From Klebsiella phage iPHaGe-KPN-11i: a DNA stretch of 64,000 nucleotides. Under the pieces are notes generated by a model. It saw only the letters and a list, made by a program, of their open reading frames with translations. It made no database searches and had not been told where the DNA came from. The stretch is taken from sequence record OR637327.1; one strand, written 5' to 3'. Positions 1 to 64,000 of this stretch are shown here, piece by piece. The stretch's first letter is position 1; every line of letters begins with the position of its first letter. A program made the position numbers and the translations under genes.

Positions 1-1635
1 GAAGTCAAAGTTGCTGACGCTACCCATGCGATCTACCTGGACGAAGGGCGCGTGTATGTCCTGAACGCTGCAAACGGTGTTGTGCTGGTTCCAGAACACA
101 TCAAAAACATCTGGGCGCTGGGTGACAACGCGATCAATGATGTTGACGGCTTCGATCCAAACATCGCCAGTGAACAGCAAGTTCTGTATGTCGTGCTTTA
201 TCATGCACTACACACAATGAACCCTGATCTGGCATGGAAAGTGCTTCAAAAGCTGGGTGATGTCCGTCTGATCAAAGCGTATGACAACTGCTTTACCAAA
301 CAGGACTACTCCAACGCAAAAGACCTGATTGCACAGGCTGTTGTAGATCCGTCACAGCGTTTTGTTGATGGTATTGATTACAACATGGTTCCAGACGAAA
401 ACGCGTTCACTCTGGTTGATGCGCTCGAACTGCTGGCACAAACTGACACAGTGATCGACCTGTCTTCTGAGCACTGGGCGTACAACCGCACAGGCCGTCA
501 GACTGTACAGAAAGAAGATGATACACTGGATCAACTGTCTGAACAGATCGCAAACGCTGCAACCCCAGAAGAACGTAAAGCACTGGCGGCGCAAATGGTA
601 GCGCATGAAGTATGGGTTCCGAAGTTCACCCAGACTACAACCAAAGTATCGGTTAAACATCTGGTGGGTAACAGTTCCCGTCCTAACATTTCCATCAACA
701 CGGATCTGGAAGGGTATGTGACTATCCCAGAAAGCAAACAGAAAGAATTCGGTCTGCCGGAAAAAATCGAAACTAAGCAGGTGCGTAACTTCACCATCGT
801 TAAAGATGGTATCGTGAACGTTAAAGTTCTGCCGCTGGAAACCGATATTCCGACACTGAAAAACCTTCGTGCTTCTGGCCTGACTATCAAGCCGCTCGAA
901 AAAATCGGTGATGATCGTATGTCTGTTCTGGTAGACTTTACCTCTCTGCCTCTGGTTAACCGTGGCATGACTCGCGGGTTAAGCGGTAAAGAGTTCGTGA
1001 CTGATAACGTGCGTCTGGAAATCCTGAAAGGCCGTCAGAAGGTTATGAAGTTCTTCCGTGACAACGCGATCGGACTGCGCAACGCAGAAGGGCTGAAACA
1101 GCGCTTTGGTGAGGCTGCGGGTGAATGGCTGTCTGAACAGGGTATTCGTGATTACGGGTTCTCTCCGAAGGTTGAGCGCACAGAATCGACTGATGTTTAC
1201 ATGTCGAAAGAACTGAACGTGAAAATCAAGGGTGTTTCCTCCCTTCCTGCTGTAGCGGCTACCGTCGCGAAGCGTGAAGAAGGTAAGAAGAAACTGAACA
1301 ACGGCGACCTGATTATCCTGTGGGCTTACGATCAGGTGAAATCTGAACTGGATGCGCTTGACAAAGATCAGGTAGTCGAGTATCTTGATAAGCAGACAAA
1401 GGCAACGATTCAGGAAGTCCGTAAACTGAATGCCCGTTTAAGTCGCGTAATGTACGGTGTTGTAGTAGCCCATGCATGGTTCGCGGATCTGGACTTCGAA
1501 GAAACCAAAGTTTCTATCGCTGCGAAAGATATTCTTCCGAAAGAAGATAATATTCCGTCCGATTTCTGGAAAGTCTGGGAAACCACATCATTCGAATGTG
1601 AAATCGTCCTGGAAGAAAAAGAAGTCAAAATCTAA
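1..1635 (+). CDS. hypothetical large protein (5' partial, >527 aa); no family recognised
   Basis: Open frame from position 1 with no upstream stop; ends 1635; followed by a GC hairpin. Confidence 0.5.
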   Translation, partial: EVKVADATHAIYLDEGRVYVLNAANGVVLVPEHIKNIWALGDNAINDVDGFDPNIASEQQVLYVVLYHALHTMNPDLAWKVLQKLGDVRLIKAYDNCFTKQDYSNAKDLIAQAVVDPSQRFVDGIDYNMVPDENAFTLVDALELLAQTDTVIDLSSEHWAYNRTGRQTVQKEDDTLDQLSEQIANAATPEERKALAAQMVAHEVWVPKFTQTTTKVSVKHLVGNSSRPNISINTDLEGYVTIPESKQKEFGLPEKIETKQVRNFTIVKDGIVNVKVLPLETDIPTLKNLRASGLTIKPLEKIGDDRMSVLVDFTSLPLVNRGMTRGLSGKEFVTDNVRLEILKGRQKVMKFFRDNAIGLRNAEGLKQRFGEAAGEWLSEQGIRDYGFSPKVERTESTDVYMSKELNVKIKGVSSLPAVAATVAKREEGKKKLNNGDLIILWAYDQVKSELDALDKDQVVEYLDKQTKATIQEVRKLNARLSRVMYGVVVAHAWFADLDFEETKVSIAAKDILPKEDNIPSDFWKVWETTSFECEIVLEEKEVKI

Positions 1636-1676
1636 CAATGTCCGCCCCCGAAAGGGGGCATATTGAGGAAAATACT

Positions 1677-2303
1677 ATGTCACGTAACGTATTCTGGGAT
1701 GAAGTTGTAAAAGGCGATATCCTGTACCTGTCCGAACCACAAGCCTATCGTGAAAACGACGAAAAGAATCACGCATACGCGCCTATGCTGCCGGATTTCG
1801 TGGTTGTTGATGATGTATTTGTCGGTGAAAATGGCTGGCAGATCGATTTAGTCGGGTTCCCTTACAAAAAGGGTGCAATCCTTCTCGAACTGGAAGACCA
1901 TAATTTCTTCGCCCATGTTGGCAATATCGGAGATCATGGTGAATTCGGTATCGAAGATATCCGCGAAAACCCGTATGTATTCAGCAACTACTACAAGGTC
2001 GGCGGACACCTGCGCAGTGATAACAAAACTGTTCTGTATCTGGATGGTCTTCTGTCTGGAATGCATAATTTCAGCATCGAGAAGCCAGGCAACAGCGCAG
2101 AACTCTACCGCCTGTTTGAGAAGTACAATCATCAAGATGGTAAACTGTTGCCGTCAGAAATGGCTTACATTGTCAACCGTCTGATCATGGGACTACACAA
2201 AACATTCCTGATTCACTTTGACGGTGATATACAACAGGCGATGGAAACTGTGATCACCATCCTGAAAGAAAAATCACGCTGCATGGATACCCTGTCAAAA
2301 TGA
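1677..2303 (+). CDS. hypothetical protein (208 aa)
   Basis: ORF 1638..2303; ATG at 1677 preceded by a GAGG Shine-Dalgarno, directly after the hairpin gcccccgaaagggggc. Confidence 0.5.
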   Translation: MSRNVFWDEVVKGDILYLSEPQAYRENDEKNHAYAPMLPDFVVVDDVFVGENGWQIDLVGFPYKKGAILLELEDHNFFAHVGNIGDHGEFGIEDIRENPYVFSNYYKVGGHLRSDNKTVLYLDGLLSGMHNFSIEKPGNSAELYRLFEKYNHQDGKLLPSEMAYIVNRLIMGLHKTFLIHFDGDIQQAMETVITILKEKSRCMDTLSK

Positions 2304-2491
2304 CTCTATTCTTTATCATTGCATTGGGTGTGTTTATTCTGGGCGCTGCGATTTCATTCATGGCGTTCGATAAGCGCGAATATCAAATGGTTGTCATTGG
2401 CCTTATCGTGGCAAGTATCCCGCTGGTGTTGTCATACAACCTGTATCATGAGAAAATCGCGGAGAACGCGAAATATGAGGCAAGACGATGA
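2300..2491 (+). CDS. small membrane protein (2 TM)
   Basis: 63 aa, two hydrophobic helices; ATGA overlap with the upstream ORF. Confidence 0.45.
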   Translation: MTLFFIIALGVFILGAAISFMAFDKREYQMVVIGLIVASIPLVLSYNLYHEKIAENAKYEARR

Positions 2492-2955
2492 AGATCCGTT
2501 CTGGGTTCGTGAGCAATAGCTCAAGCAGTAGTTTTATCATCGGGGTCGGACTTGTCCGCCCTGGTAAAGAAAAAGAAGTGGCGGCGATTTACGGCGAAAA
2601 CAACATTGAATCGCTGATGGATATGTTTGATGATACTCGTCCTCGCTGGGATTTACCTCAAATACACGATGACGGCACAATCACACTGGAAGCGTTCGGA
2701 TGTAATAGCGTAGAAATAACCCGCATCTGGGACAAGTTGAAAGAACTGAATCTGGATGATGTTAAAATCGTTCACTTCAATGAGCGCGGCGACGAACCGG
2801 AATACGACGATGAAACCGGAAGTTATAACTATGACTGGTATGACGACGCGGACGCATTCGGGCCGGAACTCGAAAAGAAATACAATCTCCTGAGAGATAA
2901 CCGCGAACTGTTTATTGAAGGTGATGTTCGTTGCGGTGGTGGTTATGACGGCTAA
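2488..2955 (+). CDS. hypothetical acidic protein
   Basis: 155-aa ORF; start overlaps the stop of the upstream ORF. Confidence 0.5.
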   Translation: MKIRSGFVSNSSSSSFIIGVGLVRPGKEKEVAAIYGENNIESLMDMFDDTRPRWDLPQIHDDGTITLEAFGCNSVEITRIWDKLKELNLDDVKIVHFNERGDEPEYDDETGSYNYDWYDDADAFGPELEKKYNLLRDNRELFIEGDVRCGGGYDG

Positions 2956-3088
2956 ACGATTGGTGATCTGTTACCGCTGTTTGCATGTGTATGATCACAA
3001 CACAGCGAAGCGAACAGCAACAAAGCGCTTGCGCGTTAAAGAGGCGGAATGTCCTCTCTGTAAATGTAAAATCTGTTTGGGGTAATCC

Positions 3089-3379
3089 ATGATAACGATA
3101 GTATACTGGGAAGAACTGGAAAGCGAATTCAGTGATGAAGCTGGAGAAATGGCTGCTGTAGCGGGTGAATCTGAAATGCTTACAGCTACCGAAAGTATGG
3201 ATGATGCATTTGATCGCATCAAGAAACACCAGAAAGAAAACGAAGGTCGGGATATTCAGTACATGCTATCGTTCTGGCTGGATGGTGAAATCTTCTGTCA
3301 TGCTGCTATTGCTGAGGATACTCCGGTCGATATGTGTCGTGAAGAAATCGTGAAGTACGTCAAATCTTTTATGCATTAA
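3089..3379 (+). CDS. hypothetical acidic protein
   Basis: 96-aa ORF with SD-like tggggtaatccATG. Confidence 0.45.
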   Translation: MITIVYWEELESEFSDEAGEMAAVAGESEMLTATESMDDAFDRIKKHQKENEGRDIQYMLSFWLDGEIFCHAAIAEDTPVDMCREEIVKYVKSFMH

Positions 3380-3397
3380 TTAAATGAGAATTGAAAA

Positions 3398-4051
3398 ATG
3401 GCTTATGTATCTAAAAAAATTGAAATAATTTCGTCGATGATGGGTAAAACCCTGGAAGAGATCGACCGGATTGGGAAGAACTTTAAAGATGAAGTTTTCC
3501 GTTTACCTGAACGTGAAATAAATTTAATCCCGCATTTCAACACGGTTAAAATTCTGATCGATCCTGGTTTTGGATTGACGGCAACTCATTACATTGTCGG
3601 TAATGTCCCGTATATGTTCGTGTTCAGAAAATCTAAGCTGATTGCGTATTTCGATCGCGCTAATCTTGGACACATTCGGGCAATCATCGACCGGATCGAC
3701 CGTTATGAAGTCGGGAATTACACGGAACAAACCAGACGCACTACATACGGAAAGATTACGAGTATGCTGGAACAAACCAAACAATTCGACGGAGCTAACA
3801 TCGAATTGATTGATGACCTGCTAAAAAGAATCAACAAGTTCAAAGAAGCGTTTGACGTAAAGAAAACTGTGATTGCTGAACCAGAAACGGTGAAAGCACC
3901 AACCCTGTCATCTTTCGAAGAACCAGAAACCATTCCAGTAAACACAGCGTTGAAATACATCATCGAAATCGAACCAACAGATCTTGATGCAACATGTAAA
4001 GCATTGAATTCTATAGGGATTAATTTCACTCTCTATAATAAATTCAGTTAA
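3398..4051 (+). CDS. hypothetical protein
   Basis: 217-aa ORF; followed by a terminator hairpin at 4056-4085. Confidence 0.55.
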   Translation: MAYVSKKIEIISSMMGKTLEEIDRIGKNFKDEVFRLPEREINLIPHFNTVKILIDPGFGLTATHYIVGNVPYMFVFRKSKLIAYFDRANLGHIRAIIDRIDRYEVGNYTEQTRRTTYGKITSMLEQTKQFDGANIELIDDLLKRINKFKEAFDVKKTVIAEPETVKAPTLSSFEEPETIPVNTALKYIIEIEPTDLDATCKALNSIGINFTLYNKFS

Positions 4052-4055
4052 CCCA

Positions 4056-4130
4056 AAAAGCCCTTGCGTTCGCGTGAGGGCTTTGTTATATTACACATAT
4101 CGAAACGGAACAGCCAAAAGGAACGAGAAC
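4056..4130 (+). promoter_or_regulatory. PeSL-like cassette: terminator hairpin + promoter + conserved leader (ATCGAAACGGAACAGCCAAAAGGAAC)
   Basis: aaaagcccttgcgttcgcgtgagggctttgttatattacacatatcgaaacggaacagccaaaaggaac; matches copies at 13640-13722(-), 33883-33965(-), 59876-59948 and 60305-60386. Confidence 0.55.
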
Positions 4131-4346
4131 ATGAAAGCTAAAATGATGAAGTTCGTAAAAGACTGGAGAAAAGGCGCGACAATCGGTGAGAGCTACGTAA
4201 TCGTAGACATCGAAAGCAACCTGCTCGAAGGTGCGAACGTTTTAGAAGTTCCTCGTTACGGTATGGTTGAAGCCGCTGATAAAGCAAAAGAACTGAATGG
4301 TTACGTTCTCCACATCATCGAAGCAATCGAGAAGGAATTAGCATGA
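4131..4346 (+). CDS. hypothetical protein (71 aa)
   Basis: ATG 4131 with AAGGAAC SD inside the conserved leader; in-frame part of ORF 4074..4346. Confidence 0.5.
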   Translation: MKAKMMKFVKDWRKGATIGESYVIVDIESNLLEGANVLEVPRYGMVEAADKAKELNGYVLHIIEAIEKELA

Positions 4347-4573
4347 ACAGCGTTTATCTGATTGAAGAAACCATTATCCAGCCAAACGGCGGAGTGTATG
4401 AAAAGAATATCGTGTGTGCTGCCCTGGATGAACAAGAGGCAAATCACAAAGTGAAATATTTAAATGAAAATGCTGTTGTATGTCAGACGTATTCCGGTTA
4501 TAGTGTTGCATATGCTTGGAAAGCGGTTAGTTTAGAAACCCAACCATCTTGGTTAATCAACCTGAAAAAATAA
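4343..4573 (+). CDS. hypothetical protein
   Basis: 76 aa; ATGA overlap with the upstream gene. Confidence 0.45.
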   Translation: MNSVYLIEETIIQPNGGVYEKNIVCAALDEQEANHKVKYLNENAVVCQTYSGYSVAYAWKAVSLETQPSWLINLKK

Positions 4574-4583
4574 GGGGCTTATC

Positions 4584-5081
4584 ATGAAAATGAATTACGT
4601 TCGCGGCGGTATCATGGCACTGTTACTGAAAGGTGTTTCTCGTAGTGAGAATCGTATGGGTATGGGGCCGATGGGTAAAGTCTGGTCTGTCTATATTGGC
4701 GGTGACTGTATCGGTTACATCGGCAATGATGGATTGAGCCGCGTTTACCTGGCTATCTCAAGCGGAGGCCGTGAAGTCGAATGTAGTAATTTCATGCAAG
4801 CACTTGCGCAGTTCATTGATACTGCGATTACTCAGATTGAAAAACAGGGTTGTATCGAACGTCGTTACGCGAACAAGATCGGGATGATTGAATATTCCAA
4901 CTTCTGCTTCGAAGTCGAAGAAGTGCGTTATGATACGATGGATGAAGTATACGAATATGTGCTTCGTGGTGAGGAAGTGATTAAGTCCTATAACGGGACG
5001 AAGGTTGTCAATAACCGCTCTTTCATCACTCCGTTCGAATTGCGATATCAACAGCTAATGGGCTGGATCGTGATGGAATAA
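4584..5081 (+). CDS. hypothetical protein
   Basis: 165 aa; SD aaggggcttatcATG. Confidence 0.5.
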   Translation: MKMNYVRGGIMALLLKGVSRSENRMGMGPMGKVWSVYIGGDCIGYIGNDGLSRVYLAISSGGREVECSNFMQALAQFIDTAITQIEKQGCIERRYANKIGMIEYSNFCFEVEEVRYDTMDEVYEYVLRGEEVIKSYNGTKVVNNRSFITPFELRYQQLMGWIVME

Positions 5082-5082
5082 G

Positions 5083-5106
5083 AAAAGCCCCTTTCGGGGC
5101 TTTTTT
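5083..5106. terminator. bidirectional rho-independent terminator between convergent genes
   Basis: aaaagcccctttcggggctttttt: GC stem flanked by A-run and T-run. Confidence 0.65.
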
Positions 5107-5107
5107 G

Positions 5108-5509
5108 TTATGAGGATGATAGCTGGAGTTTGATTCTTTCTATTTCTTCCGGTTCATCAATGATGCTGTAGTAAATCGTTACGGTGATCGCGTTCTCGTC
5201 ATACTGCGGAATCACTTCAACATCCAGATTGTAAACACGGGGTTCGTATGCGCGGATCGCGGAGACAATCGAAGTCCTTACTGCTTCCGCTGTTAGCGGG
5301 TTCATGTTCTCGAAAATCTGTTCCCCGATCTCACAACCAAAGTTGCTATCGAAAGGCCGTGTGCCTTTTTGTGTTGTTACGATACCGATCAGACTATTCT
5401 TTACCGCTGCCGCCCCTTTCGAGGCGGTTACGTCATTGTTCCAGTCTTTTGTTAAGTTGGGATCGATATCGCTATACAGTAAGCGAAGGTTAACACCCAT
5501 TTTATCCAA
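5108..5509 (-). CDS. 25: baseplate wedge subunit gp25 (GPW/gp25 family)
   Basis: LYSDIDPNLTKDWNNDV...RPFDSNFGCEI...EQIKLQL closely matches T4 gp25; 133 aa. Confidence 0.8.
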   Translation of the reverse strand: MDKMGVNLRLLYSDIDPNLTKDWNNDVTASKGAAAVKNSLIGIVTTQKGTRPFDSNFGCEIGEQIFENMNPLTAEAVRTSIVSAIRAYEPRVYNLDVEVIPQYDENAITVTIYYSIIDEPEEIERIKLQLSSS

Positions 5510-6065
5510 CCACCTTTAGAAACGCCTCTAAGCCTCTCAGTGCAACGATATGTTCGTAGCCACACGAACACCTTACCGGAATGTTTGCAACGATTGCTGG
5601 CTTATCCAGAGCGCTATTTATTGATTTAAAGACCGGATAGTCGATACTATCCAGAACGGCTTCTTTCTCTGACTCTTTACAGTCATCCCATAAGATTTGT
5701 TCACCGTCGATGACTACAAACTTAATCAGTTCGGGTAACTCTTCCTTTCCGGTGCGGTGTGGTTCGACTGAAATCTTGATCTCATTGCCGTACAGCTTTT
5801 CTTCGTATTCATCCACCATGATATGATGACGATTGAGCACAAACTTAATCAGTTCCCCGCATTCAGGGCATTTGATTTGGAGATCTACAGTCTCTTTGTT
5901 GATACTGTCGAACAGAGCCATAATGTAAACATAATCGCGCTGATGCTTGAACACATCACCTTCAATAATGAAGTTATCCGTGTCATCAAGATCGCCAATG
6001 GTTAACGGGCGATAAGTCACATTATATTTTGGGATATGTCGTGGTGTATGTTTACGCATTTGCAT
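5502..6065 (-). CDS. baseplate hub subunit, gp26-like (CxxC...CxCG zinc motif)
   Basis: Position and size relative to gene 25 and the gp51-like ORF; assignment is by synteny only. Confidence 0.4.
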   Translation of the reverse strand: MQMRKHTPRHIPKYNVTYRPLTIGDLDDTDNFIIEGDVFKHQRDYVYIMALFDSINKETVDLQIKCPECGELIKFVLNRHHIMVDEYEEKLYGNEIKISVEPHRTGKEELPELIKFVVIDGEQILWDDCKESEKEAVLDSIDYPVFKSINSALDKPAIVANIPVRCSCGYEHIVALRGLEAFLKVVG

Positions 6066-6795
6066 TCTCTTTTCGTTTCAAGTCTTCCGCCAGCAATGCA
6101 ACGTAAATTGAACGTTCCATCGGGCTTCCATTCATTATAGGTTCAATCTGTACGGTATTCTTATTTAACAAATAGTTGGTTTTGAAGAACTCATTCAGTT
6201 CTGATTTGTTGAACAGGATTTTGTACAGTGTCAATAAGTCGCTGAACTCAATATCACGCACGGTAACATGACAGGACTTGCGTAACAGTTTAACGATATT
6301 TTCCATATCTTCAATAGACACCAGATCCAGGATCGCGTTCTTTGTATCCTCGTCTAATGCATTCCATTCGTATCTTTCGCCGTCCTGCTTGACATACTGG
6401 ATACATTCAAGGAATAATTGTTCACTGTTGTTACGATGTTTCGGGAATTTGAATCCCAGAGTAAGCGAATCATCAAGGGCATATTCATTTTGCAGAACGT
6501 AATCAGTTACATGCATGAATGCTTCTGATTGTCCGCTGCTTCCTTTGATTCGGATCTTGATTGCGTTCTTACCGAACGATACACAATACACCTTAGTGAA
6601 TATGTTTTCCTGTTCGGTGCGGGAATAACCCGGATACAGAATATCTAAAATTTCATCCAGCATTTCTTGCTGTTCTGTGAGCGTCTTCCCTTCCATGTCC
6701 GCGCTTGTGAGTAAGAAACTCAACTGATCGCGCACGGTAAACATAGGGAATCGCTTCACTCCACCAGGGAGTTTTACGCGGATTATATCAATCAT
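6052..6795 (-). CDS. baseplate hub assembly protein, gp51-like
   Basis: 247 aa (T4 gp51 is 249 aa); overlaps the downstream gp26-like gene as in T4; synteny-based. Confidence 0.4.
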   Translation of the reverse strand: MIDIIRVKLPGGVKRFPMFTVRDQLSFLLTSADMEGKTLTEQQEMLDEILDILYPGYSRTEQENIFTKVYCVSFGKNAIKIRIKGSSGQSEAFMHVTDYVLQNEYALDDSLTLGFKFPKHRNNSEQLFLECIQYVKQDGERYEWNALDEDTKNAILDLVSIEDMENIVKLLRKSCHVTVRDIEFSDLLTLYKILFNKSELNEFFKTNYLLNKNTVQIEPIMNGSPMERSIYVALLAEDLKRKENANA

Positions 6796-6802
6796 TTTAA
6801 CC

Positions 6803-6824
6803 TCAAAAGGGGCTTTCGCCCCTT
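6803..6824 (-). terminator. hairpin + T-run between gp54 and the gp51-like gene
   Basis: Minus strand reads aaggggcgaaagcccctttt. Confidence 0.5.
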
Positions 6825-7686
6825 ATTGTCCTGTAACCACACCACGAACGGCAATTGCTGCCCCTTCGATAAGTGATTGTTTGAATCCGTCCCAACCTTC
6901 TTTATCTGCTTCGACAAGCCAGCCTGTTTTATAGGCAAAGTCAACAGTGAATGTCCAGATTTCGTTATTGCTTTCATAACTCAGTTCTGGATTGCTGACT
7001 TTAACAGGCAAACACTTCTGGAATACATACGTGCTGTGCGGGACACCATCGCGATTGTGTAAGTTTACCTGGATCGCGCTTGATACTTCATCAATGAATG
7101 CGAACTGGCCTGAGACATCATCACGAATAGCTGATAACCATTCGTTGAATACTTTCAGGTTACGCGCTTCTGAATCCACACGGAACGTTAGCGATAATTC
7201 ACCATTCTCCGGTCGGGTGAATCGGATCTGGGGTACACCGCCATTATACACGTATTCATAACCCAGTGTTTTACCAGGCAACTGAACACCAACGATGCTC
7301 AACCCCATATTATACATCATTTTGTCACGGAATTCTGTTAGCATCTGTCCGTAAACACTATCACCAAACAGGGAAGTAATTAAACGAGGGCTTAACGCCC
7401 CCATGATTTTACTGAAACCTGTTTTGTTCAGGGACATAATAGCTTTATCAACTGTATAGCTGAATAGCTTGCTTACGCCCCCTGTAATAGCGTTCATGAA
7501 CTCGTTCGGGTTATTCGCGTTAATGGAACTCATAGTACCATCTATTAAAGTATCGCGGATACTCCCTATCGTGCTATCGAGAATGCGTGATGCTGGACTG
7601 GTTGCGAATACAACACTAAACAGGTTGCTTCGCTGAAAGTCTCTATTTGCCATTCCTGACAAAAATTCATCTACGCTATAGAACAT
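6823..7686 (-). CDS. 54: baseplate tail tube initiator gp54
   Basis: N-terminus FLSGMANRDFQRSNLFSVVFATSP aligns to T4 gp54 (ADFQRNNMFSCVFATTP). Confidence 0.7.
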   Translation of the reverse strand: MFYSVDEFLSGMANRDFQRSNLFSVVFATSPASRILDSTIGSIRDTLIDGTMSSINANNPNEFMNAITGGVSKLFSYTVDKAIMSLNKTGFSKIMGALSPRLITSLFGDSVYGQMLTEFRDKMMYNMGLSIVGVQLPGKTLGYEYVYNGGVPQIRFTRPENGELSLTFRVDSEARNLKVFNEWLSAIRDDVSGQFAFIDEVSSAIQVNLHNRDGVPHSTYVFQKCLPVKVSNPELSYESNNEIWTFTVDFAYKTGWLVEADKEGWDGFKQSLIEGAAIAVRGVVTGQ

Positions 7687-7695
7687 TGTTCCCCC

Positions 7696-8781
7696 TTAAT
7701 ACTGCGTATCAAAAATCGAATCCTGACGCATATCGATCAGTTCCATAAACTGAATTTCGATTTCAACTGCGATCGGGGTGTTCGGTGATTCTCTCAACGT
7801 ATTTACAATGTTGTCCATTGTACGCCCGAAACGAACGCTGGTAATACCTGCTGGCCCAAATGTAGAATGAGGGAACCGCAAACTGTCACCTGTCTGGAAG
7901 TCACGAATAAACCACACAGGAGGCGATTTAATAACTTCAACGTTCGATACGAAGTCAACAATCTGATCCCCGATACTGCCGTTGAAATCGCTTGCTGTCG
8001 TCTGGTTTGTTGATGGTGCAAAAACGTTTGCAACCTTCGAAGCGCTGGAATTATACGCTTGCTTAACCAGTCCGGCTAATTCTGCTGGAGTACCACCCGA
8101 AGTAGTACCATAACCCAACACCGTGAACAGGTAATAGATTTTAATCAGTTCCAGCAGGTCATAACGGCTTTCGATAACGAATGTATTGTAATACATCTTT
8201 GTGCGCTTATCAGAGCCTTGAAACGCTGCTTTCGTACCGATGTCGATTGCTTCCCTACGGTCTGCCAGAATACCACCAGAAACGGATTCTACAGCGCCCC
8301 AGATAACGTTTGATACTGCACGGGATAGACCTTTAGCAACAATACTATCGGTCGCGTCCTGATAGCGGTGTGAGTTCACTTCGTTATCGTTCAGGCTTCG
8401 CGGTAAAAGTATTTGACAAATTGGGTTAAGTGTACCCATAGTACGGGTATTCAAAACCTGTTTGTATCGAACGTTCCCAGTGTTGGCACTAAGGATCTGT
8501 TGCGCGTTCTGTGCGGCCTGACGCAATGAGCGATAGTTATCTTTGCTTCCTGGTGCAAGTCCACCACTGAAATCATATGCTGTAAACAGCAAGCCGTTAT
8601 TATAAAGGCTTGATGCGTTGTACGCGTTATCAATACCTGCTGCACGTTGGGAAGGAAATTCCGCTGTTACGATCGGTTGAGTCAACGCGTTTTTAGTTGT
8701 TGCAGCACCCCCAGAGGGGATGCCAGCATTTTTGATTTCAGCAAATGATTGTACAGTGTCTTGCAATACTGTAATTTTCAT
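7696..8781 (-). CDS. 48: baseplate tail tube cap gp48-like
   Basis: 361 aa (T4 gp48 is 364 aa), located between the gp29-like and gp54 genes. Confidence 0.55.
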   Translation of the reverse strand: MKITVLQDTVQSFAEIKNAGIPSGGAATTKNALTQPIVTAEFPSQRAAGIDNAYNASSLYNNGLLFTAYDFSGGLAPGSKDNYRSLRQAAQNAQQILSANTGNVRYKQVLNTRTMGTLNPICQILLPRSLNDNEVNSHRYQDATDSIVAKGLSRAVSNVIWGAVESVSGGILADRREAIDIGTKAAFQGSDKRTKMYYNTFVIESRYDLLELIKIYYLFTVLGYGTTSGGTPAELAGLVKQAYNSSASKVANVFAPSTNQTTASDFNGSIGDQIVDFVSNVEVIKSPPVWFIRDFQTGDSLRFPHSTFGPAGITSVRFGRTMDNIVNTLRESPNTPIAVEIEIQFMELIDMRQDSIFDTQY

Positions 8782-8792
8782 TTAAATTTCCT

Positions 8793-10541
8793 TTAAGCTA
8801 ATGCAATCAATGGTTTACGGTCAGTTCGTTGGACTGAATGCTGAACCGTGTTGTTTACTGTTTTGTTGTTGACCTGAACGCTGTTAGGCGTTGTAGGCTG
8901 AACAGGCGCTTTCACTGCTTCCGGTTGCTTGTCAATACTTGCACTCGTTTCCGGTACTGCGGTGATTTTTTCCTGCCAGCGGGAGATCATATCACGATAT
9001 CGGTCTTTATCGTCCTCATTCAGCTTGTTCGAATTGTTTTTCTCTTCAAGCGATTCTATGAGTTTTTCCATTACCTTTTTATCGTTGCCCGTCAAATTGT
9101 CTTTGTTCAGGATTTCATCGCCCTGATCGAATTCATTATCTGCTTTAGGTTTCGCTTTCTCTTGCGCTGCTTCGATCTGTTTGGTTTCATCTACACGTTG
9201 ACGGTTCGCGGTATTCTCTTTGTCAACCTCAGCCTGTAACAGTGCAGGGTTTTCCTGCAATGCTTTCAGTTCTTTCTTCTTCTCTTCGGTGATCTTCTCT
9301 TCGAGTTCTACCTGATTGCGAAGTTCTTCAAGATGCTTGGATTGTGCTTTCTGTGCTTCTGTCTGTTGCCCGAAACTATATGAGAATGTACCCTGCGTAG
9401 CCTTAACCTGATCGACGAGCTTAGAACGCTGTTCAACAACTTTATCGTTCTGATCTTGGATCTCTTGCTGTTTCAACAGAACCAAATCATCTTTATCAAT
9501 CTCAAGACCGTATTTCTGTTTATCGCGTAGCGCTGATACCTTCATCCCGCGTCCGGCGTTAGTAATCGTTTCTGATCCGGTATATTCGCCCAGAGCATAG
9601 ATTAGATTACCGATACCTTCCGTGATTGCGGTTTTAATGGTATCGCCCAGAATTTTAAACGGTTCGAGGAACAAGTTTTTCAATGATCCGCCCAAATCCT
9701 TCATATTGAAGTTTTGCAGCCCTTCATTGATTTTTTCTGCAAGGGCTTTAATATTTCCGAAGTATGATCCAAATAACTCTTTCGAGGCTTCACCCTCTGC
9801 GAGAATATCCTGGAACCACTTCTGAATAACCTTGCTCAGAACGTCGATAGCGAATACGATACTACCGATAATCAAAGTCCATTTGGCAAACTTCGCCAGC
9901 GCTTCGAGAGAGTATCCGATAAAGCGAGACAGAAGACCAGATGTATTATCCTTGATTGAACCCAGCAACGCAAGAACGCGCTTACTGAATTTCTTCTCGT
10001 CTTTATCCTTATCGCGGATCTTCTTCTTGTCCCGATCGACCTCCGGTTCCTCTTCCGGTACTGGTTCAGGTTCCGGCGCGGGGGCTGGTTTCTTTTCAGC
10101 GAGTTCGATAAACTTGGTGATTGCTTCTGCAATCGTTCCGGTGTATGTTTCGATTTTCGCAAATGGGTTATGCTGGTTCGATACACTGACGGAGTTATCA
10201 ACACTGGTTGTGCTGTTGTCTGTTAATGATGGTGGACGCGCTGGCCCAACAAAATCGGGCAACTGTTCAGCAAGTGGTTGTTGATCCTGTTCGTATTGTT
10301 CCTGGAAGCCAGCGAATTTCTCTTTGAAACGATCCTCAAAGGATTTCACACTGTCTTTGATGTCCAGTGTATTCAGCGCGGTTTCAAGGGTGTTATCATT
10401 GATATCCTTTAACTCGCGCATCGAATCTTTATCTAACGTTGCCTGGATCTTCCGAACAGTTGGTTGCGCCTGTGGTTTTGGTGGATTCTGCATCCGACGA
10501 CGTTGTTCTTCGTTAAAATATGGATTGCTAGCCATTATCAT
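8793..10541 (-). CDS. 29: tail length tape-measure/baseplate hub protein gp29-like
   Basis: 582 aa (T4 gp29 is 590 aa), K/E-rich coiled-coil middle region, between gp28-like and gp48-like. Confidence 0.6.
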   Translation of the reverse strand: MIMASNPYFNEEQRRRMQNPPKPQAQPTVRKIQATLDKDSMRELKDINDNTLETALNTLDIKDSVKSFEDRFKEKFAGFQEQYEQDQQPLAEQLPDFVGPARPPSLTDNSTTSVDNSVSVSNQHNPFAKIETYTGTIAEAITKFIELAEKKPAPAPEPEPVPEEEPEVDRDKKKIRDKDKDEKKFSKRVLALLGSIKDNTSGLLSRFIGYSLEALAKFAKWTLIIGSIVFAIDVLSKVIQKWFQDILAEGEASKELFGSYFGNIKALAEKINEGLQNFNMKDLGGSLKNLFLEPFKILGDTIKTAITEGIGNLIYALGEYTGSETITNAGRGMKVSALRDKQKYGLEIDKDDLVLLKQQEIQDQNDKVVEQRSKLVDQVKATQGTFSYSFGQQTEAQKAQSKHLEELRNQVELEEKITEEKKKELKALQENPALLQAEVDKENTANRQRVDETKQIEAAQEKAKPKADNEFDQGDEILNKDNLTGNDKKVMEKLIESLEEKNNSNKLNEDDKDRYRDMISRWQEKITAVPETSASIDKQPEAVKAPVQPTTPNSVQVNNKTVNNTVQHSVQRTDRKPLIALA

Positions 10542-11116
10542 TCACCGATGATGTTAAGCCCTTTAATGGTTTTCCCCTCATGCACAATATAGACTTCCTG
10601 GAGTACGCCACGTTTTACATCGTCATATTCATAACGATACAGGCAGTTAATTAATTGAATACGGTTTTCGTCCGTCAGTTCGATCGGCTTCCCGTTGTCA
10701 TACGCTTCTTTAAGCAGTAATGCCAGATCATCCAGCATTAGGGTCGGTTTGTTGAAGACCAATCGAAGGTTATCAAAAGTATGTTCATACTTAGCTTCGC
10801 TGATTTTCATATCATCCAGATTAATACCGATCTCTTTCAATACAGCCATTGCTTTATCGTCATTATGATAATGCAGGTGAATCAAAAGGAATTCGGTTTC
10901 TGCTGCGGTTAATTCGCGCGGTTGAATCTCTTTGATGATATACTCAAGCAACTGCATTGGGTCTTTCATTGCTTTAATCTGGGTGAAATGACGATAACCC
11001 AGACGGGGGATCGTAACCTGTTCACCAGTAGGCAACGTGACTACTTTATTTTTGCTGTTCTTGATGTTTAAACGCGTAACCATAAATTTATCAAGTGTGT
11101 TTTTCTTCTCTTTCAT
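10538..11116 (-). CDS. baseplate hub distal subunit gp28-like
   Basis: 192 aa, ATGA overlap with gp29; synteny-based. Confidence 0.4.
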   Translation of the reverse strand: MKEKKNTLDKFMVTRLNIKNSKNKVVTLPTGEQVTIPRLGYRHFTQIKAMKDPMQLLEYIIKEIQPRELTAAETEFLLIHLHYHNDDKAMAVLKEIGINLDDMKISEAKYEHTFDNLRLVFNKPTLMLDDLALLLKEAYDNGKPIELTDENRIQLINCLYRYEYDDVKRGVLQEVYIVHEGKTIKGLNIIGE

Positions 11117-11178
11117 GATCGCCTCAAGTATCCCGATATTTACTATTTAGTAAATAGAATATAAAGGGAGGATGTCTA

Positions 11179-12282
11179 ATGTCCAGTAAAGTTATAAACC
11201 GCGTCGTGTCGGTTAAATTATATCCAACATATGAAAAGTTCGCTGATAACGTCTATCTTGAATTGTTACCTGCCCTTGTCTCAATGAGTGAGAAAACCAT
11301 CATTAACGGTACTTCTGAAACATTGATGCAGATCTATGATAACCAGTTAATCTATCAGTTGACAGAGAAACCGATTATTCAGGTATCCTTCCAGTATAAC
11401 GAAACGTTAGAACAGCATTACTACGGTGTTCTGTATTCAAACGTCGAAACCGATGATATGAACCGCTCTATACTGCGCCTAAACCTTTCTCCGGTGCATA
11501 CGGTGTTTCGTCGTAAGTTTTCCCGTTCGTTCAGTAACAACGCCGTACAGACGATTACAGAGTGCATGACGGCACTGTATAATGATATGAAGTTGATCAC
11601 ACCACCTATCGACGCATCAAACGTGCGTATTCCTCCGGCTTGCCTGAGCGGGACGTATGAAACCGTGTTTGATTACATCCGTGACAACGGGCAGAGCGTA
11701 GATTCGTCTGACTTCTGTTATCTGTGGGAAGATGGTTCCGGTATCTTTATGAAAAGCAATACGGAGATCCTCGCACAAACCCCGTTAAAGGCTTACAAGT
11801 TCAACGTTAGTAACCCGTTTTTAGGTGACACTTTGGTATTCACTAAAGCGGAATACATTACGCATAAGGATAACACTACCCTGTTAGGGGATGCAAGTTT
11901 CTTTAGTTTCTCGATGACGGATAAAAAACTGTACAGTGATATCCTTGCGAGTACCGATATTGAAAACGCATGGATCACCATGAACCGGAACGCGGTATAT
12001 GAGAACAACTTCCAGAACCCAGACAAACAGGGCCAACCGTTCCAGGCTGTGAAGTGTCAGACGTTATCCAGTTATGAAAAACGTATTCGGTTTGATATCA
12101 ATCAGGGTCGAATGGATGTTAAAGTGGGGGCATTGATTGAGGTGTTAGGGGATGAATATTCAGGGAAGTATCTGATCGTTGAATGTATCCGCGACGTATC
12201 AAAAGATTTCCACCTGCAAACATTAGAATGTGTACAGGTGGCAGCGGCTACTAACGACACCAGCAAAACAAGTGAGGCTTAG
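11179..12282 (+). CDS. 27: baseplate hub subunit gp27
   Basis: VKLYPTYEKF...YLELLPAL...MQIYD...IIQVSF and later blocks align with T4 gp27. Confidence 0.75.
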   Translation: MSSKVINRVVSVKLYPTYEKFADNVYLELLPALVSMSEKTIINGTSETLMQIYDNQLIYQLTEKPIIQVSFQYNETLEQHYYGVLYSNVETDDMNRSILRLNLSPVHTVFRRKFSRSFSNNAVQTITECMTALYNDMKLITPPIDASNVRIPPACLSGTYETVFDYIRDNGQSVDSSDFCYLWEDGSGIFMKSNTEILAQTPLKAYKFNVSNPFLGDTLVFTKAEYITHKDNTTLLGDASFFSFSMTDKKLYSDILASTDIENAWITMNRNAVYENNFQNPDKQGQPFQAVKCQTLSSYEKRIRFDINQGRMDVKVGALIEVLGDEYSGKYLIVECIRDVSKDFHLQTLECVQVAAATNDTSKTSEA

Positions 12283-12653
12283 GCCGTAGTTTCTTCATGA
12301 TAGCCCATGAACAGGTCGAACACGTTGTTCTTGTTCTGTTTACGGGCTTTCTTGATATTCTCGTAGTTCTCGCGAGGCATATCAATCATGAAGCACTTCT
12401 GACGCGCTGTAGCGTTCTCTGTGAGCGCAAACAGTTCATCTTCGGTGTAATCCTTGTTTTTGTCCAGATCGAGAATGACGCATTGCCAGGTGTCTTCATC
12501 ACTGGTTTGCTGCATCATCACCAGTGCGGCGTTTTTGAATCCTAGATTATGCGCAAGCATTTCATGGACGAATTCACGATCCTGATCTTCATAACGGATT
12601 TCTTGTCCTTCCCAACGGATAAGGCGCACAGTCTTACTTGGTTCATTTTTCAT
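12279..12653 (-). CDS. hypothetical protein
   Basis: 124-aa ORF convergent with gp27. Confidence 0.45.
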   Translation of the reverse strand: MKNEPSKTVRLIRWEGQEIRYEDQDREFVHEMLAHNLGFKNAALVMMQQTSDEDTWQCVILDLDKNKDYTEDELFALTENATARQKCFMIDMPRENYENIKKARKQNKNNVFDLFMGYHEETTA

Positions 12654-12940
12654 AACGTGGTTTTCCTGCTCATAAGTTCGCGTAAACGTTTCGTCGGTTC
12701 AGGTGGGTTTTTGATGATCTCTTGAATCTGATCCCACACTTCCGGTGAAACTTCTTTCCTGTCCATGATAACGATATTCTGATTATCACAGCACTTTCCA
12801 ACCATTACGGATCGCCCACAATTAAGGCAAATCGTATCAGGGCATTTTCCAAGTTTATCAGGGTCGATAGATTCAAGGAATCTTCTTGCTACCGATAACC
12901 GCTCTTTAACTTCTATTGGGTCATATTCTTTATTTTTCAT
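12650..12940 (-). CDS. hypothetical zinc-ribbon protein (CPDTICLNCG...KCC)
   Basis: 96 aa with a C-x4-C-x2-C...CC cluster. Confidence 0.45.
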   Translation of the reverse strand: MKNKEYDPIEVKERLSVARRFLESIDPDKLGKCPDTICLNCGRSVMVGKCCDNQNIVIMDRKEVSPEVWDQIQEIIKNPPEPTKRLRELMSRKTTL

Positions 12941-13128
12941 GCTAACAATTGACTCCCCTCATAATTGGTAGGAACCCGACAGGCAAAAAACAATTGTTGG
13001 TGTTCCCAGTTTTTACGCGCCTGTTCTGGAGTATCACCCCATGCAGCATCAAACCCAGTTTTCGCACAGCACCAGCGAAGATTCGGGTCTTCGCTGATAG
13101 TTTCGAATATTTCGAGTTTCTTACTCAT
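12937..13128 (-). CDS. hypothetical protein
   Basis: 63 aa, translationally coupled in a chain of small genes. Confidence 0.4.
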   Translation of the reverse strand: MSKKLEIFETISEDPNLRWCCAKTGFDAAWGDTPEQARKNWEHQQLFFACRVPTNYEGSQLLA

Positions 13129-13304
13129 TTCAGGTCACCGATAATTTCCATCGCGGCTTCGATGTTTTCAACACCACCAAAGGTATTCCAACTTACTTCA
13201 AGGAGTTTGATACCAGGAAGATAAACCCCAACCAGCGCACCGATAGCATCGTGGATAGCGTAGTTGCCGTTTTGAAGTTGATTTGCAGTGTGCATAACTT
13301 TCAT
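13125..13304 (-). CDS. hypothetical protein (59 aa)
   Basis: ATG at 13304 preceded by GGAG and the conserved leader variant CATCGAAACGAAAGGAG. Confidence 0.4.
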   Translation of the reverse strand: MKVMHTANQLQNGNYAIHDAIGALVGVYLPGIKLLEVSWNTFGGVENIEAAMEIIGDLK

Positions 13305-13365
13305 GATGTTTCTCCTTTCGTTTCGATGTAGGTAATGTACCACTACATTACCCAGAACACAAGCA

Positions 13366-13638
13366 TTATTTTTCGATTTCGTAGCACTCTTCAACTTCGA
13401 TGTTTACCAGAGGTACTTCGATATCCCATGAATCCGCTTGTGCATCGTATACGGCTTTGTCTTCGTCGTTCAGAGGCAGACAAGTAACCCAACCGTCAGT
13501 AACGCGCATCACGCGCATTTTAGAAAGGCTTTCGAGTGCGTCCGCTGGCAGTTTTTCACCACCGTTACCCAGTTGTGCCAAACGGTCTTCATTTACCAGA
13601 ACGATTACTTTGCCTTCGAGTTCTTTAGTGATTTGCAT
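13366..13638 (-). CDS. hypothetical acidic protein
   Basis: 90 aa; directly downstream of a PeSL-like promoter/leader. Confidence 0.5.
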   Translation of the reverse strand: MQITKELEGKVIVLVNEDRLAQLGNGGEKLPADALESLSKMRVMRVTDGWVTCLPLNDEDKAVYDAQADSWDIEVPLVNIEVEECYEIEK

Positions 13639-13639
13639 G

Positions 13640-13722
13640 GGATGTTCCTTTTGTCTGTTTCGTTTCGATGTGTGTAATATACAAAAAGCCCCTCACATAT
13701 GCAAGGGGCTTCTTTAGCAAAA
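13640..13722 (-). promoter_or_regulatory. PeSL-like cassette (MotA-box-like TTGCTAAAG, hairpin, TATATT -10, conserved leader ACACATCGAAACGAAACAGACAAAAGGAAC)
   Basis: Minus strand is nearly identical to 59900-59945(+) and shares its upstream half with 60305-60330(+). Confidence 0.6.
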
Positions 13723-13730
13723 AGTGCTAT

Positions 13731-15254
13731 TTAAAACAGATCAGCGAAGATAACGTGAATGTCATCCGGTTCGGTCTTATCGCGTCGAATCTTCTTGATG
13801 ATTGGCAGGAAGAAACTGAACTCAGGTTCGCCCTTCTTACGCGTTTTCGATTTCTGGAGTCCGTCAACTTCCATTTCGACGATAGCGCCGATATAGTCAT
13901 CTTTGTTCGCCATAATGTATTCGCGATCCAGTTCACCACGTTCTTCTAACGGGATGTACACGCGGTTAATACCGTCTTCATCGTATCGGTAATCCGTATC
14001 AGTCAGACCGGAACCTGTGTTTGTTCTGGCTTCTCCTGATAAGTCCTCAACCACGAACCCGCCAACCTTATGAGGTTCTTTGGTGTGTTCGTACACGTCA
14101 ATGATTCGCAGTTCGATCGGTGTTTTGTTCTTCAACTTCACCTGATCCGCAACGCGTGAATCCTTCCATTTGAAATCAACGTTTTTCAGGATTGAACCCT
14201 CTTTACCGTCATTGCGGTAATTGTTGTAATCCTTTTTCGCTTCCGCATAGTTCTGCACCAGGATAGAAGGGATCAGCTTAACCGATGTTACACCAGAGCC
14301 AGCCAGCGCACCTTCCAGGATGCTAAAGCGATCGCAATATGGTTGAACACTCGGAGCATCACCATAGTACACTTCATACGGTACGATATCCCAGACAACA
14401 TAAACGATATTGCGCTGTTCTTCGTCGCTGATAGTGCCTTTCAGGGATTTGTTTACAATCCCGTTGCCCTCTTCGCGTTTCGCTTCCGCTTGTGTCTCGT
14501 TCTCGGTAGCTTCCCGCCTAACATCTGCCACAAGGTCAGAAACAGAATCGTCGTCATCGCCCATAAACCCAGCAAGACTAAATGGAACGCTGTTTGAAGG
14601 AACGACAGCAGTTTTTTCAGCAGGGACATAAATCAGTTCTCCATCAAGTACAACATCATAACCCAGATATTCACGAATCTTTTTCAGATCCTTGTCCAGA
14701 TTCACCAAACCTTCATACTCATTCCCCGCGCGGGATGCTTTGCGGATCTGATTCTCTAACAGATCGGACATACAACGCGCACCATCGGCTTTAAGCTGCG
14801 AGTAAGCAGGGAAGCGAATACGTTTTAAGGCTTTCTCGCTAAACGGCGTAGCGAGGCATTGAGGCTGTTCTGGAATGAGTTTCTTCCATACGCGGTTCGG
14901 TAACGTTGTACCAGCACCACATTCCAGATCGCGGTTAATGATACGGCGAAGCACTTCGCGATCATTCTCATTCACCGATGATACGATATCCAGCAGACGA
15001 TCACGGGCTGCATTGCCCGTATATTTTCGCGTTGCCAAATCAGACATCAAATCCGCGATAGCATTCGATAGCGGGGTTGTGCCTGGCTTGCCGTCCACCT
15101 GCGGGAACTTCTTAATGTGAAACATAATCTGTTTCGTGTACGTAATGCGGAAAATCTCTTTTAGCAGATCATTACCTGCATTACGTTTCAGGATCGCTTC
15201 CTTCTCTGAAATTTTCAGAGTCGAAGCGAGTTCATTTAGAATCTGTAAGATCAT
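13731..15254 (-). CDS. 30: ATP-dependent DNA ligase gp30
   Basis: MILQILNELAS..., KADGARC adenylation motif, LIPEQPQ and LPIIKKIRRDKT all collinear with T4 ligase. Confidence 0.9.
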   Translation of the reverse strand: MILQILNELASTLKISEKEAILKRNAGNDLLKEIFRITYTKQIMFHIKKFPQVDGKPGTTPLSNAIADLMSDLATRKYTGNAARDRLLDIVSSVNENDREVLRRIINRDLECGAGTTLPNRVWKKLIPEQPQCLATPFSEKALKRIRFPAYSQLKADGARCMSDLLENQIRKASRAGNEYEGLVNLDKDLKKIREYLGYDVVLDGELIYVPAEKTAVVPSNSVPFSLAGFMGDDDDSVSDLVADVRREATENETQAEAKREEGNGIVNKSLKGTISDEEQRNIVYVVWDIVPYEVYYGDAPSVQPYCDRFSILEGALAGSGVTSVKLIPSILVQNYAEAKKDYNNYRNDGKEGSILKNVDFKWKDSRVADQVKLKNKTPIELRIIDVYEHTKEPHKVGGFVVEDLSGEARTNTGSGLTDTDYRYDEDGINRVYIPLEERGELDREYIMANKDDYIGAIVEMEVDGLQKSKTRKKGEPEFSFFLPIIKKIRRDKTEPDDIHVIFADLF

Positions 15255-15783
15255 TTAAGTACCTTTCATTATGTGTAAAGGAAACGAGTGCTTTGGCCTT
15301 ATATGCTTCACTTGCTTCCTCGGCAGAATCATAAAATCCTAACCACTTAGTCACTCCATGTAAAGTGATTTTGGCGCTATATTTTTGCGATTTCTTGTTG
15401 AATGACACGCCCTTAAACCCAACGGTATTATTTTTATTCCGTGTGCGGTTTTGTTGATTTGTTACCTGATTGGACTCCCTTAGATTAGAAATCATATCAC
15501 CGCATTCAACACCGTGAACATGGTCAACCATCACTGGAAGATAACCATTAACGTAATAAAATATCACCCTTGACCGGATGTACATCGCATTTTCGAATTT
15601 TATTCGCGTATATCCACTTGATTTATGAAAAGAACCTGCTTCACTTCCAGCAGGAATTTTATTACTTCTCTTTTCCAACCAGAAACATTTTCCGGTTTCT
15701 GGTTCTACTCGAATACATTGTAGTAGGTTTTCTATACCTTGCGTTTCTTCATCAAGAGTTCTCAATTGCTTTTTCAATTTCAT
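15232..15783 (-). CDS. HNH homing endonuclease with C-terminal AP2 DNA-binding domain
   Basis: DHVHGVECGDMISNLRESNQVTNQQN is an HNH motif; GVSFNKKSQKYSAKITLHGVTKWLGFYDSAEEASEAYKAKA is AP2-like; overlaps the ligase start. Confidence 0.75.
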   Translation of the reverse strand: MKLKKQLRTLDEETQGIENLLQCIRVEPETGKCFWLEKRSNKIPAGSEAGSFHKSSGYTRIKFENAMYIRSRVIFYYVNGYLPVMVDHVHGVECGDMISNLRESNQVTNQQNRTRNKNNTVGFKGVSFNKKSQKYSAKITLHGVTKWLGFYDSAEEASEAYKAKALVSFTHNERYLNDLTDSK

Positions 15784-16357
15784 GCCAGTTATTCACTTTA
15801 GTATGAGGTACACTCGGTTCACTACGTTCGCCACGCAACATATGGAATAACGGCAACTGACTGATGACGTTATGACACTCATTCAAGTTTACTGCAAGGT
15901 CATCAATGAAACATACTAAACGATCGCCATATTTTGCTTTGGCTTCCAGGTAACGATGTACTTTCGTTTCGCCGTGACCGACAACACAAACCTCTTTGAA
16001 TGCAGAAGGGAACAGGGTGTTCAGGTTTGCAATACGGTTAAGGCTTGCCGTAGGAGTGGTTCCCAGCGCCGTGACAGCCACGAAATCATATTTGGCTTTC
16101 AGACGGTTGATCACAATTAACGCATCGTCATACGCGCTTAGATAGCGAATAAACGAACTGTTATTGTATTCTTCCATGAGGATTTTAGCCAGTTGGTGAT
16201 CACACCCGAAGATTTCGGTCATATCACGGAACTTTTCATCCGTAACCATATCCAGCGCGATATCGGTCGGCATGTTGTGTTTAGACAAAAAGAACGGCAA
16301 TCCCGACTGCCATTTTACGGCGATCCCGTCAATGTCGGTAAGAATAACTGGTTTCAA
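15752..16357 (-). CDS. HAD-superfamily 5'(3')-deoxyribonucleotidase-like protein (NT5C-like)
   Basis: N-terminal ILTDIDGIAV matches the DxDG HAD motif I of the NT5C family. Confidence 0.5.
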   Translation of the reverse strand: MKPVILTDIDGIAVKWQSGLPFFLSKHNMPTDIALDMVTDEKFRDMTEIFGCDHQLAKILMEEYNNSSFIRYLSAYDDALIVINRLKAKYDFVAVTALGTTPTASLNRIANLNTLFPSAFKEVCVVGHGETKVHRYLEAKAKYGDRLVCFIDDLAVNLNECHNVISQLPLFHMLRGERSEPSVPHTKVNNWHEIEKAIENS

Positions 16358-16581
16358 GATATAACCTCATAACGGTCGAAGAAAAGGGAACTTTTAAACG
16401 CTTGTATATCAGCGAGGAATTGATCACGCTCGAATGTACGATAGTAATCAAATTCGATGCACAGCATATCATCGTTTGTTACACCAATGCCAACGACATC
16501 TTGATGATATTTCTTTGCCTGTTGCAGAACGAAAGGATCGAGATCCGAACAATCGAAATAAATTACGTAACTCATTATCAA
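16354..16581 (-). CDS. hypothetical protein
   Basis: 75 aa, ATGA-coupled. Confidence 0.4.
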   Translation of the reverse strand: MIMSYVIYFDCSDLDPFVLQQAKKYHQDVVGIGVTNDDMLCIEFDYYRTFERDQFLADIQAFKSSLFFDRYEVIS

Positions 16582-16847
16582 CCCTTGTACATATAAACAG
16601 CGTCGAAACCTGGAACATCCATTTCGACTTTATCGAAAACGATATCTCTCAGCTTACATTTTTCAACGTAGCTGTTGATCACGTTAATGTTGTTTGCGCC
16701 GATGGTAACGTAATACACACCCGCTTTGTAGATAACACCCATAATCAGGGTAGAACTCAAAGCACCCTGTGCGTGGAGTAATGCCAGCGGGTTAATCGCG
16801 CCTTTGAACAGGAACGCGCATTCTACTCTTTCATCATAATCTTTCAT
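16578..16847 (-). CDS. hypothetical protein
   Basis: 89 aa, ATGA-coupled. Confidence 0.4.
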   Translation of the reverse strand: MKDYDERVECAFLFKGAINPLALLHAQGALSSTLIMGVIYKAGVYYVTIGANNINVINSYVEKCKLRDIVFDKVEMDVPGFDAVYMYKG

Positions 16848-17284
16848 AACAGATCTCTCAATCGGGTTAAATTTCGGACAAACTCACGTTCAGTGAGTAC
16901 CGTTTCATTCATCTTATTCTTTCCCATTGAATGAGTCAAGGTACTTTTTCCGGTTGCAGCCAGCGCACGGCGGAACCCGTCATTCAGGAAAAGAGCATTA
17001 TACGCGTTTTCAATCAGGATTTGATACGCTTCTGATTCACGGTGAATCGGCATACCCTTCCAGTATAGGGTCTGATCGCGATACCATTTCTTTTTCTTGC
17101 CTTTGAACTTGGCGGCTTTACCAACCAGCGTACACACATGCGCTTGCATATCTGGATTACTGAATTTCAGACTTTGTAAAAAGCCCTCCATTGATGCACA
17201 TTCTACCCCGTCAAACGTAAAAGGATGCGGGGCGAAGTTGCTCAATGCGCATGATGGATACTGACTACCCGATCCTATGTCCAT
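16844..17284 (-). CDS. NADAR/YbiA-family (DUF1768) protein, putative ADP-ribose N-glycosidase
   Basis: ALSNFAPHPFTFDGVECASMEGFLQSLKF is the YbiA/NADAR signature. Confidence 0.7.
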   Translation of the reverse strand: MDIGSGSQYPSCALSNFAPHPFTFDGVECASMEGFLQSLKFSNPDMQAHVCTLVGKAAKFKGKKKKWYRDQTLYWKGMPIHRESEAYQILIENAYNALFLNDGFRRALAATGKSTLTHSMGKNKMNETVLTEREFVRNLTRLRDLL

Positions 17285-17690
17285 TATCCAATCACCCTTA
17301 AAATATACGCTGTTAAAGGAATACCCCCAAACACAAGAAGCATTCCCAGAACAGCACCAATTATCATTGCAATGGGTTGATCACAGTTCATTTTCTGCTT
17401 CCTTCTTCCCTTCCTGGCGAGCGCGTTTGCGTCCAGCACGTACCAGAGAATCATAGTACGGACGTTTGCGATCAATGTTGTCAGTGCGGTATGCTTTACC
17501 GTAATGACTCGTTTTGAATCCGTAATACTTCACGCTTTAACCTCGTAAGGCTTATGGAGTCCACGCGCCGGATCATAACGGTCATATGTTGTCCCGTTGG
17601 TTGATGCCTTGATAGAAACATCCTGGCGACGGTTCCAGTTCAGCAGAGCCAGAACGATACGATCTGTCGCTTCAATAAAATATTGTTTCA

Positions 17691-17921
17691 TTAGAAACCT
17701 ACCTTCCATACTTTTTCGAATTTGTCGAAGATTGCACCGATGCTTTTCAGATACGCGGTTGCGTCGTCTTCGGAATTTGTGTACATCGCGAAGGAGTATC
17801 CCCCAAATTCACGACACACTGATAGCGGTTTGATGCTGGTAATGTTTTGGTTATATACCCGCATCTTATCAATCATTGCTTCGGTAATTTGATACTCATG
17901 ATATTCGAGAATATATTTCAT
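17691..17921 (-). CDS. hypothetical protein
   Basis: 76 aa. Confidence 0.4.
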   Translation of the reverse strand: MKYILEYHEYQITEAMIDKMRVYNQNITSIKPLSVCREFGGYSFAMYTNSEDDATAYLKSIGAIFDKFEKVWKVGF

Positions 17922-18169
17922 TTGATTGTATACCCGTATTTGTTGGTTTCTGCATTCAATGCAATAGCCAGCTTATTCAGATCCCCAATATCACCCTCAA
18001 GGTCTAAATCAATACTGTCAATCTTCGCATCATTATAAAGATCAGTACCCGCGTATGCATCAATTTCTACGATTTTCACGTTGTGTTCTCGAATGAGATT
18101 CATTGATGCTTCTGGGATACGACGCATTTCGAACTGAAACGTTCTTACTTCGATACCGTCACGCATCAC
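17918..18169 (-). CDS. hypothetical acidic protein
   Basis: 83 aa, ATGA overlap. Confidence 0.4.
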   Translation of the reverse strand: MMRDGIEVRTFQFEMRRIPEASMNLIREHNVKIVEIDAYAGTDLYNDAKIDSIDLDLEGDIGDLNKLAIALNAETNKYGYTIK

Positions 18170-18393
18170 GCTCTCTCCAGACGGGTTGTTACTTCACGGT
18201 TATAGATCCGCGCATACTGGCGAATGTCTTCGTTATCGCTGGTGTTCTTCGCGATATATGCATCATCTTCGGTTTCGAATGATGCTGGGTTGCGATCGTC
18301 GTTTGACAGATACAGTTTACCGAAGATATCTTTCTTTACAGTCTGTACCCCGACAAACATCACAAAATCTTTTTCTGTGTTAATTGAACTCAT
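18166..18393 (-). CDS. hypothetical protein
   Basis: 75 aa, ATGA overlap. Confidence 0.4.
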   Translation of the reverse strand: MSSINTEKDFVMFVGVQTVKKDIFGKLYLSNDDRNPASFETEDDAYIAKNTSDNEDIRQYARIYNREVTTRLERA

Positions 18394-18394
18394 G

Positions 18395-18685
18395 TTAAGC
18401 CCTCAAACCAAAGCTACGTTTTTTGATGACGGTGACATTATGAACACCTCTGTTATTGCAAGTGCTGGTTTTCAGAGTTTCGGCTTTACGCGCACCCAGA
18501 ACCAGAGTTTTAACAGGAGTCACAGGAGCAGCGATAACCACAACAGCAGCCCAACGTGCGCCAACAGCTTTATCAGTACCCAGGTCGATTACAGCAGAGG
18601 TATTTTTACCAGCAGCCAGAACATACGCACGGGCTTCACGACGAGTGTTGAAGCAAACCAGTTCTTTCATGTTGTAAGTTTTCAT
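18395..18685 (-). CDS. hypothetical protein
   Basis: 96 aa, Ala/Val-rich. Confidence 0.4.
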   Translation of the reverse strand: MKTYNMKELVCFNTRREARAYVLAAGKNTSAVIDLGTDKAVGARWAAVVVIAAPVTPVKTLVLGARKAETLKTSTCNNRGVHNVTVIKKRSFGLRA

Positions 18686-18781
18686 AATGTCATCCTCAAA
18701 GTTAAGTTGTATTGCCTACGTGGTTAAAGATACAAGAAAGCCGGATTCAGTGCAAGCATTATTTTGCATAAAAACGAAAAA

Positions 18782-18806
18782 AGCCGCCACCTTTCGGCAA
18801 CGGCTT
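18782..18806 (-). terminator. rho-independent terminator (minus strand)
   Basis: Minus strand reads gccgttgccgaaaggtggcggctttttt. Confidence 0.55.
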
Positions 18807-18811
18807 CATTT

Positions 18812-19093
18812 TTAATACTTTTCTTCTGGCTGGAACACCGCACGACACGCCCACATAGAGGCTTCTTTCAGTCGGTCTTTCGCCTTTTGGATTTGATGGA
18901 TACGTTCAAGCATCGCATCGAGTTCTTCGGTAGTGAATGAATCGGTATCTGATACCGCGTAATCACTTGAATACTCTTCATCAAGTTCTTTGAAGATTTC
19001 GCCCAGGGCAACTTCTGCGGCCTTGATGCGGTTTACTTTGTCGATCTTTTCTTTCGAGTGGGGCTTATAGCCCTGTACGTCTTCAATCGCCAT
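18812..19093 (-). CDS. hypothetical acidic protein
   Basis: 93 aa; ATGG overlap with the upstream gene. Confidence 0.45.
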   Translation of the reverse strand: MAIEDVQGYKPHSKEKIDKVNRIKAAEVALGEIFKELDEEYSSDYAVSDTDSFTTEELDAMLERIHQIQKAKDRLKEASMWACRAVFQPEEKY

Positions 19094-19455
19094 TATATAC
19101 TCTCTGTAAAGGTTCGGGCGATAACGTCGCGCTGTTGTTCAGGAGTCAGTGAATTGAAACGCACTGCATAGCCGGACACACGGATCGTTAACTGCGGGTA
19201 TTTTTCTGGATGCTTCACAGCATCTTCCAGAGTTTCACGGCGCAACACGTTTACGTTTAAGTGTTGTCCACCTTCCACTTTAACAGTGGGTTGAAATTCA
19301 ATATCAACTTCACGTTTTGCGAATGGAGCAACGCGAGCTTTACCGATCACTGAATCCATTTCGATGGTTTTGGATACCACCACACGAACATCATTACCTT
19401 CTTCCAGGTAGATTGTACCAGTGTGTAAACCTTCTAAAATCTGATATGCTTTCAT
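19093..19455 (-). CDS. grcA: autonomous glycyl-radical cofactor GrcA/YfiD-like protein
   Basis: C-terminal [61 protein letters not shown] contains the RVSGY glycyl-radical signature and matches E. coli GrcA almost exactly. Confidence 0.8.
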
Positions 19456-19459
19456 TGTA

Positions 19460-20029
19460 TTACCTTTCTACGACATAATAACGTAACGGGTTGATATGGA
19501 ACGCCAGCATTGCACGATCCAGCCCGTTAGGGTCAGTTACTTCCTGTTTCAGTTTCCACCCGCAATACACGCGTAAGCAGAACTGAACCTTTCCGACTTT
19601 AAGCCACGGTTTGAAGACATAAAGCCCCCATGCCGAATCATTCCACATCAACAGATAACCGTGACGCGAAGGATCGGAACCACCTTCTGTTTTCGGGTTG
19701 CCCTTCCAGGCGAAGTCTGACTGTGCTTCACGCCCTAAGACGTGATAAGCGAAGTTGTACGCTTTGTTACGCCACAACCAGCCTACACGTTGCGCATACA
19801 CACCCAGATCGCCTAAGTGATACCGGATGTTAGCCCAACGCCGGATATGTCCACCATCACCATCGATCGGGTTATCGAATGTTTCCATCCAACGGAACCC
19901 TTTAGGTAAGTGTCCGGTTTCGTCACTGTAGAACGGAACCACGAAAGGAGCCAGCAGAATAGCCAGAACACCCGAAAGAATATCCAGGGGAACCAGTACA
20001 AGCCAGCTTGCGTATTTCAAAAAGCGCAT
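19460..20029 (-). CDS. membrane-anchored hypothetical protein
   Basis: 189 aa; N-terminal TM helix, Trp/Gly-rich remainder. Confidence 0.5.
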
Positions 20030-20031
20030 AT

Positions 20032-20068
20032 GCTTCTCCAGAAAAAAGGCTATCCGAAGATAGCCTGT
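20032..20068 (-). terminator. rho-independent terminator (minus strand)
   Basis: Minus strand reads caggctatcttcggatagccttttttctgg. Confidence 0.55.
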
Positions 20069-20071
20069 TGA

Positions 20072-20491
20072 TTAACGAACTGCTTTGATATACTTATACG
20101 CTTCTGCGAACTCTTCTTCCAGAGCTTCGTTACAGAACGGGATACCTTCTGCTTTAAATCCACCAGTGATAAGGTACTGGATAAAGAATACAGAAGAATC
20201 TATAGAGATCAACTGATGGTTCGTAGGTTCGATATCAGTTCGACGAACGATATTGACGATCGACCAGTCAAAGAATCGTCGATGATATTCGTGTTTGCTA
20301 TTCACCTGCGGTGATGCAAAGAAACCATCAACAGAATACGCATCGAACGCTTTACGATATTCTTTATCGAAATCAGTGATTTCTTCGGTAAACAGTTTCA
20401 TCAATTTACCGTTGATTTCTTTTTCAGTTGATGCAGCGACGATTTCGCGAATTTTTGGGGTTAACTCAAACAGCTTTTGAAGACCTTTCAT
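20072..20491 (-). CDS. hypothetical protein
   Basis: 139-aa ORF downstream of the tRNA cluster. Confidence 0.5.
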   Translation of the reverse strand: MKGLQKLFELTPKIREIVAASTEKEINGKLMKLFTEEITDFDKEYRKAFDAYSVDGFFASPQVNSKHEYHRRFFDWSIVNIVRRTDIEPTNHQLISIDSSVFFIQYLITGGFKAEGIPFCNEALEEEFAEAYKYIKAVR

Positions 20492-20640
20492 ATTTTTCTC
20501 TTTTAAATTTGTGGGCTGGAAGTTTCTTTACTTCACCCCGCATTCCGGGGAACCTATTACCGGATACCAACAGAGCCTATCGCATACGATAAGGTTGCAT
20601 ATTCCGAACCATTTAACGGCATTGCGCTACGCACCCGAAT

Positions 20641-20716
20641 TGGAGCAGGTGAAGGGACTCGAACCCTCAACAATCTGGATGGAAACCAGATATTCTACCA
20701 ATTGAACTACACCTGC
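20641..20716 (-). tRNA. tRNA-Gly (anticodon UCC)
   Basis: Minus strand GCAGGTGTAGTTCAATTGGTAGAATATCTGGTTTCCATCCAGATTGTTGAGGGTTCGAGTCCCTTCACCTGCTCCA folds as a cloverleaf: 7-bp acceptor stem, anticodon loop TTTCCAT, TTCGAGT T-loop, CCA end. Confidence 0.8.
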
Positions 20717-20721
20717 GTATT

Positions 20722-20798
20722 TGGTGGCCCCTGCTGGATTCGAACCAGCAACCGCGCGATTATGAGTCACCCGCTCTAACCAATTAAGCTAAAGGGCC
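20722..20798 (-). tRNA. tRNA with CAU anticodon (Met, or Ile2 if lysidine-modified as in T4 tRNA-Ile)
   Basis: Minus strand GGCCCTTTAGCTTAATTGGTTAGAGCGGGTGACTCATAATCGCGCGGTTGCTGGTTCGAATCCAGCAGGGGCCACCA has anticodon loop CTCATAA, T-arm GCTGG/TTCGAAT/CCAGC and a CCA end. Confidence 0.75.
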
Positions 20799-20805
20799 GG
20801 AATTT

Positions 20806-21057
20806 TTAGAACTGTTTGCGATAGATTTCGCGAACCAGCGGATCAACATCTTTCGCGTACTTACATACGTCTTCGAACTGGACGATGTACGCCATGACTT
20901 CATCGGCACGGGATTTCAGTTTACCCTGATGCGCGTCAATGATCATTGCTGCCATTACGTCAATACGCGCTGGGGCTTCCAGAATTTCGCCTTTGTCGAA
21001 CAGCTTTTTGGATTTGCTGACGGTATCAGCGATAATTGCTTGAATTGATTTAGCCAT
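20806..21057 (-). CDS. rIII-like lysis inhibition accessory protein (synteny-based)
   Basis: 83 aa immediately downstream of gene 31, the position of T4 rIII (82 aa). Confidence 0.4.
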   Translation of the reverse strand: MAKSIQAIIADTVSKSKKLFDKGEILEAPARIDVMAAMIIDAHQGKLKSRADEVMAYIVQFEDVCKYAKDVDPLVREIYRKQF

Positions 21058-21059
21058 TT

Positions 21060-21416
21060 TTAGATCTCGTAGATTGCCTGGATTGCTTTGTAATGTGCGG
21101 AAACGTATTTTGTTTCCTTCTCTTTTGCTTCTTTTTCGGAAATGTAACCCGCAACCAGATCAGGGTCAGGAACATTCGCCATGTGAGCGCTTGGCAGTGG
21201 AATATATTTACCCAGGATTCGTTCTGCCGCTTCTGCTGGAACGTCTACGCCTACAGAAACAACTTTACCATAAAAAGGTTGTTCCCCGTGCTGGCGTACA
21301 CCAACCACGATACCAGATTCAGATTTGATTTCGGAACCCTGCGGACGCGCAGTAGCTTCGATGATCACATATTCGCCGGATGCTTTTACTTTCAGTTCAG
21401 ACATTTCTTTACTCAT
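21060..21416 (-). CDS. 31: head assembly co-chaperonin gp31 (GroES-like)
   Basis: GEYVIIEA...SGIVVG...VVSVG and C-terminal HYKAIQAIYEI parallel T4 gp31 (GEYVILV...CHYKAIPCLYK). Confidence 0.8.
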   Translation of the reverse strand: MSKEMSELKVKASGEYVIIEATARPQGSEIKSESGIVVGVRQHGEQPFYGKVVSVGVDVPAEAAERILGKYIPLPSAHMANVPDPDLVAGYISEKEAKEKETKYVSAHYKAIQAIYEI

Positions 21417-21939
21417 TGTTGTTAAACACTACTTTGGAAAAGTCGATAAACGATTCTAACTCTTCCCGTTTAATTTGTTCCACGACACAGCCATATTTCT
21501 GCAAGCGTGAAATCCATTCATCATTACCACGATCGTATTTATCGAGATAATACACCGATGTAATCGCCCCGTTAGCAACATACCATTCGATATGTTTCGC
21601 GCAGTTAGGGCAAGGCGATGCAGTTGTGTAAAGTGCTGCGTCTTTGAGTATAACACCTCTTGTGTGCGCACTCAATAGCGCTTTCATTTCTGCATGAATT
21701 TCGTTATCGTTTGACCATGCTGAATGTTCAGGACGATCAACCGCTTTCAGTTTACCGTCATCATTCACCATATGATTGTTGCATGAGTTGCAACGACAAT
21801 CAAGGTCAACCGTATTATTTTCGCCCCACGCGACGGCACGACCACCAATCGCGATAATAGCACCTACACGATTCGAAATACATTGAGAACGTTGACTCCG
21901 ATCGATTGCTCTCAACATATTCATTACTTTGAATTTCAT
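21409..21939 (-). CDS. cd: dCMP deaminase
   Basis: HAEMKAL and SPCPNCAK zinc-binding motifs of the cytidine/dCMP deaminase family; 176 aa. Confidence 0.85.
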   Translation of the reverse strand: MKFKVMNMLRAIDRSQRSQCISNRVGAIIAIGGRAVAWGENNTVDLDCRCNSCNNHMVNDDGKLKAVDRPEHSAWSNDNEIHAEMKALLSAHTRGVILKDAALYTTASPCPNCAKHIEWYVANGAITSVYYLDKYDRGNDEWISRLQKYGCVVEQIKREELESFIDFSKVVFNNNE

Positions 21940-22208
21940 TAACGGTCATCCATATATTTCAGAATGTCTTTGATGAAATCGTTATCAGGGTTGACGATGT
22001 GATACGTAGTACCTGAACGTGTCACCACTTCAACAAACGATTTGTTCGCCGGAATCGCGTATTCGACAACCGGACTTGTTGCAATGTCCTGTTGAGGATC
22101 GTTATCAACCAACCCAAACACACAACCATAACGAAGCATCGTTGGTTCAGTACAGAACCATGCCTGATGGATCTTTCTGATTTTGTCACTCATAATACTG
22201 CCGCCCAT
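21939..22208 (-). CDS. hypothetical protein
   Basis: 89 aa. Confidence 0.4.
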   Translation of the reverse strand: MGGSIMSDKIRKIHQAWFCTEPTMLRYGCVFGLVDNDPQQDIATSPVVEYAIPANKSFVEVVTRSGTTYHIVNPDNDFIKDILKYMDDR

Positions 22209-22456
22209 GTTACGAATTTAGTTACCGGATTCCACTGAATCCCGAACTGCTGTTCAACGATGTTACGTTGACTCAGAATACCCAGAAGGAAGGAGAACTG
22301 ACCATCGCGGACAATCTTCACTGTATAACCAGCAGGAATTTTATCAGCAATGCGCTGGCCTAACTGGTTGAGTTTCAGTTGTAGTTCAACAGGATTCTCA
22401 ACTTTAACACGATCACCCAGTTCAACCATCACATTTTCATTTTCACGAATAACCAT
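22190..22456 (-). CDS. hypothetical protein
   Basis: 88 aa. Confidence 0.4.
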   Translation of the reverse strand: MVIRENENVMVELGDRVKVENPVELQLKLNQLGQRIADKIPAGYTVKIVRDGQFSFLLGILSQRNIVEQQFGIQWNPVTKFVTWAAVL

Positions 22457-22516
22457 AATATTCTCCTTTGTTTGTGCGGGTATCTTATCACACCCGCACC
22501 CACTGTCAACTGTTTT

Positions 22517-23404
22517 TTAGAAGTCGCCGTAATCAACCTGGAAACACGGGATACCGTTCATTCGCCACATCCCGACTGGTGTATCCCTGTCGTCCACTGC
22601 AAGAACAGGATAATACTTATCGAGAATCTTTTCAACAAGTATTTGCTCTTTTACGTGGAAATCGTGACGATGATCACCTTCTTCGCGCATGTAGATACCA
22701 TCACTCAGATCAATATCATATCCGATCAGGCTTGCAGCGGTATCATGTGCGCACTGCGCAGTACCCTCACGCCCCGATACGACAACACAGGCATAGCCAG
22801 CGGCCTTATACATCCTGAACAGTTCTTGCACAGGAGGGTTAGCCGGATCGTTGATTACTTTCGTGAAATCATACGGGCTACGTTGTCCGACTTTGGTTAG
22901 AGTCCCGTCAACGTCGAAGATAACGCATTTTGGTTTCGTCGGATCTGCATAGCTCATAGCCGGAACCCAGCCACGGAGTTTACGGTACTGTTCGAACATC
23001 GCCCAGACACGGGAAACAGGTAAAGCATTTACACCGCGTTTATGGTTGCGTTTCAGAAGTTCAACGATATCAACATCAAAGTATTCGAAATGCAACTCCG
23101 CGCCTGTTCCTTTCGCGAGTTCTTTCCAGAAGATATGGTCGCCTGGTTTAAGATGCGTATTGTGTACAATAACGTTCTTTCCATGCCCCAGAGCACTAAG
23201 AACAATATTGGTTTGCATCTGAGTTACCAGTTTTTCTTTCTCTTCGGTGAAGCGGTAGCCAGTTAGATCACCGCCAGCACAATAAAGGGTTCGACGGATA
23301 TCGTCACGGGAAACAGTCAGAGTGTTCCCCAGTTGACGCGCTTTTTCTTTCGCCCATGTAGTTTTCCCGCTACCTGGTACGCCTACAGTAATAAACAGAT
23401 TCAT
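22517..23404 (-). CDS. pseT: polynucleotide 5'-kinase/3'-phosphatase PseT
   Basis: Walker A GVPGSGKTTWA, then SRDDIR, HAD motif VIFDVDGTL and C-terminal WRMNGIPCFQV, collinear with T4 Pnk. Confidence 0.85.
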   Translation of the reverse strand: MNLFITVGVPGSGKTTWAKEKARQLGNTLTVSRDDIRRTLYCAGGDLTGYRFTEEKEKLVTQMQTNIVLSALGHGKNVIVHNTHLKPGDHIFWKELAKGTGAELHFEYFDVDIVELLKRNHKRGVNALPVSRVWAMFEQYRKLRGWVPAMSYADPTKPKCVIFDVDGTLTKVGQRSPYDFTKVINDPANPPVQELFRMYKAAGYACVVVSGREGTAQCAHDTAASLIGYDIDLSDGIYMREEGDHRHDFHVKEQILVEKILDKYYPVLAVDDRDTPVGMWRMNGIPCFQVDYGDF

Positions 23405-23552
23405 TTCAAGATCTCATATTCAATTAGTTCCTGATTGGCTTCGGTATGCAGATTGACTGCAATCCCCCAATCGCTATCAATCCATAGTTCATTTTTGGAT
23501 TCTACAGCATCATACACCTTTCCGACCGTCAAGTCATCAAAGAATGTATCAA

Positions 23553-23870
23553 TTATTTTGACTTGCATTTCTCAGGGTATCCCACGGTACACAGAATGTT
23601 ATCCGTCTGGTCTTTCTGACGCTTAACGTCATTCATCCAGCTACGGAAGATTAACGAATCGGGATATGAAAGGGCAACGTATGGGTTTCCGTCATAAGGC
23701 ATGACAAGGTATTTTTTACCGTCAATCTCTCGGACTTCTGCAACCACTTTCCATTTCACATTAACCGGATTCACCTTAGCGGGGAGTGTAGGCAAAATCT
23801 TTTCTGGCGGCTTCTCCGCGCACCCAACCAACAGAACGCCCAGAACAAGGGCTAATGTCGTTATTTTCAT
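23553..23870 (-). CDS. outer-membrane lipoprotein, probable o-spanin (pseT.2-like)
   Basis: Signal peptide with lipobox LLVGC; ATGA overlap with the upstream i-spanin-like gene; adjacent to pseT as in T4. Confidence 0.55.
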   Translation of the reverse strand: MKITTLALVLGVLLVGCAEKPPEKILPTLPAKVNPVNVKWKVVAEVREIDGKKYLVMPYDGNPYVALSYPDSLIFRSWMNDVKRQKDQTDNILCTVGYPEKCKSK

Positions 23871-24193
23871 TTTTCGAAATCTCTCATATACTCTTCGAAG
23901 GATTTATTGATCTTGATTTCGATCAGTCCTGGTTTCTTGAACAGCAGGTCTTTACGTCCGGCATCCTTGACCAACTGCTGATCCTTCGCTTTCTGTTCGA
24001 CATAGATCACCGTATTGGTGTTGTTTGTCTCTTTGACTTTTTTGATATCAGCCTGTAACTCTTTGATATCTTTAGCCAATTGATCGTTTTCGCTCTTTAG
24101 CGTGATTGTCATGTACAAAAGCCCTGCCAAAGACAGGGCAACAAGCACAGGCCACACCAAAGAAGTTAACTTTGGAAAGGCTGGTAATGTCAT
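23867..24193 (-). CDS. N-terminal TM protein with periplasmic coiled coil, probable i-spanin (pseT.3-like)
   Basis: TM helix WPVLVALSLAGLLYMTI followed by a charged helical region. Confidence 0.55.
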   Translation of the reverse strand: MTLPAFPKLTSLVWPVLVALSLAGLLYMTITLKSENDQLAKDIKELQADIKKVKETNNTNTVIYVEQKAKDQQLVKDAGRKDLLFKKPGLIEIKINKSFEEYMRDFEK

Positions 24194-25347
24194 TTATATT
24201 CTTCCGGTATAAACTGTTCGTAGTTCTTCGCCATTAATGCAACGATGTTATCGACCAGCTTTTGCTTATCGGTATCATCGAAATAACGCATCATAGGCCC
24301 GAAGATGATACGACCGTCAGGGGTTAAGTCTGCGCTCAGGGCGATCGCGTAGTCTTTGCGTGATTTGCCTTTCGTGTCTTCGATTGCCTGGAATGCTTTT
24401 GCAGTCAGACGATTGAGACTATCAAGGAATAACGTTTCGAATGCGTCAATTTTCTTGAGTGCGTACATATCATCGAGGAACATTTGTTTCAGGTCATCGA
24501 CGGTATTTTCAACAATATTTAAGAACAGATCCTTATTATTGTTGATGCTATCTTTTGTGCGGTGAAGGTTTACATACCAGTTAGTTTTCGCTTTCACGAA
24601 ACCTTTATCAGTTTTAATTACGTAACCCTCGAAACCTTCTTTCGTGTATGCATCGGCAATGAATGCATCCAAATCGGTGACTTCGATTTTCTCGCGCTCA
24701 ACCAGGAACGGACGTAATACACCATCTGCGAAAATATCCTGATAATCAACATATTCGCCCGTGTCGTTATTACGGATGTTCAGGATCACCACTGCTGGTT
24801 CCTGATAGCCAATTACAATACGGTTTGTCGGTGCGACGTATTCCATGTTGACTGTGAAACCATCATTAACCAGTTCGGTCAGACGATCGAACAACGCGCG
24901 GTTAGTCTGGATCACGCTCATAGCGTCCATAGCCTGTTCAGATTGAACGGATGCTTTAGACTTAACGCCCAGATAGCCGGAATCACAGAAGGTGGAGATC
25001 AGGGAACCATCTTCCTTAATCATCACATCCACTACGGTTTCACCAATCGCCACAGGAGAGGCTTTCAGTGCTTCCCATGCCTTTACCTCGGCATAGTTGA
25101 AAAACTTCTCCATAGGGCGACTGGCGAGTTTTACGGGGGTATCCCCATCCATTACAAACATGATGCCGCGACATTCCAGCGCACCAGGTTTTAACCAGTC
25201 GGAATAGCTCGCCATGCGATAGTTAAAGATGCGAACATTGGTTTGCATCACAGTTTTTTGATCAATGAAGTAGAAGCATTCGCTTTCGTTACACAGTTTC
25301 ATCAACTGGTTGAATAAGGTTTTCTGATTTTTGGTTATCTTTGTCAT
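24190..25347 (-). CDS. 63: RNA ligase 1 (gp63)
   Basis: YSDWLKPGALECRGIMF...PVKLASRPMEKFFN and EDGSLIS adenylation lysine motif match T4 Rnl1. Confidence 0.85.
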   Translation of the reverse strand: MTKITKNQKTLFNQLMKLCNESECFYFIDQKTVMQTNVRIFNYRMASYSDWLKPGALECRGIMFVMDGDTPVKLASRPMEKFFNYAEVKAWEALKASPVAIGETVVDVMIKEDGSLISTFCDSGYLGVKSKASVQSEQAMDAMSVIQTNRALFDRLTELVNDGFTVNMEYVAPTNRIVIGYQEPAVVILNIRNNDTGEYVDYQDIFADGVLRPFLVEREKIEVTDLDAFIADAYTKEGFEGYVIKTDKGFVKAKTNWYVNLHRTKDSINNNKDLFLNIVENTVDDLKQMFLDDMYALKKIDAFETLFLDSLNRLTAKAFQAIEDTKGKSRKDYAIALSADLTPDGRIIFGPMMRYFDDTDKQKLVDNIVALMAKNYEQFIPEEYK

Positions 25348-25711
25348 AGTGCTGTTTGTTCCATTCAGGATTGATTTTTCGGATCATGTTTATTTCAAAA
25401 TCATGATATGTGTCTTCATCGTGTGTTGTCACGATAAGATTTACACGCTTACGTTTTTTGATTGCCATTTCCAGACGTGCGGTTTTCAAAATGTTACTGG
25501 GGTTTGCTTCCCGCCAGTATTTCGAATTGCGGTATGTGTCTAACCGCTTCCACATGTCTTTTGCTTTACCAACATACACTATAACATTGTCGATTTCAAT
25601 ACAATAAACGCAATTTCTCAACTCACCACACTTAACGAAACTGCGGTCTATTCGACCGCATTTGTCAAGAGACATTTTATAAACTTTCGTTGTAGTATTC
25701 ACCATGAACAA
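25289..25711 (-). CDS. denA: endonuclease II (denA), GIY-YIG nuclease
   Basis: NCVYCIEIDNVIVYVGKAKDMWKRLDTYRN and INPEWNKQH parallel T4 EndoII (NVIYAIAINDELVYIGKTKNLRKRINYYRT; FNPPWNIQHKK). Confidence 0.7.
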   Translation of the reverse strand: MFMVNTTTKVYKMSLDKCGRIDRSFVKCGELRNCVYCIEIDNVIVYVGKAKDMWKRLDTYRNSKYWREANPSNILKTARLEMAIKKRKRVNLIVTTHDEDTYHDFEINMIRKINPEWNKQHYDKDNQKSENLIQPVDETV

Positions 25712-25733
25712 CCTGTGCTTTCATTTTATGACC

Positions 25734-26909
25734 TTACGCGTATTTTTGTCGCCATTTTGCATAGGCTTCGTCGCTGATCTCAGTGTTGAGGTTGCCAACC
25801 AGGTAAGAACTAACTTCAACTTCCTGCGGGGCTACCTGTACGTTGTCAGACTTCAACCATTTGTTCATCCACGGATACGGGTTTGGCGTTGGTTTAAACG
25901 GAGACTGCAAGCCAACCGCGCGCATACGCTGATCCGTCAGGTGTTCGATATATGCGATCGTACTTTTCAGGGATACGCCGTCTACATCACCGATAGAGAA
26001 CAAATGTTCAGCCCATTCTTTTTCCTGTTCGTATACTTCCAGGAAAATCTTTGTCGCTTCCTCTTCGTACTGGTAAGCGATTTCCGCCATTTCTGGATCG
26101 TCTTTACCCATCTGCCAGAGTCGGATCTTGCTTTGAGTGCCTTTCTGGTGAAGTGCTTCATCACGGGCAATCAGGCGCATGATCTTCGCGTTACCTTCCA
26201 TCTTGCCTTGTTCGGCAAAGTTGAACGTGAAGGTAAACGACACGTAGAAGCGGATCGCTTCCAGAGCGTTGACAGCGTGCATACACAGGTACAGAGCAAC
26301 CTTACATTTACGCATTTGCTCTTTGCGTTTCTTCTCGTACTCTGCGATCGATTCGTCTGGGTATCCGTGGGACGTTAACATTTCGATTTTGAGCACAATG
26401 TTTTTCAGTTCGTGACACTCTGCGATCAGATCATCGTAGTATTTTGTCATGGAAGCCGAACGTTTCATGATCGCTTCGTTGCGCAGAATCTTATCGAACT
26501 CTTTAGACGGATCGATGTGTAGGTTACGCTGAATGTGCGTATAGCTGCGGCTATGGATTGTTTCACTGAACGCCCATGTTTCGATCCACGTTTCCATAGA
26601 GACATCGGAAGCGATAGGGAGGAACGCCAGGTTCGGGCCGCGCCCCTGAATGGTATCCAGCAGGGTTTGATATTGCAGGTTCGAATCGAAAATGATTTTT
26701 TCGTGATCCGGCATTTTCGCGTACTGCATACGGTCGATCGATAAGTCAATTTCTTCTGGACGCCAGAAGAATGACAGTTGTTTTTCAGTCAGTGTTTCGA
26801 ATACACGGTGTTTCTGTTCTTCGTATCGTGCTACGCCCGTATCCTCACCGAAGAACATAGGCTGTTCTAAGTGTTTGTGATCTGGGTTTGTGTTCATTAC
26901 AGTTAACAT
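25734..26909 (-). CDS. nrdB: ribonucleotide reductase small subunit NrdB
   Basis: Diiron/tyrosyl-radical RNR beta family; 391 aa, uninterrupted (no intron). Confidence 0.9.
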   Translation of the reverse strand: MLTVMNTNPDHKHLEQPMFFGEDTGVARYEEQKHRVFETLTEKQLSFFWRPEEIDLSIDRMQYAKMPDHEKIIFDSNLQYQTLLDTIQGRGPNLAFLPIASDVSMETWIETWAFSETIHSRSYTHIQRNLHIDPSKEFDKILRNEAIMKRSASMTKYYDDLIAECHELKNIVLKIEMLTSHGYPDESIAEYEKKRKEQMRKCKVALYLCMHAVNALEAIRFYVSFTFTFNFAEQGKMEGNAKIMRLIARDEALHQKGTQSKIRLWQMGKDDPEMAEIAYQYEEEATKIFLEVYEQEKEWAEHLFSIGDVDGVSLKSTIAYIEHLTDQRMRAVGLQSPFKPTPNPYPWMNKWLKSDNVQVAPQEVEVSSYLVGNLNTEISDEAYAKWRQKYA

Positions 26910-26922
26910 GGATTTACCTTAT

Positions 26923-26942
26923 AAAAAGCCCCCGAAGGGGCA
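26923..26942 (-). terminator. hairpin + T-run between nrdA and nrdB (attenuator/terminator)
   Basis: Minus strand reads gccccttcgggggcttttt. Confidence 0.5.
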
Positions 26943-26947
26943 TTGAA

Positions 26948-29194
26948 TCAAATTTTGCAACCTTCGCAATCTTCCGCTTCTTCCTCACCTGCACCGTCGC
27001 GGGTGTTGTGGTAGTACAGCGTTTTGATGCCGAAATAGTTTGCATACAGCAGATCTTCGAGGATGGTTTCAGATTTCACTTTACCATCTGGGAAGTTAGC
27101 CGGGTCATAGTTGGTGTTTGCAGAGATAGCCTGATCAACAAACTTCTGCATAACCGCTACATGAGACAGATAACCTTTGTTTCCACGTTTTGCCATTGTC
27201 CAGAGATAATCATAGAAGTCAATCTGATTATTCTGGTTTGGTACTACCTGATTGAATGAACCTTCTTTCGAAGATTTCACACTCACAGGGCCGCGCGGAG
27301 GTTCAATCCCGTTGGTTGAGTTACTCACCTGTGAGCTACTTTCACAAGGCATTAAAGCAGAAAGCGTTGAGTTACGCAAGCCATGTTTTTTGATTTCACC
27401 GCGTAACCATTCCCAATCGCAGTTATACACAGGTGATGCCAGTTCATCAACGTTTTTGCAGTACCAGTCAATAGGCAACAGCCCTTGTGCATATTTCGTT
27501 TCGTGGAACAGTCCACATGCACCACGTTCCTGTGCGAGTTCCATAGAGGCAACCAGCAGGTTAAATTGAAACGCTTCCATCAACTCATGAACGTTTCCGG
27601 CGTATGCTTCGGAGTAGTCGCAATAGTTGCTTGCCAGCCATGATGCATAGTTGGTAATACCAACACCCAGAGAACGACGCTGTTTGGCTTTCAGAGCCGC
27701 TGCAACAGGGTAGTTCTGATAATCCAGCAGGTTATCCAGTGCTCGTACTGCGATGCGTGTAAGGGCTGGGAATTCGCTTATATCGGCATTATCGAGAACG
27801 ATCGCCATAAGCGTACACAGTCCAATTTCGCCAGCCAGTTTATCATCGTCATCCAGTGGTGAAGTTGGGATCGCGATTTCACAGCACAGGTTCGACATAC
27901 GAACCGGAACAGAGAAACTACCCTGCTGGTTTACGTGATGACTGTTGAAAATGTAGTTGCGTCCGGTCTGTGCGCGTTCCTGAACAAGCAACTGGAACAG
28001 ATCTACCGCTTTGATGCGTTTCTTGCGTACCGTTGGGTCTTTTTCAAGACTGGTATACAGTTCTTCAAACTCAGTCTGATCCGCTTGATAGAACGCGTCA
28101 TACAGGCGATCGTTCGCAACGTCAGGGCTGAACAGAGTGATGTAATCGTTATTGATTAAACGCTTATACATCAAATCGTTAAGCTGTACGCCATAATCCA
28201 GGTGACGAATACGGTTTTCTTCAACGCCACGGTTATTTTTCAGAACCAGTAGGTTTTCAACTTCAAGATGCCAGATCGGATAATACAGGGTTGCTGCACC
28301 ACCACGAACACCGCCCTGGGAACAAGATTTAACCGCCGTCTGAATGTGTTTCCAGAACGGGATAACGCCTGTATGGACTGCTTCACCACCACGGATTTTT
28401 GAACCCATAGCGCGAATGTGTCCGGCGTTGACACCAATACCAGCACGTTGAGAGATATACTTCACGATCGCGGACGTAACAGCGTTCAGAGAACCCAGAG
28501 AATCACCCGATTCGATTACAACACAACTGGAGAACTGACGCGTAGGAGTACGCACACCCGCCATAATAGGCGTAGGCAATGACAGTTTACGATCCGAAAT
28601 CGCGTTATAGAAGTCAACCACATGACTGATTTTATCAGCGTGTTTTTCGTCCTGATGCAGACACATCGCGATCAGCATGAATGCATACTGTGGTGTTTCG
28701 TAGATGTCGCCGGACGTGCGATCCTGCAACAGATATTTCCCGATCAACTGCTGAACGCCAGCATACGAAAATTCAAAATCTTTATCGTGATTGATTTTCG
28801 ATTCCAGATAATCAATCTCCGCTGGAGTCCATTTTGCCAGGATTTCTTTATCGTATTTCCCAGCGAGAACCAGATTAGCGATGTGGTCGTAGAACGGAAT
28901 CGGGTCAAACTGTCCGTAAACGGTTTTACGAAGGGCGAACATTTCGAGGTTAGCCGCTACATACTGCCAGTCAGGTTCTTTTGCGGAGATTCGATCCGCT
29001 GCATACTTGATCGCTACAGCCTGGATCTGTTTGGTAGTCATACCATCACGAAGCAGGTCAACGACACTTTCAAGGAATGCGTTAACATCAATATTTCTTC
29101 CAATACTCGCCCAATTAAGGACTTTGAACAGTTTTTCTTTTTCGAACGTTTGACTTACGCCAGAAGACTTCACTACTGTTTTAATATCACTCAT
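26948..29194 (-). CDS. nrdA: ribonucleotide reductase large subunit NrdA
   Basis: 748 aa; ATP-cone N-terminus, catalytic NLCCEI and C-terminal CEGCKI redox cysteines. Confidence 0.9.
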   Translation of the reverse strand: MSDIKTVVKSSGVSQTFEKEKLFKVLNWASIGRNIDVNAFLESVVDLLRDGMTTKQIQAVAIKYAADRISAKEPDWQYVAANLEMFALRKTVYGQFDPIPFYDHIANLVLAGKYDKEILAKWTPAEIDYLESKINHDKDFEFSYAGVQQLIGKYLLQDRTSGDIYETPQYAFMLIAMCLHQDEKHADKISHVVDFYNAISDRKLSLPTPIMAGVRTPTRQFSSCVVIESGDSLGSLNAVTSAIVKYISQRAGIGVNAGHIRAMGSKIRGGEAVHTGVIPFWKHIQTAVKSCSQGGVRGGAATLYYPIWHLEVENLLVLKNNRGVEENRIRHLDYGVQLNDLMYKRLINNDYITLFSPDVANDRLYDAFYQADQTEFEELYTSLEKDPTVRKKRIKAVDLFQLLVQERAQTGRNYIFNSHHVNQQGSFSVPVRMSNLCCEIAIPTSPLDDDDKLAGEIGLCTLMAIVLDNADISEFPALTRIAVRALDNLLDYQNYPVAAALKAKQRRSLGVGITNYASWLASNYCDYSEAYAGNVHELMEAFQFNLLVASMELAQERGACGLFHETKYAQGLLPIDWYCKNVDELASPVYNCDWEWLRGEIKKHGLRNSTLSALMPCESSSQVSNSTNGIEPPRGPVSVKSSKEGSFNQVVPNQNNQIDFYDYLWTMAKRGNKGYLSHVAVMQKFVDQAISANTNYDPANFPDGKVKSETILEDLLYANYFGIKTLYYHNTRDGAGEEEAEDCEGCKI

Positions 29195-29208
29195 TATCTT
29201 ACCTTGTT

Positions 29209-29232
29209 AAGAAAGGGGCTTTCGCCCCCTTT
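29209..29232 (-). terminator. hairpin between td and nrdA
   Basis: Minus strand reads gggggcgaaagcccctttctt. Confidence 0.45.
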
Positions 29233-29234
29233 GT

Positions 29235-30089
29235 TTATACTGCCATAGCTGCTTTTAGCGAGCCGTGGTGATTATAGTCTTTCAAATGGATGGAGTCAAA
29301 GAATTCTTGATCCAAATCAAGTAAGCTATTTACCTTCGGCATTACGAGCGTCGGAAGTGGAAGCGGTGCGCGTTCCGGCTTCAACAACTCTTTCGCTTGT
29401 TCTACTGCGTTTTTGTAGATATGGACATCACCGCCAGTCCAAACCAGATCGCCCACTTCATACCCGCAAATATCAGCGATAATATGCGTCAGGAGAGCGT
29501 AGGAGGCGATATTGAACGGCAACCCTAAGAAGACATCAACTGAACGCTGATACCACTGTAGAGACAGTTTGCCGTTGATTACGACGAACTGGAAGAAACA
29601 GTGACACGGACGCAACGCCATATCATCCAGATCAACAGGGTTCCAGGCAGAAACGATGATCCCGCGATCGTCTGGTGTGGTTTTCAGTTGTTCGATGATT
29701 TTTGCAATCTGATCGACACCAGTGTAAAAACCTTCTTCACCAAACGAGCGCCATTGATGCCCGTAGATCGGCCCCAGATAACCATTCGTATAACCCAGCG
29801 CTTTAGCCTGATTTTCGTAGTTATCGTCCCAGATCGTCCGCTTATCGCTATCTTCGCCCCACGTCATTTTACGCAGTGTTTCCACGTTGGTAGAACCGGA
29901 CATGAACCATTGTAATTCATGCTTACACGGTTTGAAGAATAGCTGTTTGCTGGTAGTCGCTGGGAAACCTTCTGCGAGGTTCCAACGTGCTTGCATCCCG
30001 AAGATGCGCAGTGTGCCAACACCAGTACGATCGGTTGATTCAGTACCGTGTGTTAGAACGGTGTTGACGATATCAAGATATTGTTTCAT
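29235..30089 (-). CDS. td: thymidylate synthase
   Basis: MKQYLDIV...DRTGVGT...PCHCFFQF...DVFLGLPFNIASYALL are ThyA signature motifs; 284 aa, uninterrupted. Confidence 0.9.
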   Translation of the reverse strand: MKQYLDIVNTVLTHGTESTDRTGVGTLRIFGMQARWNLAEGFPATTSKQLFFKPCKHELQWFMSGSTNVETLRKMTWGEDSDKRTIWDDNYENQAKALGYTNGYLGPIYGHQWRSFGEEGFYTGVDQIAKIIEQLKTTPDDRGIIVSAWNPVDLDDMALRPCHCFFQFVVINGKLSLQWYQRSVDVFLGLPFNIASYALLTHIIADICGYEVGDLVWTGGDVHIYKNAVEQAKELLKPERAPLPLPTLVMPKVNSLLDLDQEFFDSIHLKDYNHHGSLKAAMAV

Positions 30090-30090
30090 T

Positions 30091-30684
30091 TTATGCCTTT
30101 TTCGTATGTCGGTCGACGATAATTTTTCTAACGCGTTCGTTTGATTCGATCTGTTGAATTTTGAAATCAGTCAGTTCATATTTCAGAACCGCTTCACAGA
30201 ATTCAGGAACCGTGAATGAAACATCACGTTTAAAAGCTGGCGCATTATATGCATGATGTCCGTAAATGTGCGTCACAACCACTTCGTCAACCAGTGTATT
30301 ATTGATTGCTTCCAGAAGCAACCCCTTACCGCCAATGAGACACACATCACGATCTGGATGCGTTGCTTTCATTACGTCGATTGCAGCAGACAACCCGCCA
30401 CCGTGGATGACATAATCAGCAATATCGCCTTTTTTGGTTTTTAGGAAACTACCAGAACCAGACAGAACACAATGGATTCGCCCTGGCAATTTACCAGGCA
30501 GAGAAGTAAAAGTGTTCGCACCCATGATCAGGACGCTATTTGCGGTTTCTGTTTTGAAGTTCTGCAAATCCTCTTTGCAGTGGCCCCACGGTAAACCCTG
30601 TTCATAACCAAACGCATAGTCCACTTCGTACATATCATGACCAACGGCGAAAACTGCTTTTACTTTGCTCATAGCGCGATCCAC
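30091..30684 (-). CDS. frd: dihydrofolate reductase
   Basis: GLPWGHCKEDLQNFKTET...IMGANTF matches the DHFR motif (GLPW...DLxxFK...MG..TF); ATGA-coupled to td. Confidence 0.85.
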   Translation of the reverse strand: MDRAMSKVKAVFAVGHDMYEVDYAFGYEQGLPWGHCKEDLQNFKTETANSVLIMGANTFTSLPGKLPGRIHCVLSGSGSFLKTKKGDIADYVIHGGGLSAAIDVMKATHPDRDVCLIGGKGLLLEAINNTLVDEVVVTHIYGHHAYNAPAFKRDVSFTVPEFCEAVLKYELTDFKIQQIESNERVRKIIVDRHTKKA

Positions 30685-30950
30685 ATTTTGTTGTCTTCAA
30701 TAGTCACGATGTAGCCCATAGCTTCAACCATGACGCGCAATTTGTCTTTACAGGCTTCATTGTACCCGCGAATCTTTTCAAATTCAACAGAAAAGATACT
30801 CAATCCGTTAACATGCGCGTTAATGATTTTGGATTCCAAATCGAAAACCATCACATCTAACGGACTCCATTCAACCGAATGAAGTTTTTCGCGGGTTAAC
30901 AGGGTTGTGTGTTTTGGTAGTTTCATTGGGGTACAGTTTGCCATAGCCAT
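30669..30950 (-). CDS. hypothetical protein
   Basis: 93 aa overlapping the frd start. Confidence 0.4.
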   Translation of the reverse strand: MAMANCTPMKLPKHTTLLTREKLHSVEWSPLDVMVFDLESKIINAHVNGLSIFSVEFEKIRGYNEACKDKLRVMVEAMGYIVTIEDNKMWIAL

Positions 30951-31156
30951 TGTTCCATTTTACGTAAATCTTCCTCTAACGGAGTGAAACCAAAGGATTC
31001 TTCGATCACACCGTCTTCCCATACATCAATTTCCAGAATTTCCGTTACCGGAGGGTTTGACATCACATGATCACGACATGCAGCCATAGCGGTCATAATG
31101 GAATTTGTTACTGTCAGGGTATTGCCCTGAACCGATACCTGAATAATCATACTCAC
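30923..31156 (-). CDS. hypothetical protein
   Basis: 77 aa. Confidence 0.4.
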   Translation of the reverse strand: MSMIIQVSVQGNTLTVTNSIMTAMAACRDHVMSNPPVTEILEIDVWEDGVIEESFGFTPLEEDLRKMEQWLWQTVPQ

Positions 31157-31208
31157 CTCATAAAAAAAGGGAACTGCTTTTCAACAGTTCCCATTATAGC
31201 ATAACCAG

Positions 31209-32984
31209 TTAGTATTTCAAGCGCCAAAGAGCTATTGCTTCATCAACTGCTTTTTTAATTTCTTCCGGCGTGTCTTTGCGTCCGGCTTTAACCAGGGCAG
31301 AGAGCATAGAACGAATGGTTGCATTCATCTGTGACTTCTCACGATCCATCTGTGCCTGATGCGCCTTATCAACCGCTGGGGCTTCTTTCTTCGCTGCCTG
31401 TGGTTTCGTAGGCTGTGCGCCTAACTCGTCCTTAGCTTGCGTTTCAGTGCGTTTCTGTTCGGCTTCTTTCTTCACATGAGGTGCGGAGAATTTACCAGCC
31501 TTGAAGTTATCACGCATACCTTCCAGGATCTTACGGGCTGTGTACCAGTCAGCAACACCACGAAGTTGTTTCAGGGTATCAACCAGCAAACCGATACTTG
31601 CGCCTTTGCTATCCTCGTCAATGTCGATATCTTTCAACCATTCAACATGTTTCTGACCGGAGTGCATGAAATCAAAGCTGCTGAAACTCCAGAAACCTTT
31701 GCGGTTGCTGATCTCGCGTTTGAAGTGGAAAGTCAAACCCGCGCCGTTATCAAACTCACCGTAGTTACTGCGGAATGTTGCCCCTGCTTGTTTCAGTGCG
31801 TTGAAATAGTCATCTTTATTGATGCGGTTAACGGTGCGTTTTGGTTTCTCTTCCGGCGCTGGTGCTGCTGCTTGCTGTGCGGTACGTTTAACAAAAGATG
31901 CTGAACGATGCCCCGCTGCAAACTCTGCGTTCATCCGGTCGATTACCGCTGCGATGCCGCTTGCGTCTGGTTTCACTTTCTGCATTTCTTTGAAAGTGTC
32001 GATGATCATATCCAGACATGCACCGTCTTCATCTTCCAGCATAGTACCTTTCAGACGTTCAGCAGGTTTGAATTTGTTCACAGTTGGGTCAACAACATAC
32101 TGGAACACATACGCGCCTTTACGCATGAATACGTGACGGTAGAAGTGAACTTTATAGTGTCCAACATCAACAATAACATCGTTACCGCTAACCTTCGCAC
32201 CCAGGATACGGGCAAAGGATGTCATGTAGTCCGCGCGTTTGAACTTGAGATCCTTCTTAGTCGGGCTAAAGATGGATTCCAGTTTCTTAGTAGGGAACAG
32301 GCTTTCCGGCGTGATTTTGTCTGGGTTCTTGCCCCATTGGTAATCACGGCTTGCCATTTTGTGTTTCTTCGTACCAACCAGAACCAGAGTATTAACTGAT
32401 ACGTTACCCAGTGCGGACGCGTCCGGCGCTGCTAAACCTTGACCGTTCGGCGGTTGACAAGAGAAAGAGAAGTCAAAGAACGCATCACCAGAGGTGAAAC
32501 GATATGTCGCGTGAACAGTATGACCGCGAACTTCGCTGATTGACTGAGTATAGGTTGTTGGTTGTCCGGTGAATTTCGTGAAGTATTCCGCGAACTCTTG
32601 CGCGTTGAATTTCGTGCTGAAATAGTTTTTCGCAACCACGAAATACGCTGCAAATTTTTCTTCCCATGCTTTTTTGTTTGCTGCGTGTTCTGCGCGAACA
32701 TCACTGTAAGTTTTACCAGCGCTGTTTGTTTTGGTTACAACGTCATACGCCTGGTTGATTTTCTGCATGAGTTCAGTGCTACCACCACGGTCGGGGTGAT
32801 TGCGCAGAGAAGCACGTTTAAAGAGCTTTGACAGTTCAGCTTTAGATTCGTCGCCAGTAGCGCCCAAAATCTTCAATGCTTCGCTGTGTGACATTTGTTC
32901 GTTAATCATTTTCCGTTCCTCAAAATAAAAGCCCATGTAACTCAGTACACGGGCAACTTTAAGGTATTTATGTTTTGCTGTCAA
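31209..32984 (-). CDS. J-domain (DnaJ-like) protein with large uncharacterised C-terminal region
   Basis: N-terminal EALKILGATGDESKAELSKLFKRASLRNHPDRGGSTELMQKINQAYDVV is a canonical J domain with the HPD motif; about 500 further residues have no recognisable domain. Confidence 0.75.
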   Translation of the reverse strand: MTAKHKYLKVARVLSYMGFYFEERKMINEQMSHSEALKILGATGDESKAELSKLFKRASLRNHPDRGGSTELMQKINQAYDVVTKTNSAGKTYSDVRAEHAANKKAWEEKFAAYFVVAKNYFSTKFNAQEFAEYFTKFTGQPTTYTQSISEVRGHTVHATYRFTSGDAFFDFSFSCQPPNGQGLAAPDASALGNVSVNTLVLVGTKKHKMASRDYQWGKNPDKITPESLFPTKKLESIFSPTKKDLKFKRADYMTSFARILGAKVSGNDVIVDVGHYKVHFYRHVFMRKGAYVFQYVVDPTVNKFKPAERLKGTMLEDEDGACLDMIIDTFKEMQKVKPDASGIAAVIDRMNAEFAAGHRSASFVKRTAQQAAAPAPEEKPKRTVNRINKDDYFNALKQAGATFRSNYGEFDNGAGLTFHFKREISNRKGFWSFSSFDFMHSGQKHVEWLKDIDIDEDSKGASIGLLVDTLKQLRGVADWYTARKILEGMRDNFKAGKFSAPHVKKEAEQKRTETQAKDELGAQPTKPQAAKKEAPAVDKAHQAQMDREKSQMNATIRSMLSALVKAGRKDTPEEIKKAVDEAIALWRLKY

Positions 32985-33005
32985 TAGATTTTTTCGAAAG
33001 ATAAG

Positions 33006-33025
33006 AAAAAGCCCCCGAAGGGGCT
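33006..33025 (-). terminator. rho-independent terminator (minus strand)
   Basis: Minus strand reads agccccttcgggggctttttc. Confidence 0.55.
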
Positions 33026-33063
33026 TTAGTTATGAATTTTCTTCCACTGATTCTGTTGCGCAA

Positions 33064-33882
33064 CTACTTTTTGAAAGTTTTTGTGATGAACATGATGGTG
33101 CTTAAATGTTCAGGTGCTACGGTTTCAGTGTATCCATCTTTCATCTGGGTTTTGGATACATAACCAGTTTTACCAGATAATTGTTTCTTGATCTCTTTCT
33201 CGATCTCTAAAGGAATATTACCATCTTCGAAATGAAATTCTTCAAACAATTCATGAGTAAAACGAGATTTATTAATCTGTCGTTTCATTCGAAATTCTAC
33301 AGTGTTATTAGTGATCCCGAACTTGATCGCGTAAAGAGCACTATTTTTAAATAATTTCTGAACATAGAAATTACCTGGTTTATTTGGACGATAGCCATAC
33401 ACACAACAATCACAACAACGAGTTCCACTATTAACAAAATTATTATATGACATAGAATTGTTATGTCCTTTTGGACAAGTAAAACTAAATTTAGATTCAA
33501 TTCCATTATAACCATCATCAAATTTTATATTGGTATAGTCAGGTGCAACTTTTTTGATATTATCAACTGCTTGTTTTTCTGTATGTCTGCGATTTGCTAC
33601 ACATTTTTTACACCGCTGACCATAGTTAAAAAACTTAAAATAACTCATGAAATGGCTATGTCCTTTTGGACAAATGAAGTTAAATTTAGTGTGATTGCCT
33701 TTCCAGGGTAATATCCATCCATTAAATATAAACCCTTCTTTTTTACATAAATACAACAAATTTTCTTCAAAGAAAGAAGGATGTTTTGCTGCCCCGCGTT
33801 TTACGAAAGGAATATCTTTAGCCATTACCAGTTTTACAGAATCTTCACAATTACCGCACATCACATTCATCCTTTTGTCCAA
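33064..33882 (-). CDS. Cys-rich zinc-ribbon repeat protein with GIY-YIG-like C-terminal segment (possible mobile nuclease)
   Basis: Repeated CPKGH-x-MSY...C..C units; GNFYV...YAIKFGIT resembles a GIY-YIG core; locally AT-rich; PeSL-like promoter immediately upstream. Confidence 0.45.
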   Translation of the reverse strand: MDKRMNVMCGNCEDSVKLVMAKDIPFVKRGAAKHPSFFEENLLYLCKKEGFIFNGWILPWKGNHTKFNFICPKGHSHFMSYFKFFNYGQRCKKCVANRRHTEKQAVDNIKKVAPDYTNIKFDDGYNGIESKFSFTCPKGHNNSMSYNNFVNSGTRCCDCCVYGYRPNKPGNFYVQKLFKNSALYAIKFGITNNTVEFRMKRQINKSRFTHELFEEFHFEDGNIPLEIEKEIKKQLSGKTGYVSKTQMKDGYTETVAPEHLSTIMFITKTFKK

Positions 33883-33965
33883 TTCGTTTCGATGTGTGTA
33901 ATATACAAAAACCCCTCACATAATGCAAGGGGTTTTTGAAAAATTTAATCAACTGGCGAAAATTT
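33883..33965 (-). promoter_or_regulatory. PeSL-like cassette (TTGATT -35, hairpin, TATATT, leader ACACATCGAAACGAATTGGACAAAAGGA)
   Basis: Minus strand is nearly identical to the cassettes at 13640-13722 and 59876-59948. Confidence 0.55.
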
Positions 33966-34146
33966 CTTCGAGAAACCAGACAGTAGATTTGTTGTTTTTT
34001 ACTCGCGTAAGCTCTAACTGATTGTCTTTAAAGGCTTCTTCGACATCAACCATAGTAACAACGTGCTTTTCGTTGGTGATGTGATTATGAAGATAGTAAC
34101 GCCGGATTTCCGGCGTTGTCAGTAAGGTAAATTCGCGTTCTAGCAT
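33949..34146 (-). CDS. hypothetical protein
   Basis: 65 aa downstream of gene 46. Confidence 0.35.
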   Translation of the reverse strand: MLEREFTLLTTPEIRRYYLHNHITNEKHVVTMVDVEEAFKDNQLELTRVKNNKSTVWFLEEIFAS

Positions 34147-35831
34147 TTTCGGATCTCCATCTTCGAGAAGCGCCCCAATTTAGCCATGACGATATGACGA
34201 TCGAAATCACCAGGGTCTAAATCGTTGTGGCTAATCACCATGATATTACCATCAATACCATTCAGAACAGCCCCTACAGCAAACGCACCTTCCTTATCGA
34301 GAGCGTTATCAAAAACTTCGTCCAGAATCAGCAGAGACAGATCCACGCCTGATACTTTACTTGTCACGTCACGCCATGTGAACAGAATAGACAAGTTGAT
34401 GCGAGCGCGTTCGCCTTGACTGAATGACGCATAACTGAAATCATCGCGCCCCAGTGATTTGATCGATTCGTTGAACTCGTCATCTAAAGTGAACTGATAA
34501 TCCGCACCCAACAGATCCAGATAATATGCTATCTGTTTGTTGAAGTACGGAATATAGCGCTTAACAATGCTGGCCTTAACGCCGGAATCTTTCAACATAT
34601 CAGTAACAATACCACGAATGTATTTTTCCTTGACGTAGCCTTGTCGTTTTTCGTTCAGTTCTGCTTCCTGCTGTTGCAACTGCTTCACGGGTTCTTCATC
34701 AATGACTACTTCCGCGCTTGCCTGTTCCATGATCGCCTGTGCTCGTTTAGCGTTGGCAACTTCGTTTTGCAGTGTACCTTTCAGGGCTTCATATTTGGTT
34801 TTCAGGGCATTGAGTGCGCGTTGCTGTTGAAGCAAGTCATTCATGATCCCTTGTAACTCGTCTTGTTTGGTTTTGATCAGGGTTAAACGCTGTGTACCCG
34901 CTTTGATGTTCTCTGCGATCTCCGCCATACGCTCAGGAGTGGGTTTAATCGCTTGCTTACAGGCCGGACACTCACCGCCTTTCTGATACATCACCTCCAG
35001 CTTTTTAAACTGTTCTACAGTCATTGAAAGCCGCGAATAACCATCACGGAGTTTGTTGATATCTTCCGTCCGGTCTTCTCCAGCGATCACCGATTCCGCA
35101 ATCTCCGCTTGCAACTGCATAAGCTGTGCTTTGATGTTCTTTGCGGTTTCTACGTGACTATCGTAGATCTCTTTGTATCGGGCGTTGTTCTGGTTCGCTT
35201 TCGCTCGCTGTTCGTCAATGAAGCGCTGATGTGTTGCGATCTGCTGCTGGATGTGATTACCCTGCATTGAGAGCGTATCCAACTGCTGATTAACACCGCG
35301 AATGTATGACTTGTTCAGCTTATCCATTTCACTGATGACGGACAGAGACAGCAAATCTTCAACCAGTTTCCGGCGTTCTGGGGTTTTCAGTTCCATGAAT
35401 GGGGTGTAACCCGCTGTACCCAGAACGATAACCTGTTTGAAGCCCACAAGGTTGATGTTCAGCATAGATTCAAGCTGTGCCTGATAATCACCTGCTGCGG
35501 AGTCTTCCGGCAACTTCTCACCGTTCTTCCAGATCTCGAACACCTTCGGCTTTTGTCCGCGCACCACTTTGTACGAGTCTTTCCCGTATTCGATTTCCAG
35601 TTCAACCAGGCATTTCTTTTTGTTGACGCTGTTCACCAACTGCCCGACTTTTAGATCGCGGAATGACTTACCGAACAGGGCATAGGTTAACGCCTCGATC
35701 AGTGTCGATTTACCGCCACCGTTTTTCCCCGTGATCAGGGTTTTCTTTGCTGTATCAAATTCCAGTTCGATCGGGGTATTCCCGACCGACAGAATATTTT
35801 GATACTTAATTTTTTTGAAGTTTAGTTTCAT
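34140..35831 (-). CDS. 46: recombination endonuclease subunit gp46 (SbcC/Rad50-like ATPase)
   Basis: Walker A TGKNGGGKSTLIEAL, long coiled coil with central CPACKQ zinc hook, C-terminal signature/Walker B (LLILDEVFD). Confidence 0.85.
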   Translation of the reverse strand: MKLNFKKIKYQNILSVGNTPIELEFDTAKKTLITGKNGGGKSTLIEALTYALFGKSFRDLKVGQLVNSVNKKKCLVELEIEYGKDSYKVVRGQKPKVFEIWKNGEKLPEDSAAGDYQAQLESMLNINLVGFKQVIVLGTAGYTPFMELKTPERRKLVEDLLSLSVISEMDKLNKSYIRGVNQQLDTLSMQGNHIQQQIATHQRFIDEQRAKANQNNARYKEIYDSHVETAKNIKAQLMQLQAEIAESVIAGEDRTEDINKLRDGYSRLSMTVEQFKKLEVMYQKGGECPACKQAIKPTPERMAEIAENIKAGTQRLTLIKTKQDELQGIMNDLLQQQRALNALKTKYEALKGTLQNEVANAKRAQAIMEQASAEVVIDEEPVKQLQQQEAELNEKRQGYVKEKYIRGIVTDMLKDSGVKASIVKRYIPYFNKQIAYYLDLLGADYQFTLDDEFNESIKSLGRDDFSYASFSQGERARINLSILFTWRDVTSKVSGVDLSLLILDEVFDNALDKEGAFAVGAVLNGIDGNIMVISHNDLDPGDFDRHIVMAKLGRFSKMEIRKC

Positions 35832-36096
35832 TTAAAATCCGTTCACATAATTCAGTGATCATTTGAACAACTGATGAATCAATACTATATGATAGCGTAT
35901 CATCTTCCAGTGTATCAAGCATGAAGATTGACCATGTTCTTGATGAATGCCATGCACCCTTCATGATGGTCAAACAAACTGCGCTGGTTTCCCCTGCTTC
36001 GTCGGATGTGGAAATGATGTGCTTCATTCCCAACATACGCAACAGGTGAGAATATCGGGGGTTCGCCCCGAAATATTCATCATAACGGCTATGCAC
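35806..36096 (-). CDS. hypothetical protein
   Basis: 96 aa between genes 47 and 46. Confidence 0.4.
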   Translation of the reverse strand: MHSRYDEYFGANPRYSHLLRMLGMKHIISTSDEAGETSAVCLTIMKGAWHSSRTWSIFMLDTLEDDTLSYSIDSSVVQMITELCERILNETKLQKN

Positions 36097-37108
36097 TTGA
36101 CACCTCCGCGTATAGTTCGCTAATCAGCTTATTCACTTCCTCTTTTTCATCGTCGGTGATCTGCATGTTGGCGATATACTCAGTGATAAGCCCACGAACG
36201 GTTTTGATTTCAAAGTCGGTATCGACATCTGAATCTGTTTTAACTTTGTCTATGATGTTGATTTCATAGGCAATTTCTTCGATTTTGGTTTGGAACTTTG
36301 CAAGCCCCTGATCAATTTCACTAACAATCAGACGCACCGCGCAGTTGCGGAACTGTTCAAGATCAACATCTTTCTGTGCTGGATACATGATCCGGCGATG
36401 GTGGCACACAGGGTTAGCGATGAAAGTCAATTCAGGCTTGCCCGTAAACACATAGAAACCGCGTGTTTCGTCTTCGTCGTTCGCGCTCATAGTCAGAGGC
36501 GTACCGATGTAAAACACGTTGTCACCTTCGTTAGCGTGGTGATAGTGTCCAGAGTAAACACGATCGTACTTCTTCAAGAAATCAGGTTCCAGCCCATGAT
36601 CGGCTTTGCTGTTCTTGTAGAAATAGTAACCAGACAGTTCGAAGTGTCCCAAACAAAAGTTAGCTTTCGATTGTTTGATGTAGTCAAAAATACGCTGGCT
36701 GTTTTCCTGACAAATCCACGGGATTAGGTCAATCGAATTTCCGCCACCTAAATCAACCGTGGTCGGTTCGTCGATGACATTAAAGCATTCGTATTGACTT
36801 AGTATCTCGCGTGGCGCGTTGGGGCGTATTTTGTCCTTAAATTGGCAATCGTGGTTGCCGACAAGAACATCCAGAGTGATCCCCGCCTCAATCAGAAGAG
36901 GAACCAGCTTTTCACGAACAAAATTCATTGTCGTTTGTGTGGTTGCTTTTCGAACGTCGAAGAAGTCGCCAGCATGGAAGCCGCGCGTGATCCCGTGTTC
37001 TTTGCAATACTCGACGATCTGTTTGAATACCGCATACAGGTTTTCTTCGTTCCAGGGGTTATCCTGGCGAAGTCCGGCATGGGTATCCCCAATTAAAACA
37101 TAGTTCAT
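36089..37108 (-). CDS. 47: recombination endonuclease subunit gp47 (SbcD/Mre11-like phosphoesterase)
   Basis: LIGDTHAG, GNHD and GHYH phosphoesterase motifs; 339 aa, as in T4. Confidence 0.85.
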   Translation of the reverse strand: MNYVLIGDTHAGLRQDNPWNEENLYAVFKQIVEYCKEHGITRGFHAGDFFDVRKATTQTTMNFVREKLVPLLIEAGITLDVLVGNHDCQFKDKIRPNAPREILSQYECFNVIDEPTTVDLGGGNSIDLIPWICQENSQRIFDYIKQSKANFCLGHFELSGYYFYKNSKADHGLEPDFLKKYDRVYSGHYHHANEGDNVFYIGTPLTMSANDEDETRGFYVFTGKPELTFIANPVCHHRRIMYPAQKDVDLEQFRNCAVRLIVSEIDQGLAKFQTKIEEIAYEINIIDKVKTDSDVDTDFEIKTVRGLITEYIANMQITDDEKEEVNKLISELYAEVSSA

Positions 37109-37133
37109 ATAAACCTCAAACCCCCGAAGGGGT

Positions 37134-37478
37134 TTATTTGCCGTATTTTTCAGAAGCCATGATGAACAGGTCTTTCAACTGCTGGTTCGAAGTGATCCAC
37201 ATCGTTTCAATCAGTTCATCGTTGTATGGTTGCTTGAGCATATCACGCATCTTTTTGATCGCGTATACGTACTGCTCTTTGTTACCTTCGAAGAGTGCGT
37301 TCTCTGCGTGTTTATGCAGTCGCTTCCATTCCGCCTTGTTCTTCCGCATGAACTTTTGCGCTTTGCGTAGGGCTTCCTGTTCAATGCGTGTACCCTTGAT
37401 GGAGTCCAGTTCTTCTTCACGAAGATCCAGCGCTGATTTTTGGTGTACTTCGTCGATTACTTCATGCTGCACGTTCAT
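37134..37478 (-). CDS. hypothetical protein
   Basis: 114 aa in the position occupied by alpha-gt in T4; no glycosyltransferase features. Confidence 0.45.
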   Translation of the reverse strand: MNVQHEVIDEVHQKSALDLREEELDSIKGTRIEQEALRKAQKFMRKNKAEWKRLHKHAENALFEGNKEQYVYAIKKMRDMLKQPYNDELIETMWITSNQQLKDLFIMASEKYGK

Positions 37479-37689
37479 AGTAAGTGATCTCCATGATCAT
37501 TGTTTCGGCGTTTATTACATAGTCCAGACGACCTTCTGTTATCTGGAAGTCTGGATCTCGTACATCTGTAGGGTCGATGATAATCGGAACCCCGACGTTC
37601 TGCAACTCTAATTTCACAAGGTAAGGAAGCAGATCAATTTCGTCGTTAGCATCTGCTAAAATTTTGTTCAGATCAATTTTAATTTTCAT
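37462..37689 (-). CDS. hypothetical acidic protein
   Basis: 75 aa. Confidence 0.4.
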   Translation of the reverse strand: MKIKIDLNKILADANDEIDLLPYLVKLELQNVGVPIIIDPTDVRDPDFQITEGRLDYVINAETMIMEITYYERAA

Positions 37690-38201
37690 AGAAACATTTC
37701 CAATGTTGGCGATTCGTCCACAACCTCGATTTTATCTTTGGGTTTTTTCGCGGACTCTTCATACTGATTAAGTTTGTCATGGATATCCTGAATGAAAGTT
37801 TCATCGGCTATCGTGGTCATATCAGTATCATCGCTGTCATAGACATGTTCCAGGAAGTATTTGTATTTCTTCGCGTTCTCTTTCTTCTCGTAGAGAATAC
37901 GAGTTACAAACGCTTGCCAGCAAGCCTTGTTGATGTAACCGTAGACGTTTGTATATTTGGTTTCGTCAAAGTTATGAAGGCCGGAAATCGTTGCCGAAAT
38001 TCCATCGTCGATCATATCCATTTTCCAGTCTTCGGAATAACGGTTGAAGTTGTATCGACGTGCCAAACCGTGAGCAATGTTCATAATCGCAATACCGAGT
38101 TCATCCGGCATCTTACGATCACCAGTTTCACGGATTTGCTGTTTCCACTTACACATAACTGGATACAGCTTATCATTATCTGCATAAATCTTTGTAGTCA
38201 T
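37686..38201 (-). CDS. 55: late-transcription sigma factor gp55
   Basis: GLHNFDETKYTNVYGYINKACWQAFVTRI...KKYKYFLEHVYDSDDTDM aligns with T4 gp55; start moved to ATG 38201 (GGAG SD) inside ORF 37686..38267. Confidence 0.8.
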   Translation of the reverse strand: MTTKIYADNDKLYPVMCKWKQQIRETGDRKMPDELGIAIMNIAHGLARRYNFNRYSEDWKMDMIDDGISATISGLHNFDETKYTNVYGYINKACWQAFVTRILYEKKENAKKYKYFLEHVYDSDDTDMTTIADETFIQDIHDKLNQYEESAKKPKDKIEVVDESPTLEMFL

Positions 38202-38289
38202 TATATTCTCCAAATTGAATACATTCATTATAGCCGATTGAATCAGGTGTTTCAAACCTACTTCCAATCTATATTATTTAATAAAATCA

Positions 38290-38446
38290 GCGAGAAGCGC
38301 TTCCGTGAGCGAAGCGAAACGGATAGTTAAACTGGTTAAAAAGTAAACGAAAAACTACATTTTTCTCTATATATAAAATATAAAAATTTAAAAGTGTAGT
38401 TATGTAGTTAGACACTCACTTCGTTCGTGTCCTTCGCTTCGCTCAG
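38290..38446. repeat. nested inverted repeats around an AT-rich core in the divergent 55/rnh intergenic region
   Basis: TGAGCGAAGCGAA (38306-38318) pairs with TTCGCTTCGCTCA (about 38432-38444); inner AACTACAT pairs with ATGTAGTT; core ttttctctatatataaaatataaaaattt; palindrome GAAGCGCTTC. Confidence 0.55.
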
Positions 38447-38463
38447 ATTTTTGAAATGATCTA

Positions 38464-38491
38464 TTGACTTTGAAAAAGTGATCACTATAAT
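38464..38491 (+). promoter_or_regulatory. sigma70-type early promoter for rnh (TTGACT-16-TATAAT)
   Basis: Consensus -35 and -10 hexamers with 16-bp spacing, 32 bp upstream of the rnh ATG. Confidence 0.65.
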
Positions 38492-38522
38492 CAGTTTCAT
38501 TCAACAACAACGAGGTATTGAA

Positions 38523-39458
38523 ATGTCTTCATTTGCAAGTATGTTCAACCTGAACAGCTTAATGAGCAATGACGATGATCCTGTTGATGTGATGTGTATA
38601 GATATTTCAAACCTTTCGGTAGCAACGTTGATGAACAACTTCAAGCCGAAAGACCAGAATGACATCAACCAACAAATTGTTCGTCACATAGTGCTTGACA
38701 CCATTCGTCACAATGTGGTTAAATTCAAAGGCGAGTACCCTGAAATTGTTCTAGCCTTTGATGATAACAAGTATTGGCGCAGAAGTAAAGCCTGGTACTA
38801 CAAAAAGAAACGAAAAATGGAACAAGAAGCATCGGATTGGGACTGGGATCGTCTGAATGGTTTCCTTCACCCGACATACGATGAAATCCGTGCTAATCTA
38901 CCGTACAAAGGTATCCGCGTTGACTTCGCAGAAGCCGATGACGTGATCGGTGTAGTGACGCGTAAAGCGGTATCCGAAGGTAAACGTGTCCTGATCGTTT
39001 CTGCTGATGGTGACTTTGCAGCCCTTCAAAAATATCAGGGTGTGCGTCAGTGGTCGCCAACCCAAAAGAAATGGGTTACACCGAAATATGGTTCACCGCG
39101 TAACGATTTGCGCATGAAGATCATTAAGGGCGATAAAAAAGATAGTATCGCTTGCATTAAAATGCGAAATGACTATATTGTTACGAAGGTTGAAGGAGAA
39201 CGCGCCCCACAAATCAGGGCTGCTGAACTCGAAGCCTGGCTGGAAGCGGACGATCCGACCGTTGGTATGCCCGAAGAGTGGGCGATCCGTTACAGAGAAA
39301 ACGAAGAACTTCGCGACTTTGATTTTATTCCGAAAGATGTTGCAACGGCAATCGAAGAAGCGTATAATGCTCCAAAAATCGGGAACAAAGCAAAAATGGA
39401 GAAATACTTCATGGAATGCAAACTTACCCGTATGTATGAAAAACTAAGTGACTTTTGA
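38523..39458 (+). CDS. rnh: RNase H / 5'-3' flap exonuclease (FEN-1 family)
   Basis: WRRSKAWYYKKKRK, SDWDWD, SADGDFAALQKY and KGDKKDSIACIKMRNDY are collinear with T4 RNase H. Confidence 0.85.
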   Translation: MSSFASMFNLNSLMSNDDDPVDVMCIDISNLSVATLMNNFKPKDQNDINQQIVRHIVLDTIRHNVVKFKGEYPEIVLAFDDNKYWRRSKAWYYKKKRKMEQEASDWDWDRLNGFLHPTYDEIRANLPYKGIRVDFAEADDVIGVVTRKAVSEGKRVLIVSADGDFAALQKYQGVRQWSPTQKKWVTPKYGSPRNDLRMKIIKGDKKDSIACIKMRNDYIVTKVEGERAPQIRAAELEAWLEADDPTVGMPEEWAIRYRENEELRDFDFIPKDVATAIEEAYNAPKIGNKAKMEKYFMECKLTRMYEKLSDF

Positions 39459-39467
39459 GGTAACAAA

Positions 39468-39731
39468 ATGAGTGTAGAATTACTGCAAGAAAACCCAGAC
39501 ATCGCTAAAGCGGTTAAAGAACTGATCAAAGAAGCGTCGAACGTGAAAACTCAGATCGAACATTTCCAGGGTTCTTTCAAAGACATCAAATCCAAAGCAA
39601 AAACGGATTATGGTATCGACGGTAAAACCTTCGGCAAGCTGTTCAAACTGTATCACGAACAGGCACGTACCGCGTTCGAAGAACAGAACAACGAACTTAT
39701 CGAACTGTACGATGTGATCGATAAGGCGTAA
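39468..39731 (+). CDS. dsbA: DsbA-like late-promoter dsDNA-binding protein (synteny-based)
   Basis: 87 aa between rnh and gene 33 as in T4. Confidence 0.45.
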   Translation: MSVELLQENPDIAKAVKELIKEASNVKTQIEHFQGSFKDIKSKAKTDYGIDGKTFGKLFKLYHEQARTAFEEQNNELIELYDVIDKA

Positions 39732-39732
39732 T

Positions 39733-39984
39733 ATGAGCGAAATCGGAAACAAAACCGAAGTCGGCTTGTATATCGAAAATCTGGTTGCCTCTGAGGGGGC
39801 AACCTACATGGAAGCTACGTTACAATGGATGGACGAAAACAGCATTGATTATGCTATGCTGTCCAAAACCGTACCGAAAGCGATCATCGACAAGATTAGC
39901 GACGAAGCCATTAAAAACAATCTGCTGCGTCCTTCTGTGGCTAAAGACCACGCGACGACGCAAACACTGGATGATTTCATGTGA
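39733..39984 (+). CDS. 33: late transcription co-activator gp33-like
   Basis: 83 aa with hydrophobic C-terminal tail ...TLDDFM; synteny dsbA-33-59. Confidence 0.5.
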   Translation: MSEIGNKTEVGLYIENLVASEGATYMEATLQWMDENSIDYAMLSKTVPKAIIDKISDEAIKNNLLRPSVAKDHATTQTLDDFM

Positions 39985-40646
39985 AATTTAAAACCCCGTT
40001 TGACAGTTCAGACGCTAATTCCCGTTTGAAACCGATCGCGGTATACAAACTGTATCTGGTGATGAAAAATCACTTTGCTGGGAAGTATGACGCGATCAAG
40101 TACAAATGGGAAATAAAGATCACTGAAAAAGCGTTCGAAAAGAGAAGAGATAAGTATTTTTTCAAAAAGTTAGCCGAAAGGTTTACATTTAAAGAAATAT
40201 ATCTTATACTTCTCTCCAACATGGTAGCTAACCCCGACTTCTGGGTCGGGGATGTAGACGAAGATACGATCGTGTTTTATCGTCAATACATAGGCAAGTT
40301 GAGGCGAATTGATAATATTTTCGTGGACGATGTAAAAAACCTGTATGAATTTTCCCGCATGAAAGGTATTCCCCTCTCAACGGTGTTTCAGTATAGCGTC
40401 AAATCATCAACCTCGTATATCAGCAAACTCGTACAGTCTGGGGTGATTTCTTATGAATCATTCTTGATCCTCGACTCGTTTTTAGACATCATAAATAAAC
40501 ACGATGAAATCGCAACGGATTTCGTCTGGAATGAATTTAGTAAAAAACTAAACGCATACAGAAAATTAGTTGAAATCAGTAACGAAGAAATCGTAAAATA
40601 CCGAAACTTAATGAAACAAACTTTAATTAACTTAAACGAGAAATAA
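39981..40646 (+). CDS. 59: helicase loader gp59
   Basis: AVYKLYLVMKNHFAGKYDAIKYKWEIKITEKAFEKRRDKYFFKKLAE aligns with T4 gp59 (SVYKLYLMIKQHMNGKYDVIKYNW...QKRRDKYFFQKLSE). Confidence 0.8.
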   Translation: MKFKTPFDSSDANSRLKPIAVYKLYLVMKNHFAGKYDAIKYKWEIKITEKAFEKRRDKYFFKKLAERFTFKEIYLILLSNMVANPDFWVGDVDEDTIVFYRQYIGKLRRIDNIFVDDVKNLYEFSRMKGIPLSTVFQYSVKSSTSYISKLVQSGVISYESFLILDSFLDIINKHDEIATDFVWNEFSKKLNAYRKLVEISNEEIVKYRNLMKQTLINLNEK

Positions 40647-40649
40647 CAT

Positions 40650-41630
40650 ATGTCATTCTTTAAACGTCAAGATCCAACCAAACTGCAAGAACAAGTCGCC
40701 GCTCTGAAAGGTTCATCCGGCTTCCAGAAAGATGAAAAAGAGTGGAAACTCGGTGTCGATGCACAGAAAAACGGTTCTGCGGTGATCCGCTTCCTGCCTA
40801 ACCGATCTGATGATGAACTGGCGTTCGTGCGTATCGTCAACCATTCATTCAAAAAGAATAACCAGTGGTTCATCGAAAACTGCCCGTCTACCCACGGCGA
40901 TTACGATGCTTGCCCTGTGTGTCAGTATATCTCTGAAAACGATCTGTTCGAAAAAGCGAAAGTGAAAGGCAGCGAAGCCGAAAAAACACTGGGTATGATC
41001 GGACGTAAACAATCGTTCTGGGCGAACATTCTGGTGGTTAAAGATCCAATGCACCCGGAAAACGAAGGTAAGGTGTTTAAGTTCCGCTTCGGTAAAAAGA
41101 TCATGGATAAAATCACTGCGGCTATCGCGGGGAACCCAGATCTGGATGAACCAGGTGTTGCTGTGACCTGTCCGTTTGGTGGCGCTAACTTCACCCTGAC
41201 CGCGAAGAAAGTAGGCGACTGGCCTAACTACGACGACAGCAAATTTGGTGTTCCTGGCCCAATCAAAGGCATCGAAGACGAAGCGCGTCAGAAAGAAATC
41301 TTCGAAGGTATGAGCGATCTGCGTCCAATCACTGCTCCAGACCAGTTCAAACCAACTGCGGAACTGACCGCGAAGTTCACCAAAGTATTCGGTGGTGCTG
41401 CAATGGGTGCTGGCGCAAGCGCTGGTGCGGATCTGGATTCAGAACTGAACTCATTTGACAACGAACTGAAAAACTTCGATAATGGCAACCAGTCCAAAGG
41501 TGCTAAAGAATCTGGTGGCGTAAGTCAACTGAACGTAGGCGGAAGCGTACCGGAAGATGATAATACCCCTCCGTTTGATCTGGAAGGTGGTTCCGGTGAT
41601 GACGACCTGGATAAACTGCTGGATCTGTAA
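40650..41630 (+). CDS. 32: ssDNA-binding protein gp32
   Basis: WKLGVDAQKNGSAVIRFLP, STHGDYDACPVCQYISENDL zinc site, ANILVVKDPMHPENEGKVFKFRFGKKI and acidic C-terminal tail match T4 gp32. Confidence 0.9.
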   Translation: MSFFKRQDPTKLQEQVAALKGSSGFQKDEKEWKLGVDAQKNGSAVIRFLPNRSDDELAFVRIVNHSFKKNNQWFIENCPSTHGDYDACPVCQYISENDLFEKAKVKGSEAEKTLGMIGRKQSFWANILVVKDPMHPENEGKVFKFRFGKKIMDKITAAIAGNPDLDEPGVAVTCPFGGANFTLTAKKVGDWPNYDDSKFGVPGPIKGIEDEARQKEIFEGMSDLRPITAPDQFKPTAELTAKFTKVFGGAAMGAGASAGADLDSELNSFDNELKNFDNGNQSKGAKESGGVSQLNVGGSVPEDDNTPPFDLEGGSGDDDLDKLLDL

Positions 41631-41675
41631 TGCTTACGGGGGCGAAAGCCCCCAATTTGAAAGTTTGAGGTAGAT

Positions 41676-41960
41676 ATGAATTTAGAACAAAACGTATATG
41701 TAGCGCATCTGAACAACGTTCGCAAATCCTGGGTAGGTAAAGTGCCGGAAAACATCAAAGAGATTTTCCGTGCGATGCCTCAAGCTGAACGCTTTGAGCA
41801 TTACAAACGGATCGACGAAGCAGTAAGCGCAGTACATACCGGATTGATTCACGACGCTCGCGAAGCGGGTACGAAAATCACAGAATCCAAAAGCAAAGAA
41901 TTCCTTGACAATGCGGCGGATCGCGTTGTAGAATCCCTGATTAACGGCACTTTTGCCTAA
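41676..41960 (+). CDS. hypothetical protein between genes 32 and 45
   Basis: 94-aa ORF; SD gaggtagatATG. Confidence 0.45.
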   Translation: MNLEQNVYVAHLNNVRKSWVGKVPENIKEIFRAMPQAERFEHYKRIDEAVSAVHTGLIHDAREAGTKITESKSKEFLDNAADRVVESLINGTFA

Positions 41961-41974
41961 TTGAAAACTATAGG

Positions 41975-42646
41975 TTGAATATGAAATTCTCTAAACAAAC
42001 GATCGACATCCTGAAAAACTTCTCCCAGATCAACCCGTCTGTAATGCTGAAAAAGGGTTCGTTCATTATGACGAAATCCATCAACAGCGTAGTTTACGCA
42101 GAAGCAACGATTTCTGACGTAATTGACGAAGATGTAGGTATCTACGATCTGAACTCATTCCTGAACATGCTGAACGTTGTAGGCACTGATGCCGAAGTAA
42201 CTCACGATCTGTCCACTGGCGAAATCGTCATTCGTGGTGAGAAAATGAAAATCGTTGAGCGTTCAAGCGATCCAACCACAATCGTACAGCCTAAGAAGCG
42301 TCTGGAAATGCCAGTTGCGGATCTGATTTTCCAGATTAGCGCGAACGATTTCGAAAAACTGATCAAAGCGTCACGCATGATGAAACTGACCGACCTGTCT
42401 GTTGAGCCAATCAACGGCAAGCTGGTAATCACCGCGAAAAGTAAAGAAAGCCAGTCAACCTTCTCTGTGGAAGTGGGCGATTACGAAGGTGATAACATGT
42501 TCAACTTCGATATGAAGATTGACAACATGCAGTTCATCAACAGCGATTACAAAGTTGAAATCTCTTCTCGCGGCGCTGCGAAATTCTCGTCCGAAAACGG
42601 CGTTGCGTATGTAGTGGTACTTGAAGCAACCAGCCAGTTCAAGTAA
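41975..42646 (+). CDS. 45: sliding clamp gp45
   Basis: ILKNFSQINPSVMLKKGSFIMT...SDVIDEDVGIYDLNSFLNML and C-terminal YVVVLEATSQFK match T4 gp45. Confidence 0.9.
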   Translation: MNMKFSKQTIDILKNFSQINPSVMLKKGSFIMTKSINSVVYAEATISDVIDEDVGIYDLNSFLNMLNVVGTDAEVTHDLSTGEIVIRGEKMKIVERSSDPTTIVQPKKRLEMPVADLIFQISANDFEKLIKASRMMKLTDLSVEPINGKLVITAKSKESQSTFSVEVGDYEGDNMFNFDMKIDNMQFINSDYKVEISSRGAAKFSSENGVAYVVVLEATSQFK

Positions 42647-42666
42647 GATAAACAAAGTAGTACACA

Positions 42667-42687
42667 AGGGGCGTTAAGCCCCTTTTT
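42667..42687 (+). terminator. rho-independent terminator after gene 45
   Basis: ggggcgttaagcccc followed by ttttt. Confidence 0.6.
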
Positions 42688-42710
42688 GATAATCAATTGA
42701 AGGTAATATT

Positions 42711-43709
42711 ATGGAACTTAGTGAAAACGTACAGTTAATCGAAACCAAATACGGCAAAATCTCCCAGTCTCCCGAAGAATTCGCATGGGATCAGCGCTAT
42801 CGCCCGACGACGATCGATGAATGCATTCTCCCTGCTGCTGATAAAGCGACGATGCGCGGCTTCATCAAGTCTGGACGAATCGACAACATGACTCTGGTTT
42901 CTGATTCCCCAGGTACGGGTAAAACAACGCTGGCGCTGGTTCTGGCTAACGAAGTTGATGCGGAAGTGATGTTTGTCAACGGTTCCGATTGTGGTGTGAA
43001 CTTCATCCGTAACGAACTGGATCGTTACGCGTCCTCTATGACGCAGAAGAAAGGCGGTAAAATCATTCTGATTGACGAATTCGATCGCCCAGGCATGGCA
43101 GAAGCACAGAAGCACATGCGTAGCTTTATCGAAGCGTACAGCAAGAACGTTACTGTTATGATCACCGCGAACAACATCAACGGGATTCACCCTGCGCTGA
43201 TCTCCCGCTGTCCGGTAGTCAAGTTCGGTTCCCCGTCGAAGGAAGAACGCGTTGAACTGATGAAGCAAATGATCAAACGCTGTTTCGGTATCCTCGAAAT
43301 CGAGAAAATCGAATATGACCAGCAGGTGATCGCCGGATTCGTTAAGAAGCACTACCCAGACGCGCGATCCATCGTTAAAGCTCTTGGGTTCTATTCTAAG
43401 CGCGGCAAAATTGATGCTGGTATTCTGTCTGAGATTGTTGGTTCGGATATCACACCAGTAATTGAGGGGCTTAAAGCGAAGAACTTCAAAGCACTGCGAG
43501 CCGAAGCAATCAAGTACGCGCCTGAGTATGAAACTTTCCTGGCTAAACTTCTGGATGCGGTATACCCGATCGTCACCAACGAATCTAAGGTTGCACTCAT
43601 TCAGGCAGTAGGCGAAAACAACGCACAGTACGGGCTGGCAGTGAACAAAGAGATTCACCTGCAATACCTGTTCATGGGCTTAATGCTTACCCTCGCGTGG
43701 GAGGCTTAA
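42711..43709 (+). CDS. 44: clamp loader large subunit gp44 (AAA+)
   Basis: KYRPTTIDECILPA, Walker A SPGTGKTT, ILIDEFDR, SRC sensor motif; collinear with T4 gp44. Confidence 0.9.
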   Translation: MELSENVQLIETKYGKISQSPEEFAWDQRYRPTTIDECILPAADKATMRGFIKSGRIDNMTLVSDSPGTGKTTLALVLANEVDAEVMFVNGSDCGVNFIRNELDRYASSMTQKKGGKIILIDEFDRPGMAEAQKHMRSFIEAYSKNVTVMITANNINGIHPALISRCPVVKFGSPSKEERVELMKQMIKRCFGILEIEKIEYDQQVIAGFVKKHYPDARSIVKALGFYSKRGKIDAGILSEIVGSDITPVIEGLKAKNFKALRAEAIKYAPEYETFLAKLLDAVYPIVTNESKVALIQAVGENNAQYGLAVNKEIHLQYLFMGLMLTLAWEA

Positions 43710-43711
43710 AA

Positions 43712-44284
43712 ATGTCACTGGCTGCTTTTCTCGATGAAGAAGAACTGAACGAACATGAAGCGGCCTGGCGTTCTAAAGACTGGGACAAGATCGAAGAACT
43801 TGTGAAAGAGTACACCAAAGACAAGGAAAACACCTTGTTTATGGTGCTCGAAGAACTGAACAACGGGAAGACACCATTACGGATCTCTGCCCTTGATTCA
43901 TACGATAAGTTTTTCATCGACAATGCAATGAGCCAGCATATCGAAACGCTGATTCCTGCATACACGATGAATATGATCGGTTCCGGTTTACCAGACCAGG
44001 CGCACTTTGATTATTACCTGCATACGGTGCGCAAAGGTAAGCGGTTCGGGGCGTGGGCTAAACTCACCGAAGATAACGAAATGAAAGTTATCCTTCATGT
44101 TCTCCAAAAACGATACGGTGTAAATACATGTATAGCAATGGAATATTACGAAGAACTCAAACAGCTTGAAAAACTGGACGAGTGGAAGCGGAAAAATATG
44201 AAAGTTGCTTTATCTGTGTTGGCTGATGTTGTGAAAAATAAAACCGACCAGAAAAAGGTTGAACAACTAATAAAGAAATGGTGA
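43712..44284 (+). CDS. 62: clamp loader small subunit gp62
   Basis: MSLAAFLDEEELNEHEAAWRSKDW parallels T4 gp62 MSLFKDDIQLNEHQVAWYSKDW; ATG 43712 with GGGAGG SD, coupled to the gene 44 stop. Confidence 0.75.
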   Translation: MSLAAFLDEEELNEHEAAWRSKDWDKIEELVKEYTKDKENTLFMVLEELNNGKTPLRISALDSYDKFFIDNAMSQHIETLIPAYTMNMIGSGLPDQAHFDYYLHTVRKGKRFGAWAKLTEDNEMKVILHVLQKRYGVNTCIAMEYYEELKQLEKLDEWKRKNMKVALSVLADVVKNKTDQKKVEQLIKKW

Positions 44285-44287
44285 TGT

Positions 44288-44656
44288 ATGAACATGCTCG
44301 AAATTAAACTGTCCAGCGATGACAGTTTCCTGAAAATTCGCGAAACGCTGACCCGCATCGGGATCGCAAATAACAAAAAGAAAATGTTGTGGCAGTCTTG
44401 CCACATCCTACAGAAACAAGGGCGTTATTTTATCGTACACTTCAAAGAACTGTTGAAGCTGGACGGTCGCCAGGTTGACATGACCGAAGATGACGAACTG
44501 CGCCGCAATAACATTGCGCGACTTCTGGAAGAGTGGGGTATGGTTTCCATCCTTACGCCGGATCTGAAATTCTCCGAAGAGAACAACTTCCGCGTACTGA
44601 CTCACGCACAAAAAGCTGAATGGACTTTGAAATACAAGTACCGGATCGGTCATTAA
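44288..44656 (+). CDS. regA: translational repressor RegA
   Basis: KIRETLTRIGIANNKKKMLWQSCHILQKQGRYFIVHFKELLKLDGRQVDMTEDDELRRNNIA is nearly identical to T4 RegA. Confidence 0.85.
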   Translation: MNMLEIKLSSDDSFLKIRETLTRIGIANNKKKMLWQSCHILQKQGRYFIVHFKELLKLDGRQVDMTEDDELRRNNIARLLEEWGMVSILTPDLKFSEENNFRVLTHAQKAEWTLKYKYRIGH

Positions 44657-44657
44657 T

Positions 44658-44724
44658 CAAAAGCCCTTGCAGAAATGCAGGGGCTTTGTTATATTGGTTG
44701 TACACCACTTGTGAGGACTAAATT
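44658..44724 (+). promoter_or_regulatory. hairpin + TTGTTATATT promoter-like cassette
   Basis: aaaagcccttgcagaaatgcaggggctttgttatattggttg shares hairpin and TTGTTATATT with the cassettes at 4056 and 58589. Confidence 0.45.
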
Positions 44725-45042
44725 ATGAAAATTCGTATTGAAGAAATCATCAAAGCTATTGAATCCGGCGATCACTTGATCAACCGTCTGCATAGCGAAG
44801 ACATCAAACTGTCTCTTACTTGCAATCTCTCTGATCTGCGCACCTACGCATACGCGCGGGATCACTTCCCTAAGTTCTATACTCGCATCATGGAAGAATA
44901 TACCGTGCTAGTTGAACAACTAAATCGGCCTGACACCCAACGCTATCACAAATTAGCGCAACGCTCGCTTGATCTGACCAAGCTGGCTGGGGTATCATTC
45001 CTGTCACGATTAAACACGGAGAAAGAAAACCGTAATGAATGA
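44725..45042 (+). CDS. hypothetical protein inserted between regA and gene 43
   Basis: 105-aa ORF; its stop overlaps the gene 43 start (ATGAATGA). Confidence 0.5.
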   Translation: MKIRIEEIIKAIESGDHLINRLHSEDIKLSLTCNLSDLRTYAYARDHFPKFYTRIMEEYTVLVEQLNRPDTQRYHKLAQRSLDLTKLAGVSFLSRLNTEKENRNE

Positions 45043-47740
45043 ATTTTATCTATCCGTTGAGCAAATGGGCGATCACATCTACGAGCGCTTCATTGACTCT
45101 GAGGGACGCGAACAGGTTCGCAAAACAAAATATGCGCCTACAATGTTTCAACACGCTATGGCGGGTGTAGACTCGCCATATCGCGACATTTACGGCAAGA
45201 CCTGCATCAAAAAGAACTTCGAAAGCATCAAAGAAGCAAAAAACTGGATGCAGCGAATGAAAGATGTAGGCATGGAAGCGCTAGGCATGGATGATTTCAG
45301 GCTGGCGTATATATCCGATGCCTACAGAAAGGAAATCGAATACGACCGAGACAAGATCCGCATTGCTTCACTTGATATCGAAGTTACCGCGCCTGAATTC
45401 CCTGATCCCCGCGAAGCAAAATATGCTATCGACGCAATCACACACTATGACAGCGTTGAAGATAAATTCTTTGTGTACGATCTGGTCGAGGGCGGGTTAG
45501 ATGAATGGGTAGCGTCGAAAGTTGATACCGAAAACGAGATCAGCGAAGAAGACTTGAAGAAAATTGTTTACCGTTCATTCCAGACCGAAAAGTCGCTGTT
45601 GTCGGCTTATATCAAAGACTGGAAAGAGCGGACACCTGTTATTGTTACGGGCTGGAACTCAAACAAGTTCGATATTGCGTATATCATCACCCGTTACCTG
45701 AACATCTTCGGGCAAAACGTTGTTCGTCATTTCAGCCCGTTCGGGAAAGTGACTGCGAAGACAACAACCGACCATTACGGGAACGAACAACTGGGCTATG
45801 AGATTTACGGCGTTGCTCAAATGGATGGAATGGATCTCTATAAGAAATTCAGTTTCACCCCGCAACCGTCTTACTCTCTGGGTGCGATCGCTGAGTTCGA
45901 AACAGGTAAAAACAAAGTTGATTATGAAGGTTCGCTGTCTGAACTGCGTCAAGCGGATCACCAGAAATACATCACGTATAACATCGTTGACGTTATCCGC
46001 GTGTTGGATATCGACGGTAAACGCAACTTTATCGAACTGGTTCTGTCTGTAGCATACTACGCGAAAATCAACTTCCCTGGGGTTATGTCGCCGCTTAAAA
46101 CGTGGGACGCAATCATTTACAACTCTCTGCGTGAAGAGAAGAAAGTAATCCCAGAAAACAAACGCCATACTAAAACGCCGTATGATGGTGCATACGTTAA
46201 AGATCCGGTTGTCGCTCCATACCGTTACATTGTATCGTTCGACTTGACCAGCCTGTATCCATCTATCATCCGACAGGTGAATATAAGCCCTGAGACAATC
46301 GCTAACAGCTTTGCAGTGCGTCCGATGCATGAATACATCAATAAGACTGCGCCGCGTCCTAGCGACGAATTTAGCTGCTCTCCTAACGGGTGGATGTTCC
46401 GACGCGATGTTAAAGGCGTGATTCCGGTCGAGATCAAGAAAGTATTTGATCAGCGTAAGGCGTGGAAAAAACGAATGATGGCGGGTGAGCGAAATCTCGA
46501 ACTGATTAAGCACGAACTCGAACACCTGACAGACGCGCACAACCAAATGATCAACCCTGATTTCGAGTTCTACGAAGATTTCGGTGATGAATCAAAAGCT
46601 GTACTGAAAACGCTGTCTAAGCAAATGCTTAAAGCCGTGAAGAAAGTGTGTGAGAAGAAAATCGCACAGGCGAACACCGCACAGCTTAACCGTAAAATCA
46701 GTATCAACTCCCTTTATGGTGCGTTGGGTAACGAACATTTCCGTTACTTCGATATTCGAAACGCCAGTGCGATCACCATGTTCGGGCAGTTGGCTATTCA
46801 GTGGATTGAGCGTAAGGTTAACGAATACCTTAACGAACTGTGCAACACCACGGATTACGCATACGTGCGTTACTGTGACACCGACTCCATTTATGTTTGT
46901 ATGGACAACGTGATCGCGAAAGTCGGCGGTGAAAATAAGTTCAGGGATAACAACCATTGGGTTGACTTCCTGGATAAGTTCAGTAAAGAACGCATGGAAC
47001 CTATCATTGATAAGGGCTACCGAGAACTGTGCGAGTACATGAACAACGTCGAACACCTGATGTTTATGGATCGCGAAATCATTTCTGGACCACCTCTGGG
47101 ATCGAAAGGTCTGGGTAGTTTCTGGACGGCTAAGAAACGATATGCGGCTAACGTATGGGACTCCGAAGGAACCCGCTACGAGAAGCCTAAATTAAAGATC
47201 ATGGGAATGGAAACCCAGCGAAGCAGTACACCGACAGCGGTTAAAAAGTTCTTGAAAGAAGCGATCCGTCGCATCCTGCAAGAAGGTGAAGAATCCTTAC
47301 ACGAACACTTCAAAGTATTTGAAGAAGAGTATAAGGCGCTTGACTACCGAGAAATAGCTGGTGTATCATCTGCTAACAATATCTCAAAATATAATGATGG
47401 TGCTGGCTTCCCAATCAAAGGGACACCAAACCACATCAAAGGCGTTCTGTTCTTTAACCGCCATACGAAGGGTATTCAAGGAATCACCCCGATCATGGAA
47501 GGTGAAAAGGTGATGGTTCTGCCGTTGCGAGATAAAAACCCGTGGCAAGCTGATTGCATCGCATGGCAATCCGGTACGCGTTTACCAACTGAGATCGAAG
47601 AAGATATTTTGAAGTGGGTAGACTATGGCGGATTATTTGAAAAACATGTGGTTAGCCCGTTGCAAAACATCACGGAAGCCTGTAAAATTGATTACGAAAA
47701 ACGCGCATCCCTGAACACTCTGTTCGGTGATGACTGGTAA
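45035..47740 (+). CDS. 43: DNA polymerase gp43 (family B)
   Basis: MNEFYLSVEQ..., YISDAYRKEIEYDR, exo motifs, LTSLYPSIIRQVNISPETIA, YGDTDS and FMDREIISGPPLGSKG are collinear with T4 gp43; 901 aa, intact. Confidence 0.95.
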   Translation: MNEFYLSVEQMGDHIYERFIDSEGREQVRKTKYAPTMFQHAMAGVDSPYRDIYGKTCIKKNFESIKEAKNWMQRMKDVGMEALGMDDFRLAYISDAYRKEIEYDRDKIRIASLDIEVTAPEFPDPREAKYAIDAITHYDSVEDKFFVYDLVEGGLDEWVASKVDTENEISEEDLKKIVYRSFQTEKSLLSAYIKDWKERTPVIVTGWNSNKFDIAYIITRYLNIFGQNVVRHFSPFGKVTAKTTTDHYGNEQLGYEIYGVAQMDGMDLYKKFSFTPQPSYSLGAIAEFETGKNKVDYEGSLSELRQADHQKYITYNIVDVIRVLDIDGKRNFIELVLSVAYYAKINFPGVMSPLKTWDAIIYNSLREEKKVIPENKRHTKTPYDGAYVKDPVVAPYRYIVSFDLTSLYPSIIRQVNISPETIANSFAVRPMHEYINKTAPRPSDEFSCSPNGWMFRRDVKGVIPVEIKKVFDQRKAWKKRMMAGERNLELIKHELEHLTDAHNQMINPDFEFYEDFGDESKAVLKTLSKQMLKAVKKVCEKKIAQANTAQLNRKISINSLYGALGNEHFRYFDIRNASAITMFGQLAIQWIERKVNEYLNELCNTTDYAYVRYCDTDSIYVCMDNVIAKVGGENKFRDNNHWVDFLDKFSKERMEPIIDKGYRELCEYMNNVEHLMFMDREIISGPPLGSKGLGSFWTAKKRYAANVWDSEGTRYEKPKLKIMGMETQRSSTPTAVKKFLKEAIRRILQEGEESLHEHFKVFEEEYKALDYREIAGVSSANNISKYNDGAGFPIKGTPNHIKGVLFFNRHTKGIQGITPIMEGEKVMVLPLRDKNPWQADCIAWQSGTRLPTEIEEDILKWVDYGGLFEKHVVSPLQNITEACKIDYEKRASLNTLFGDDW

Positions 47741-47748
47741 GACCTGAC

Positions 47749-47768
47749 GGGGCAGAAATGCCCCATTT
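47749..47768 (+). terminator. hairpin after gene 43
   Basis: ggggcagaaatgcccc followed by atttat. Confidence 0.45.
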
Positions 47769-47793
47769 ATATAAATTTGTGAGGAATATATTA

Positions 47794-47820
47794 TGCGTGT
47801 ATATAAACCGGAAAAATAAA
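47794..47820 (+). CDS. 8-codon upstream ORF (MRVYKPEK) overlapping the uvsX start (TAAATG)
   Basis: atgcgtgtatataaaccggaaaaataa preceded by GAGGAAT; the T4-late-promoter-like TATATAAATT lies just upstream. Confidence 0.25.
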
Positions 47821-48968
47821 TGTCTAATAAAGCACTCCTGAAAAAACTGATCAAAAACTCGAATAGTCAATCTGCGTCAATTCTGTCTGAAAGCGATGTT
47901 TTCAATAACATCACCAAAACTCGAACCCGTGTACCGATCCTGAACCTGGCGCTGTCCGGCGCTTTCGATGGTGGTCTGACTTCCGGCTTAACTCTGTTTG
48001 CTGGCCCGTCAAAACACTTTAAATCGAATCTGGGGCTGGTGACGGTTGCGGCGTACCTCAAAGCGAATGAGGATGCTGTGTGTCTGTTCTACGATTCGGA
48101 GAAAGGCGTAACTAAGTCTTACCTGAAATCAATGGGCGTTGACCCCGATCGTGTGGTGTATACTCGTATCACGACAGTTGAGCAACTTCGAAATGACGTT
48201 GTGAGCCAGCTTAACGCGCTGGAACGTGGCGACAAAGTGATCATTTTCGTGGACTCTGTAGGCAACACCGCGAGTAAAAAAGAACTGGCTGATGCCCTGT
48301 CTGACAACGACAAACAGGACATGACCCGTGCTAAAGCACTTAAAGGTATGTTCCGTATGGTTACGCCTTACCTGGCGGATCTGGATATTCCGATGGTGTG
48401 TATCTGTCACACATACGACACACAAGAAATGTACAGTAAGAAAGTCATTTCCGGTGGTACTGGTCTGATGTATTCCGCAGATACCGCGATCATCCTGGGC
48501 AAACAACAGGTGAAAGAAGGTACGGAAGTTGTCGGTTATGACTTCATCATGAACATCGAGAAATCTCGCTTCGTGAAAGAGAAATCCAAATTCCCGCTTC
48601 ATGTTACCTATGAGGGCGGTATCAGTATGTTCTCTGGTCTTCTGGATCTGGCTATGGAAATGAACTTCGTTCAGACCGTAACGAAAGGCTGGCGCAACCG
48701 TGCTTTCCTGAATACCGAGACTGGCGAACTCGAAGTTGAAGATAAGAAATGGCGTGAAACGGAAACCAACTCGATCGAGTTCTGGAAACCTCTGTTCACT
48801 CACCAGCCATTCCTTGATGCGATTCAGGAAAAATACCGTATTCCTGATAAAGAGATCACTGACGGGGCAGCACTCGAAGATCTTTATTCCGACGATGTAG
48901 TAGAACCGTCAAATAAATTTGATCTCGATGACGATATCCCTGATGATGTGGATATGTCAGAAGAGTAA
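47820..48968 (+). CDS. uvsX: recombinase UvsX (RecA/Rad51 family)
   Basis: ILNLALSGAFDGGLTSGLTLFAGPSKHFKSN (Walker A), DAVCLFYDSE and VDSVGNTASKKE are collinear with T4 UvsX. Confidence 0.9.
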   Translation: MSNKALLKKLIKNSNSQSASILSESDVFNNITKTRTRVPILNLALSGAFDGGLTSGLTLFAGPSKHFKSNLGLVTVAAYLKANEDAVCLFYDSEKGVTKSYLKSMGVDPDRVVYTRITTVEQLRNDVVSQLNALERGDKVIIFVDSVGNTASKKELADALSDNDKQDMTRAKALKGMFRMVTPYLADLDIPMVCICHTYDTQEMYSKKVISGGTGLMYSADTAIILGKQQVKEGTEVVGYDFIMNIEKSRFVKEKSKFPLHVTYEGGISMFSGLLDLAMEMNFVQTVTKGWRNRAFLNTETGELEVEDKKWRETETNSIEFWKPLFTHQPFLDAIQEKYRIPDKEITDGAALEDLYSDDVVEPSNKFDLDDDIPDDVDMSEE

Positions 48969-48976
48969 TAAACAAC

Positions 48977-48996
48977 TGGGGGCTTTGCCCCCTTTT
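48977..48996 (+). terminator. rho-independent terminator after uvsX
   Basis: gggggctttgccccc followed by ttttaat. Confidence 0.55.
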
Positions 48997-49008
48997 AATA
49001 GGTGAATC

Positions 49009-49314
49009 ATGGACATTGAACAAAAAACAAAGAACATTCTTGATGAAGCAATGCAGGACGTTATTCAAGAACTGTTGATCAACGATGAAAACGATGTTGC
49101 ACACTTAGTGTACATCCATAAGGTGTATTGGGATAACGGCTTGAAAGTCGAATTCAGTACGCCGGACGAAGATAAAGAAAAACTGATTCCGCTGGTTCAC
49201 GATGCAATCTACGCGCAGATCAAGCCTAATCTCCCAAAGCCTGAAAAGACCTTATGGGCGGCGTTGAAAGTAAAGCTGTATAATTTCTTTCAGATGTTCG
49301 CTAATCTGGTTTAA
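49009..49314 (+). CDS. hypothetical protein in the gene-40 position (gp40-like by synteny)
   Basis: 101 aa between uvsX and gene 41. Confidence 0.35.
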   Translation: MDIEQKTKNILDEAMQDVIQELLINDENDVAHLVYIHKVYWDNGLKVEFSTPDEDKEKLIPLVHDAIYAQIKPNLPKPEKTLWAALKVKLYNFFQMFANLV

Positions 49315-49323
49315 GAGGTAATA

Positions 49324-50763
49324 ATGATCGTCGAAACAATATTTTCAAATCTGGTTTTTAATGGTACGTATTTTGTTCAGGCGTGGCCCCATTTACGCCG
49401 TGAATATTTCGAAGGGAACGCGCAGATTCTCTTTGATTTGATGGATAAGCACGTACAGGAATTCAACAGCATTCCTTCACAAACTGCTTTAGAAGTAGCT
49501 CTGGACAAAAAGAGCCTGAGTGATGTAGTCTACGAAGATACCAAAAAGATGATCCGCAGCATGAAAAATGCGCCGGAAGATCTGGAATGGTTGATGAAAG
49601 AAACGGAAACCTATTGTCGTGACAAGGCAATGTATCGCGCTCTGTCCCGTGCAATTGAGATCCAGGCGAATGCTGAAAAACCTGCTGGCGAACGCAACAA
49701 CAAAATCCCTGATGTTGGGGCAATCCCTGACATCATGGCGGAAGCGTTAGCGATTAGCTTCGATAGTTCGGTCGGTCATGATTACTTCGAAGACTATGAA
49801 AAACGCTGGATGCTTTACCAGTCCAAAGCGATGAAGATTCCGTTCAATATCCCGATCCTGAACGCCATTACCAAAGGCGGGGCGGAACGCGGTACACTGA
49901 ACATCTTAATGGCTGGTGTTAACGTTGGTAAATCTCTGGGGCTTTGTTCTCTCGCTGCTGATTACCTGCAATCAGGTAAAAACGTCCTGTATATCAGTAT
50001 GGAAATGGCTGAACACGTTTGTTCTAAACGTATTGACGCTAACCTGCTTGATGTTGCGATGGACGATATCGACAACGGGAACATTACCTATGCGGACTAT
50101 AAGAACCGTATGGAGCGCCTCAAACAGACGAAGGTCGGGCGTTTAATCGTTAAGCAATACCCAACAGCAGGGGCGAACGCGAACCACTTCAAAGCGCTGA
50201 TTAAAGAGCTTAAATTGAAGAAAAACTTCGTGCCTGATGTGATTATTGTTGACTACCTGGGGATCTGTGCTTCTACCCGTGTACGCGGGGCGGAAAATAC
50301 ATACATCCTGGTTAAAGCGATTGCCGAAGAACTTCGTGGTTTGGCTGTTGAAACAAATACCGTAATGTGGACTGGTGCGCAGACTACCCGCGCCGCGTGG
50401 GATGCTTCTGATATCAGCATGGGCGACGTTGCCGAATCTGCTGGTCTTCCGGCTACCGCTGACTTTATGTTAGCTGTGATCGAGACCGACGAGTTAGCTG
50501 ATCAGGGCTTGCAGTTGTTCAAGCAGATCAAATCCCGTTACGGCGATAAGAACCACTTTAACCACTTTAAACTCGAAGTGCGCAAGGGTAATCAACGCTG
50601 GATGGATACCGACAACAGCGATATCGGGTTCAAATCTGATTATAAAGGTCGTCAGATGCCGAAAACGCTTGAAGAAGCACAAGGTGCTATGGTAAAACAA
50701 GCTGAGACTAACCGAAGCAGTAAGTTAGCCGAAGTAGCAAACAGTACAGACATTCAATTTTAA
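49324..50763 (+). CDS. 41: replicative DNA helicase gp41 (DnaB-like)
   Basis: Walker A LNILMAGVNVGKS, DnaB-family motifs, 479 aa (T4 gp41 is 475 aa). Confidence 0.9.
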   Translation: MIVETIFSNLVFNGTYFVQAWPHLRREYFEGNAQILFDLMDKHVQEFNSIPSQTALEVALDKKSLSDVVYEDTKKMIRSMKNAPEDLEWLMKETETYCRDKAMYRALSRAIEIQANAEKPAGERNNKIPDVGAIPDIMAEALAISFDSSVGHDYFEDYEKRWMLYQSKAMKIPFNIPILNAITKGGAERGTLNILMAGVNVGKSLGLCSLAADYLQSGKNVLYISMEMAEHVCSKRIDANLLDVAMDDIDNGNITYADYKNRMERLKQTKVGRLIVKQYPTAGANANHFKALIKELKLKKNFVPDVIIVDYLGICASTRVRGAENTYILVKAIAEELRGLAVETNTVMWTGAQTTRAAWDASDISMGDVAESAGLPATADFMLAVIETDELADQGLQLFKQIKSRYGDKNHFNHFKLEVRKGNQRWMDTDNSDIGFKSDYKGRQMPKTLEEAQGAMVKQAETNRSSKLAEVANSTDIQF

Positions 50764-50796
50764 CGGGGCTTCGGCCCCAATCAAAGGTATAGTGAA

Positions 50797-51006
50797 ATGA
50801 AAAAGATTCTCGTTATTGTGTTCCTGATCCTCCTGTCTCTGAAACTGGCAGCAATCGGGGTTATGGCAAATGCTTCCTGGTGGCTTGTGTTTGCACCACT
50901 GATCGTGATCGGTGTGGTTAAACTGGCGGTGTGGGTGTTCATCATCGTAGCAATGGCAAATGTATTCCCTAAACTGTCTCTCTGGGTTGCAAAAAACCTA
51001 AAATAA
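50797..51006 (+). CDS. small membrane protein (2 TM)
   Basis: 69 aa, two hydrophobic helices. Confidence 0.45.
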   Translation: MKKILVIVFLILLSLKLAAIGVMANASWWLVFAPLIVIGVVKLAVWVFIIVAMANVFPKLSLWVAKNLK

Positions 51007-51019
51007 TTCGAAAAACTTG

Positions 51020-51047
51020 TTGACGGGAGTTCTGGTTGTGATAATAT
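51020..51047 (+). promoter_or_regulatory. sigma70-type promoter (TTGACG-16-TAATAT) embedded in inverted repeat ACGGGAGT...ACTCCCGT
   Basis: The perfect 8-bp inverted repeat brackets the spacer and -10, suggesting an operator. Confidence 0.5.
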
Positions 51048-51085
51048 GACTCCCGTAGACAACGAAACGGATTAGGAGATACCAA

Positions 51086-51340
51086 ATGAACTTACTGAAC
51101 AACCCATACGACGAAGTGATGAACCCAGAACTGGATTTCAGCGCGGGTTATTTCGATGCAGTAGTGAACAGCGTAGTAAACAGAGGTTTGCTGGTTGAAA
51201 TGCTGAAAAGTGGGAAAGCAGATGTTGAAGGTAGCGTTGATTTCCTCTGGGGCTTCCTCCCAATCGACCCAGAATTCAAACTCTGCTGTAACGAAGTTCA
51301 GGCAAAAAACGTTCTTCGGTATCTTATCAACAAAGCATAA
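51086..51340 (+). CDS. hypothetical protein
   Basis: 84 aa; SD GGAGATaccaaATG. Confidence 0.45.
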   Translation: MNLLNNPYDEVMNPELDFSAGYFDAVVNSVVNRGLLVEMLKSGKADVEGSVDFLWGFLPIDPEFKLCCNEVQAKNVLRYLINKA

Positions 51341-51345
51341 AAATT

Positions 51346-51368
51346 AAGCCCCGAAAGGGGCTTTTTTG
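51346..51368 (+). terminator. rho-independent terminator
   Basis: agccccgaaaggggct followed by tttttt. Confidence 0.65.
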
Positions 51369-51435
51369 TATCTATAGGTATTGCAATCCTTCTCGAAAGG
51401 TGATACCTTATTCTAAACAAACAAAGGAGGACATC

Positions 51436-51666
51436 ATGAAACTTGCAATCGCTTTTATCTTACTGGTTCTAAACGCACTTATGGGCTTTCCGTTCCCGTG
51501 GTTGGTGCTTCTGGCTATCCCGTTTGCCTGGAACCTGTTCAGAATCGGTTTAGCGGGTTGTGTTGGTGTCCTAATGCTTATCATCGGCGCTATCGGTGGC
51601 AAAGACGCTTTTATCGGTGTTTTGAAAGCCATGAAAGAGGGCGTTAAAGAAGGTTTAGTGAAATGA
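51436..51666 (+). CDS. small membrane protein (3 TM)
   Basis: ATG 51436 with AAGGAGG SD; hydrophobic throughout. Confidence 0.45.
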   Translation: MKLAIAFILLVLNALMGFPFPWLVLLAIPFAWNLFRIGLAGCVGVLMLIIGAIGGKDAFIGVLKAMKEGVKEGLVK

Positions 51667-52049
51667 GTGATTTATTAGATATGATACTTCCAGACGAAGA
51701 AGAACCGAAGTTCGAAAGTCCGTATCGTTCAGAATGGATCGTATCGGTTGACGACAAAGGCTATGTTGATATCATGCGCTGGCCTAATATTCATCCTGGC
51801 TATCTGGATGAAGGTATCAATGCGGAAATGCTGGGTATGCCTGAACAGGTTGAAGATCCTGCTGGGGTGTATAAGTGGATTTGCAGCCCGTGGGAAACCC
51901 GCGACTGGGAAAGCAATATTGTTGATGATTGGGGCTTTGATGTGGTAGAATCTACCCCTCTGTTCTTATTACCGGAAAAAGCCAATGGCGAAGTTAACGA
52001 AAGCGGAAACCAAACAGCACAACAAGATAATGGATCTGGTGGAGTCTGA
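51663..52049 (+). CDS. highly acidic hypothetical protein (possible DNA-mimic/anti-restriction)
   Basis: 128 aa, D/E- and W-rich; 3' end overlaps the methyltransferase gene in another frame. Confidence 0.45.
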   Translation: MSDLLDMILPDEEEPKFESPYRSEWIVSVDDKGYVDIMRWPNIHPGYLDEGINAEMLGMPEQVEDPAGVYKWICSPWETRDWESNIVDDWGFDVVESTPLFLLPEKANGEVNESGNQTAQQDNGSGGV

Positions 52050-52770
52050 CAAGGCGCTAACCTACGACGAAAAGTTATTCATTATCGAAAACTTCCATGA
52101 AGGTGCATTTACGAATAACTCTGAACTGGGCGCATTCTTTACCCCGATCGGACTTGCTCGCGATTTCACTATTGATGCTTGTACCAGTGGAAGCGTTGTT
52201 GACCTGTGCGCGGGTATTGGTGGGCTATCCTTCGCGATGCTTCACATGATGATGTACGCCAAACCGCGTGAAATCGTCTGTGTTGAGTTAAACCATACAT
52301 ACTATAAGTTGGGTAAGCGTATCGTACCGGAAGCGACCTGGATTAACGCAGACGCGTTAACGACGGAGTTTGATACTCTGTTTGATATGGCGATCAGCAA
52401 TCCACCTTTCGGTAAGATAAAGACATCCGATTTTAAGGGTAAGTATACGGGCGCGGAATTTGAATATAAAGTGATTGAACGTGCTTCACAGATTGCCCGT
52501 GCGGGTACGTTCATTCTCCCGCAGATGTCCGCGAATTTCCGTTACTCTGGACGGCGTTATTTCCAACAGGACGAATCAACGACAACATCGAAATGCAAAA
52601 AGTTTCTTGATGAAACTGGCCTTGAAATGCAACCTGGTTGCGGCATTGATACCGGATACTATCTGGAGGAATGGAAAGGCGTGAAGCCGATGTGTGAAGT
52701 TGTCTGTATGGAATTCCCTGAACCGGAGCCAGAACCCGCGCAAAACCTTTTCACTTTCACAATAGAGTAA
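51985..52770 (+). CDS. gamma-class N6-adenine (amino) methyltransferase, orphan
   Basis: Motif X GAFFTP, motif I VVDLCAGIGG and motif IV NPPFG in gamma-class order; no adjacent restriction endonuclease. Confidence 0.75.
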   Translation: MAKLTKAETKQHNKIMDLVESDKALTYDEKLFIIENFHEGAFTNNSELGAFFTPIGLARDFTIDACTSGSVVDLCAGIGGLSFAMLHMMMYAKPREIVCVELNHTYYKLGKRIVPEATWINADALTTEFDTLFDMAISNPPFGKIKTSDFKGKYTGAEFEYKVIERASQIARAGTFILPQMSANFRYSGRRYFQQDESTTTSKCKKFLDETGLEMQPGCGIDTGYYLEEWKGVKPMCEVVCMEFPEPEPEPAQNLFTFTIE

Positions 52771-52775
52771 AGACT

Positions 52776-53270
52776 ATGAGCGATCAATTAATCAAAAACA
52801 TGGATTTAACCTACAGTGTGCGAATGATTCGCCTACTGAAAAAACCCTGGACTGAATGGACGGCTTACAAGCTGGGGATCATCGACGGTCAAGGCGAAGT
52901 AATCAAGAACCCGAAGACGAAGGAAGAACTGGAAGCATATTCCCCGTTCCATCGCTCTGTAAGGCACATCAAGCGCCGTTTAAACGCGGTTCCTTATATG
53001 TCTGGGTTCATGAACCTTACGAGCGCGTATGACTCGCTACGGAACCGCTGGAACCTGACCGAGCAAGAGCACGAAGAAATCATGATGAACCTCCCAGAAC
53101 TTCGCGAAAGACTCAACGAAGAAATGGTTGCAGGTGATTCAGGCGGAAGTGTAGATAACATTGCTTCGGGTGTGACTACAGGCGCGATCACGAACAAAGG
53201 GCCGAAGGTTCTGGGTTCTACGCGTCCATATAAACGCAAACGGAAGATCATGAAAAATGATACGGAATGA
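52776..53270 (+). CDS. hypothetical protein
   Basis: 164 aa with basic C-terminal tail. Confidence 0.5.
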   Translation: MSDQLIKNMDLTYSVRMIRLLKKPWTEWTAYKLGIIDGQGEVIKNPKTKEELEAYSPFHRSVRHIKRRLNAVPYMSGFMNLTSAYDSLRNRWNLTEQEHEEIMMNLPELRERLNEEMVAGDSGGSVDNIASGVTTGAITNKGPKVLGSTRPYKRKRKIMKNDTE

Positions 53271-53414
53271 CCTTGAGCGGTTGCCTATTCGCGAAATCGA
53301 AAAGCGGATCGAGAACATGAAAGGCATTTTAGAAAAATATCCGTATATGCAGGGCATTGTCGTTTATATTGAACGGCTACGCGCTGCAAGGGCATCCAAG
53401 ATAGGAAGGAAGAA

Positions 53415-53636
53415 ATGAAACCATTACCGCCATTGAATTATCGGATCTGGGTTACTGCGAACAATTACACCTGGTTTCCGATCCGTATCAAGTACATGAG
53501 CGACACAGCGATCGTGTACACGAACGAAAGAAAATTTGCGCCGCGTGTCGATATTCCTAGACCTTATCCGTTTGATAAGATATTCTGTGAATGGAAAATC
53601 ACTTTAGACGGCACAGAGAAAGAAGTTAGCCGATAG
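53415..53636 (+). CDS. hypothetical protein
   Basis: 73 aa. Confidence 0.4.
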   Translation: MKPLPPLNYRIWVTANNYTWFPIRIKYMSDTAIVYTNERKFAPRVDIPRPYPFDKIFCEWKITLDGTEKEVSR

Positions 53637-53644
53637 AGGTAAAC

Positions 53645-54670
53645 ATGTATCTTGATATAGAGTTCGCAACTCGTATCATGGGATCATTACCACAAAGCGA
53701 AATCGTTCGACGGGGTGGGGAATTCAGTATCCATTCCCGTTGTCCGATTTGTGGCGACTCCATGAAGGATAAGCACAAAAAACGTTTTTGGATCTTTCCA
53801 TCAAAACGAGGCACACACATGATGTGTGGTTGTTTTAACTGCAACTACAGCAAGCCGTTTTCTGTGTTTCTGAAAGATTATTACCCGGATGATTACACGG
53901 CGTATTTGATGGAATCTTTCAAGGATCGTAAAGATTTAAAACAGACGCACGAAGAACCGCCGAAGGAAGAAAAGAAATATATTCCTGAATTGCAGTTCTG
54001 CGAACGTCTGGACACGTTGCCAGAAAATCACCCTATCGTTAAGTATGTTGCAGGTCGTCACATACCTAAAGACAAATATGATCGCCTCTGGTTTACGCGT
54101 CAATGGCAACACCTGGTTAACTCTGTGAATGCGGACGCATACCCTTTACCGAAGGATGAACCGCGTTTGGTGATCCCTATCTTTGATGCTAAGGGCAAAA
54201 TCGAATCATTCCAGGGACGCGCCTTGCGTGACAATGCCGCAGCCAAATACATGACAATCAAAGCGTGTGAGCACTCAACGAAAGTATATGGTCAAGATAC
54301 CATCGATCCGTTGAAACCTGTCTACCTGCTTGAAGGGCCGCTGGATAGCCTGTTTGTAGATAATGCTGGGGCGATTACGGGCGGACAAATGGCGTTGTCT
54401 GACGTTCCGTATAAAAATATGCGTGTCTGGGTTCTTGACAATGAACGACATCATCCAGATACTACTCACCGCCTTTTAAAATTGATTGAGGCTGGCGAAA
54501 AGGTTGTGTTGTGGGACAAATGCCCGTGGCCGTCAAAAGATATCAACGAAATGATAAAAACTGACGGCGCAACTAAACTTGAAATCATGCAGTATTTGAA
54601 AGAGAATACTGTTTCTGGACTCACGGCGAAACTTCGGTTTAAGTCGTGGGACAAATCACCGAAAAAATGA
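53645..54670 (+). CDS. 61: DNA primase gp61
   Basis: Zinc ribbon CPICGDS...CGCFNCNY, EPRLVIPIFDAKGKIESFQGRAL and TOPRIM VWVLDNERHHPDT match T4 gp61. Confidence 0.9.
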   Translation: MYLDIEFATRIMGSLPQSEIVRRGGEFSIHSRCPICGDSMKDKHKKRFWIFPSKRGTHMMCGCFNCNYSKPFSVFLKDYYPDDYTAYLMESFKDRKDLKQTHEEPPKEEKKYIPELQFCERLDTLPENHPIVKYVAGRHIPKDKYDRLWFTRQWQHLVNSVNADAYPLPKDEPRLVIPIFDAKGKIESFQGRALRDNAAAKYMTIKACEHSTKVYGQDTIDPLKPVYLLEGPLDSLFVDNAGAITGGQMALSDVPYKNMRVWVLDNERHHPDTTHRLLKLIEAGEKVVLWDKCPWPSKDINEMIKTDGATKLEIMQYLKENTVSGLTAKLRFKSWDKSPKK

Positions 54671-54677
54671 GATTGAT

Positions 54678-55211
54678 ATGACTGATAAAACTCCTGTTTT
54701 TAATAGCTGTGCGCACTTGGTTAAAGCCGATGATCTGGAAATGGTAGAAGGTTTCTACCGCAATGCATTACAGAACGGAATCGACCCGCTGCAAAAGATG
54801 CTTGACTTGCAAGATCATGCACAGCAAAGCCTGTCTGATACCCTGAATTGGGTTCCACGTCCGAACGAACTGCAAACGTGCGGTGATATCCTGGACTGGC
54901 TGAAACTGCAAGATGATGCGATCGCAGACGAAACCCGCGAACTTTACACCGCTCTGGGTGGTATGTCTCGCGGTGCAAAAGCGGCTTCCGGTGTATGGAA
55001 ACCGTGGAAAGCAAATCATCAAGAACTGCGTAGCCAGGTATTCGCAGAAATGAAAGAAGAAGACAAACTGGAAATCTTGTTTGAACTGATTGACCAGTGG
55101 CACTTCTTCATGTGTAAGTTCCTCGCGTTGGGACTGGATGCGGAAACCATCTACAAGCTGTATGCTCTGAAACAGGCGGAAAACCTGCGTCGTTGGGCGA
55201 ACAACTACTAA
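54678..55211 (+). CDS. 56: dCTP/dUTP pyrophosphatase gp56 (MazG-like)
   Basis: CAHL...DPLQKMLDLQ, TCGDILDW, ELYTALGGMSRGAKAASGVWKPWKA and EILFELIDQWHF parallel T4 gp56. Confidence 0.8.
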   Translation: MTDKTPVFNSCAHLVKADDLEMVEGFYRNALQNGIDPLQKMLDLQDHAQQSLSDTLNWVPRPNELQTCGDILDWLKLQDDAIADETRELYTALGGMSRGAKAASGVWKPWKANHQELRSQVFAEMKEEDKLEILFELIDQWHFFMCKFLALGLDAETIYKLYALKQAENLRRWANNY

Positions 55212-55393
55212 TGGAAATCGCCGCGCTTTATGCTGTATTCGTTTTGTCTTACATCTTATGCGCGGTGATAACGTATCTCTTCGGATGGTGCGTTTTCCAC
55301 GTTAACGGTGTTGACAGAAAAGCCGCTTTGATAGTAATATCATTGCTATGGGTTATAGGTTTTTTCTACGTCATCTATGAGGGGCGAAAATGA
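55193..55393 (+). CDS. small membrane protein
   Basis: 66 aa, 2 TM. Confidence 0.4.
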   Translation: MGEQLLMEIAALYAVFVLSYILCAVITYLFGWCVFHVNGVDRKAALIVISLLWVIGFFYVIYEGRK

Positions 55394-55677
55394 TTGACAA
55401 ATACTATATCATTGTTACGAAAGACAAAGACGGCTTTACTATTCCATACGTTGAAAACGGGAAAACGCCGGAACTGTTTGCATCACCGCAACTTGCAAAA
55501 GATAAATTAGATTTTATCCGCAAGTGCTACGAAACCAAACTGAACTACACGCCGGATGAACCGCGTTTCAGTTTCTTCCGCAAAACCGAGCAACTACCAG
55601 CAACCGAAGAACAGAAAAAAGAGATGCGTTGGTTTATTGAGAATTCGAAAATTCAAGGGGTATTACTCAAATTATGA
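55390..55677 (+). CDS. hypothetical protein
   Basis: 95 aa, ATGA-coupled. Confidence 0.45.
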   Translation: MIDKYYIIVTKDKDGFTIPYVENGKTPELFASPQLAKDKLDFIRKCYETKLNYTPDEPRFSFFRKTEQLPATEEQKKEMRWFIENSKIQGVLLKL

Positions 55678-57005
55678 GCGAGTTAACATTTGATGATCTG
55701 AGTGACGATCAGAAGTCCGCGCATGATCGCGTTATCCACAACATCCAGAACGCCATTCATACAACTATTACGGGTGGCCCTGGTGTTGGTAAAACAACAC
55801 TGGTTAAGTTTGTCTTTAACACTCTGAAAGGGTTGGGGATTAGCGGTATTTGGTTAACTGCCCCAACACACCAGGCTAAAAACGTGTTAGCAGCGGCTAC
55901 CGGAATGGACGCAACAACGATTCATTCTGCATTGAAGATTAGCCCTGTGACTAACGAAGAACTGCGTGTGTTCGAACAGCAGAAAGGCAAGAAAGCGCCT
56001 GATCTGTCTACCTGTCGCGTGTTCGTTGTTGAAGAAGTCTCGATGGTTGATATGGATCTGTTCCGAATCATCCGGCGCAGTATTCCAAGCAACGCTGTTA
56101 TTCTGGGACTGGGTGATAAAGATCAGATCCGTCCGGTAAACGCCGATGGACGTGTTGAACTCTCCCCGTTCTTTGATGAAGAAATCTTTGATGTTATCCG
56201 TATGGATAAAATCATGCGTCAGGCAGAAGGGAACCCGATTATTCAGGTTTCACGGGCTGTACGTGATGGTAAGATGCTGAAACCGATGTCTGTCGGTGAT
56301 CTGGGTGTGTTCCAACATGCTAACGCTGTTGACTTCCTCCGTCAGTATTTCCGCCGTGTTAAAACGCCGGATGACTTGATCGAGAACCGCATGTTCGCGT
56401 ACACTAACGACAACGTGGACAAGCTGAACGCAACGATCCGCAAACACCTGTACAAAACAACAGAACCTTTCATTCTCGATGAAGTGATCGTGATGCAGGA
56501 ACCGTTAGTTCAGGAAATGCGGTTGAACGGGCAAATCTTCACCGAGATTGTTTATAACAACAACGAAAAAATCCGAGTCTTAGAAATCATCCCGCGTCGG
56601 GAAGTTATCAAGGCGGAGAAGTGCGACGAGAAGATCGAAATTGAATTCTATCTCCTGAAAACGGTATCGCTCGAAGAGGAAACCGAAGCACAGATTCAGG
56701 TTGTTGTTGATCCGGTGATGAAAGACCGTTTGGGTAACTATCTGGCTTACGTTGCGAGCACTTATAAGCGCATCAAGCAACAAACAGGCTATAAAGCCCC
56801 GTGGCATTCGTTCTGGGCGATTAAAAACAAGTTCCAGGATGTTAAGCCTCTTCCGGTTTGTACTTACCACAAATCACAGGGGAGCACGTATGACCATGCG
56901 TACATGTACACGCGCGATGCGTATGCGTTCGCAGATTACGATCTGTGTAAGCAGTTAATCTATGTGGGCGTAACCCGCGCACGTTACACCGTTGATTATG
57001 TATAA
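55674..57005 (+). CDS. dda: SF1B DNA helicase Dda
   Basis: TFDDLSDDQKSAHD, Walker A GGPGVGKTT, APTHQAKNVL and C-terminal YVGVTRARYTVDYV are collinear with T4 Dda. Confidence 0.9.
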   Translation: MSELTFDDLSDDQKSAHDRVIHNIQNAIHTTITGGPGVGKTTLVKFVFNTLKGLGISGIWLTAPTHQAKNVLAAATGMDATTIHSALKISPVTNEELRVFEQQKGKKAPDLSTCRVFVVEEVSMVDMDLFRIIRRSIPSNAVILGLGDKDQIRPVNADGRVELSPFFDEEIFDVIRMDKIMRQAEGNPIIQVSRAVRDGKMLKPMSVGDLGVFQHANAVDFLRQYFRRVKTPDDLIENRMFAYTNDNVDKLNATIRKHLYKTTEPFILDEVIVMQEPLVQEMRLNGQIFTEIVYNNNEKIRVLEIIPRREVIKAEKCDEKIEIEFYLLKTVSLEEETEAQIQVVVDPVMKDRLGNYLAYVASTYKRIKQQTGYKAPWHSFWAIKNKFQDVKPLPVCTYHKSQGSTYDHAYMYTRDAYAFADYDLCKQLIYVGVTRARYTVDYV

Positions 57006-57031
57006 GGGGCGTTGCCCCTTTTGAGGTTATT

Positions 57032-57346
57032 ATGAAATTGACTATCCTTGTAAAAGACATTCCCCGAATTCTGGAAGCTCTCGATAAAATTCGAGAAAAA
57101 GACCCACACGCGATCACCATGTTCGGGATGTATAGCGCAGCAGATCCAAGCGAAGTTATTCACCGTTTGCGCTTCATTGAAAAGTCTAACGATGTTCTTT
57201 ATTCTCCGAACGGGCCAAGTTATTCATGGTCTCCTATTGCAAAAGAAGTTGAACTGACTTATGATGAATATGGCGTTATCGTGCTGATCCTTAGAATGGC
57301 ACGAAACATTCGTGAAGATAAAGACATATGGACACTAATATCATGA
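57032..57346 (+). CDS. hypothetical protein
   Basis: 104 aa. Confidence 0.45.
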   Translation: MKLTILVKDIPRILEALDKIREKDPHAITMFGMYSAADPSEVIHRLRFIEKSNDVLYSPNGPSYSWSPIAKEVELTYDEYGVIVLILRMARNIREDKDIWTLIS

Positions 57347-57639
57347 AAAAAGATGTATCTATCCAGATCCCACGCCTCCACGCGGAAGCAATTGCAGACC
57401 TGATTTTCAAAACTCCACGCACAGACCTTCCGGTGAATATTGATATTGATTTGCTCTATGAATTCATGGAAGCTGTTGAAAATGCAAGCCGCCTGGAAAA
57501 AGCGATCTATCATTGCGGTTTGCGTCAGTTCGGAATGATGTCAATGGCTAGCGAAGAGATCCGAACATTCGACATCAACCCAGAAGTTGCGCTTACGCTG
57601 GCATACTTCATGGAAGAGTACAAGCGGAGAAGTTCATGA
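57328..57639 (+). CDS. hypothetical protein
   Basis: 103 aa. Confidence 0.45.
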   Translation: MDTNIMKKDVSIQIPRLHAEAIADLIFKTPRTDLPVNIDIDLLYEFMEAVENASRLEKAIYHCGLRQFGMMSMASEEIRTFDINPEVALTLAYFMEEYKRRSS

Positions 57640-58307
57640 GTCATTTACCCGTAGATTACGTATGGGATTATGAAACGGTTGGTCCTTCCCCGAACGGGAA
57701 GGTGATCGAACTCTCATACGTTCCGTTTGTTGATGATCCACACAACCCGCCAACGTTCGCGGAACTGGTTGCAAGGGGACGCAAATACAAATTCGATTTG
57801 CGTAATCAGCCCGATCGTATTGCCGATCAGGGAACAATCGCCTGGTGGAAACAACAAAGCGAAGAAGCCCGCACAATCCTGAAACCGTCGCCGGAGGATT
57901 TGGAACTGTATGCAGGACACAGACAATTCTTCGAAGACCTGAAAGCGGACGGTGTGAGCCGTTGGCAATCACTCGATTACGTTCGCGGCCCTGAATTCGA
58001 TCGCGGTATCCTGGTTGATATCGTGCGTAAGATGGTTGGTAAGATCGACATCTTCGAAGATATGCCGACCGTGTTCTGGAATAGTCGCGATGTGCGTACA
58101 TGTATCGAAAACCGCCTGTTAACGCGTGATGCTTCGACCTGTCCTCTTCGGAAAGGGTTACTTGATGGTTTTGTGATGCATAATTCAATTCACGATTGCG
58201 CGAAAGATGTTTTGATGATAGTCTATTCATTGAGATATGCGCTGGGGCTGGAAGAACCCCCAAGTGAAGAAGAAACCGATCCATTGAGTCTGCCGAGGAA
58301 AAGATGA
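57636..58307 (+). CDS. dexA: exonuclease A (DexA; DnaQ-like 3'-5' exonuclease)
   Basis: VDYVWDYETVG (Exo I DxE) and later H-x4-D motifs; 223 aa (T4 DexA is 227 aa). Confidence 0.7.
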   Translation: MSHLPVDYVWDYETVGPSPNGKVIELSYVPFVDDPHNPPTFAELVARGRKYKFDLRNQPDRIADQGTIAWWKQQSEEARTILKPSPEDLELYAGHRQFFEDLKADGVSRWQSLDYVRGPEFDRGILVDIVRKMVGKIDIFEDMPTVFWNSRDVRTCIENRLLTRDASTCPLRKGLLDGFVMHNSIHDCAKDVLMIVYSLRYALGLEEPPSEEETDPLSLPRKR

Positions 58308-58585
58308 TTAAATTATCATTTGTAGGTAAAACTGTACATGCAAAAACACTGAACGAAGCAAAAGCGCAGATGTTTGACATTCTCATGAACCCCGCGTTCG
58401 TTAAAGTCGAATACGATGAATATGTTGTTCAGCCTGGCGATAGCATGTATTCAATCGCTGAAAAATTATACGGTCGTGGTGAGCGCTGGCAGTCCATCGC
58501 TAAGTTGAACCGTAAAACCGTTAGCAATGCAAGCTATATCCTTCCGGGGATGGTTCTGAAATTGCCTCAGTTAGTCGAATTATGA
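58304..58585 (+). CDS. small LysM-domain protein
   Basis: YVVQPGDSMYSIAEKLYGRGERWQSIAKLNRKTVSNASYILPGMVLKLP is a canonical LysM motif. Confidence 0.7.
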   Translation: MIKLSFVGKTVHAKTLNEAKAQMFDILMNPAFVKVEYDEYVVQPGDSMYSIAEKLYGRGERWQSIAKLNRKTVSNASYILPGMVLKLPQLVEL

Positions 58586-58588
58586 TAA

Positions 58589-58653
58589 AAAGCCCTTGCA
58601 TTCGTGCAGGGGCTTTGTTATTTTGTAGGGACTGAAACAAAAGAGGATAAAAC
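58589..58653 (+). promoter_or_regulatory. hairpin + promoter-like cassette (TTGTTATTTT)
   Basis: aaaagcccttgcattcgtgcaggggctttgttattttgtag; same hairpin family as 4056 and 44658. Confidence 0.45.
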
Positions 58654-58797
58654 ATGTTTGGTGATTTGAAAGAAGGTTTGAACATTTTAATTGGATTCGC
58701 GATCATTGGTGTGATTGCTTGTGTGTCCGGCGCGGTGTGGTTGTCTTATCAGGCGATCGTGTGGTTGGGCGAATGGCTTCACATTCTGGCACAGTAA
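58654..58797 (+). CDS. small membrane peptide (47 aa)
   Basis: ATG with AAGAGGA SD; single TM helix; ORF is below the track threshold. Confidence 0.3.
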   Translation: MFGDLKEGLNILIGFAIIGVIACVSGAVWLSYQAIVWLGEWLHILAQ

Positions 58798-58806
58798 GGG
58801 GATATT

Positions 58807-59016
58807 ATGCGTTTATGTTTAGTTGGTGTAGGTTTCGGTCGTGCGTTAACTCAAGGGTTAATCGACTCAATCCGCTGGATTCAACCAAGCGTTGAACTGT
58901 ACGCAATGCCGAACCGGATCGAATACTCTGATCCGACACCGTACAAAATGAAACCGTATCAAGCGCCACGCGTTAACCGTGTGCTACACCGTCAATCTGT
59001 AAACAGGGGTAAGTGA
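58807..59016 (+). CDS. hypothetical protein
   Basis: 69 aa. Confidence 0.4.
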   Translation: MRLCLVGVGFGRALTQGLIDSIRWIQPSVELYAMPNRIEYSDPTPYKMKPYQAPRVNRVLHRQSVNRGK

Positions 59017-59321
59017 TGAAAGAGCTTACGATCGTCGCAGCAGTTCTGATTTTCATCATAGTTTCAATGATTATCGTCAGACTGTACCAGCACGGGGAAG
59101 CGTTTGAATGGTTCCTGGATCACGACAAAGCGTTTCGAAAGCATTTCGCTGGTGAGTTCATCTTTACTCATGTAAGCGTAGCAAGCGGTACGGTAACGTT
59201 TGATTTTGACGGGAAATGGAAATCATACCATGTTGAACTCTCCCTTATGGATGCTAAACGCGTGTATGATGCCACACAAAACGGCGGTATGCGAAAGATG
59301 CTTATACCACTGGCAAAATAA
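59013..59321 (+). CDS. N-terminally membrane-anchored hypothetical protein
   Basis: 102 aa, TM helix at residues 4-24. Confidence 0.45.
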   Translation: MMKELTIVAAVLIFIIVSMIIVRLYQHGEAFEWFLDHDKAFRKHFAGEFIFTHVSVASGTVTFDFDGKWKSYHVELSLMDAKRVYDATQNGGMRKMLIPLAK

Positions 59322-59388
59322 TTTTAATAGCCTCTTGCAATGCAAGAGGCTTTTTTGTATATTGCGCACATACCAAAAGGAGGCAACT

Positions 59389-59874
59389 ATGACACGTATT
59401 AACACAATCGATCCTTCTCTTCTGCTGAACGAACACCTGATCGCAGAACTGCGCGAACTCCCTCGCATCCCCAATGCCGTTTTATCCGGTAAGGCAAAAA
59501 TCAACCTGTCAAAAATCCCTGCTGTGTATACGCTGGGAACCGGACACGTAACCTTCTTTTACAATAAGCTGGGATACCTTCGCGATCGTCATGTTGCATT
59601 ACGTGCTGAATACCTCACGCGTAACGGTAAAGAATACATGGACGGTGCATACGAAGATTTCGATCTTAGTCCGCTGTCAAACTCCCTGTTTCATCGTCAT
59701 TTGTGCGCGGACTGGCAACCAACGCCGGAATCAGTGAAAATCAATGTTGAGCGTATCCGTGAACGTTTCGAACTGCGCAAACGTGCTTATCGGTTCGGTA
59801 CTGAGATCATCAACGACGAAGCGGCATGGGATACGTATTACGAAAAATTAAAAGAAAAATACGATTTTCTTTGA
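59389..59874 (+). CDS. denV: endonuclease V (pyrimidine-dimer DNA glycosylase DenV)
   Basis: MTRINTIDPSLLLNEHLIAELRELPRI...LGTGHVTFFYNKLGYLRDRH matches T4 DenV ([27 protein letters not shown]...[20 protein letters not shown]); AGGAGG SD. Confidence 0.85.
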   Translation: MTRINTIDPSLLLNEHLIAELRELPRIPNAVLSGKAKINLSKIPAVYTLGTGHVTFFYNKLGYLRDRHVALRAEYLTRNGKEYMDGAYEDFDLSPLSNSLFHRHLCADWQPTPESVKINVERIRERFELRKRAYRFGTEIINDEAAWDTYYEKLKEKYDFL

Positions 59875-59875
59875 T

Positions 59876-59948
59876 TTGGGTATTGACCCAAATTTCGATA
59901 TGCAGTATATTACACACATCGAAACGAAACAGACAAAAGGAACGCATC
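59876..59948 (+). promoter_or_regulatory. PeSL-like early promoter cassette (TTGACC-16-TATATT) with conserved leader ACACATCGAAACGAAACAGACAAAAGGAACG
   Basis: Sigma70-type hexamers; the leader is reverse-complement identical to 13640-13680 and matches 33883-33920. Confidence 0.65.
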
Positions 59949-60110
59949 ATGAAAAACTTAGAAGCCAAAGTAGTTAAAGTCCTGGTTAAGAACGGTTTCA
60001 ACGAAAACGACGCGGTAGCAATGGTTGAAAAGAATCTGAATGATGCGTTGAAAGTTAGACCAGAAGCAAAACCTGCTAAACTCGCAGAGGTGATTGTATG
60101 CATCATGTAA
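59949..60110 (+). CDS. hypothetical protein (53 aa)
   Basis: ATG 59949 immediately after the conserved leader/SD. Confidence 0.4.
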   Translation: MKNLEAKVVKVLVKNGFNENDAVAMVEKNLNDALKVRPEAKPAKLAEVIVCIM

Positions 60111-60301
60111 AAGTAAGCATCAAGGATATCACGGTGGGTGACACCGTGATCCACGAAGGGAAAATGAAGACTGTCGGGAAAAACGATATCAAGCACGACC
60201 CTTTGTTTGGTGTTCTCCTGTTCGGTGATAGTTTCAACTTGGGGAGAACTTTTATTGACCGGGTTATTTTCCCGAAATGGTATCAAGGGAAACGGGTTTA
60301 A
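60098..60301 (+). CDS. hypothetical protein
   Basis: 67 aa. Confidence 0.4.
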   Translation: MHHVKVSIKDITVGDTVIHEGKMKTVGKNDIKHDPLFGVLLFGDSFNLGRTFIDRVIFPKWYQGKRV

Positions 60302-60304
60302 CAA

Positions 60305-60386
60305 ATAGCACTTTTTGCTAAAGACTTCACGGGATAGCTTTGATATAGTTATCCCATCGAAACGAAACAGACTTTAGGAGATTGCC
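60305..60386 (+). promoter_or_regulatory. PeSL-like cassette (AGCACTTTTTGCTAAAGA MotA-box-like, leader CCATCGAAACGAAACAGAC)
   Basis: The upstream half is identical to the minus-strand copy at 13700-13722; the leader carries the conserved ATCGAAACGAAACAGAC box. Confidence 0.55.
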
Positions 60387-60719
60387 ATGTATACTTTTGA
60401 CGAACTGAAAGCCGCAGCACAGCCTTTACTGGATGCGATGTTCAAAGCCCGTAACGGTGGCGCATTCGAAAACGAATTCTTTGAAACTGTTTTCGTTCTG
60501 GAAAAAGGCCGTAAGTATCATCGTATTGTGCAGGATACTCGCAACAAACAGACTGGTGAAATGTTCGATCAGCGTTCAGTTGCTGGTTTCCTGGACAATG
60601 ACGGCAATATCCTGAAAGCCGCAGGATGGAAAGCACCTGCTAAGGGTATTCGCGGTAATATCTTCAACAACCCAGAGAACGCGATCGACCGTAGCGGTTA
60701 CGTTCGCTATCTTCGCTAA
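60387..60719 (+). CDS. hypothetical protein
   Basis: 110 aa, followed by a GC hairpin at 60723-60742. Confidence 0.5.
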   Translation: MYTFDELKAAAQPLLDAMFKARNGGAFENEFFETVFVLEKGRKYHRIVQDTRNKQTGEMFDQRSVAGFLDNDGNILKAAGWKAPAKGIRGNIFNNPENAIDRSGYVRYLR

Positions 60720-60751
60720 AATCGGGGCTTCGGCCCCTTTGGAATATTAAA

Positions 60752-61342
60752 ATGAAACTATCAGCGACCGCAAGTTGGTCAATCTTCGGACTGATAGCCG
60801 CAGGGGTTTTATTCTTCGCATGGCAATCAAGAGATCCGAACAAAGCGGCGTATGAAGCCGCACAACGAGTAGTAGAACAGGATGCAGAAGCGCAACACGA
60901 AGCAATGTTAAAACAACGTCGTGATATGGGCTTTGTGGAGACTGTGAGTTACACAAACGCTTTTGGTGATGTCACCACGCGCTCTGTAAACGTCTTAGGG
61001 CGCACGAAAGGGACAATGCTCACCATCAGACGGGAAGGAACCGGAAAGCTCGTAGACGTGTGTTTCAGCGCGATTACGGACGATTCCAAACGCGAACTAT
61101 TCGCCCCGTATTTTTCTACGCCAGTCTATGCTAAATTTGACGGCGGAGAAACAAAAGAGTTTAGCGCAAGCAGAGGAAGTACCGAAGATTTCCTGTGTAT
61201 TACTTCCCCGCAACGTTTCCTTTTCAATATGGATCGTGCTAATGTTATGCAAGTCCAGTTAGTATTCCTGGATCATTACTCCAAAGTGCCGGAAGTGCAT
61301 GAATGGAACCTGTCAACATATAATGAGGTTGTGAAGAAATGA
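60752..61342 (+). CDS. membrane-anchored/periplasmic hypothetical protein
   Basis: 196 aa with N-terminal signal-anchor helix. Confidence 0.5.
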   Translation: MKLSATASWSIFGLIAAGVLFFAWQSRDPNKAAYEAAQRVVEQDAEAQHEAMLKQRRDMGFVETVSYTNAFGDVTTRSVNVLGRTKGTMLTIRREGTGKLVDVCFSAITDDSKRELFAPYFSTPVYAKFDGGETKEFSASRGSTEDFLCITSPQRFLFNMDRANVMQVQLVFLDHYSKVPEVHEWNLSTYNEVVKK

Positions 61343-61638
61343 GCAGACGCCCAAAGAACAGCAAAACCGAAATGTTTGCAACGTTTGATGTAAACGGAAA
61401 GAACATTGAGGGTAAACCATGCACGAACTCAAAGTTTATGCATATCGCCGGATTGCCTGGCATGAGTGTTAAGACTTCGTATGATTGTCATTACAACGAA
61501 GAAACCACCTCTGTTTATTTGGGCGAAGAACTCATGGCTGAACGCGTCATGCAGTGTGTGCATTTCCCTGGTGAACGTCCAGAAGTGAACTGTTTTATTG
61601 TTGGTTATCATAAAGGTATTGTAAATGAGCAAGTATAA
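61339..61638 (+). CDS. hypothetical Cys-containing protein
   Basis: 99 aa, ATGA-coupled. Confidence 0.45.
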   Translation: MSRRPKNSKTEMFATFDVNGKNIEGKPCTNSKFMHIAGLPGMSVKTSYDCHYNEETTSVYLGEELMAERVMQCVHFPGERPEVNCFIVGYHKGIVNEQV

Positions 61639-62224
61639 AGTTGGCGATATGTACGCCCCGAAATCTATTTTAATGGCTGTGTGTCAAATGGCATCAGAAG
61701 CCGATCCGATTCGTCGTATGTATGACGCGTTGCGTAAGAATCCGATGGACTTCAATTCACCACGCCGGATCAGTATGGTGTATGAAGAAACAGGGATTCT
61801 TTATCTTGAAGGTATTCCCGTTCCTGTAAAGTTCAACGATATGAAAGGGCTTTTCAATCCGGTATGGGTTGCACCAGAACCGGAAACTGAAATTACGATC
61901 CACGTCAATAAAGGTGAGGAAGTACCGCGCGAAAATTCCGCTGTAGTTCTGGATAAGTTTTTCAAGACCGCTCATAGCGTCAAAAAACGAACCGTTAGCG
62001 ACGTGGTTCACCACCTGTCCGCAGAGGTTGGGGAGATCTCCGAATGTCTCGTTCAGCCTCAACGCGGCGGTGATATCGTCGAAGAAAGCGTTGATGCGAT
62101 CGTGTGCGCACTGGATGTGATTTACCTGAAACTGAGTACAACCCACGGGACGACAGAAATCGCGCAAGTGATCAATAAACTGCTTGATAAGAAATTAGAT
62201 AAGTGGTACTCTACTTGTAGTTAA
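61625..62224 (+). CDS. protein with C-terminal MazG-like all-alpha NTP pyrophosphohydrolase-like segment
   Basis: VVHHLSAEVGEISECL...IVEESVDAIVCALDVIYL resembles the EExxE...E..D metal-binding helices of MazG/HisE-type NTP-PPases. Confidence 0.45.
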   Translation: MSKYKVGDMYAPKSILMAVCQMASEADPIRRMYDALRKNPMDFNSPRRISMVYEETGILYLEGIPVPVKFNDMKGLFNPVWVAPEPETEITIHVNKGEEVPRENSAVVLDKFFKTAHSVKKRTVSDVVHHLSAEVGEISECLVQPQRGGDIVEESVDAIVCALDVIYLKLSTTHGTTEIAQVINKLLDKKLDKWYSTCS

Positions 62225-62244
62225 TCAATTACGAGGATCGGATC

Positions 62245-62676
62245 ATGTTGGTTTATCGCGTTGAATTGAAAGCGTCTATATTATCCAAATATGATGGATG
62301 GTGTAAGCAATTAGGCCCGTATACGGGTTGTGTCGGTGATGAAGACGATCTCTATGAGTATCTCGATATTCATGGAATCGAGTTCGGTTTAAACTTCGGT
62401 ATCTCCGAGACTCGTCACCCCGCACCATGCGAAGACCTTCGTTTAATGCGTAACCTCAAAAAACATGGTAAAAATTATCGTAGCTATATTTTCGGCTTCT
62501 CTTCATTGCAGAAGTTGTCTAAATGGTTCGATAGCTGGGAGCGGCAAATTTTGGAGAATCAGGGATATATTTGTATGGTGTACGAAACTGATCTCATGTT
62601 TGCAGGGAACAAACAATGTGTTTTCAGCAAAGCCGCAACCCCGATCCGTTTTATTCCATTGTCAGAGATTTATTAA
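62245..62676 (+). CDS. hypothetical protein
   Basis: 143 aa. Confidence 0.45.
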   Translation: MLVYRVELKASILSKYDGWCKQLGPYTGCVGDEDDLYEYLDIHGIEFGLNFGISETRHPAPCEDLRLMRNLKKHGKNYRSYIFGFSSLQKLSKWFDSWERQILENQGYICMVYETDLMFAGNKQCVFSKAATPIRFIPLSEIY

Positions 62677-62840
62677 TGCCAACATATACCTATAAATGCA
62701 CCAAGTGCGAAAAAGAATTCCCGAAAATGTCCAGCATCGCAAGCCGCGACGAACCGAAAGATTGTGATTGCGGGGGCGAGGCGAAACGAACGGTTGATAA
62801 GCCGCAGATGGTGAAAGACGGATTCCCGTACAACAAGTAA
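62676..62840 (+). CDS. small zinc-ribbon protein (CxxC...CxCG, FmdB-like)
   Basis: MPTYTYKCTKCEKEF...CDCGG; TAATG overlap with the upstream ORF. Confidence 0.45.
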   Translation: MPTYTYKCTKCEKEFPKMSSIASRDEPKDCDCGGEAKRTVDKPQMVKDGFPYNK

Positions 62841-62864
62841 ACCCCGAAAGGGGTTTTCTTTTTC
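62841..62864 (+). terminator. rho-independent terminator
   Basis: accccgaaaggggttttctttttc. Confidence 0.6.
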
Positions 62865-62907
62865 ATAGAACCCTATATAATGCCTGAGAACTAATAAAGA
62901 GGTGAAT

Positions 62908-64000
62908 ATGAGTTTAGATTTCTTAATGGACGATAACGAGCCGCAGAAAGCACCAGAAGCCCCAGCAAAGGGCGCTAAGGTGGATGAATCATTCTGCTTG
63001 AGCGACCGCGATCATATTCGCAAACGTCCGAATATGTACGTGGGTTCAGTGAACAAAGAAGCCCATGAACGTTTTATCATGGGGCAATTCCGCAAAGTGG
63101 AATACGTGGAAGGGTTGGTGAAAATCATCAACGAAATCCTGGATAACTCCATCGACGAAGCGATCCGAACTGATTTCAAATATGCGAACAAAATCGAAGT
63201 GAAGATTGATCACAATCTGGTCACTATTTCGGACAACGGACGCGGTATTCCACAAGATGACGTGAGAACGCCAGAAGGGAAGATTGTTCCTAAACCTGTT
63301 GCAGCATGGACAATGGCTAAATCCGGTTCTAACTTCGATGACGAAAACCGCGTAACAATGGGGATGAACGGTGTAGGTTCTTTCCTGACAAACTGTTACA
63401 GCGCGATCTTTATCGGTGAGACATCCAACGGTAAACGCAAAGTCACGATCAACTGTACGGACGGGGCGCAGAACATGGATTACCGCACCAGCCCGACGAA
63501 GGAGCAAGGGACAACCGTTAAGTTTACCCCTGACTTCTCTATCTTCGGCGTGGACGGTATCGACGAAGAGACAAAGGAAGTCATCAAAGATCGCCTTATG
63601 GCGCTTGCAGTGGCTTTCCCTGCCGTTAAATTCACATATAACGGTGATATCCTCCCGAACAAATTCGCGATGTATGGCGCGATGTACGGTGATAAAACGA
63701 TTACCCAGACAAACAACAAAATCAGTTTCATCCTGGCGAGCACAGAAGACGGTTTCAAACAGAAATCCTTCGTTAACGGATTGGATACGAAAAACGGCGG
63801 TGTTCATGTTGACACCATGATCGACGGTATCTATTCCGAACTCGAACCGATGATCAAGAAAACACACGCTATCGAGATCCCAAAAGCCCGTGTAAAAGAA
63901 TGCTTGACTTTGGTTGTGTTTTTGCATAACTTCAATGCACCAGCTTTTGATAGTCAGACGAAAGAAAAACTGACTAACACCGCTGGGGAGTTCAACAACC
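62908..64000 (+). CDS. 39: DNA topoisomerase II large subunit gp39 (GyrB-like ATPase), 3' partial
   Basis: RPNMYVGS...HERF...VEGLVKIINEILDNSIDEAIR...ISDNGRGIP matches T4 gp39 and the GHKL ATPase Bergerat fold; runs off the window end. Confidence 0.9.
   Translation, partial: MSLDFLMDDNEPQKAPEAPAKGAKVDESFCLSDRDHIRKRPNMYVGSVNKEAHERFIMGQFRKVEYVEGLVKIINEILDNSIDEAIRTDFKYANKIEVKIDHNLVTISDNGRGIPQDDVRTPEGKIVPKPVAAWTMAKSGSNFDDENRVTMGMNGVGSFLTNCYSAIFIGETSNGKRKVTINCTDGAQNMDYRTSPTKEQGTTVKFTPDFSIFGVDGIDEETKEVIKDRLMALAVAFPAVKFTYNGDILPNKFAMYGAMYGDKTITQTNNKISFILASTEDGFKQKSFVNGLDTKNGGVHVDTMIDGIYSELEPMIKKTHAIEIPKARVKECLTLVVFLHNFNAPAFDSQTKEKLTNTAGEFNN

Follow-up and report, generated by a model that had tools for sequence, protein, structure and literature searches.

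PeSLs (promoter-early stem-loops) are known from the T4-type phages RB49/phi1, PST/T4 and nt-1/KVP40, where crossovers were mapped between the -10 and the Shine-Dalgarno (SD)/ATG (Arbiol et al. 2010, PMC2839356; Comeau et al. 2014, PMC4122927). At the g43 locus of RB43, a phage of the same genus as the one considered here, PeSL-like sequences had been pointed out before (Arbiol et al. 2010, PMC2839356). The sigma70-like promoters of RB43 are early, as northern blotting detects the rki transcript soon after infection.

The window, a 64,000-nucleotide stretch of Klebsiella phage iPHaGe-KPN-11i (OR637327.1), derives from a T4-like phage of the genus Pseudotevenvirus, RB43/leB group. Component coordinates and alignment place all nine intergenic sites of the initial annotation where it had put them. 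Every cassette occupies one intergenic gap, beginning at the stop codon of the preceding gene and ending at the ATG of the following one, and combines the upstream stop codon, a stem-loop, a sigma70-type promoter (-35/N17/-10 at each of the nine) and SD-ATG (Table 1). The cassettes are of an already described kind, agreeing with PeSLs in every sequence-level feature (Arbiol et al. 2010; Comeau et al. 2014): a stop codon, an AT-rich stretch, a stem-loop of variable register with sigma70-like -35/N17/-10, and SD-ATG. As with PeSLs, many copies occur in hyperplastic early regions, mostly ahead of ORFans, and close relatives differ by indels or replacements with crossovers between -10 and ATG. The nine sites are thus probably PeSL-type regulatory cassettes of an RB43/leB-like T4-type Pseudotevenvirus. 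The PeSL-like reading of the initial annotation is supported by this layout, by the many copies per genome confined to early/hyperplastic regions, and by joints inside cassettes where relatives differ in gene content; the post-transcriptional role that it suggested for a leader sequence is not (see below).

Table 1. Components of the nine cassettes and of two related units; sites are numbered as in the text
Feature	Span	Strand	Upstream element	Stem-loop	-35	-10	Box or leader	SD	ATG and downstream ORF
Cassette 1 (site 4056)	4055..4133	+		terminator hairpin 4055-4084	TTGCGT 4064-4069, in 5' arm	TATATT 4087-4092	box variant TATCGAAACGGAACAGCC 4098-4115	4117-4123	4131; 71-aa ORF, no Pfam match
Cassette 2 (site 13305)	13302..13372	-	AAAATAATGC stretch 13363-13372	13331-13353, across -10	TTGTGT 13357-13362	TACATT 13334-13339	box CATCGAAACGAAA 13316-13328, directly abutting SD	GGAG 13312-13315	13304; 59-aa ORF
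Cassette 3 (site 13640), canonical full-length form	13636..13732	-	upstream box AAATAGCACTTTTTGCTAAAGA 13711-13732, overlapping DNA ligase stop codon	terminator hairpin 13683-13715	TTGCAT 13699-13704, in hairpin	TATATT 13676-13681	box CATCGAAACGAAACAGAC 13653-13670	13645-13651	13638; 90-aa ORF
Cassette 4 (site 33883)	33859..33937	-		terminator hairpin 33907-33937	TTGCAT 33923-33928	33900-33905	degenerate box CATCGAAACGAATTGGAC 33877-33894	33870-33875	probable ATG 33861; 265-aa low-GC ORF with CapR homology domain
Cassette 5 (site 44658), between regA and small ORF preceding DNA polymerase gene 43	44659..44727	+		terminator hairpin 44659-44687 (GAAA loop)	TTGCAG 44667-44672	TATATT 44690-44695	no box	44713-44717	44725
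Cassette 6 (site 58589)	58587..58656	+		terminator hairpin 58587-58616 (TTCG loop)	TTGCAT 58596-58601	TATTTT 58619-58624	no box	58642-58647	58654; 47 aa, hydrophobic
Cassette 7 (site 59324)	59329..59391	+		palindromic terminator 59329-59351	TTGCAA 59335-59340, in terminator	TATATT 59358-59363	no box; leader GCGCACATACC	AAGGAGG 59377-59383	59389; denV
Cassette 8 (site 59876)	59875..59951	+		59875-59892, over -35	TTGACC 59883-59888	TATATT 59906-59911	box 59917-59934	59936-59942	59949; 53-aa ORF
Cassette 9 (site 60305), T1-phage-type architecture	60303..60389	+	upstream box 60303-60324	60331-60355, across -10		extended, TGATATAGT 60341-60349	box 60355-60372	AGGAG 60376-60380	60387; DUF7717
Related unit	18715..18807	-	AAAATAATGC, after terminator	terminator 18780-18807	TTGCAC, then N17	TATCTT	no box	present	18685
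Related unit	32956..33030	-		terminator 33002-33030	TTGACA, then N17 (promoter 32956-32984)	TAAAGT			precedes 591-aa ORF

Several features set these cassettes apart from the described PeSLs. There are ~14-20 per genome here versus ~50 in RB49. In the prevailing form, the -35 (TTGCn) is embedded in the 5' arm of a canonical A-tract/GC-stem/T-tract terminator, whereas PeSL stems elsewhere are of the A3-4G3...C3T3-4 type in nt-1 and polyG/polyC in RB49. Two further elements belong to the repeat, an initial transcribed box that is long and sequence-specific and an upstream box that is palindromic, both of them common to non-T4 phage families and not described in the PeSL papers.

The nine sites are less uniform than initially annotated. 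The aaaagccc...ggggcttt hairpin expected throughout is found at six sites (4056, 13640, 33883, 44658, 58589 and 59324), where a terminator hairpin with a dG of -16 to -21 encloses the -35 (TTGCn); the other three have a stem-loop over the -10 (13305 and 60305) or over the -35 TTGACC (59876). An independent terminator scan ranked four of these hairpins (44660, 58589, 59329 and 4057) first or nearly first in its lists. Similarly, the supposedly near-identical leader holds for six of the nine sites, which carry the box CATCGAAACGAAAC, in extended form CATCGAAACGAAAC(AGAC) (4056, 13305, 13640, 33883, 59876 and 60305), and other leaders are found at 44658, 58589 and 59324. Nor are the downstream genes all small ORFs of no known function, given those at 59389 (denV), 33861 (CapR homology domain) and 60387 (DUF7717). 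The downstream ORFs are mutually unrelated, and it is the cassette, rather than the gene behind it, that is common to unrelated phages.

The repeats exceed chance expectation: the box ATCGAAACGAAACAGAC has 5 matches at ≤3 mismatches versus 0.33 expected, a count reached by 0 of 100 shuffles, and repeat families D2-D4, D6, I1-I5, I13 and I14 connect the sites. The proposed mosaic nature of 13640-13722 proved correct, as two repeat matches join there: 13711-13732 is identical to 60303-60324 (22/22 nt), and 13632-13682 matches 59905-59955 over 51 nt at 90%.

In all copies from the window and from the complete relative SemperBestia, the box begins 5 nt after the -10. Among copies of the 14-mer harvested without bias from IMG/VR, TAnnnT stands at exactly this offset in 76 of 115 contexts, representing 30 of 59 upstream-sequence clusters (~1 cluster expected by chance), and the ATG lies 12 to 34 nt from the box, or no ORF follows. 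Because the distance to the -10 is fixed, the box begins at the predicted transcription start, with the A of CAT as predicted +1, and would therefore constitute the initial transcribed sequence and mRNA 5' end. The same register (-10, 5-6 nt, C-A(+1)-T) occurs in T7 A1 (gccATCGAGAGG) and T7 A3 (cacATGAAACGACAG), both with the A annotated as +1, and in lambda PL (GATACT-gagca-CATCAGC), where the A, unannotated in the record, lies at record position 35582, which we take to be the published PL start. The starts compared are ATCGAG (T7 A1), ATGAAACGACAG (T7 A3), ATCAGC (lambda PL) and ATCGAAACGAAACAG (box); the resemblance spans 5-13 nt and is one of sequence only. Unlike the cassettes, these promoters are single sites with no dispersed repeat family and no terminator fusion. 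The leader is rich in A (48%) and poor in T (11%) compared with the window (28% and 28%), and is predicted to be unstructured (MFE 0 to -0.8 kcal/mol).

The box is not a mere local duplication, which would have undermined the initial annotation: a 39-nt probe matches 801 places in 230 phage records. Box copies locked to a -10 also occur in T1-like, rV5-like, lambdoid and cyanophage-like contigs. PeSLs themselves are known, but we found no published description of this cross-family box, nor of the promoter units of T1-like phages (Drexlerviridae; ESCO41, T1 and IMG/VR contigs). These units consist of an ATAGCAC-N4-TTG(C/T)TAAA upstream box, a stem-loop across the -10, N5, and then a CA(T/C) A/C-rich leader. 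The cassette at 60305 has exactly this layout, and that at 13640 the same upstream box. However, the T1-like units precede conserved family genes, recur every 0.5-1 kb, and usually have no separate GC terminator carrying the -35. In T1-like phages the palindromic upstream box, TAGCA-N5-TGCTA, lies 22 nt ahead of the -10; the cassette model does not account for this element.

Comparison with relatives locates recombination joints within cassettes. Where the window has the single cassette 9, the relative leB has two cassettes separated by two additional ORFs (425 bp). Cassette 9 is a chimera of two leB/RB43 cassettes, and its deletion joint lies inside the box, between CATCGAAAC and GAAAC; the leB-like state is also found in RB43 and three other genomes. 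In other genomes, the box and ORF of cassette 8 are preceded by another gene and another promoter module, with homology resuming at the TATATT -10, and in CfP1 the ligase cassette leads into another ORF, divergence beginning directly after AAAAGGAAC. The 27 nt from CATCG to AAAAGGAAC are fully conserved in five ligase-anchored orthologues (86-99% ligase identity), whose hairpin loops, upstream box, -10 and discriminator vary. SemperBestia lacks cassette 4 and its ORF (window 32998-33961). The window and SemperBestia differ by four larger indels, only one of which falls at a cassette, so the cassettes are one route of plasticity among others. SemperBestia has ~14 hairpin-promoter cassettes, all in early/hyperplastic regions, and no true cassette in its 100-134 kb late module.

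As many cassettes have the same 14-30 nt in common, these comparisons indicate that such stretches act as homology patches for deleting, inserting and swapping ORFs and promoter modules, and PeSL cassettes in this way help this T4-like phage exchange small genes. In lambdoid phages, the module theory of Susskind and Botstein reportedly proposed conserved 'linker' or boundary sequences for modular exchange. The cassettes resemble such linkers as short conserved intergenic border sequences that provide homology for recombining otherwise unrelated modules, but here the linker is a complete predicted regulatory unit and the joints are readable base by base.

We infer a portable cassette for early expression, in which the box is the initial transcribed sequence and doubles as recombination homology. 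The stem-loop, a full intrinsic terminator in six cases, would stop or attenuate transcription from upstream, and a host sigma70 promoter, its TTGCn -35 built into the terminator hairpin at those six sites and of the extended -10 type at 60305, would restart it early in infection, yielding a short 5' leader that ends in the SD. As a purine-rich, A-rich and structure-free start, the box would fix the start site, favour productive escape from strong promoters, and leave the leader open for ribosome loading on any following ORF. The gain in escape is suggested by analogy with the purine-rich starts of T7 A1 and N25-type promoters. Because three of the nine predicted cassettes have no box, it would be dispensable for the cassette, provided that these three work. 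Its exact conservation could stem as much from recurrent recombination, by concerted evolution or horizontal spread, as from functional selection.

The crossover inside the box and the module swaps at its edges would also suit a functionless passenger, a homology 'linker' kept identical by recombination or gene conversion and by horizontal cassette transfer between co-infecting phages. The T1-like ESCO41 and the Certrevirus POP15 share whole cassettes including the upstream box (27/27 nt), and the genes downstream of these are family-specific, which fits horizontal spread. We nevertheless consider a pure passenger unlikely, as it does not account for the constant 5-nt offset of the 14-mer from differing -10 hexamers, behind unrelated -35/operator regions in ~30 independent sequence clusters. 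Nor does it account for the shared start (CAT(C)G.. and GAAACGA) of the experimentally mapped strong promoters T7 A1/A3 and lambda PL, or for the A/C-rich start at the same position in T1-like leaders without the exact box.

The initial annotation had also suggested a post-transcriptional function; the box would then be a 5' UTR operator co-regulating a set of early ORFs, either as a RegB-like endoribonuclease site or as the site of a translational repressor such as RegA. The box is indeed predicted to be transcribed and lies upstream of the SDs, the window encodes RegA (44288-44653; Pfam Translat_reg, E = 1e-53), and GGAG occurs in the SD itself at two cassettes (59324 and 60305). However, the box has no GGAG, tblastn with T4 RegB found no homologue in the window or in SemperBestia, its closest complete genome (best E = 0.99), and the SemperBestia protein annotated 'endoribonuclease' matches an SLT transglycosylase domain. 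Known RegA sites are AU-rich, and the box is unlike them. Its distance to the SD and ATG varies, and the ORF may be absent, whereas its distance to the -10 is constant; lambdoid prophages have the same box at the head of non-coding structured or nut-like leaders, and it recurs in T1-like and rV5-like phages. Rfam has no family for the box, and its complementarity to 16S rRNA (7 nt) equals the shuffle median. An operator function thus appears quite improbable.

Least probable of all is that the box, with its tandem CGAAA-CGAAA, and/or the palindrome bind a host factor or phage early-shutoff repressor that switches the whole cassette family from +1 or ~-43: the direct pentamer repeat does lie exactly over the predicted start site, and the 15-bp palindrome stays 22-23 nt away from the -10, a spacing incompatible with a normal -35, in short-form cassettes and many T1-like promoters, but the terminator hairpin of long-form cassettes shifts the upstream box by ~11 nt and breaks this geometry, Straboviridae, Drexlerviridae, Vequintavirinae and lambdoids have no known candidate regulator in common, and we know of no host regulator consensus that matches the box or the palindrome.

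The initial annotation overlooked some related early promoter/terminator units that lack the box, among them those at 18715-18807(-) and 32956-33030(-). The former has a AAAATAATGCTTG -35 module in common with cassette 2 and leB cassette B, and the latter has the same promoter hexamers as described for the RB43 rki promoter.

All nine sites proposed in the initial annotation are found as written (table), and repeat finding joins them through several overlapping families. Every cassette runs 63-97 nt from a stop codon to an SD and ATG, and the nine-way alignment gives the consensus ...AAAAAnCCCTTGCAT...GGGGnTTTGGTATATTACACACATCGAAACGAAACAGACAAAAGGA...ATG. In cassettes that have the palindromic upstream box AAATAGCAC..., this box supplies or overlaps the stop codon. 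Eight sites have predicted promoters of the pattern TTGnnn-N17-TAnnnT, and the promoter predicted at 60305 has an extended -10, TGATATAGT. The GC hairpin had been assigned to all nine, which holds for six; these have the A-tract/GC-stem/T-tract form of intrinsic terminators, with 10-14 pairs and RNA folds of -16 to -21 kcal/mol, and an independent scan for terminator patterns places four of them at the top of its ranking or close to it. In all six stems TTGC(A/G) is invariant in the 5' arm, exactly 17 nt before TATATT or TATTTT, and thus the -35 hexamer is embedded in the terminator. Likewise, the leader box ascribed to every site occurs in six (hereafter the start-site box). It exceeds chance expectation: the 17-nt box at ≤3 mismatches gives 5 matches against 0.33 expected, and no shuffle reached 5. 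The mosaic structure described for 13640, as a join of parts of 60305 and 59876, is borne out by two stretches of identity or near-identity.

Cassettes, insertions and neighbouring features (window coordinates unless another record is named) and related loci in other genomes
Feature	Position	Strand	Description
Cassette 1	4056		Terminator-like hairpin enclosing -35; box
Cassette 2	13305	-	Stem-loop spanning -10; box
Cassette 3	13640	-	Terminator-like hairpin enclosing -35; box
Cassette 4	33883	-	Terminator-like hairpin enclosing -35; box
Cassette 5	44658		Terminator-like hairpin enclosing -35; no box
Cassette 6	58589		Terminator-like hairpin enclosing -35; no box
Cassette 7	59324		Terminator-like hairpin enclosing -35; no box
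Cassette 8	59876		Stem-loop spanning -35 TTGACC; box
Cassette 9	60305		Stem-loop spanning -10; box
Mosaic match	13711-13732 = 60303-60324		22/22 nt
Mosaic match	13632-13682 vs 59905-59955		51 nt, 90%
Cassette 33883 and its ORF	32998-33961		Absent from SemperBestia
CapR ORF	33064-33882	-	265-272 aa, two CapR homology/zinc-ribbon repeats; inside the 32998-33961 insertion
Direct repeat in CapR ORF	33431-33507 / 33626-33702
Region of low GC	32001-34000		39% GC
Promoter	32956-32984	-	TTGACA-N17-TAAAGT
Terminator preceding it	33002-33030
ORF following it	31209-32984		591 aa
tRNA copy-number indel	20.5-20.8 kb		Relative to SemperBestia, away from cassettes
tRNA genes	20644-20798	-	Two adjacent; one annotated tRNA-Gly in SemperBestia; no cassette there
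Indel	25651-25738		Relative to SemperBestia, away from cassettes
Insertion	53260-53409	+	148 bp relative to SemperBestia, away from cassettes; gives 53-aa ORF (53257-53418) in tightly packed operon
SemperBestia gp146	L003 31802-32449	-	Annotated 'putative endoribonuclease'
Contig L236	NZ_JBHSCL010000010.1		178,077 bp; filed as 'Flagellimonas marina'
Contig L215/L223	NZ_VSMK01000220.1		46.7 kb; filed as 'Nitratidesulfovibrio liaohensis'
T1-like phages/contigs with upstream box	L007, L010, L026, L046, L075, L086, L094, L137, L143, L157
Lambdoid PL-type box loci	L118, L107, L144 (HK225 31.5 kb); prophages L165, L174, L200, others		~55 IMG/VR contexts among the matches listed

Segments of the window are 99-99.9% identical to ~178-kb Cronobacter, Enterobacter and Klebsiella myoviruses (vB_CsaM_SemperBestia, MW021756; ENT3; iPHaGe-KPN-12i) classified in Straboviridae, genus Pseudotevenvirus, RB43/leB group. 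The window takes in the half of the genome that holds early and replication functions, with baseplate hub genes, DNA ligase, nrd, td, frd, gp46/47, gp55, rnh, gp32, gp45, gp44/62, regA, gp43, uvsX, gp41, dda, dexA, denV and gp39. The ORFs behind the cassettes had been described as small and of unknown function, which fits seven of the nine; most of the nine proteins have no Pfam match, the exceptions being denV, the low-GC 265-aa CapR-domain ORF and a DUF7717 ORF. The nine proteins share no similarity, which rules out paralogous downstream genes bringing their own 5' ends.

PeSLs are repeated intergenic composites that run from a stop codon through an AT-rich stretch to an SD and ATG, with a core of a sigma70-like -35/N17/-10 promoter and a stem-loop in any of five registers relative to it. 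They concentrate in hyperplastic regions ahead of ORFans, are associated with indels between close relatives, and their mini-circle crossovers map between the -10 and SD/ATG (PMC2839356, PMC4122927). The PeSL-like reading of the initial annotation agrees with the window at every sequence-level point. Each intergenic gap has a predicted sigma70-like early promoter and a stable stem-loop in or next to it (by RNA folding, with termination predicted), and a stop codon, AT-rich stretch and SD with start codon follow the plan of the ~100-bp published elements. Copies are many, lie in hyperplastic or early regions mostly ahead of ORFans, and have within them the joints of rearrangements between close relatives, whether insertions, deletions or replacements. 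SemperBestia, a complete related genome, has ~14 hairpin-embedded promoter cassettes, each in an early or hyperplastic region, and no true cassette in its late structural module (100-134 kb); six further exact or near-exact box copies each precede a hypothetical ORF. Judged by sequence, the nine sites are PeSL-type cassettes, a kind already published: Arbiol et al. mention PeSL-like sequences in the RB43 g43 locus region, data not shown (PMC2839356), and this region corresponds to site 44658.

Other classes of repeat or promoter fit poorly. Miniature transposable repeats of the MITE/REP type are recognized by terminal inverted repeats, target-site duplications and insertion in either orientation or within genes; the cassette alignment has neither such repeats nor such duplications, and the copies are all co-oriented with flanking genes and exactly fill the stop-to-ATG gap. 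MotA middle promoters (PmSL) call for motA and a Mot box, (a/t)(a/t)(a/t)TGCTT(t/c)A, centred at -30 and 11-13 nt from the -10. The closest resemblance is in TTTGCTAAA, part of the upstream box, at a distance of 22-33 nt from the -10, and by inspection spacing rules out both a MotA and a sigma54 reading of that box. The motA and alt genes are absent from RB43-group phages, and neither motA nor a middle-promoter consensus was found in RB43 (Nolan et al. 2006).

The initial annotation suggested asking whether flanking ORFs differ between related phages at cassette borders, and such differences occur at 60305, at the ORF at 59949, at the ligase locus and at 33883. In leB the order is cassette A, ORF gp014, ORF gp013, cassette B and the DUF7717 gene, and the window has at 60305 one cassette in which the left of A is joined to the right of B. 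Both ends of the 425-bp difference fall inside CATCGAAAC|GAAAC of the box. Since RB43 and three IMG/VR genomes are arranged like leB, the simplest account of the window state is a deletion between two copies of the box. The M(K/E)NLEAKVV ORF at 59949 is preceded by denV and the TTGACC stem-loop promoter in the window and RB43, and by a different gene, the upstream box and a terminator hairpin in three other genomes; homology between the two arrangements resumes at the -10 TATATT. Loci downstream of DNA ligase were gathered through the ligase protein and are thus unbiased for the cassette, which is kept in five genomes. In CfP1 another ORF follows the cassette, and the sequences diverge directly after AAAAGGAAC. 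Repetition of the box supplies the homology for these rearrangements.

Cassettes are one route of plasticity among several, and three indels relative to SemperBestia lie away from them (table). The borders of the insertion at 53260-53409 have no promoter and no stem-loop. The CapR ORF may be a mobile gene derived from a homing endonuclease, and is suspected to have come in together with its own cassette or beside it.

The placement of the start-site box relative to the promoter is strict. In every copy in the window and SemperBestia the -10 ends 5 nt upstream of the box. When the bare 14-mer CATCGAAACGAAAC was harvested from IMG/VR with no promoter requirement, TAnnnT occurred at exactly that offset in 76 of 115 distinct contexts among the matches listed (other offsets, 0-10 each). 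After clustering of these listed matches by upstream sequence, 30 of 59 clusters had the hexamer there, against ~1 expected, and 16 of the 30 also had TTGnnn at 16-18 nt. The same register is seen at T7 A1 (GATACT-tacagc-C-A(+1)TCGAGAGG) and A3 (TACGAT-gtacca-C-A(+1)TGAAACGACAG), whose start sites were mapped experimentally and are annotated in the record, and at lambda PL (GATACT-gagca-C-ATCAGC), where the A, the published start, is record position 35582 and is not annotated as a start in the record. Because of this shared register, the box is predicted to begin at +1. It has CATCGA in common with T7 A1 and GAAACGA..CAG in common with A3.

The distance from box to SD is not fixed; at 13305 the box adjoins GGAG directly, and in other phages the ATG follows after 12-34 nt or there is no ORF. 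From the predicted +1 to the ATG, leaders have folding energies of 0 to -0.8 kcal/mol, with no structure, and are 48% A and 11% T. Among orthologues anchored on ligase, the stretch from CATCG to AAAAGGAAC is identical at 27/27 nt; variation falls in the hairpin loops (with compensating changes in the stems), upstream box, -10 and discriminator. Productive strong promoters (T7 A1, N25-type starts) and open leaders are purine-rich, U-poor and unstructured in character, which the box appears to fit. Most likely, the cassettes are compact units at which host RNA polymerase would terminate and restart early in infection; the box would then be the initial transcribed sequence and form the 5' end of the mRNA.

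Less probably, the box is a recombination linker only, its use lying in the homology it offers at joints; this explanation is weakened because the -10 register is strict across unrelated promoters. A role as binding site for a DNA-binding protein is a further, minor possibility, weakened because no shared regulator is known. The post-transcriptional functions first proposed are not supported. The phage encodes regA, yet the box is unlike the AU-rich RegA targets and its distance to the ATG varies; a RegB-like cleavage site is contradicted by the missing GGAG within the box, and tblastn with T4 RegB found no homologue in the window or SemperBestia (best E = 0.99). Enhancement of translation by leader pairing to 16S rRNA is dismissed, the best complementary run of 7 nt equalling the median of shuffled leaders, as is a known RNA family: Rfam 15 at gathering score returned two tRNAs only in the window, with no leader match, and no match in five box-carrying loci of other phage types. 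SemperBestia gp146, despite its annotation, matches an SLT transglycosylase domain and no ribonuclease family.

The box also occurs outside T4-like phages. A 39-nt probe of -10 plus box matches 801 places in 230 phage records, including, among T4-like phages, Pseudotevenvirus, Slopekvirus, Pantoea phage Phynn and Yersinia phage JC221; in the Slopekvirus KP15 the matching site is annotated 'promoter'. Contexts of CATCGAAACGAAAC are T4-like, T1-like, rV5-like, lambdoid and cyanophage-like. Certrevirus POP15 has TAA, a hairpin with TTGACT, TATTCT, N5, then box and SD (27/27 nt), and the Drexlerviridae phage ESCO41 has AAATAGCACTAATTGCTAAAG, a hairpin, TATATT, N5, then CATCGAAACGAAACACACCAAAGGAAA. 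The gene downstream in ESCO41 is a conserved T1-family gene without counterpart in T4-likes. By sequence comparison it is the cassette, rather than the gene behind it, that ESCO41 and the window have in common; joint travel of cassette and ORF between families is rejected, ESCO41 gp25 being T1-family and the window DUF7717 ORF T4-family.

T1-like contigs have 6-7 copies of the upstream box, ATAGCAC-N4-TTG(C/T)TAAA, in 4-8 kb, each standing 22 nt ahead of a -10 that is spanned by a stem-loop; A/C-rich leaders begin CA(T/C), and the start-site box is their commonest version. Cassette 60305 has exactly this architecture of upstream box, stem-loop over the -10 and start-site box. T1 itself has the upstream box with a different leader. 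In this palindromic Drexlerviridae element TTGCTA stands 22 nt, not 17, before the -10, unlike normal -35 geometry. In lambdoid phages and prophages (HK225, Enterobacter, Citrobacter, Rahnella) the start-site box occupies the same position behind highly diverse operators and promoters. At these PL-type promoters the box is followed by a conserved structured leader of ~60-250 nt (ATCGACAGCTGAGCGAAGTTAGCCAGCGGCG...), with no ORF and no Rfam match, perhaps an antitermination RNA or a put-like one; copies of the Rahnella type have boxA/boxB-like sequences in its place. Three cyanophage-like contigs (L029, L068 and L116) carry several copies of ccctgTAGACT-N5-CATCGAAACGAAAC-GACCC-ATG before small ORFs, with no SD; L116 has T4-like Synechococcus phages as best matches, and L029 and L068 are placed with it through shared layout only. 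S-PM2 was rejected as a named cyanophage with the box, its homologous 4.3-kb region having none at ≤3 mismatches.

It is possible, if doubtful, that the 14-nt CATCGAAACGAAAC, often with ATAGCAC-N4-TTGCTAAA, is a portable, sequence-specific early-expression signal common to several phage families, with an unrecognised function at the 5' end or the initiating RNA polymerase, exchanged horizontally apart from the genes it drives. As cross-family promoter parts, neither the start-site box nor the T1-type upstream box appears in the PeSL papers, Nolan et al. 2006 or open-access string searches; either may have been described outside open-access text. The wider point is that early promoters of several families, otherwise unrelated, have one start-site sequence in common, placed 5 nt downstream of the -10. 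If functional, the box would be a compact determinant of strong early expression, through start-site choice, promoter escape or leader openness, and would help to predict where phage genomes have early promoters and recombination hot spots. If a linker only, it still documents the traffic of regulatory cassettes between phage families. PeSLs are among the few concrete mechanisms proposed for accessory-gene gain and loss in large virulent phages, and the window resolves examples to the base in a further genus, to which many phages of Klebsiella, Enterobacter and Cronobacter that are candidates for therapy belong; the homology patch is the first 14-30 transcribed nucleotides from the predicted start.

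A host origin of the box was considered and rejected. The 39-nt probe has 0 matches in 5,426 E. coli genomes, the -10 plus box pattern occurs in 117 stretches in 185,579 bacterial species genomes against ~69 calculated by chance, and matches with extra promoter features look prophage-like or like phage contigs within assemblies. The hexamers of the promoter at 32956-32984 match those reported for the RB43 early rki (J-domain protein 057w) promoter, a sigma70-type promoter with an early transcript by northern blot. Cassettes identical to 59876/60305, or of T1 type, also occur in two contigs filed under unrelated bacteria (table), which look, from their size, like complete phage genomes contaminating those assemblies.

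Follow-up and report, generated by a model that had tools for sequence, protein, structure and literature searches.

Two glycyl-radical spare parts, YfiD (GrcA) of E. coli and Y06I of phage T4, have been validated biochemically, and both receive their radical from PFL activase (PMC8683613; review PMC13450708). Both proteins restore pyruvate formate-lyase (PFL) that was cleaved by oxygen (Wagner et al. 2001, via PMC8683613). YfiD adopts in its residues 61-127 the fold of PFL residues 693-759, while its residues 1-60 are disordered and promote both the binding of cleaved PFL and the installation of the radical (PMC8683613). Knowledge of this family, of its representatives in phages and of what they do biochemically dates back to 2001, and the present analysis adds little to it; the gene described here is real, intact and strongly constrained, and it belongs to a family which is already characterised and annotated. 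In the literature, no experiment was found on this particular protein or on the in vivo role of such a protein in any phage, and nothing that treats GrcA from phages as an auxiliary metabolic gene, or that deals with it in T4-like phages, turned up.

The window, meaning here the whole stretch of 64,000 nucleotides from Klebsiella phage iPHaGe-KPN-11i (OR637327.1) which was analysed, possesses one such gene. It is collinear with the genome of Enterobacter phage Taquito (Straboviridae, Pseudotevenvirus) at 94-98% nucleotide identity. The GrcA-like open reading frame (ORF) runs from ATG to TAA, and its translation includes the exact peptide quoted in the original prediction. It was the sole ORF in the window in which a motif scan found a genuine glycyl-radical motif. 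The positions of the gene, its parts and the surrounding features are given in Table 1.

Table 1. Features of the GrcA-like locus and other features discussed in the text (positions in the window; minus, complementary strand).
Feature	Position	Strand	Basis or remark
GrcA-like gene, 120 aa	19093..19455	-	ORF list; PF01228; 6OWR; PHROG 1209; T4 vs.6; Taquito match
N-terminal half, residues 1-60	19276..19455	-	phage-clade version; the corresponding YfiD region is disordered in E. coli and assists in binding cleaved PFL and in activation
C-terminal glycyl-radical domain, residues 61-120	19096..19275	-	equivalent to YfiD 68-127 and PflB ~700-759
RVSGY glycyl-radical fingerprint, R92-Y96	19168..19182	-	motif scan
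G95 codon, predicted radical site	19171-19173	-	alignment to GrcA G102 and PflB G734
Shine-Dalgarno-like GAAAGG	19463..19468	-	7 nt upstream of the GrcA-like ATG; read from the sequence
Upstream DUF7338 gene, 189 aa	19460..20029	-	Pfam PF24027, E=5.2e-65; PHROG 2143
Downstream Acb2/Vs.4-type gene, 93 aa	18812..19093	-	Pfam PF24729 (Acb2_Tad1_hairpin), E=2e-16
Terminator-like hairpin, UUCG loop and T-run	20047..20066	-	consensus scan and sequence; pattern match only
Strong terminator-like hairpin, 12 bp stem and T-run	18780..18807	-	consensus scan and sequence; pattern match only
tRNA-Gly(UCC) gene	20641-20716	-	just upstream of the gene block
tRNA-Met(CAT) gene	20722-20798	-	just upstream of the gene block
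nrdB (class Ia)	25734-26909	-	
nrdA (class Ia)	26948-29194	-	
591-aa ORF	31209-32984	-	sub-threshold DnaJ-domain match
ORF with CapR homology domain	33064-33882	-	weak zinc-ribbon match in addition

The gene is packed tightly between its neighbours. The stop codon of the DUF7338 gene lies 4 nt ahead of the GrcA-like ATG, and the Shine-Dalgarno sequence of the GrcA-like gene falls within the final codons of this upstream gene. On the other side, the ATG of the Acb2-like gene overlaps the GrcA-like stop codon (ATAATG). These three genes form a block bracketed by two hairpins, one standing just upstream of it and the other directly after the Acb2-like gene, where it closes the block. A promoter scan found no sigma-70 consensus promoter upstream on the coding strand of the block, and the transcription of the GrcA-like gene probably reads through from upstream. 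No anaerobic-metabolism gene adjoins the gene in the window. The Acb2-like protein shares 54% identity with the product of T4 vs.4 (E=3e-30) and presumably acts as a nucleotide sponge against CBASS; the annotation of Klebsiella phage Roth88 gives the label 'acb2' to another neighbouring gene. The DUF7338 protein has a hydrophobic N-terminus, and its gene keeps the position directly upstream in Taquito and in one metagenomic phage contig. An ORF matching it in size and position is also present in Klebsiella Slopekvirus phages. An assignment of the DUF7338 gene to T4 vs.8 or vs.7 was rejected, as they are unrelated.

Domain analysis identified the protein as a phage-encoded autonomous glycyl-radical protein of the GrcA/YfiD type, as predicted originally. 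The Pfam Gly_radical profile (PF01228) scored 66.9 bits against a gathering cut-off of 22.2 (E=2.7e-18). The best match in the PDB was E. coli GrcA/YfiD (6OWR, E=4.9e-42), with residues 19-120 aligned, followed by residues 690-758 of PflB (E=2.3e-26). The C-terminal part is conserved most: from E61 to S119 all 59 residues are identical to E. coli GrcA, and only the final residue differs (I against L), which makes 59 of 60 and confirms the near-identity claimed for the last 60 or so residues. The same block is identical to the C-terminus of PflB (700-758) at 48 of 59 positions (81%). It carries the motif RVSGYAV at residues 92-98, in which G95 aligns with the radical glycine, so that the RVSGY region is conserved with the radical sites of both GrcA and PflB. 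The ORF stands alone, bounded by separate genes and with no fusion to a catalytic barrel. Against the bacterial GrcA equivalog profile TIGR04365 the protein reached 155.3 bits, below the cut-off of 170 bits, and this shortfall is due to the N-terminal half; T4 Vs.6 also stays below the cut-off with 151.1 bits, and E. coli GrcA scores 233.9. Single-sequence AlphaFold2 gave an unusable model with a mean pLDDT of 35.8.

The protein matched PHROG 1209 end to end, with residues 1-120 on profile positions 1-121 (E=2.6e-59), and was 99.2% identical to the 'autonomous glycyl radical cofactor' of Taquito. It shares 75% identity over the full length of 120 aa with the product of T4 vs.6, which RefSeq annotates as GrcA. 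Y06I is taken here to be this product, on the basis of UniProt naming, and the RefSeq annotation fits this assumption. Judged from these similarities, the window gene is an ortholog of T4 vs.6 (Y06I) in a Pseudotevenvirus-like phage of the T4 type. Homologs were found in 1,587 phage records, comprising T4-like, T5-like and jumbo phages of Escherichia, Salmonella, Klebsiella, Aeromonas and others. The homologs of Klebsiella phages Roth88, VAC66 and Roth66 possess L77 and E81 (ETLLDAVEHPEKY), and these positions are E77 and K81 in the window and in E. coli phages, as in E. coli GrcA. Such a difference might be a sign that the domain tracks variants of host GrcA or PflB.

T4 vs.6 (7558-7920 of the T4 stretch) was compared with E. 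coli grcA (439-822 of the E. coli stretch). Starting at grcA nucleotide 200 and as far as the stop codon, the two are nearly identical at the nucleotide level (pS=0.02), and upstream of this point they are unrelated; the breakpoint is sharp and lies near the YfiD domain boundary. In a megablast search with E. coli grcA, 753 phage records matched only positions ~200-384, 639 of them at 95% identity or more. By this pattern of matches, host sequence has taken the place of the radical domain in the T-even phages that infect E. coli, Shigella and Yersinia. Gene conversion of the domain from host to phage is indicated, and the window lineage shows no sign of it.

The N-terminal half showed a different kind of relationship. 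As predicted for the first ~55 residues, this part differs from GrcA: its 60 residues share ~26% identity with bacterial GrcA (range 21-36%). It is not foreign to the family, since homology is detectable from residue 18-19 on in the HMMER and PDB alignments. Six phage sequences (window, T4, Serratia BF, E. coli TH47, T5-like RA40 and Aeromonas Aeh1) were compared with bacterial GrcA. The five-residue LNSFW segment (L-x-N-S-(F/I)-W) is present in 80 of 80 bacterial sequences and in none of the six from phages, while an MKA.Q-type start is common to all six, the phage-type N-terminus reading MKAYQIL.G... In NJ trees the phage N-halves formed a clade against the 80 bacterial N-halves in 100 of 100 bootstraps; the C-halves gave a phage clade in 0 of 100. 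The N-half is also constrained, with dN/dS of 0.08-0.11 against the Klebsiella Slopekvirus homologs. On these alignments, it is a phage-clade-specific but homologous form of the YfiD N-terminal half and no foreign module. Its low identity (~26%) suggests that the PFL-binding properties of the window protein could differ from those of YfiD. In Klebsiella phage vB_Kpn_AM_K6, a 55-aa ORF (3001-3168 of the stretch compared) matches only in its first ~45 residues, which are of the phage N-terminal type, and then loses the reading frame. This ORF has the look of a vs.6 gene in decay, and the gene is therefore dispensable in some phages.

Repair of PFL is the best-supported function of the protein, by orthology to the validated Vs.6/Y06I, in line with the suggestion that it could sustain anaerobic energy metabolism. 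By analogy with these proteins, it would act as a cofactor of the GrcA/YfiD type which repairs PFL through host PflA, and this reading is given a probability of about 80%. In an infection under low or fluctuating oxygen, O2 would cleave host PflB at its radical glycine. The phage protein would attach to the cleaved PflB through its N-terminal half, its C-terminal domain would take the place of the lost PflB segment, and host PflA would install the radical on G95, upon which catalysis could resume. The production of acetyl-CoA/ATP and formate might in this way be kept up once the phage has silenced host gene expression, when host GrcA would no longer be replenishable. Host PflA is the expected activase because the sole glycyl-radical-enzyme activase of Taquito is NrdG; no PflA homolog was found in Taquito, and its second radical-SAM protein is of the SPASM type and not a glycyl-radical activase. 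Identity, orthology, intactness, selection and context of the gene were observed directly in the sequences, the biochemistry was shown for T4 Y06I and E. coli YfiD, and from both we infer this in vivo role.

PFL is the source of formate. NrdD of the T4/E. coli type (class III RNR) uses formate as reductant (PMC4390871, PMC4493059). The genes nrdD and nrdG, for which the original prediction proposed a check, did not turn up in the 64-kb window, nor did any other radical-SAM gene (tblastn), and the RNR encoded there is the class Ia pair nrdA and nrdB. Both NrdD and NrdG are encoded in the near-identical Taquito genome, ~100 kb from the GrcA-like gene. In other phages the genes lie together. Six Aeromonas T4-like phages (Aeh1, phiAS5, PX29, Ah1, phiWae14 and AsFcp_4) have the homolog immediately after nrdG and overlapping it, and in Serratia phage BF and E. 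coli phage TH47 it has nrdD on one side and nrdG on the other; the cluster stretches examined were 2025-2878 of Aeh1, 1-3781 of Serratia BF and 1-4634 of E. coli TH47, each in its own numbering. This embedding in nrdD-nrdG clusters occurs in three separate phage groups, and in the window lineage, T4 and T5-like phages the gene is found elsewhere. All six sampled phage genomes which carry the GrcA-like gene also encode NrdD. The nrdD gene of TH47 is interrupted by ~1.2 kb (297-1471) between two collinear tblastn segments. As in T4 nrdD, an intron or an inserted homing endonuclease may account for the interruption.

The use of formate by NrdD, the presence of nrdD and nrdG in the relative and the place of the gene in nrdD-nrdG clusters together suggest a possible benefit from formate. 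We infer, more tentatively than the repair itself, that PFL repair may supply formate for anaerobic dNTP synthesis of the phage, an idea which draws on synteny in other phages and on textbook biochemistry. A broader form of this idea makes the spare part a member of an anaerobic dNTP-supply module of the phage (PFL to formate to class III RNR), with occasional conversion by host grcA. Such conversion may keep the radical domain matched to PflB and PflA, and it is visible in the T-even phages and not recent in the window. In its bolder version, phage NrdG may activate the spare part independently of host PflA. The module as a whole is a possible reading but a rather doubtful one.

A direct partnership with class III RNR has also to be considered, either as a spare domain for O2-cleaved NrdD or as a radical carrier activated by NrdG. 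The cluster positions in Aeromonas phages, Serratia BF and E. coli TH47 and the occurrence of NrdD in every sampled carrier agree with it, and a review (PMC13450708) leaves open the question of spare parts for glycyl-radical enzymes apart from PFL. However, the suggestion that the protein services the radical of a phage class III RNR found no support in the sequence. Its BLASTP comparison with Taquito NrdD was not significant (E=2.5), and the C-terminus of NrdD possesses a CxxC...CxxC zinc ribbon and an RRTCGYLG loop, while the window protein has no cysteine and no zinc ribbon. The domain is 100% GrcA-like and 81% PflB-like, and the gene lies far from nrdD and nrdG in the window lineage and in T4. 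The overwriting of the T-even domain by E. coli grcA itself is moreover hard to fit with a partner other than PflB/PflA. A role in RNR maintenance is accordingly judged improbable.

The protein could instead modulate the glycyl-radical metabolism of the host without repairing it, by competing for PflA, capping cleaved PflB or TdcE, or redirecting carbon flux, and its phage-specific N-terminus would then alter the choice of partner. This would make sense of an N-half that is phage-specific and constrained, given that the same half governs cleaved-PFL binding and activation efficiency in YfiD, and it would suit a gene adjoining a host-defence antagonist (Acb2-like). But PFL activity was restored in vitro by T4 Y06I (PMC8683613), whose N-terminus is of this type too, and the perfectly kept C-terminal domain, which forms the catalytic site, would be needless for an inhibitor. 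Modulation in place of PFL repair is therefore regarded as highly improbable.

The near-identity of the C-terminal domain had been taken as a sign of recent capture from an enterobacterial host, and this was not borne out at the nucleotide level. Over the 59 identical codons, 65% of the synonymous sites differ from E. coli grcA (pS=0.65; NG86 dS ~1.5), with dN=0. For scale, E. coli and Serratia show a dS of 0.9 over the same block. The dS of the block was at least about 1.0 against each of the 81 bacterial species sampled, the lowest value being that of Morganella (~1.0), in a sample from which Klebsiella and most Enterobacter species are absent; against Enterobacter sichuanensis, synonymous sites were saturated. 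The best nucleotide identity of the block was 85% among E. coli grcA and 80 bacterial species, and all 5,426 complete E. coli genomes matched at 80-90% only (80.5% in the ten listed). Two exact-match scans of a metagenome collection with window-specific 22/23-mers (0 and 1 match) found no bacterial contig, the single match being a phage contig with the gene order of the window. GC3 of the block is 0.46, near the GC content of the window (0.445).

Comparison with phages gave the same picture. Set against the homologs from Klebsiella Slopekvirus phages, both halves show an equal dS (~0.8-0.96), and therefore neither half was replaced since the split from these lineages. The dN/dS of the C-half in this comparison is 0.03-0.04. 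A dN of 0 together with a high dS means that the identity in amino acids reflects very strong purifying selection and not recency. The intact ORF under such selection also excludes a pseudogene fragment. Almost no credence is left for a recently acquired piece of host grcA, carried as a passenger or decaying fragment without phage-specific function: the identical C-terminal amino acids, the transfer of this segment to T4 and ~640 other phage records (with a nucleotide identity of 95-99.5% to E. coli grcA) and the truncated remnant in vB_Kpn_AM_K6 speak for it, and it is opposed by the synonymous divergence, base composition, k-mer and half-by-half results above and by an intact ORF with dN/dS of 0.03-0.11 which is conserved in 1,587 phage records. 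The idea of capture would be right for T4, not for the window. The embedding in nrdD/nrdG clusters and the host-derived 3' half of the T-even gene could guide in vivo tests, and neither is specific to the window.

The short spare parts GrcA2 and GrcA3 (NF008341, NF038360; ~80 aa) lack the N-terminal half of ~50-60 residues that is present in the window protein, whose C-terminal domain scores 93-106 bits on their profiles, under the cut-offs of 145 and 158 bits. With the C-terminus of NrdD (Taquito/T4) it has in common the Pfam superfamily, as PF01228 also matches NrdD residues 580-684, and the core R-x-(S/C)-G-Y; there is no significant pairwise similarity, and the zinc ribbon and the RRTCGYLG loop belong to NrdD. 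The C-terminal radical domain of PflB (~693-759; PDB 1H16, 2PFL) is the segment which the spare part replaces. The window protein lacks the fused catalytic barrel of 700 residues found in PflB, and its 11 substitutions in the 59-residue block are of the GrcA type. E. coli GrcA/YfiD (6OWR; TIGR04365) is likewise a small stand-alone protein with the same C-terminal 59 residues, including RVSGYAV. The window protein is seven residues shorter, is without the L(L/I/V)NSFW segment and has an N-half only ~26% identical, and its gene is situated in a lytic phage and not beside ung/eamB. In comparison with T4 Vs.6 (Y06I), the C-terminal domain is identical at 58 of 59 positions and the N-terminal half at 54%. 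The 3' half of the window gene is 84% identical to E. coli grcA (pS 0.65), whereas the pS of T4 is 0.02, and the window locus is without vs.5, vs.7 and vs.8 and has the DUF7338 gene upstream instead. Both proteins are 120 aa long, possess the phage-type N-terminus and belong to PHROG 1209, and both genes are followed by a gene of the vs.4/Acb2 type.
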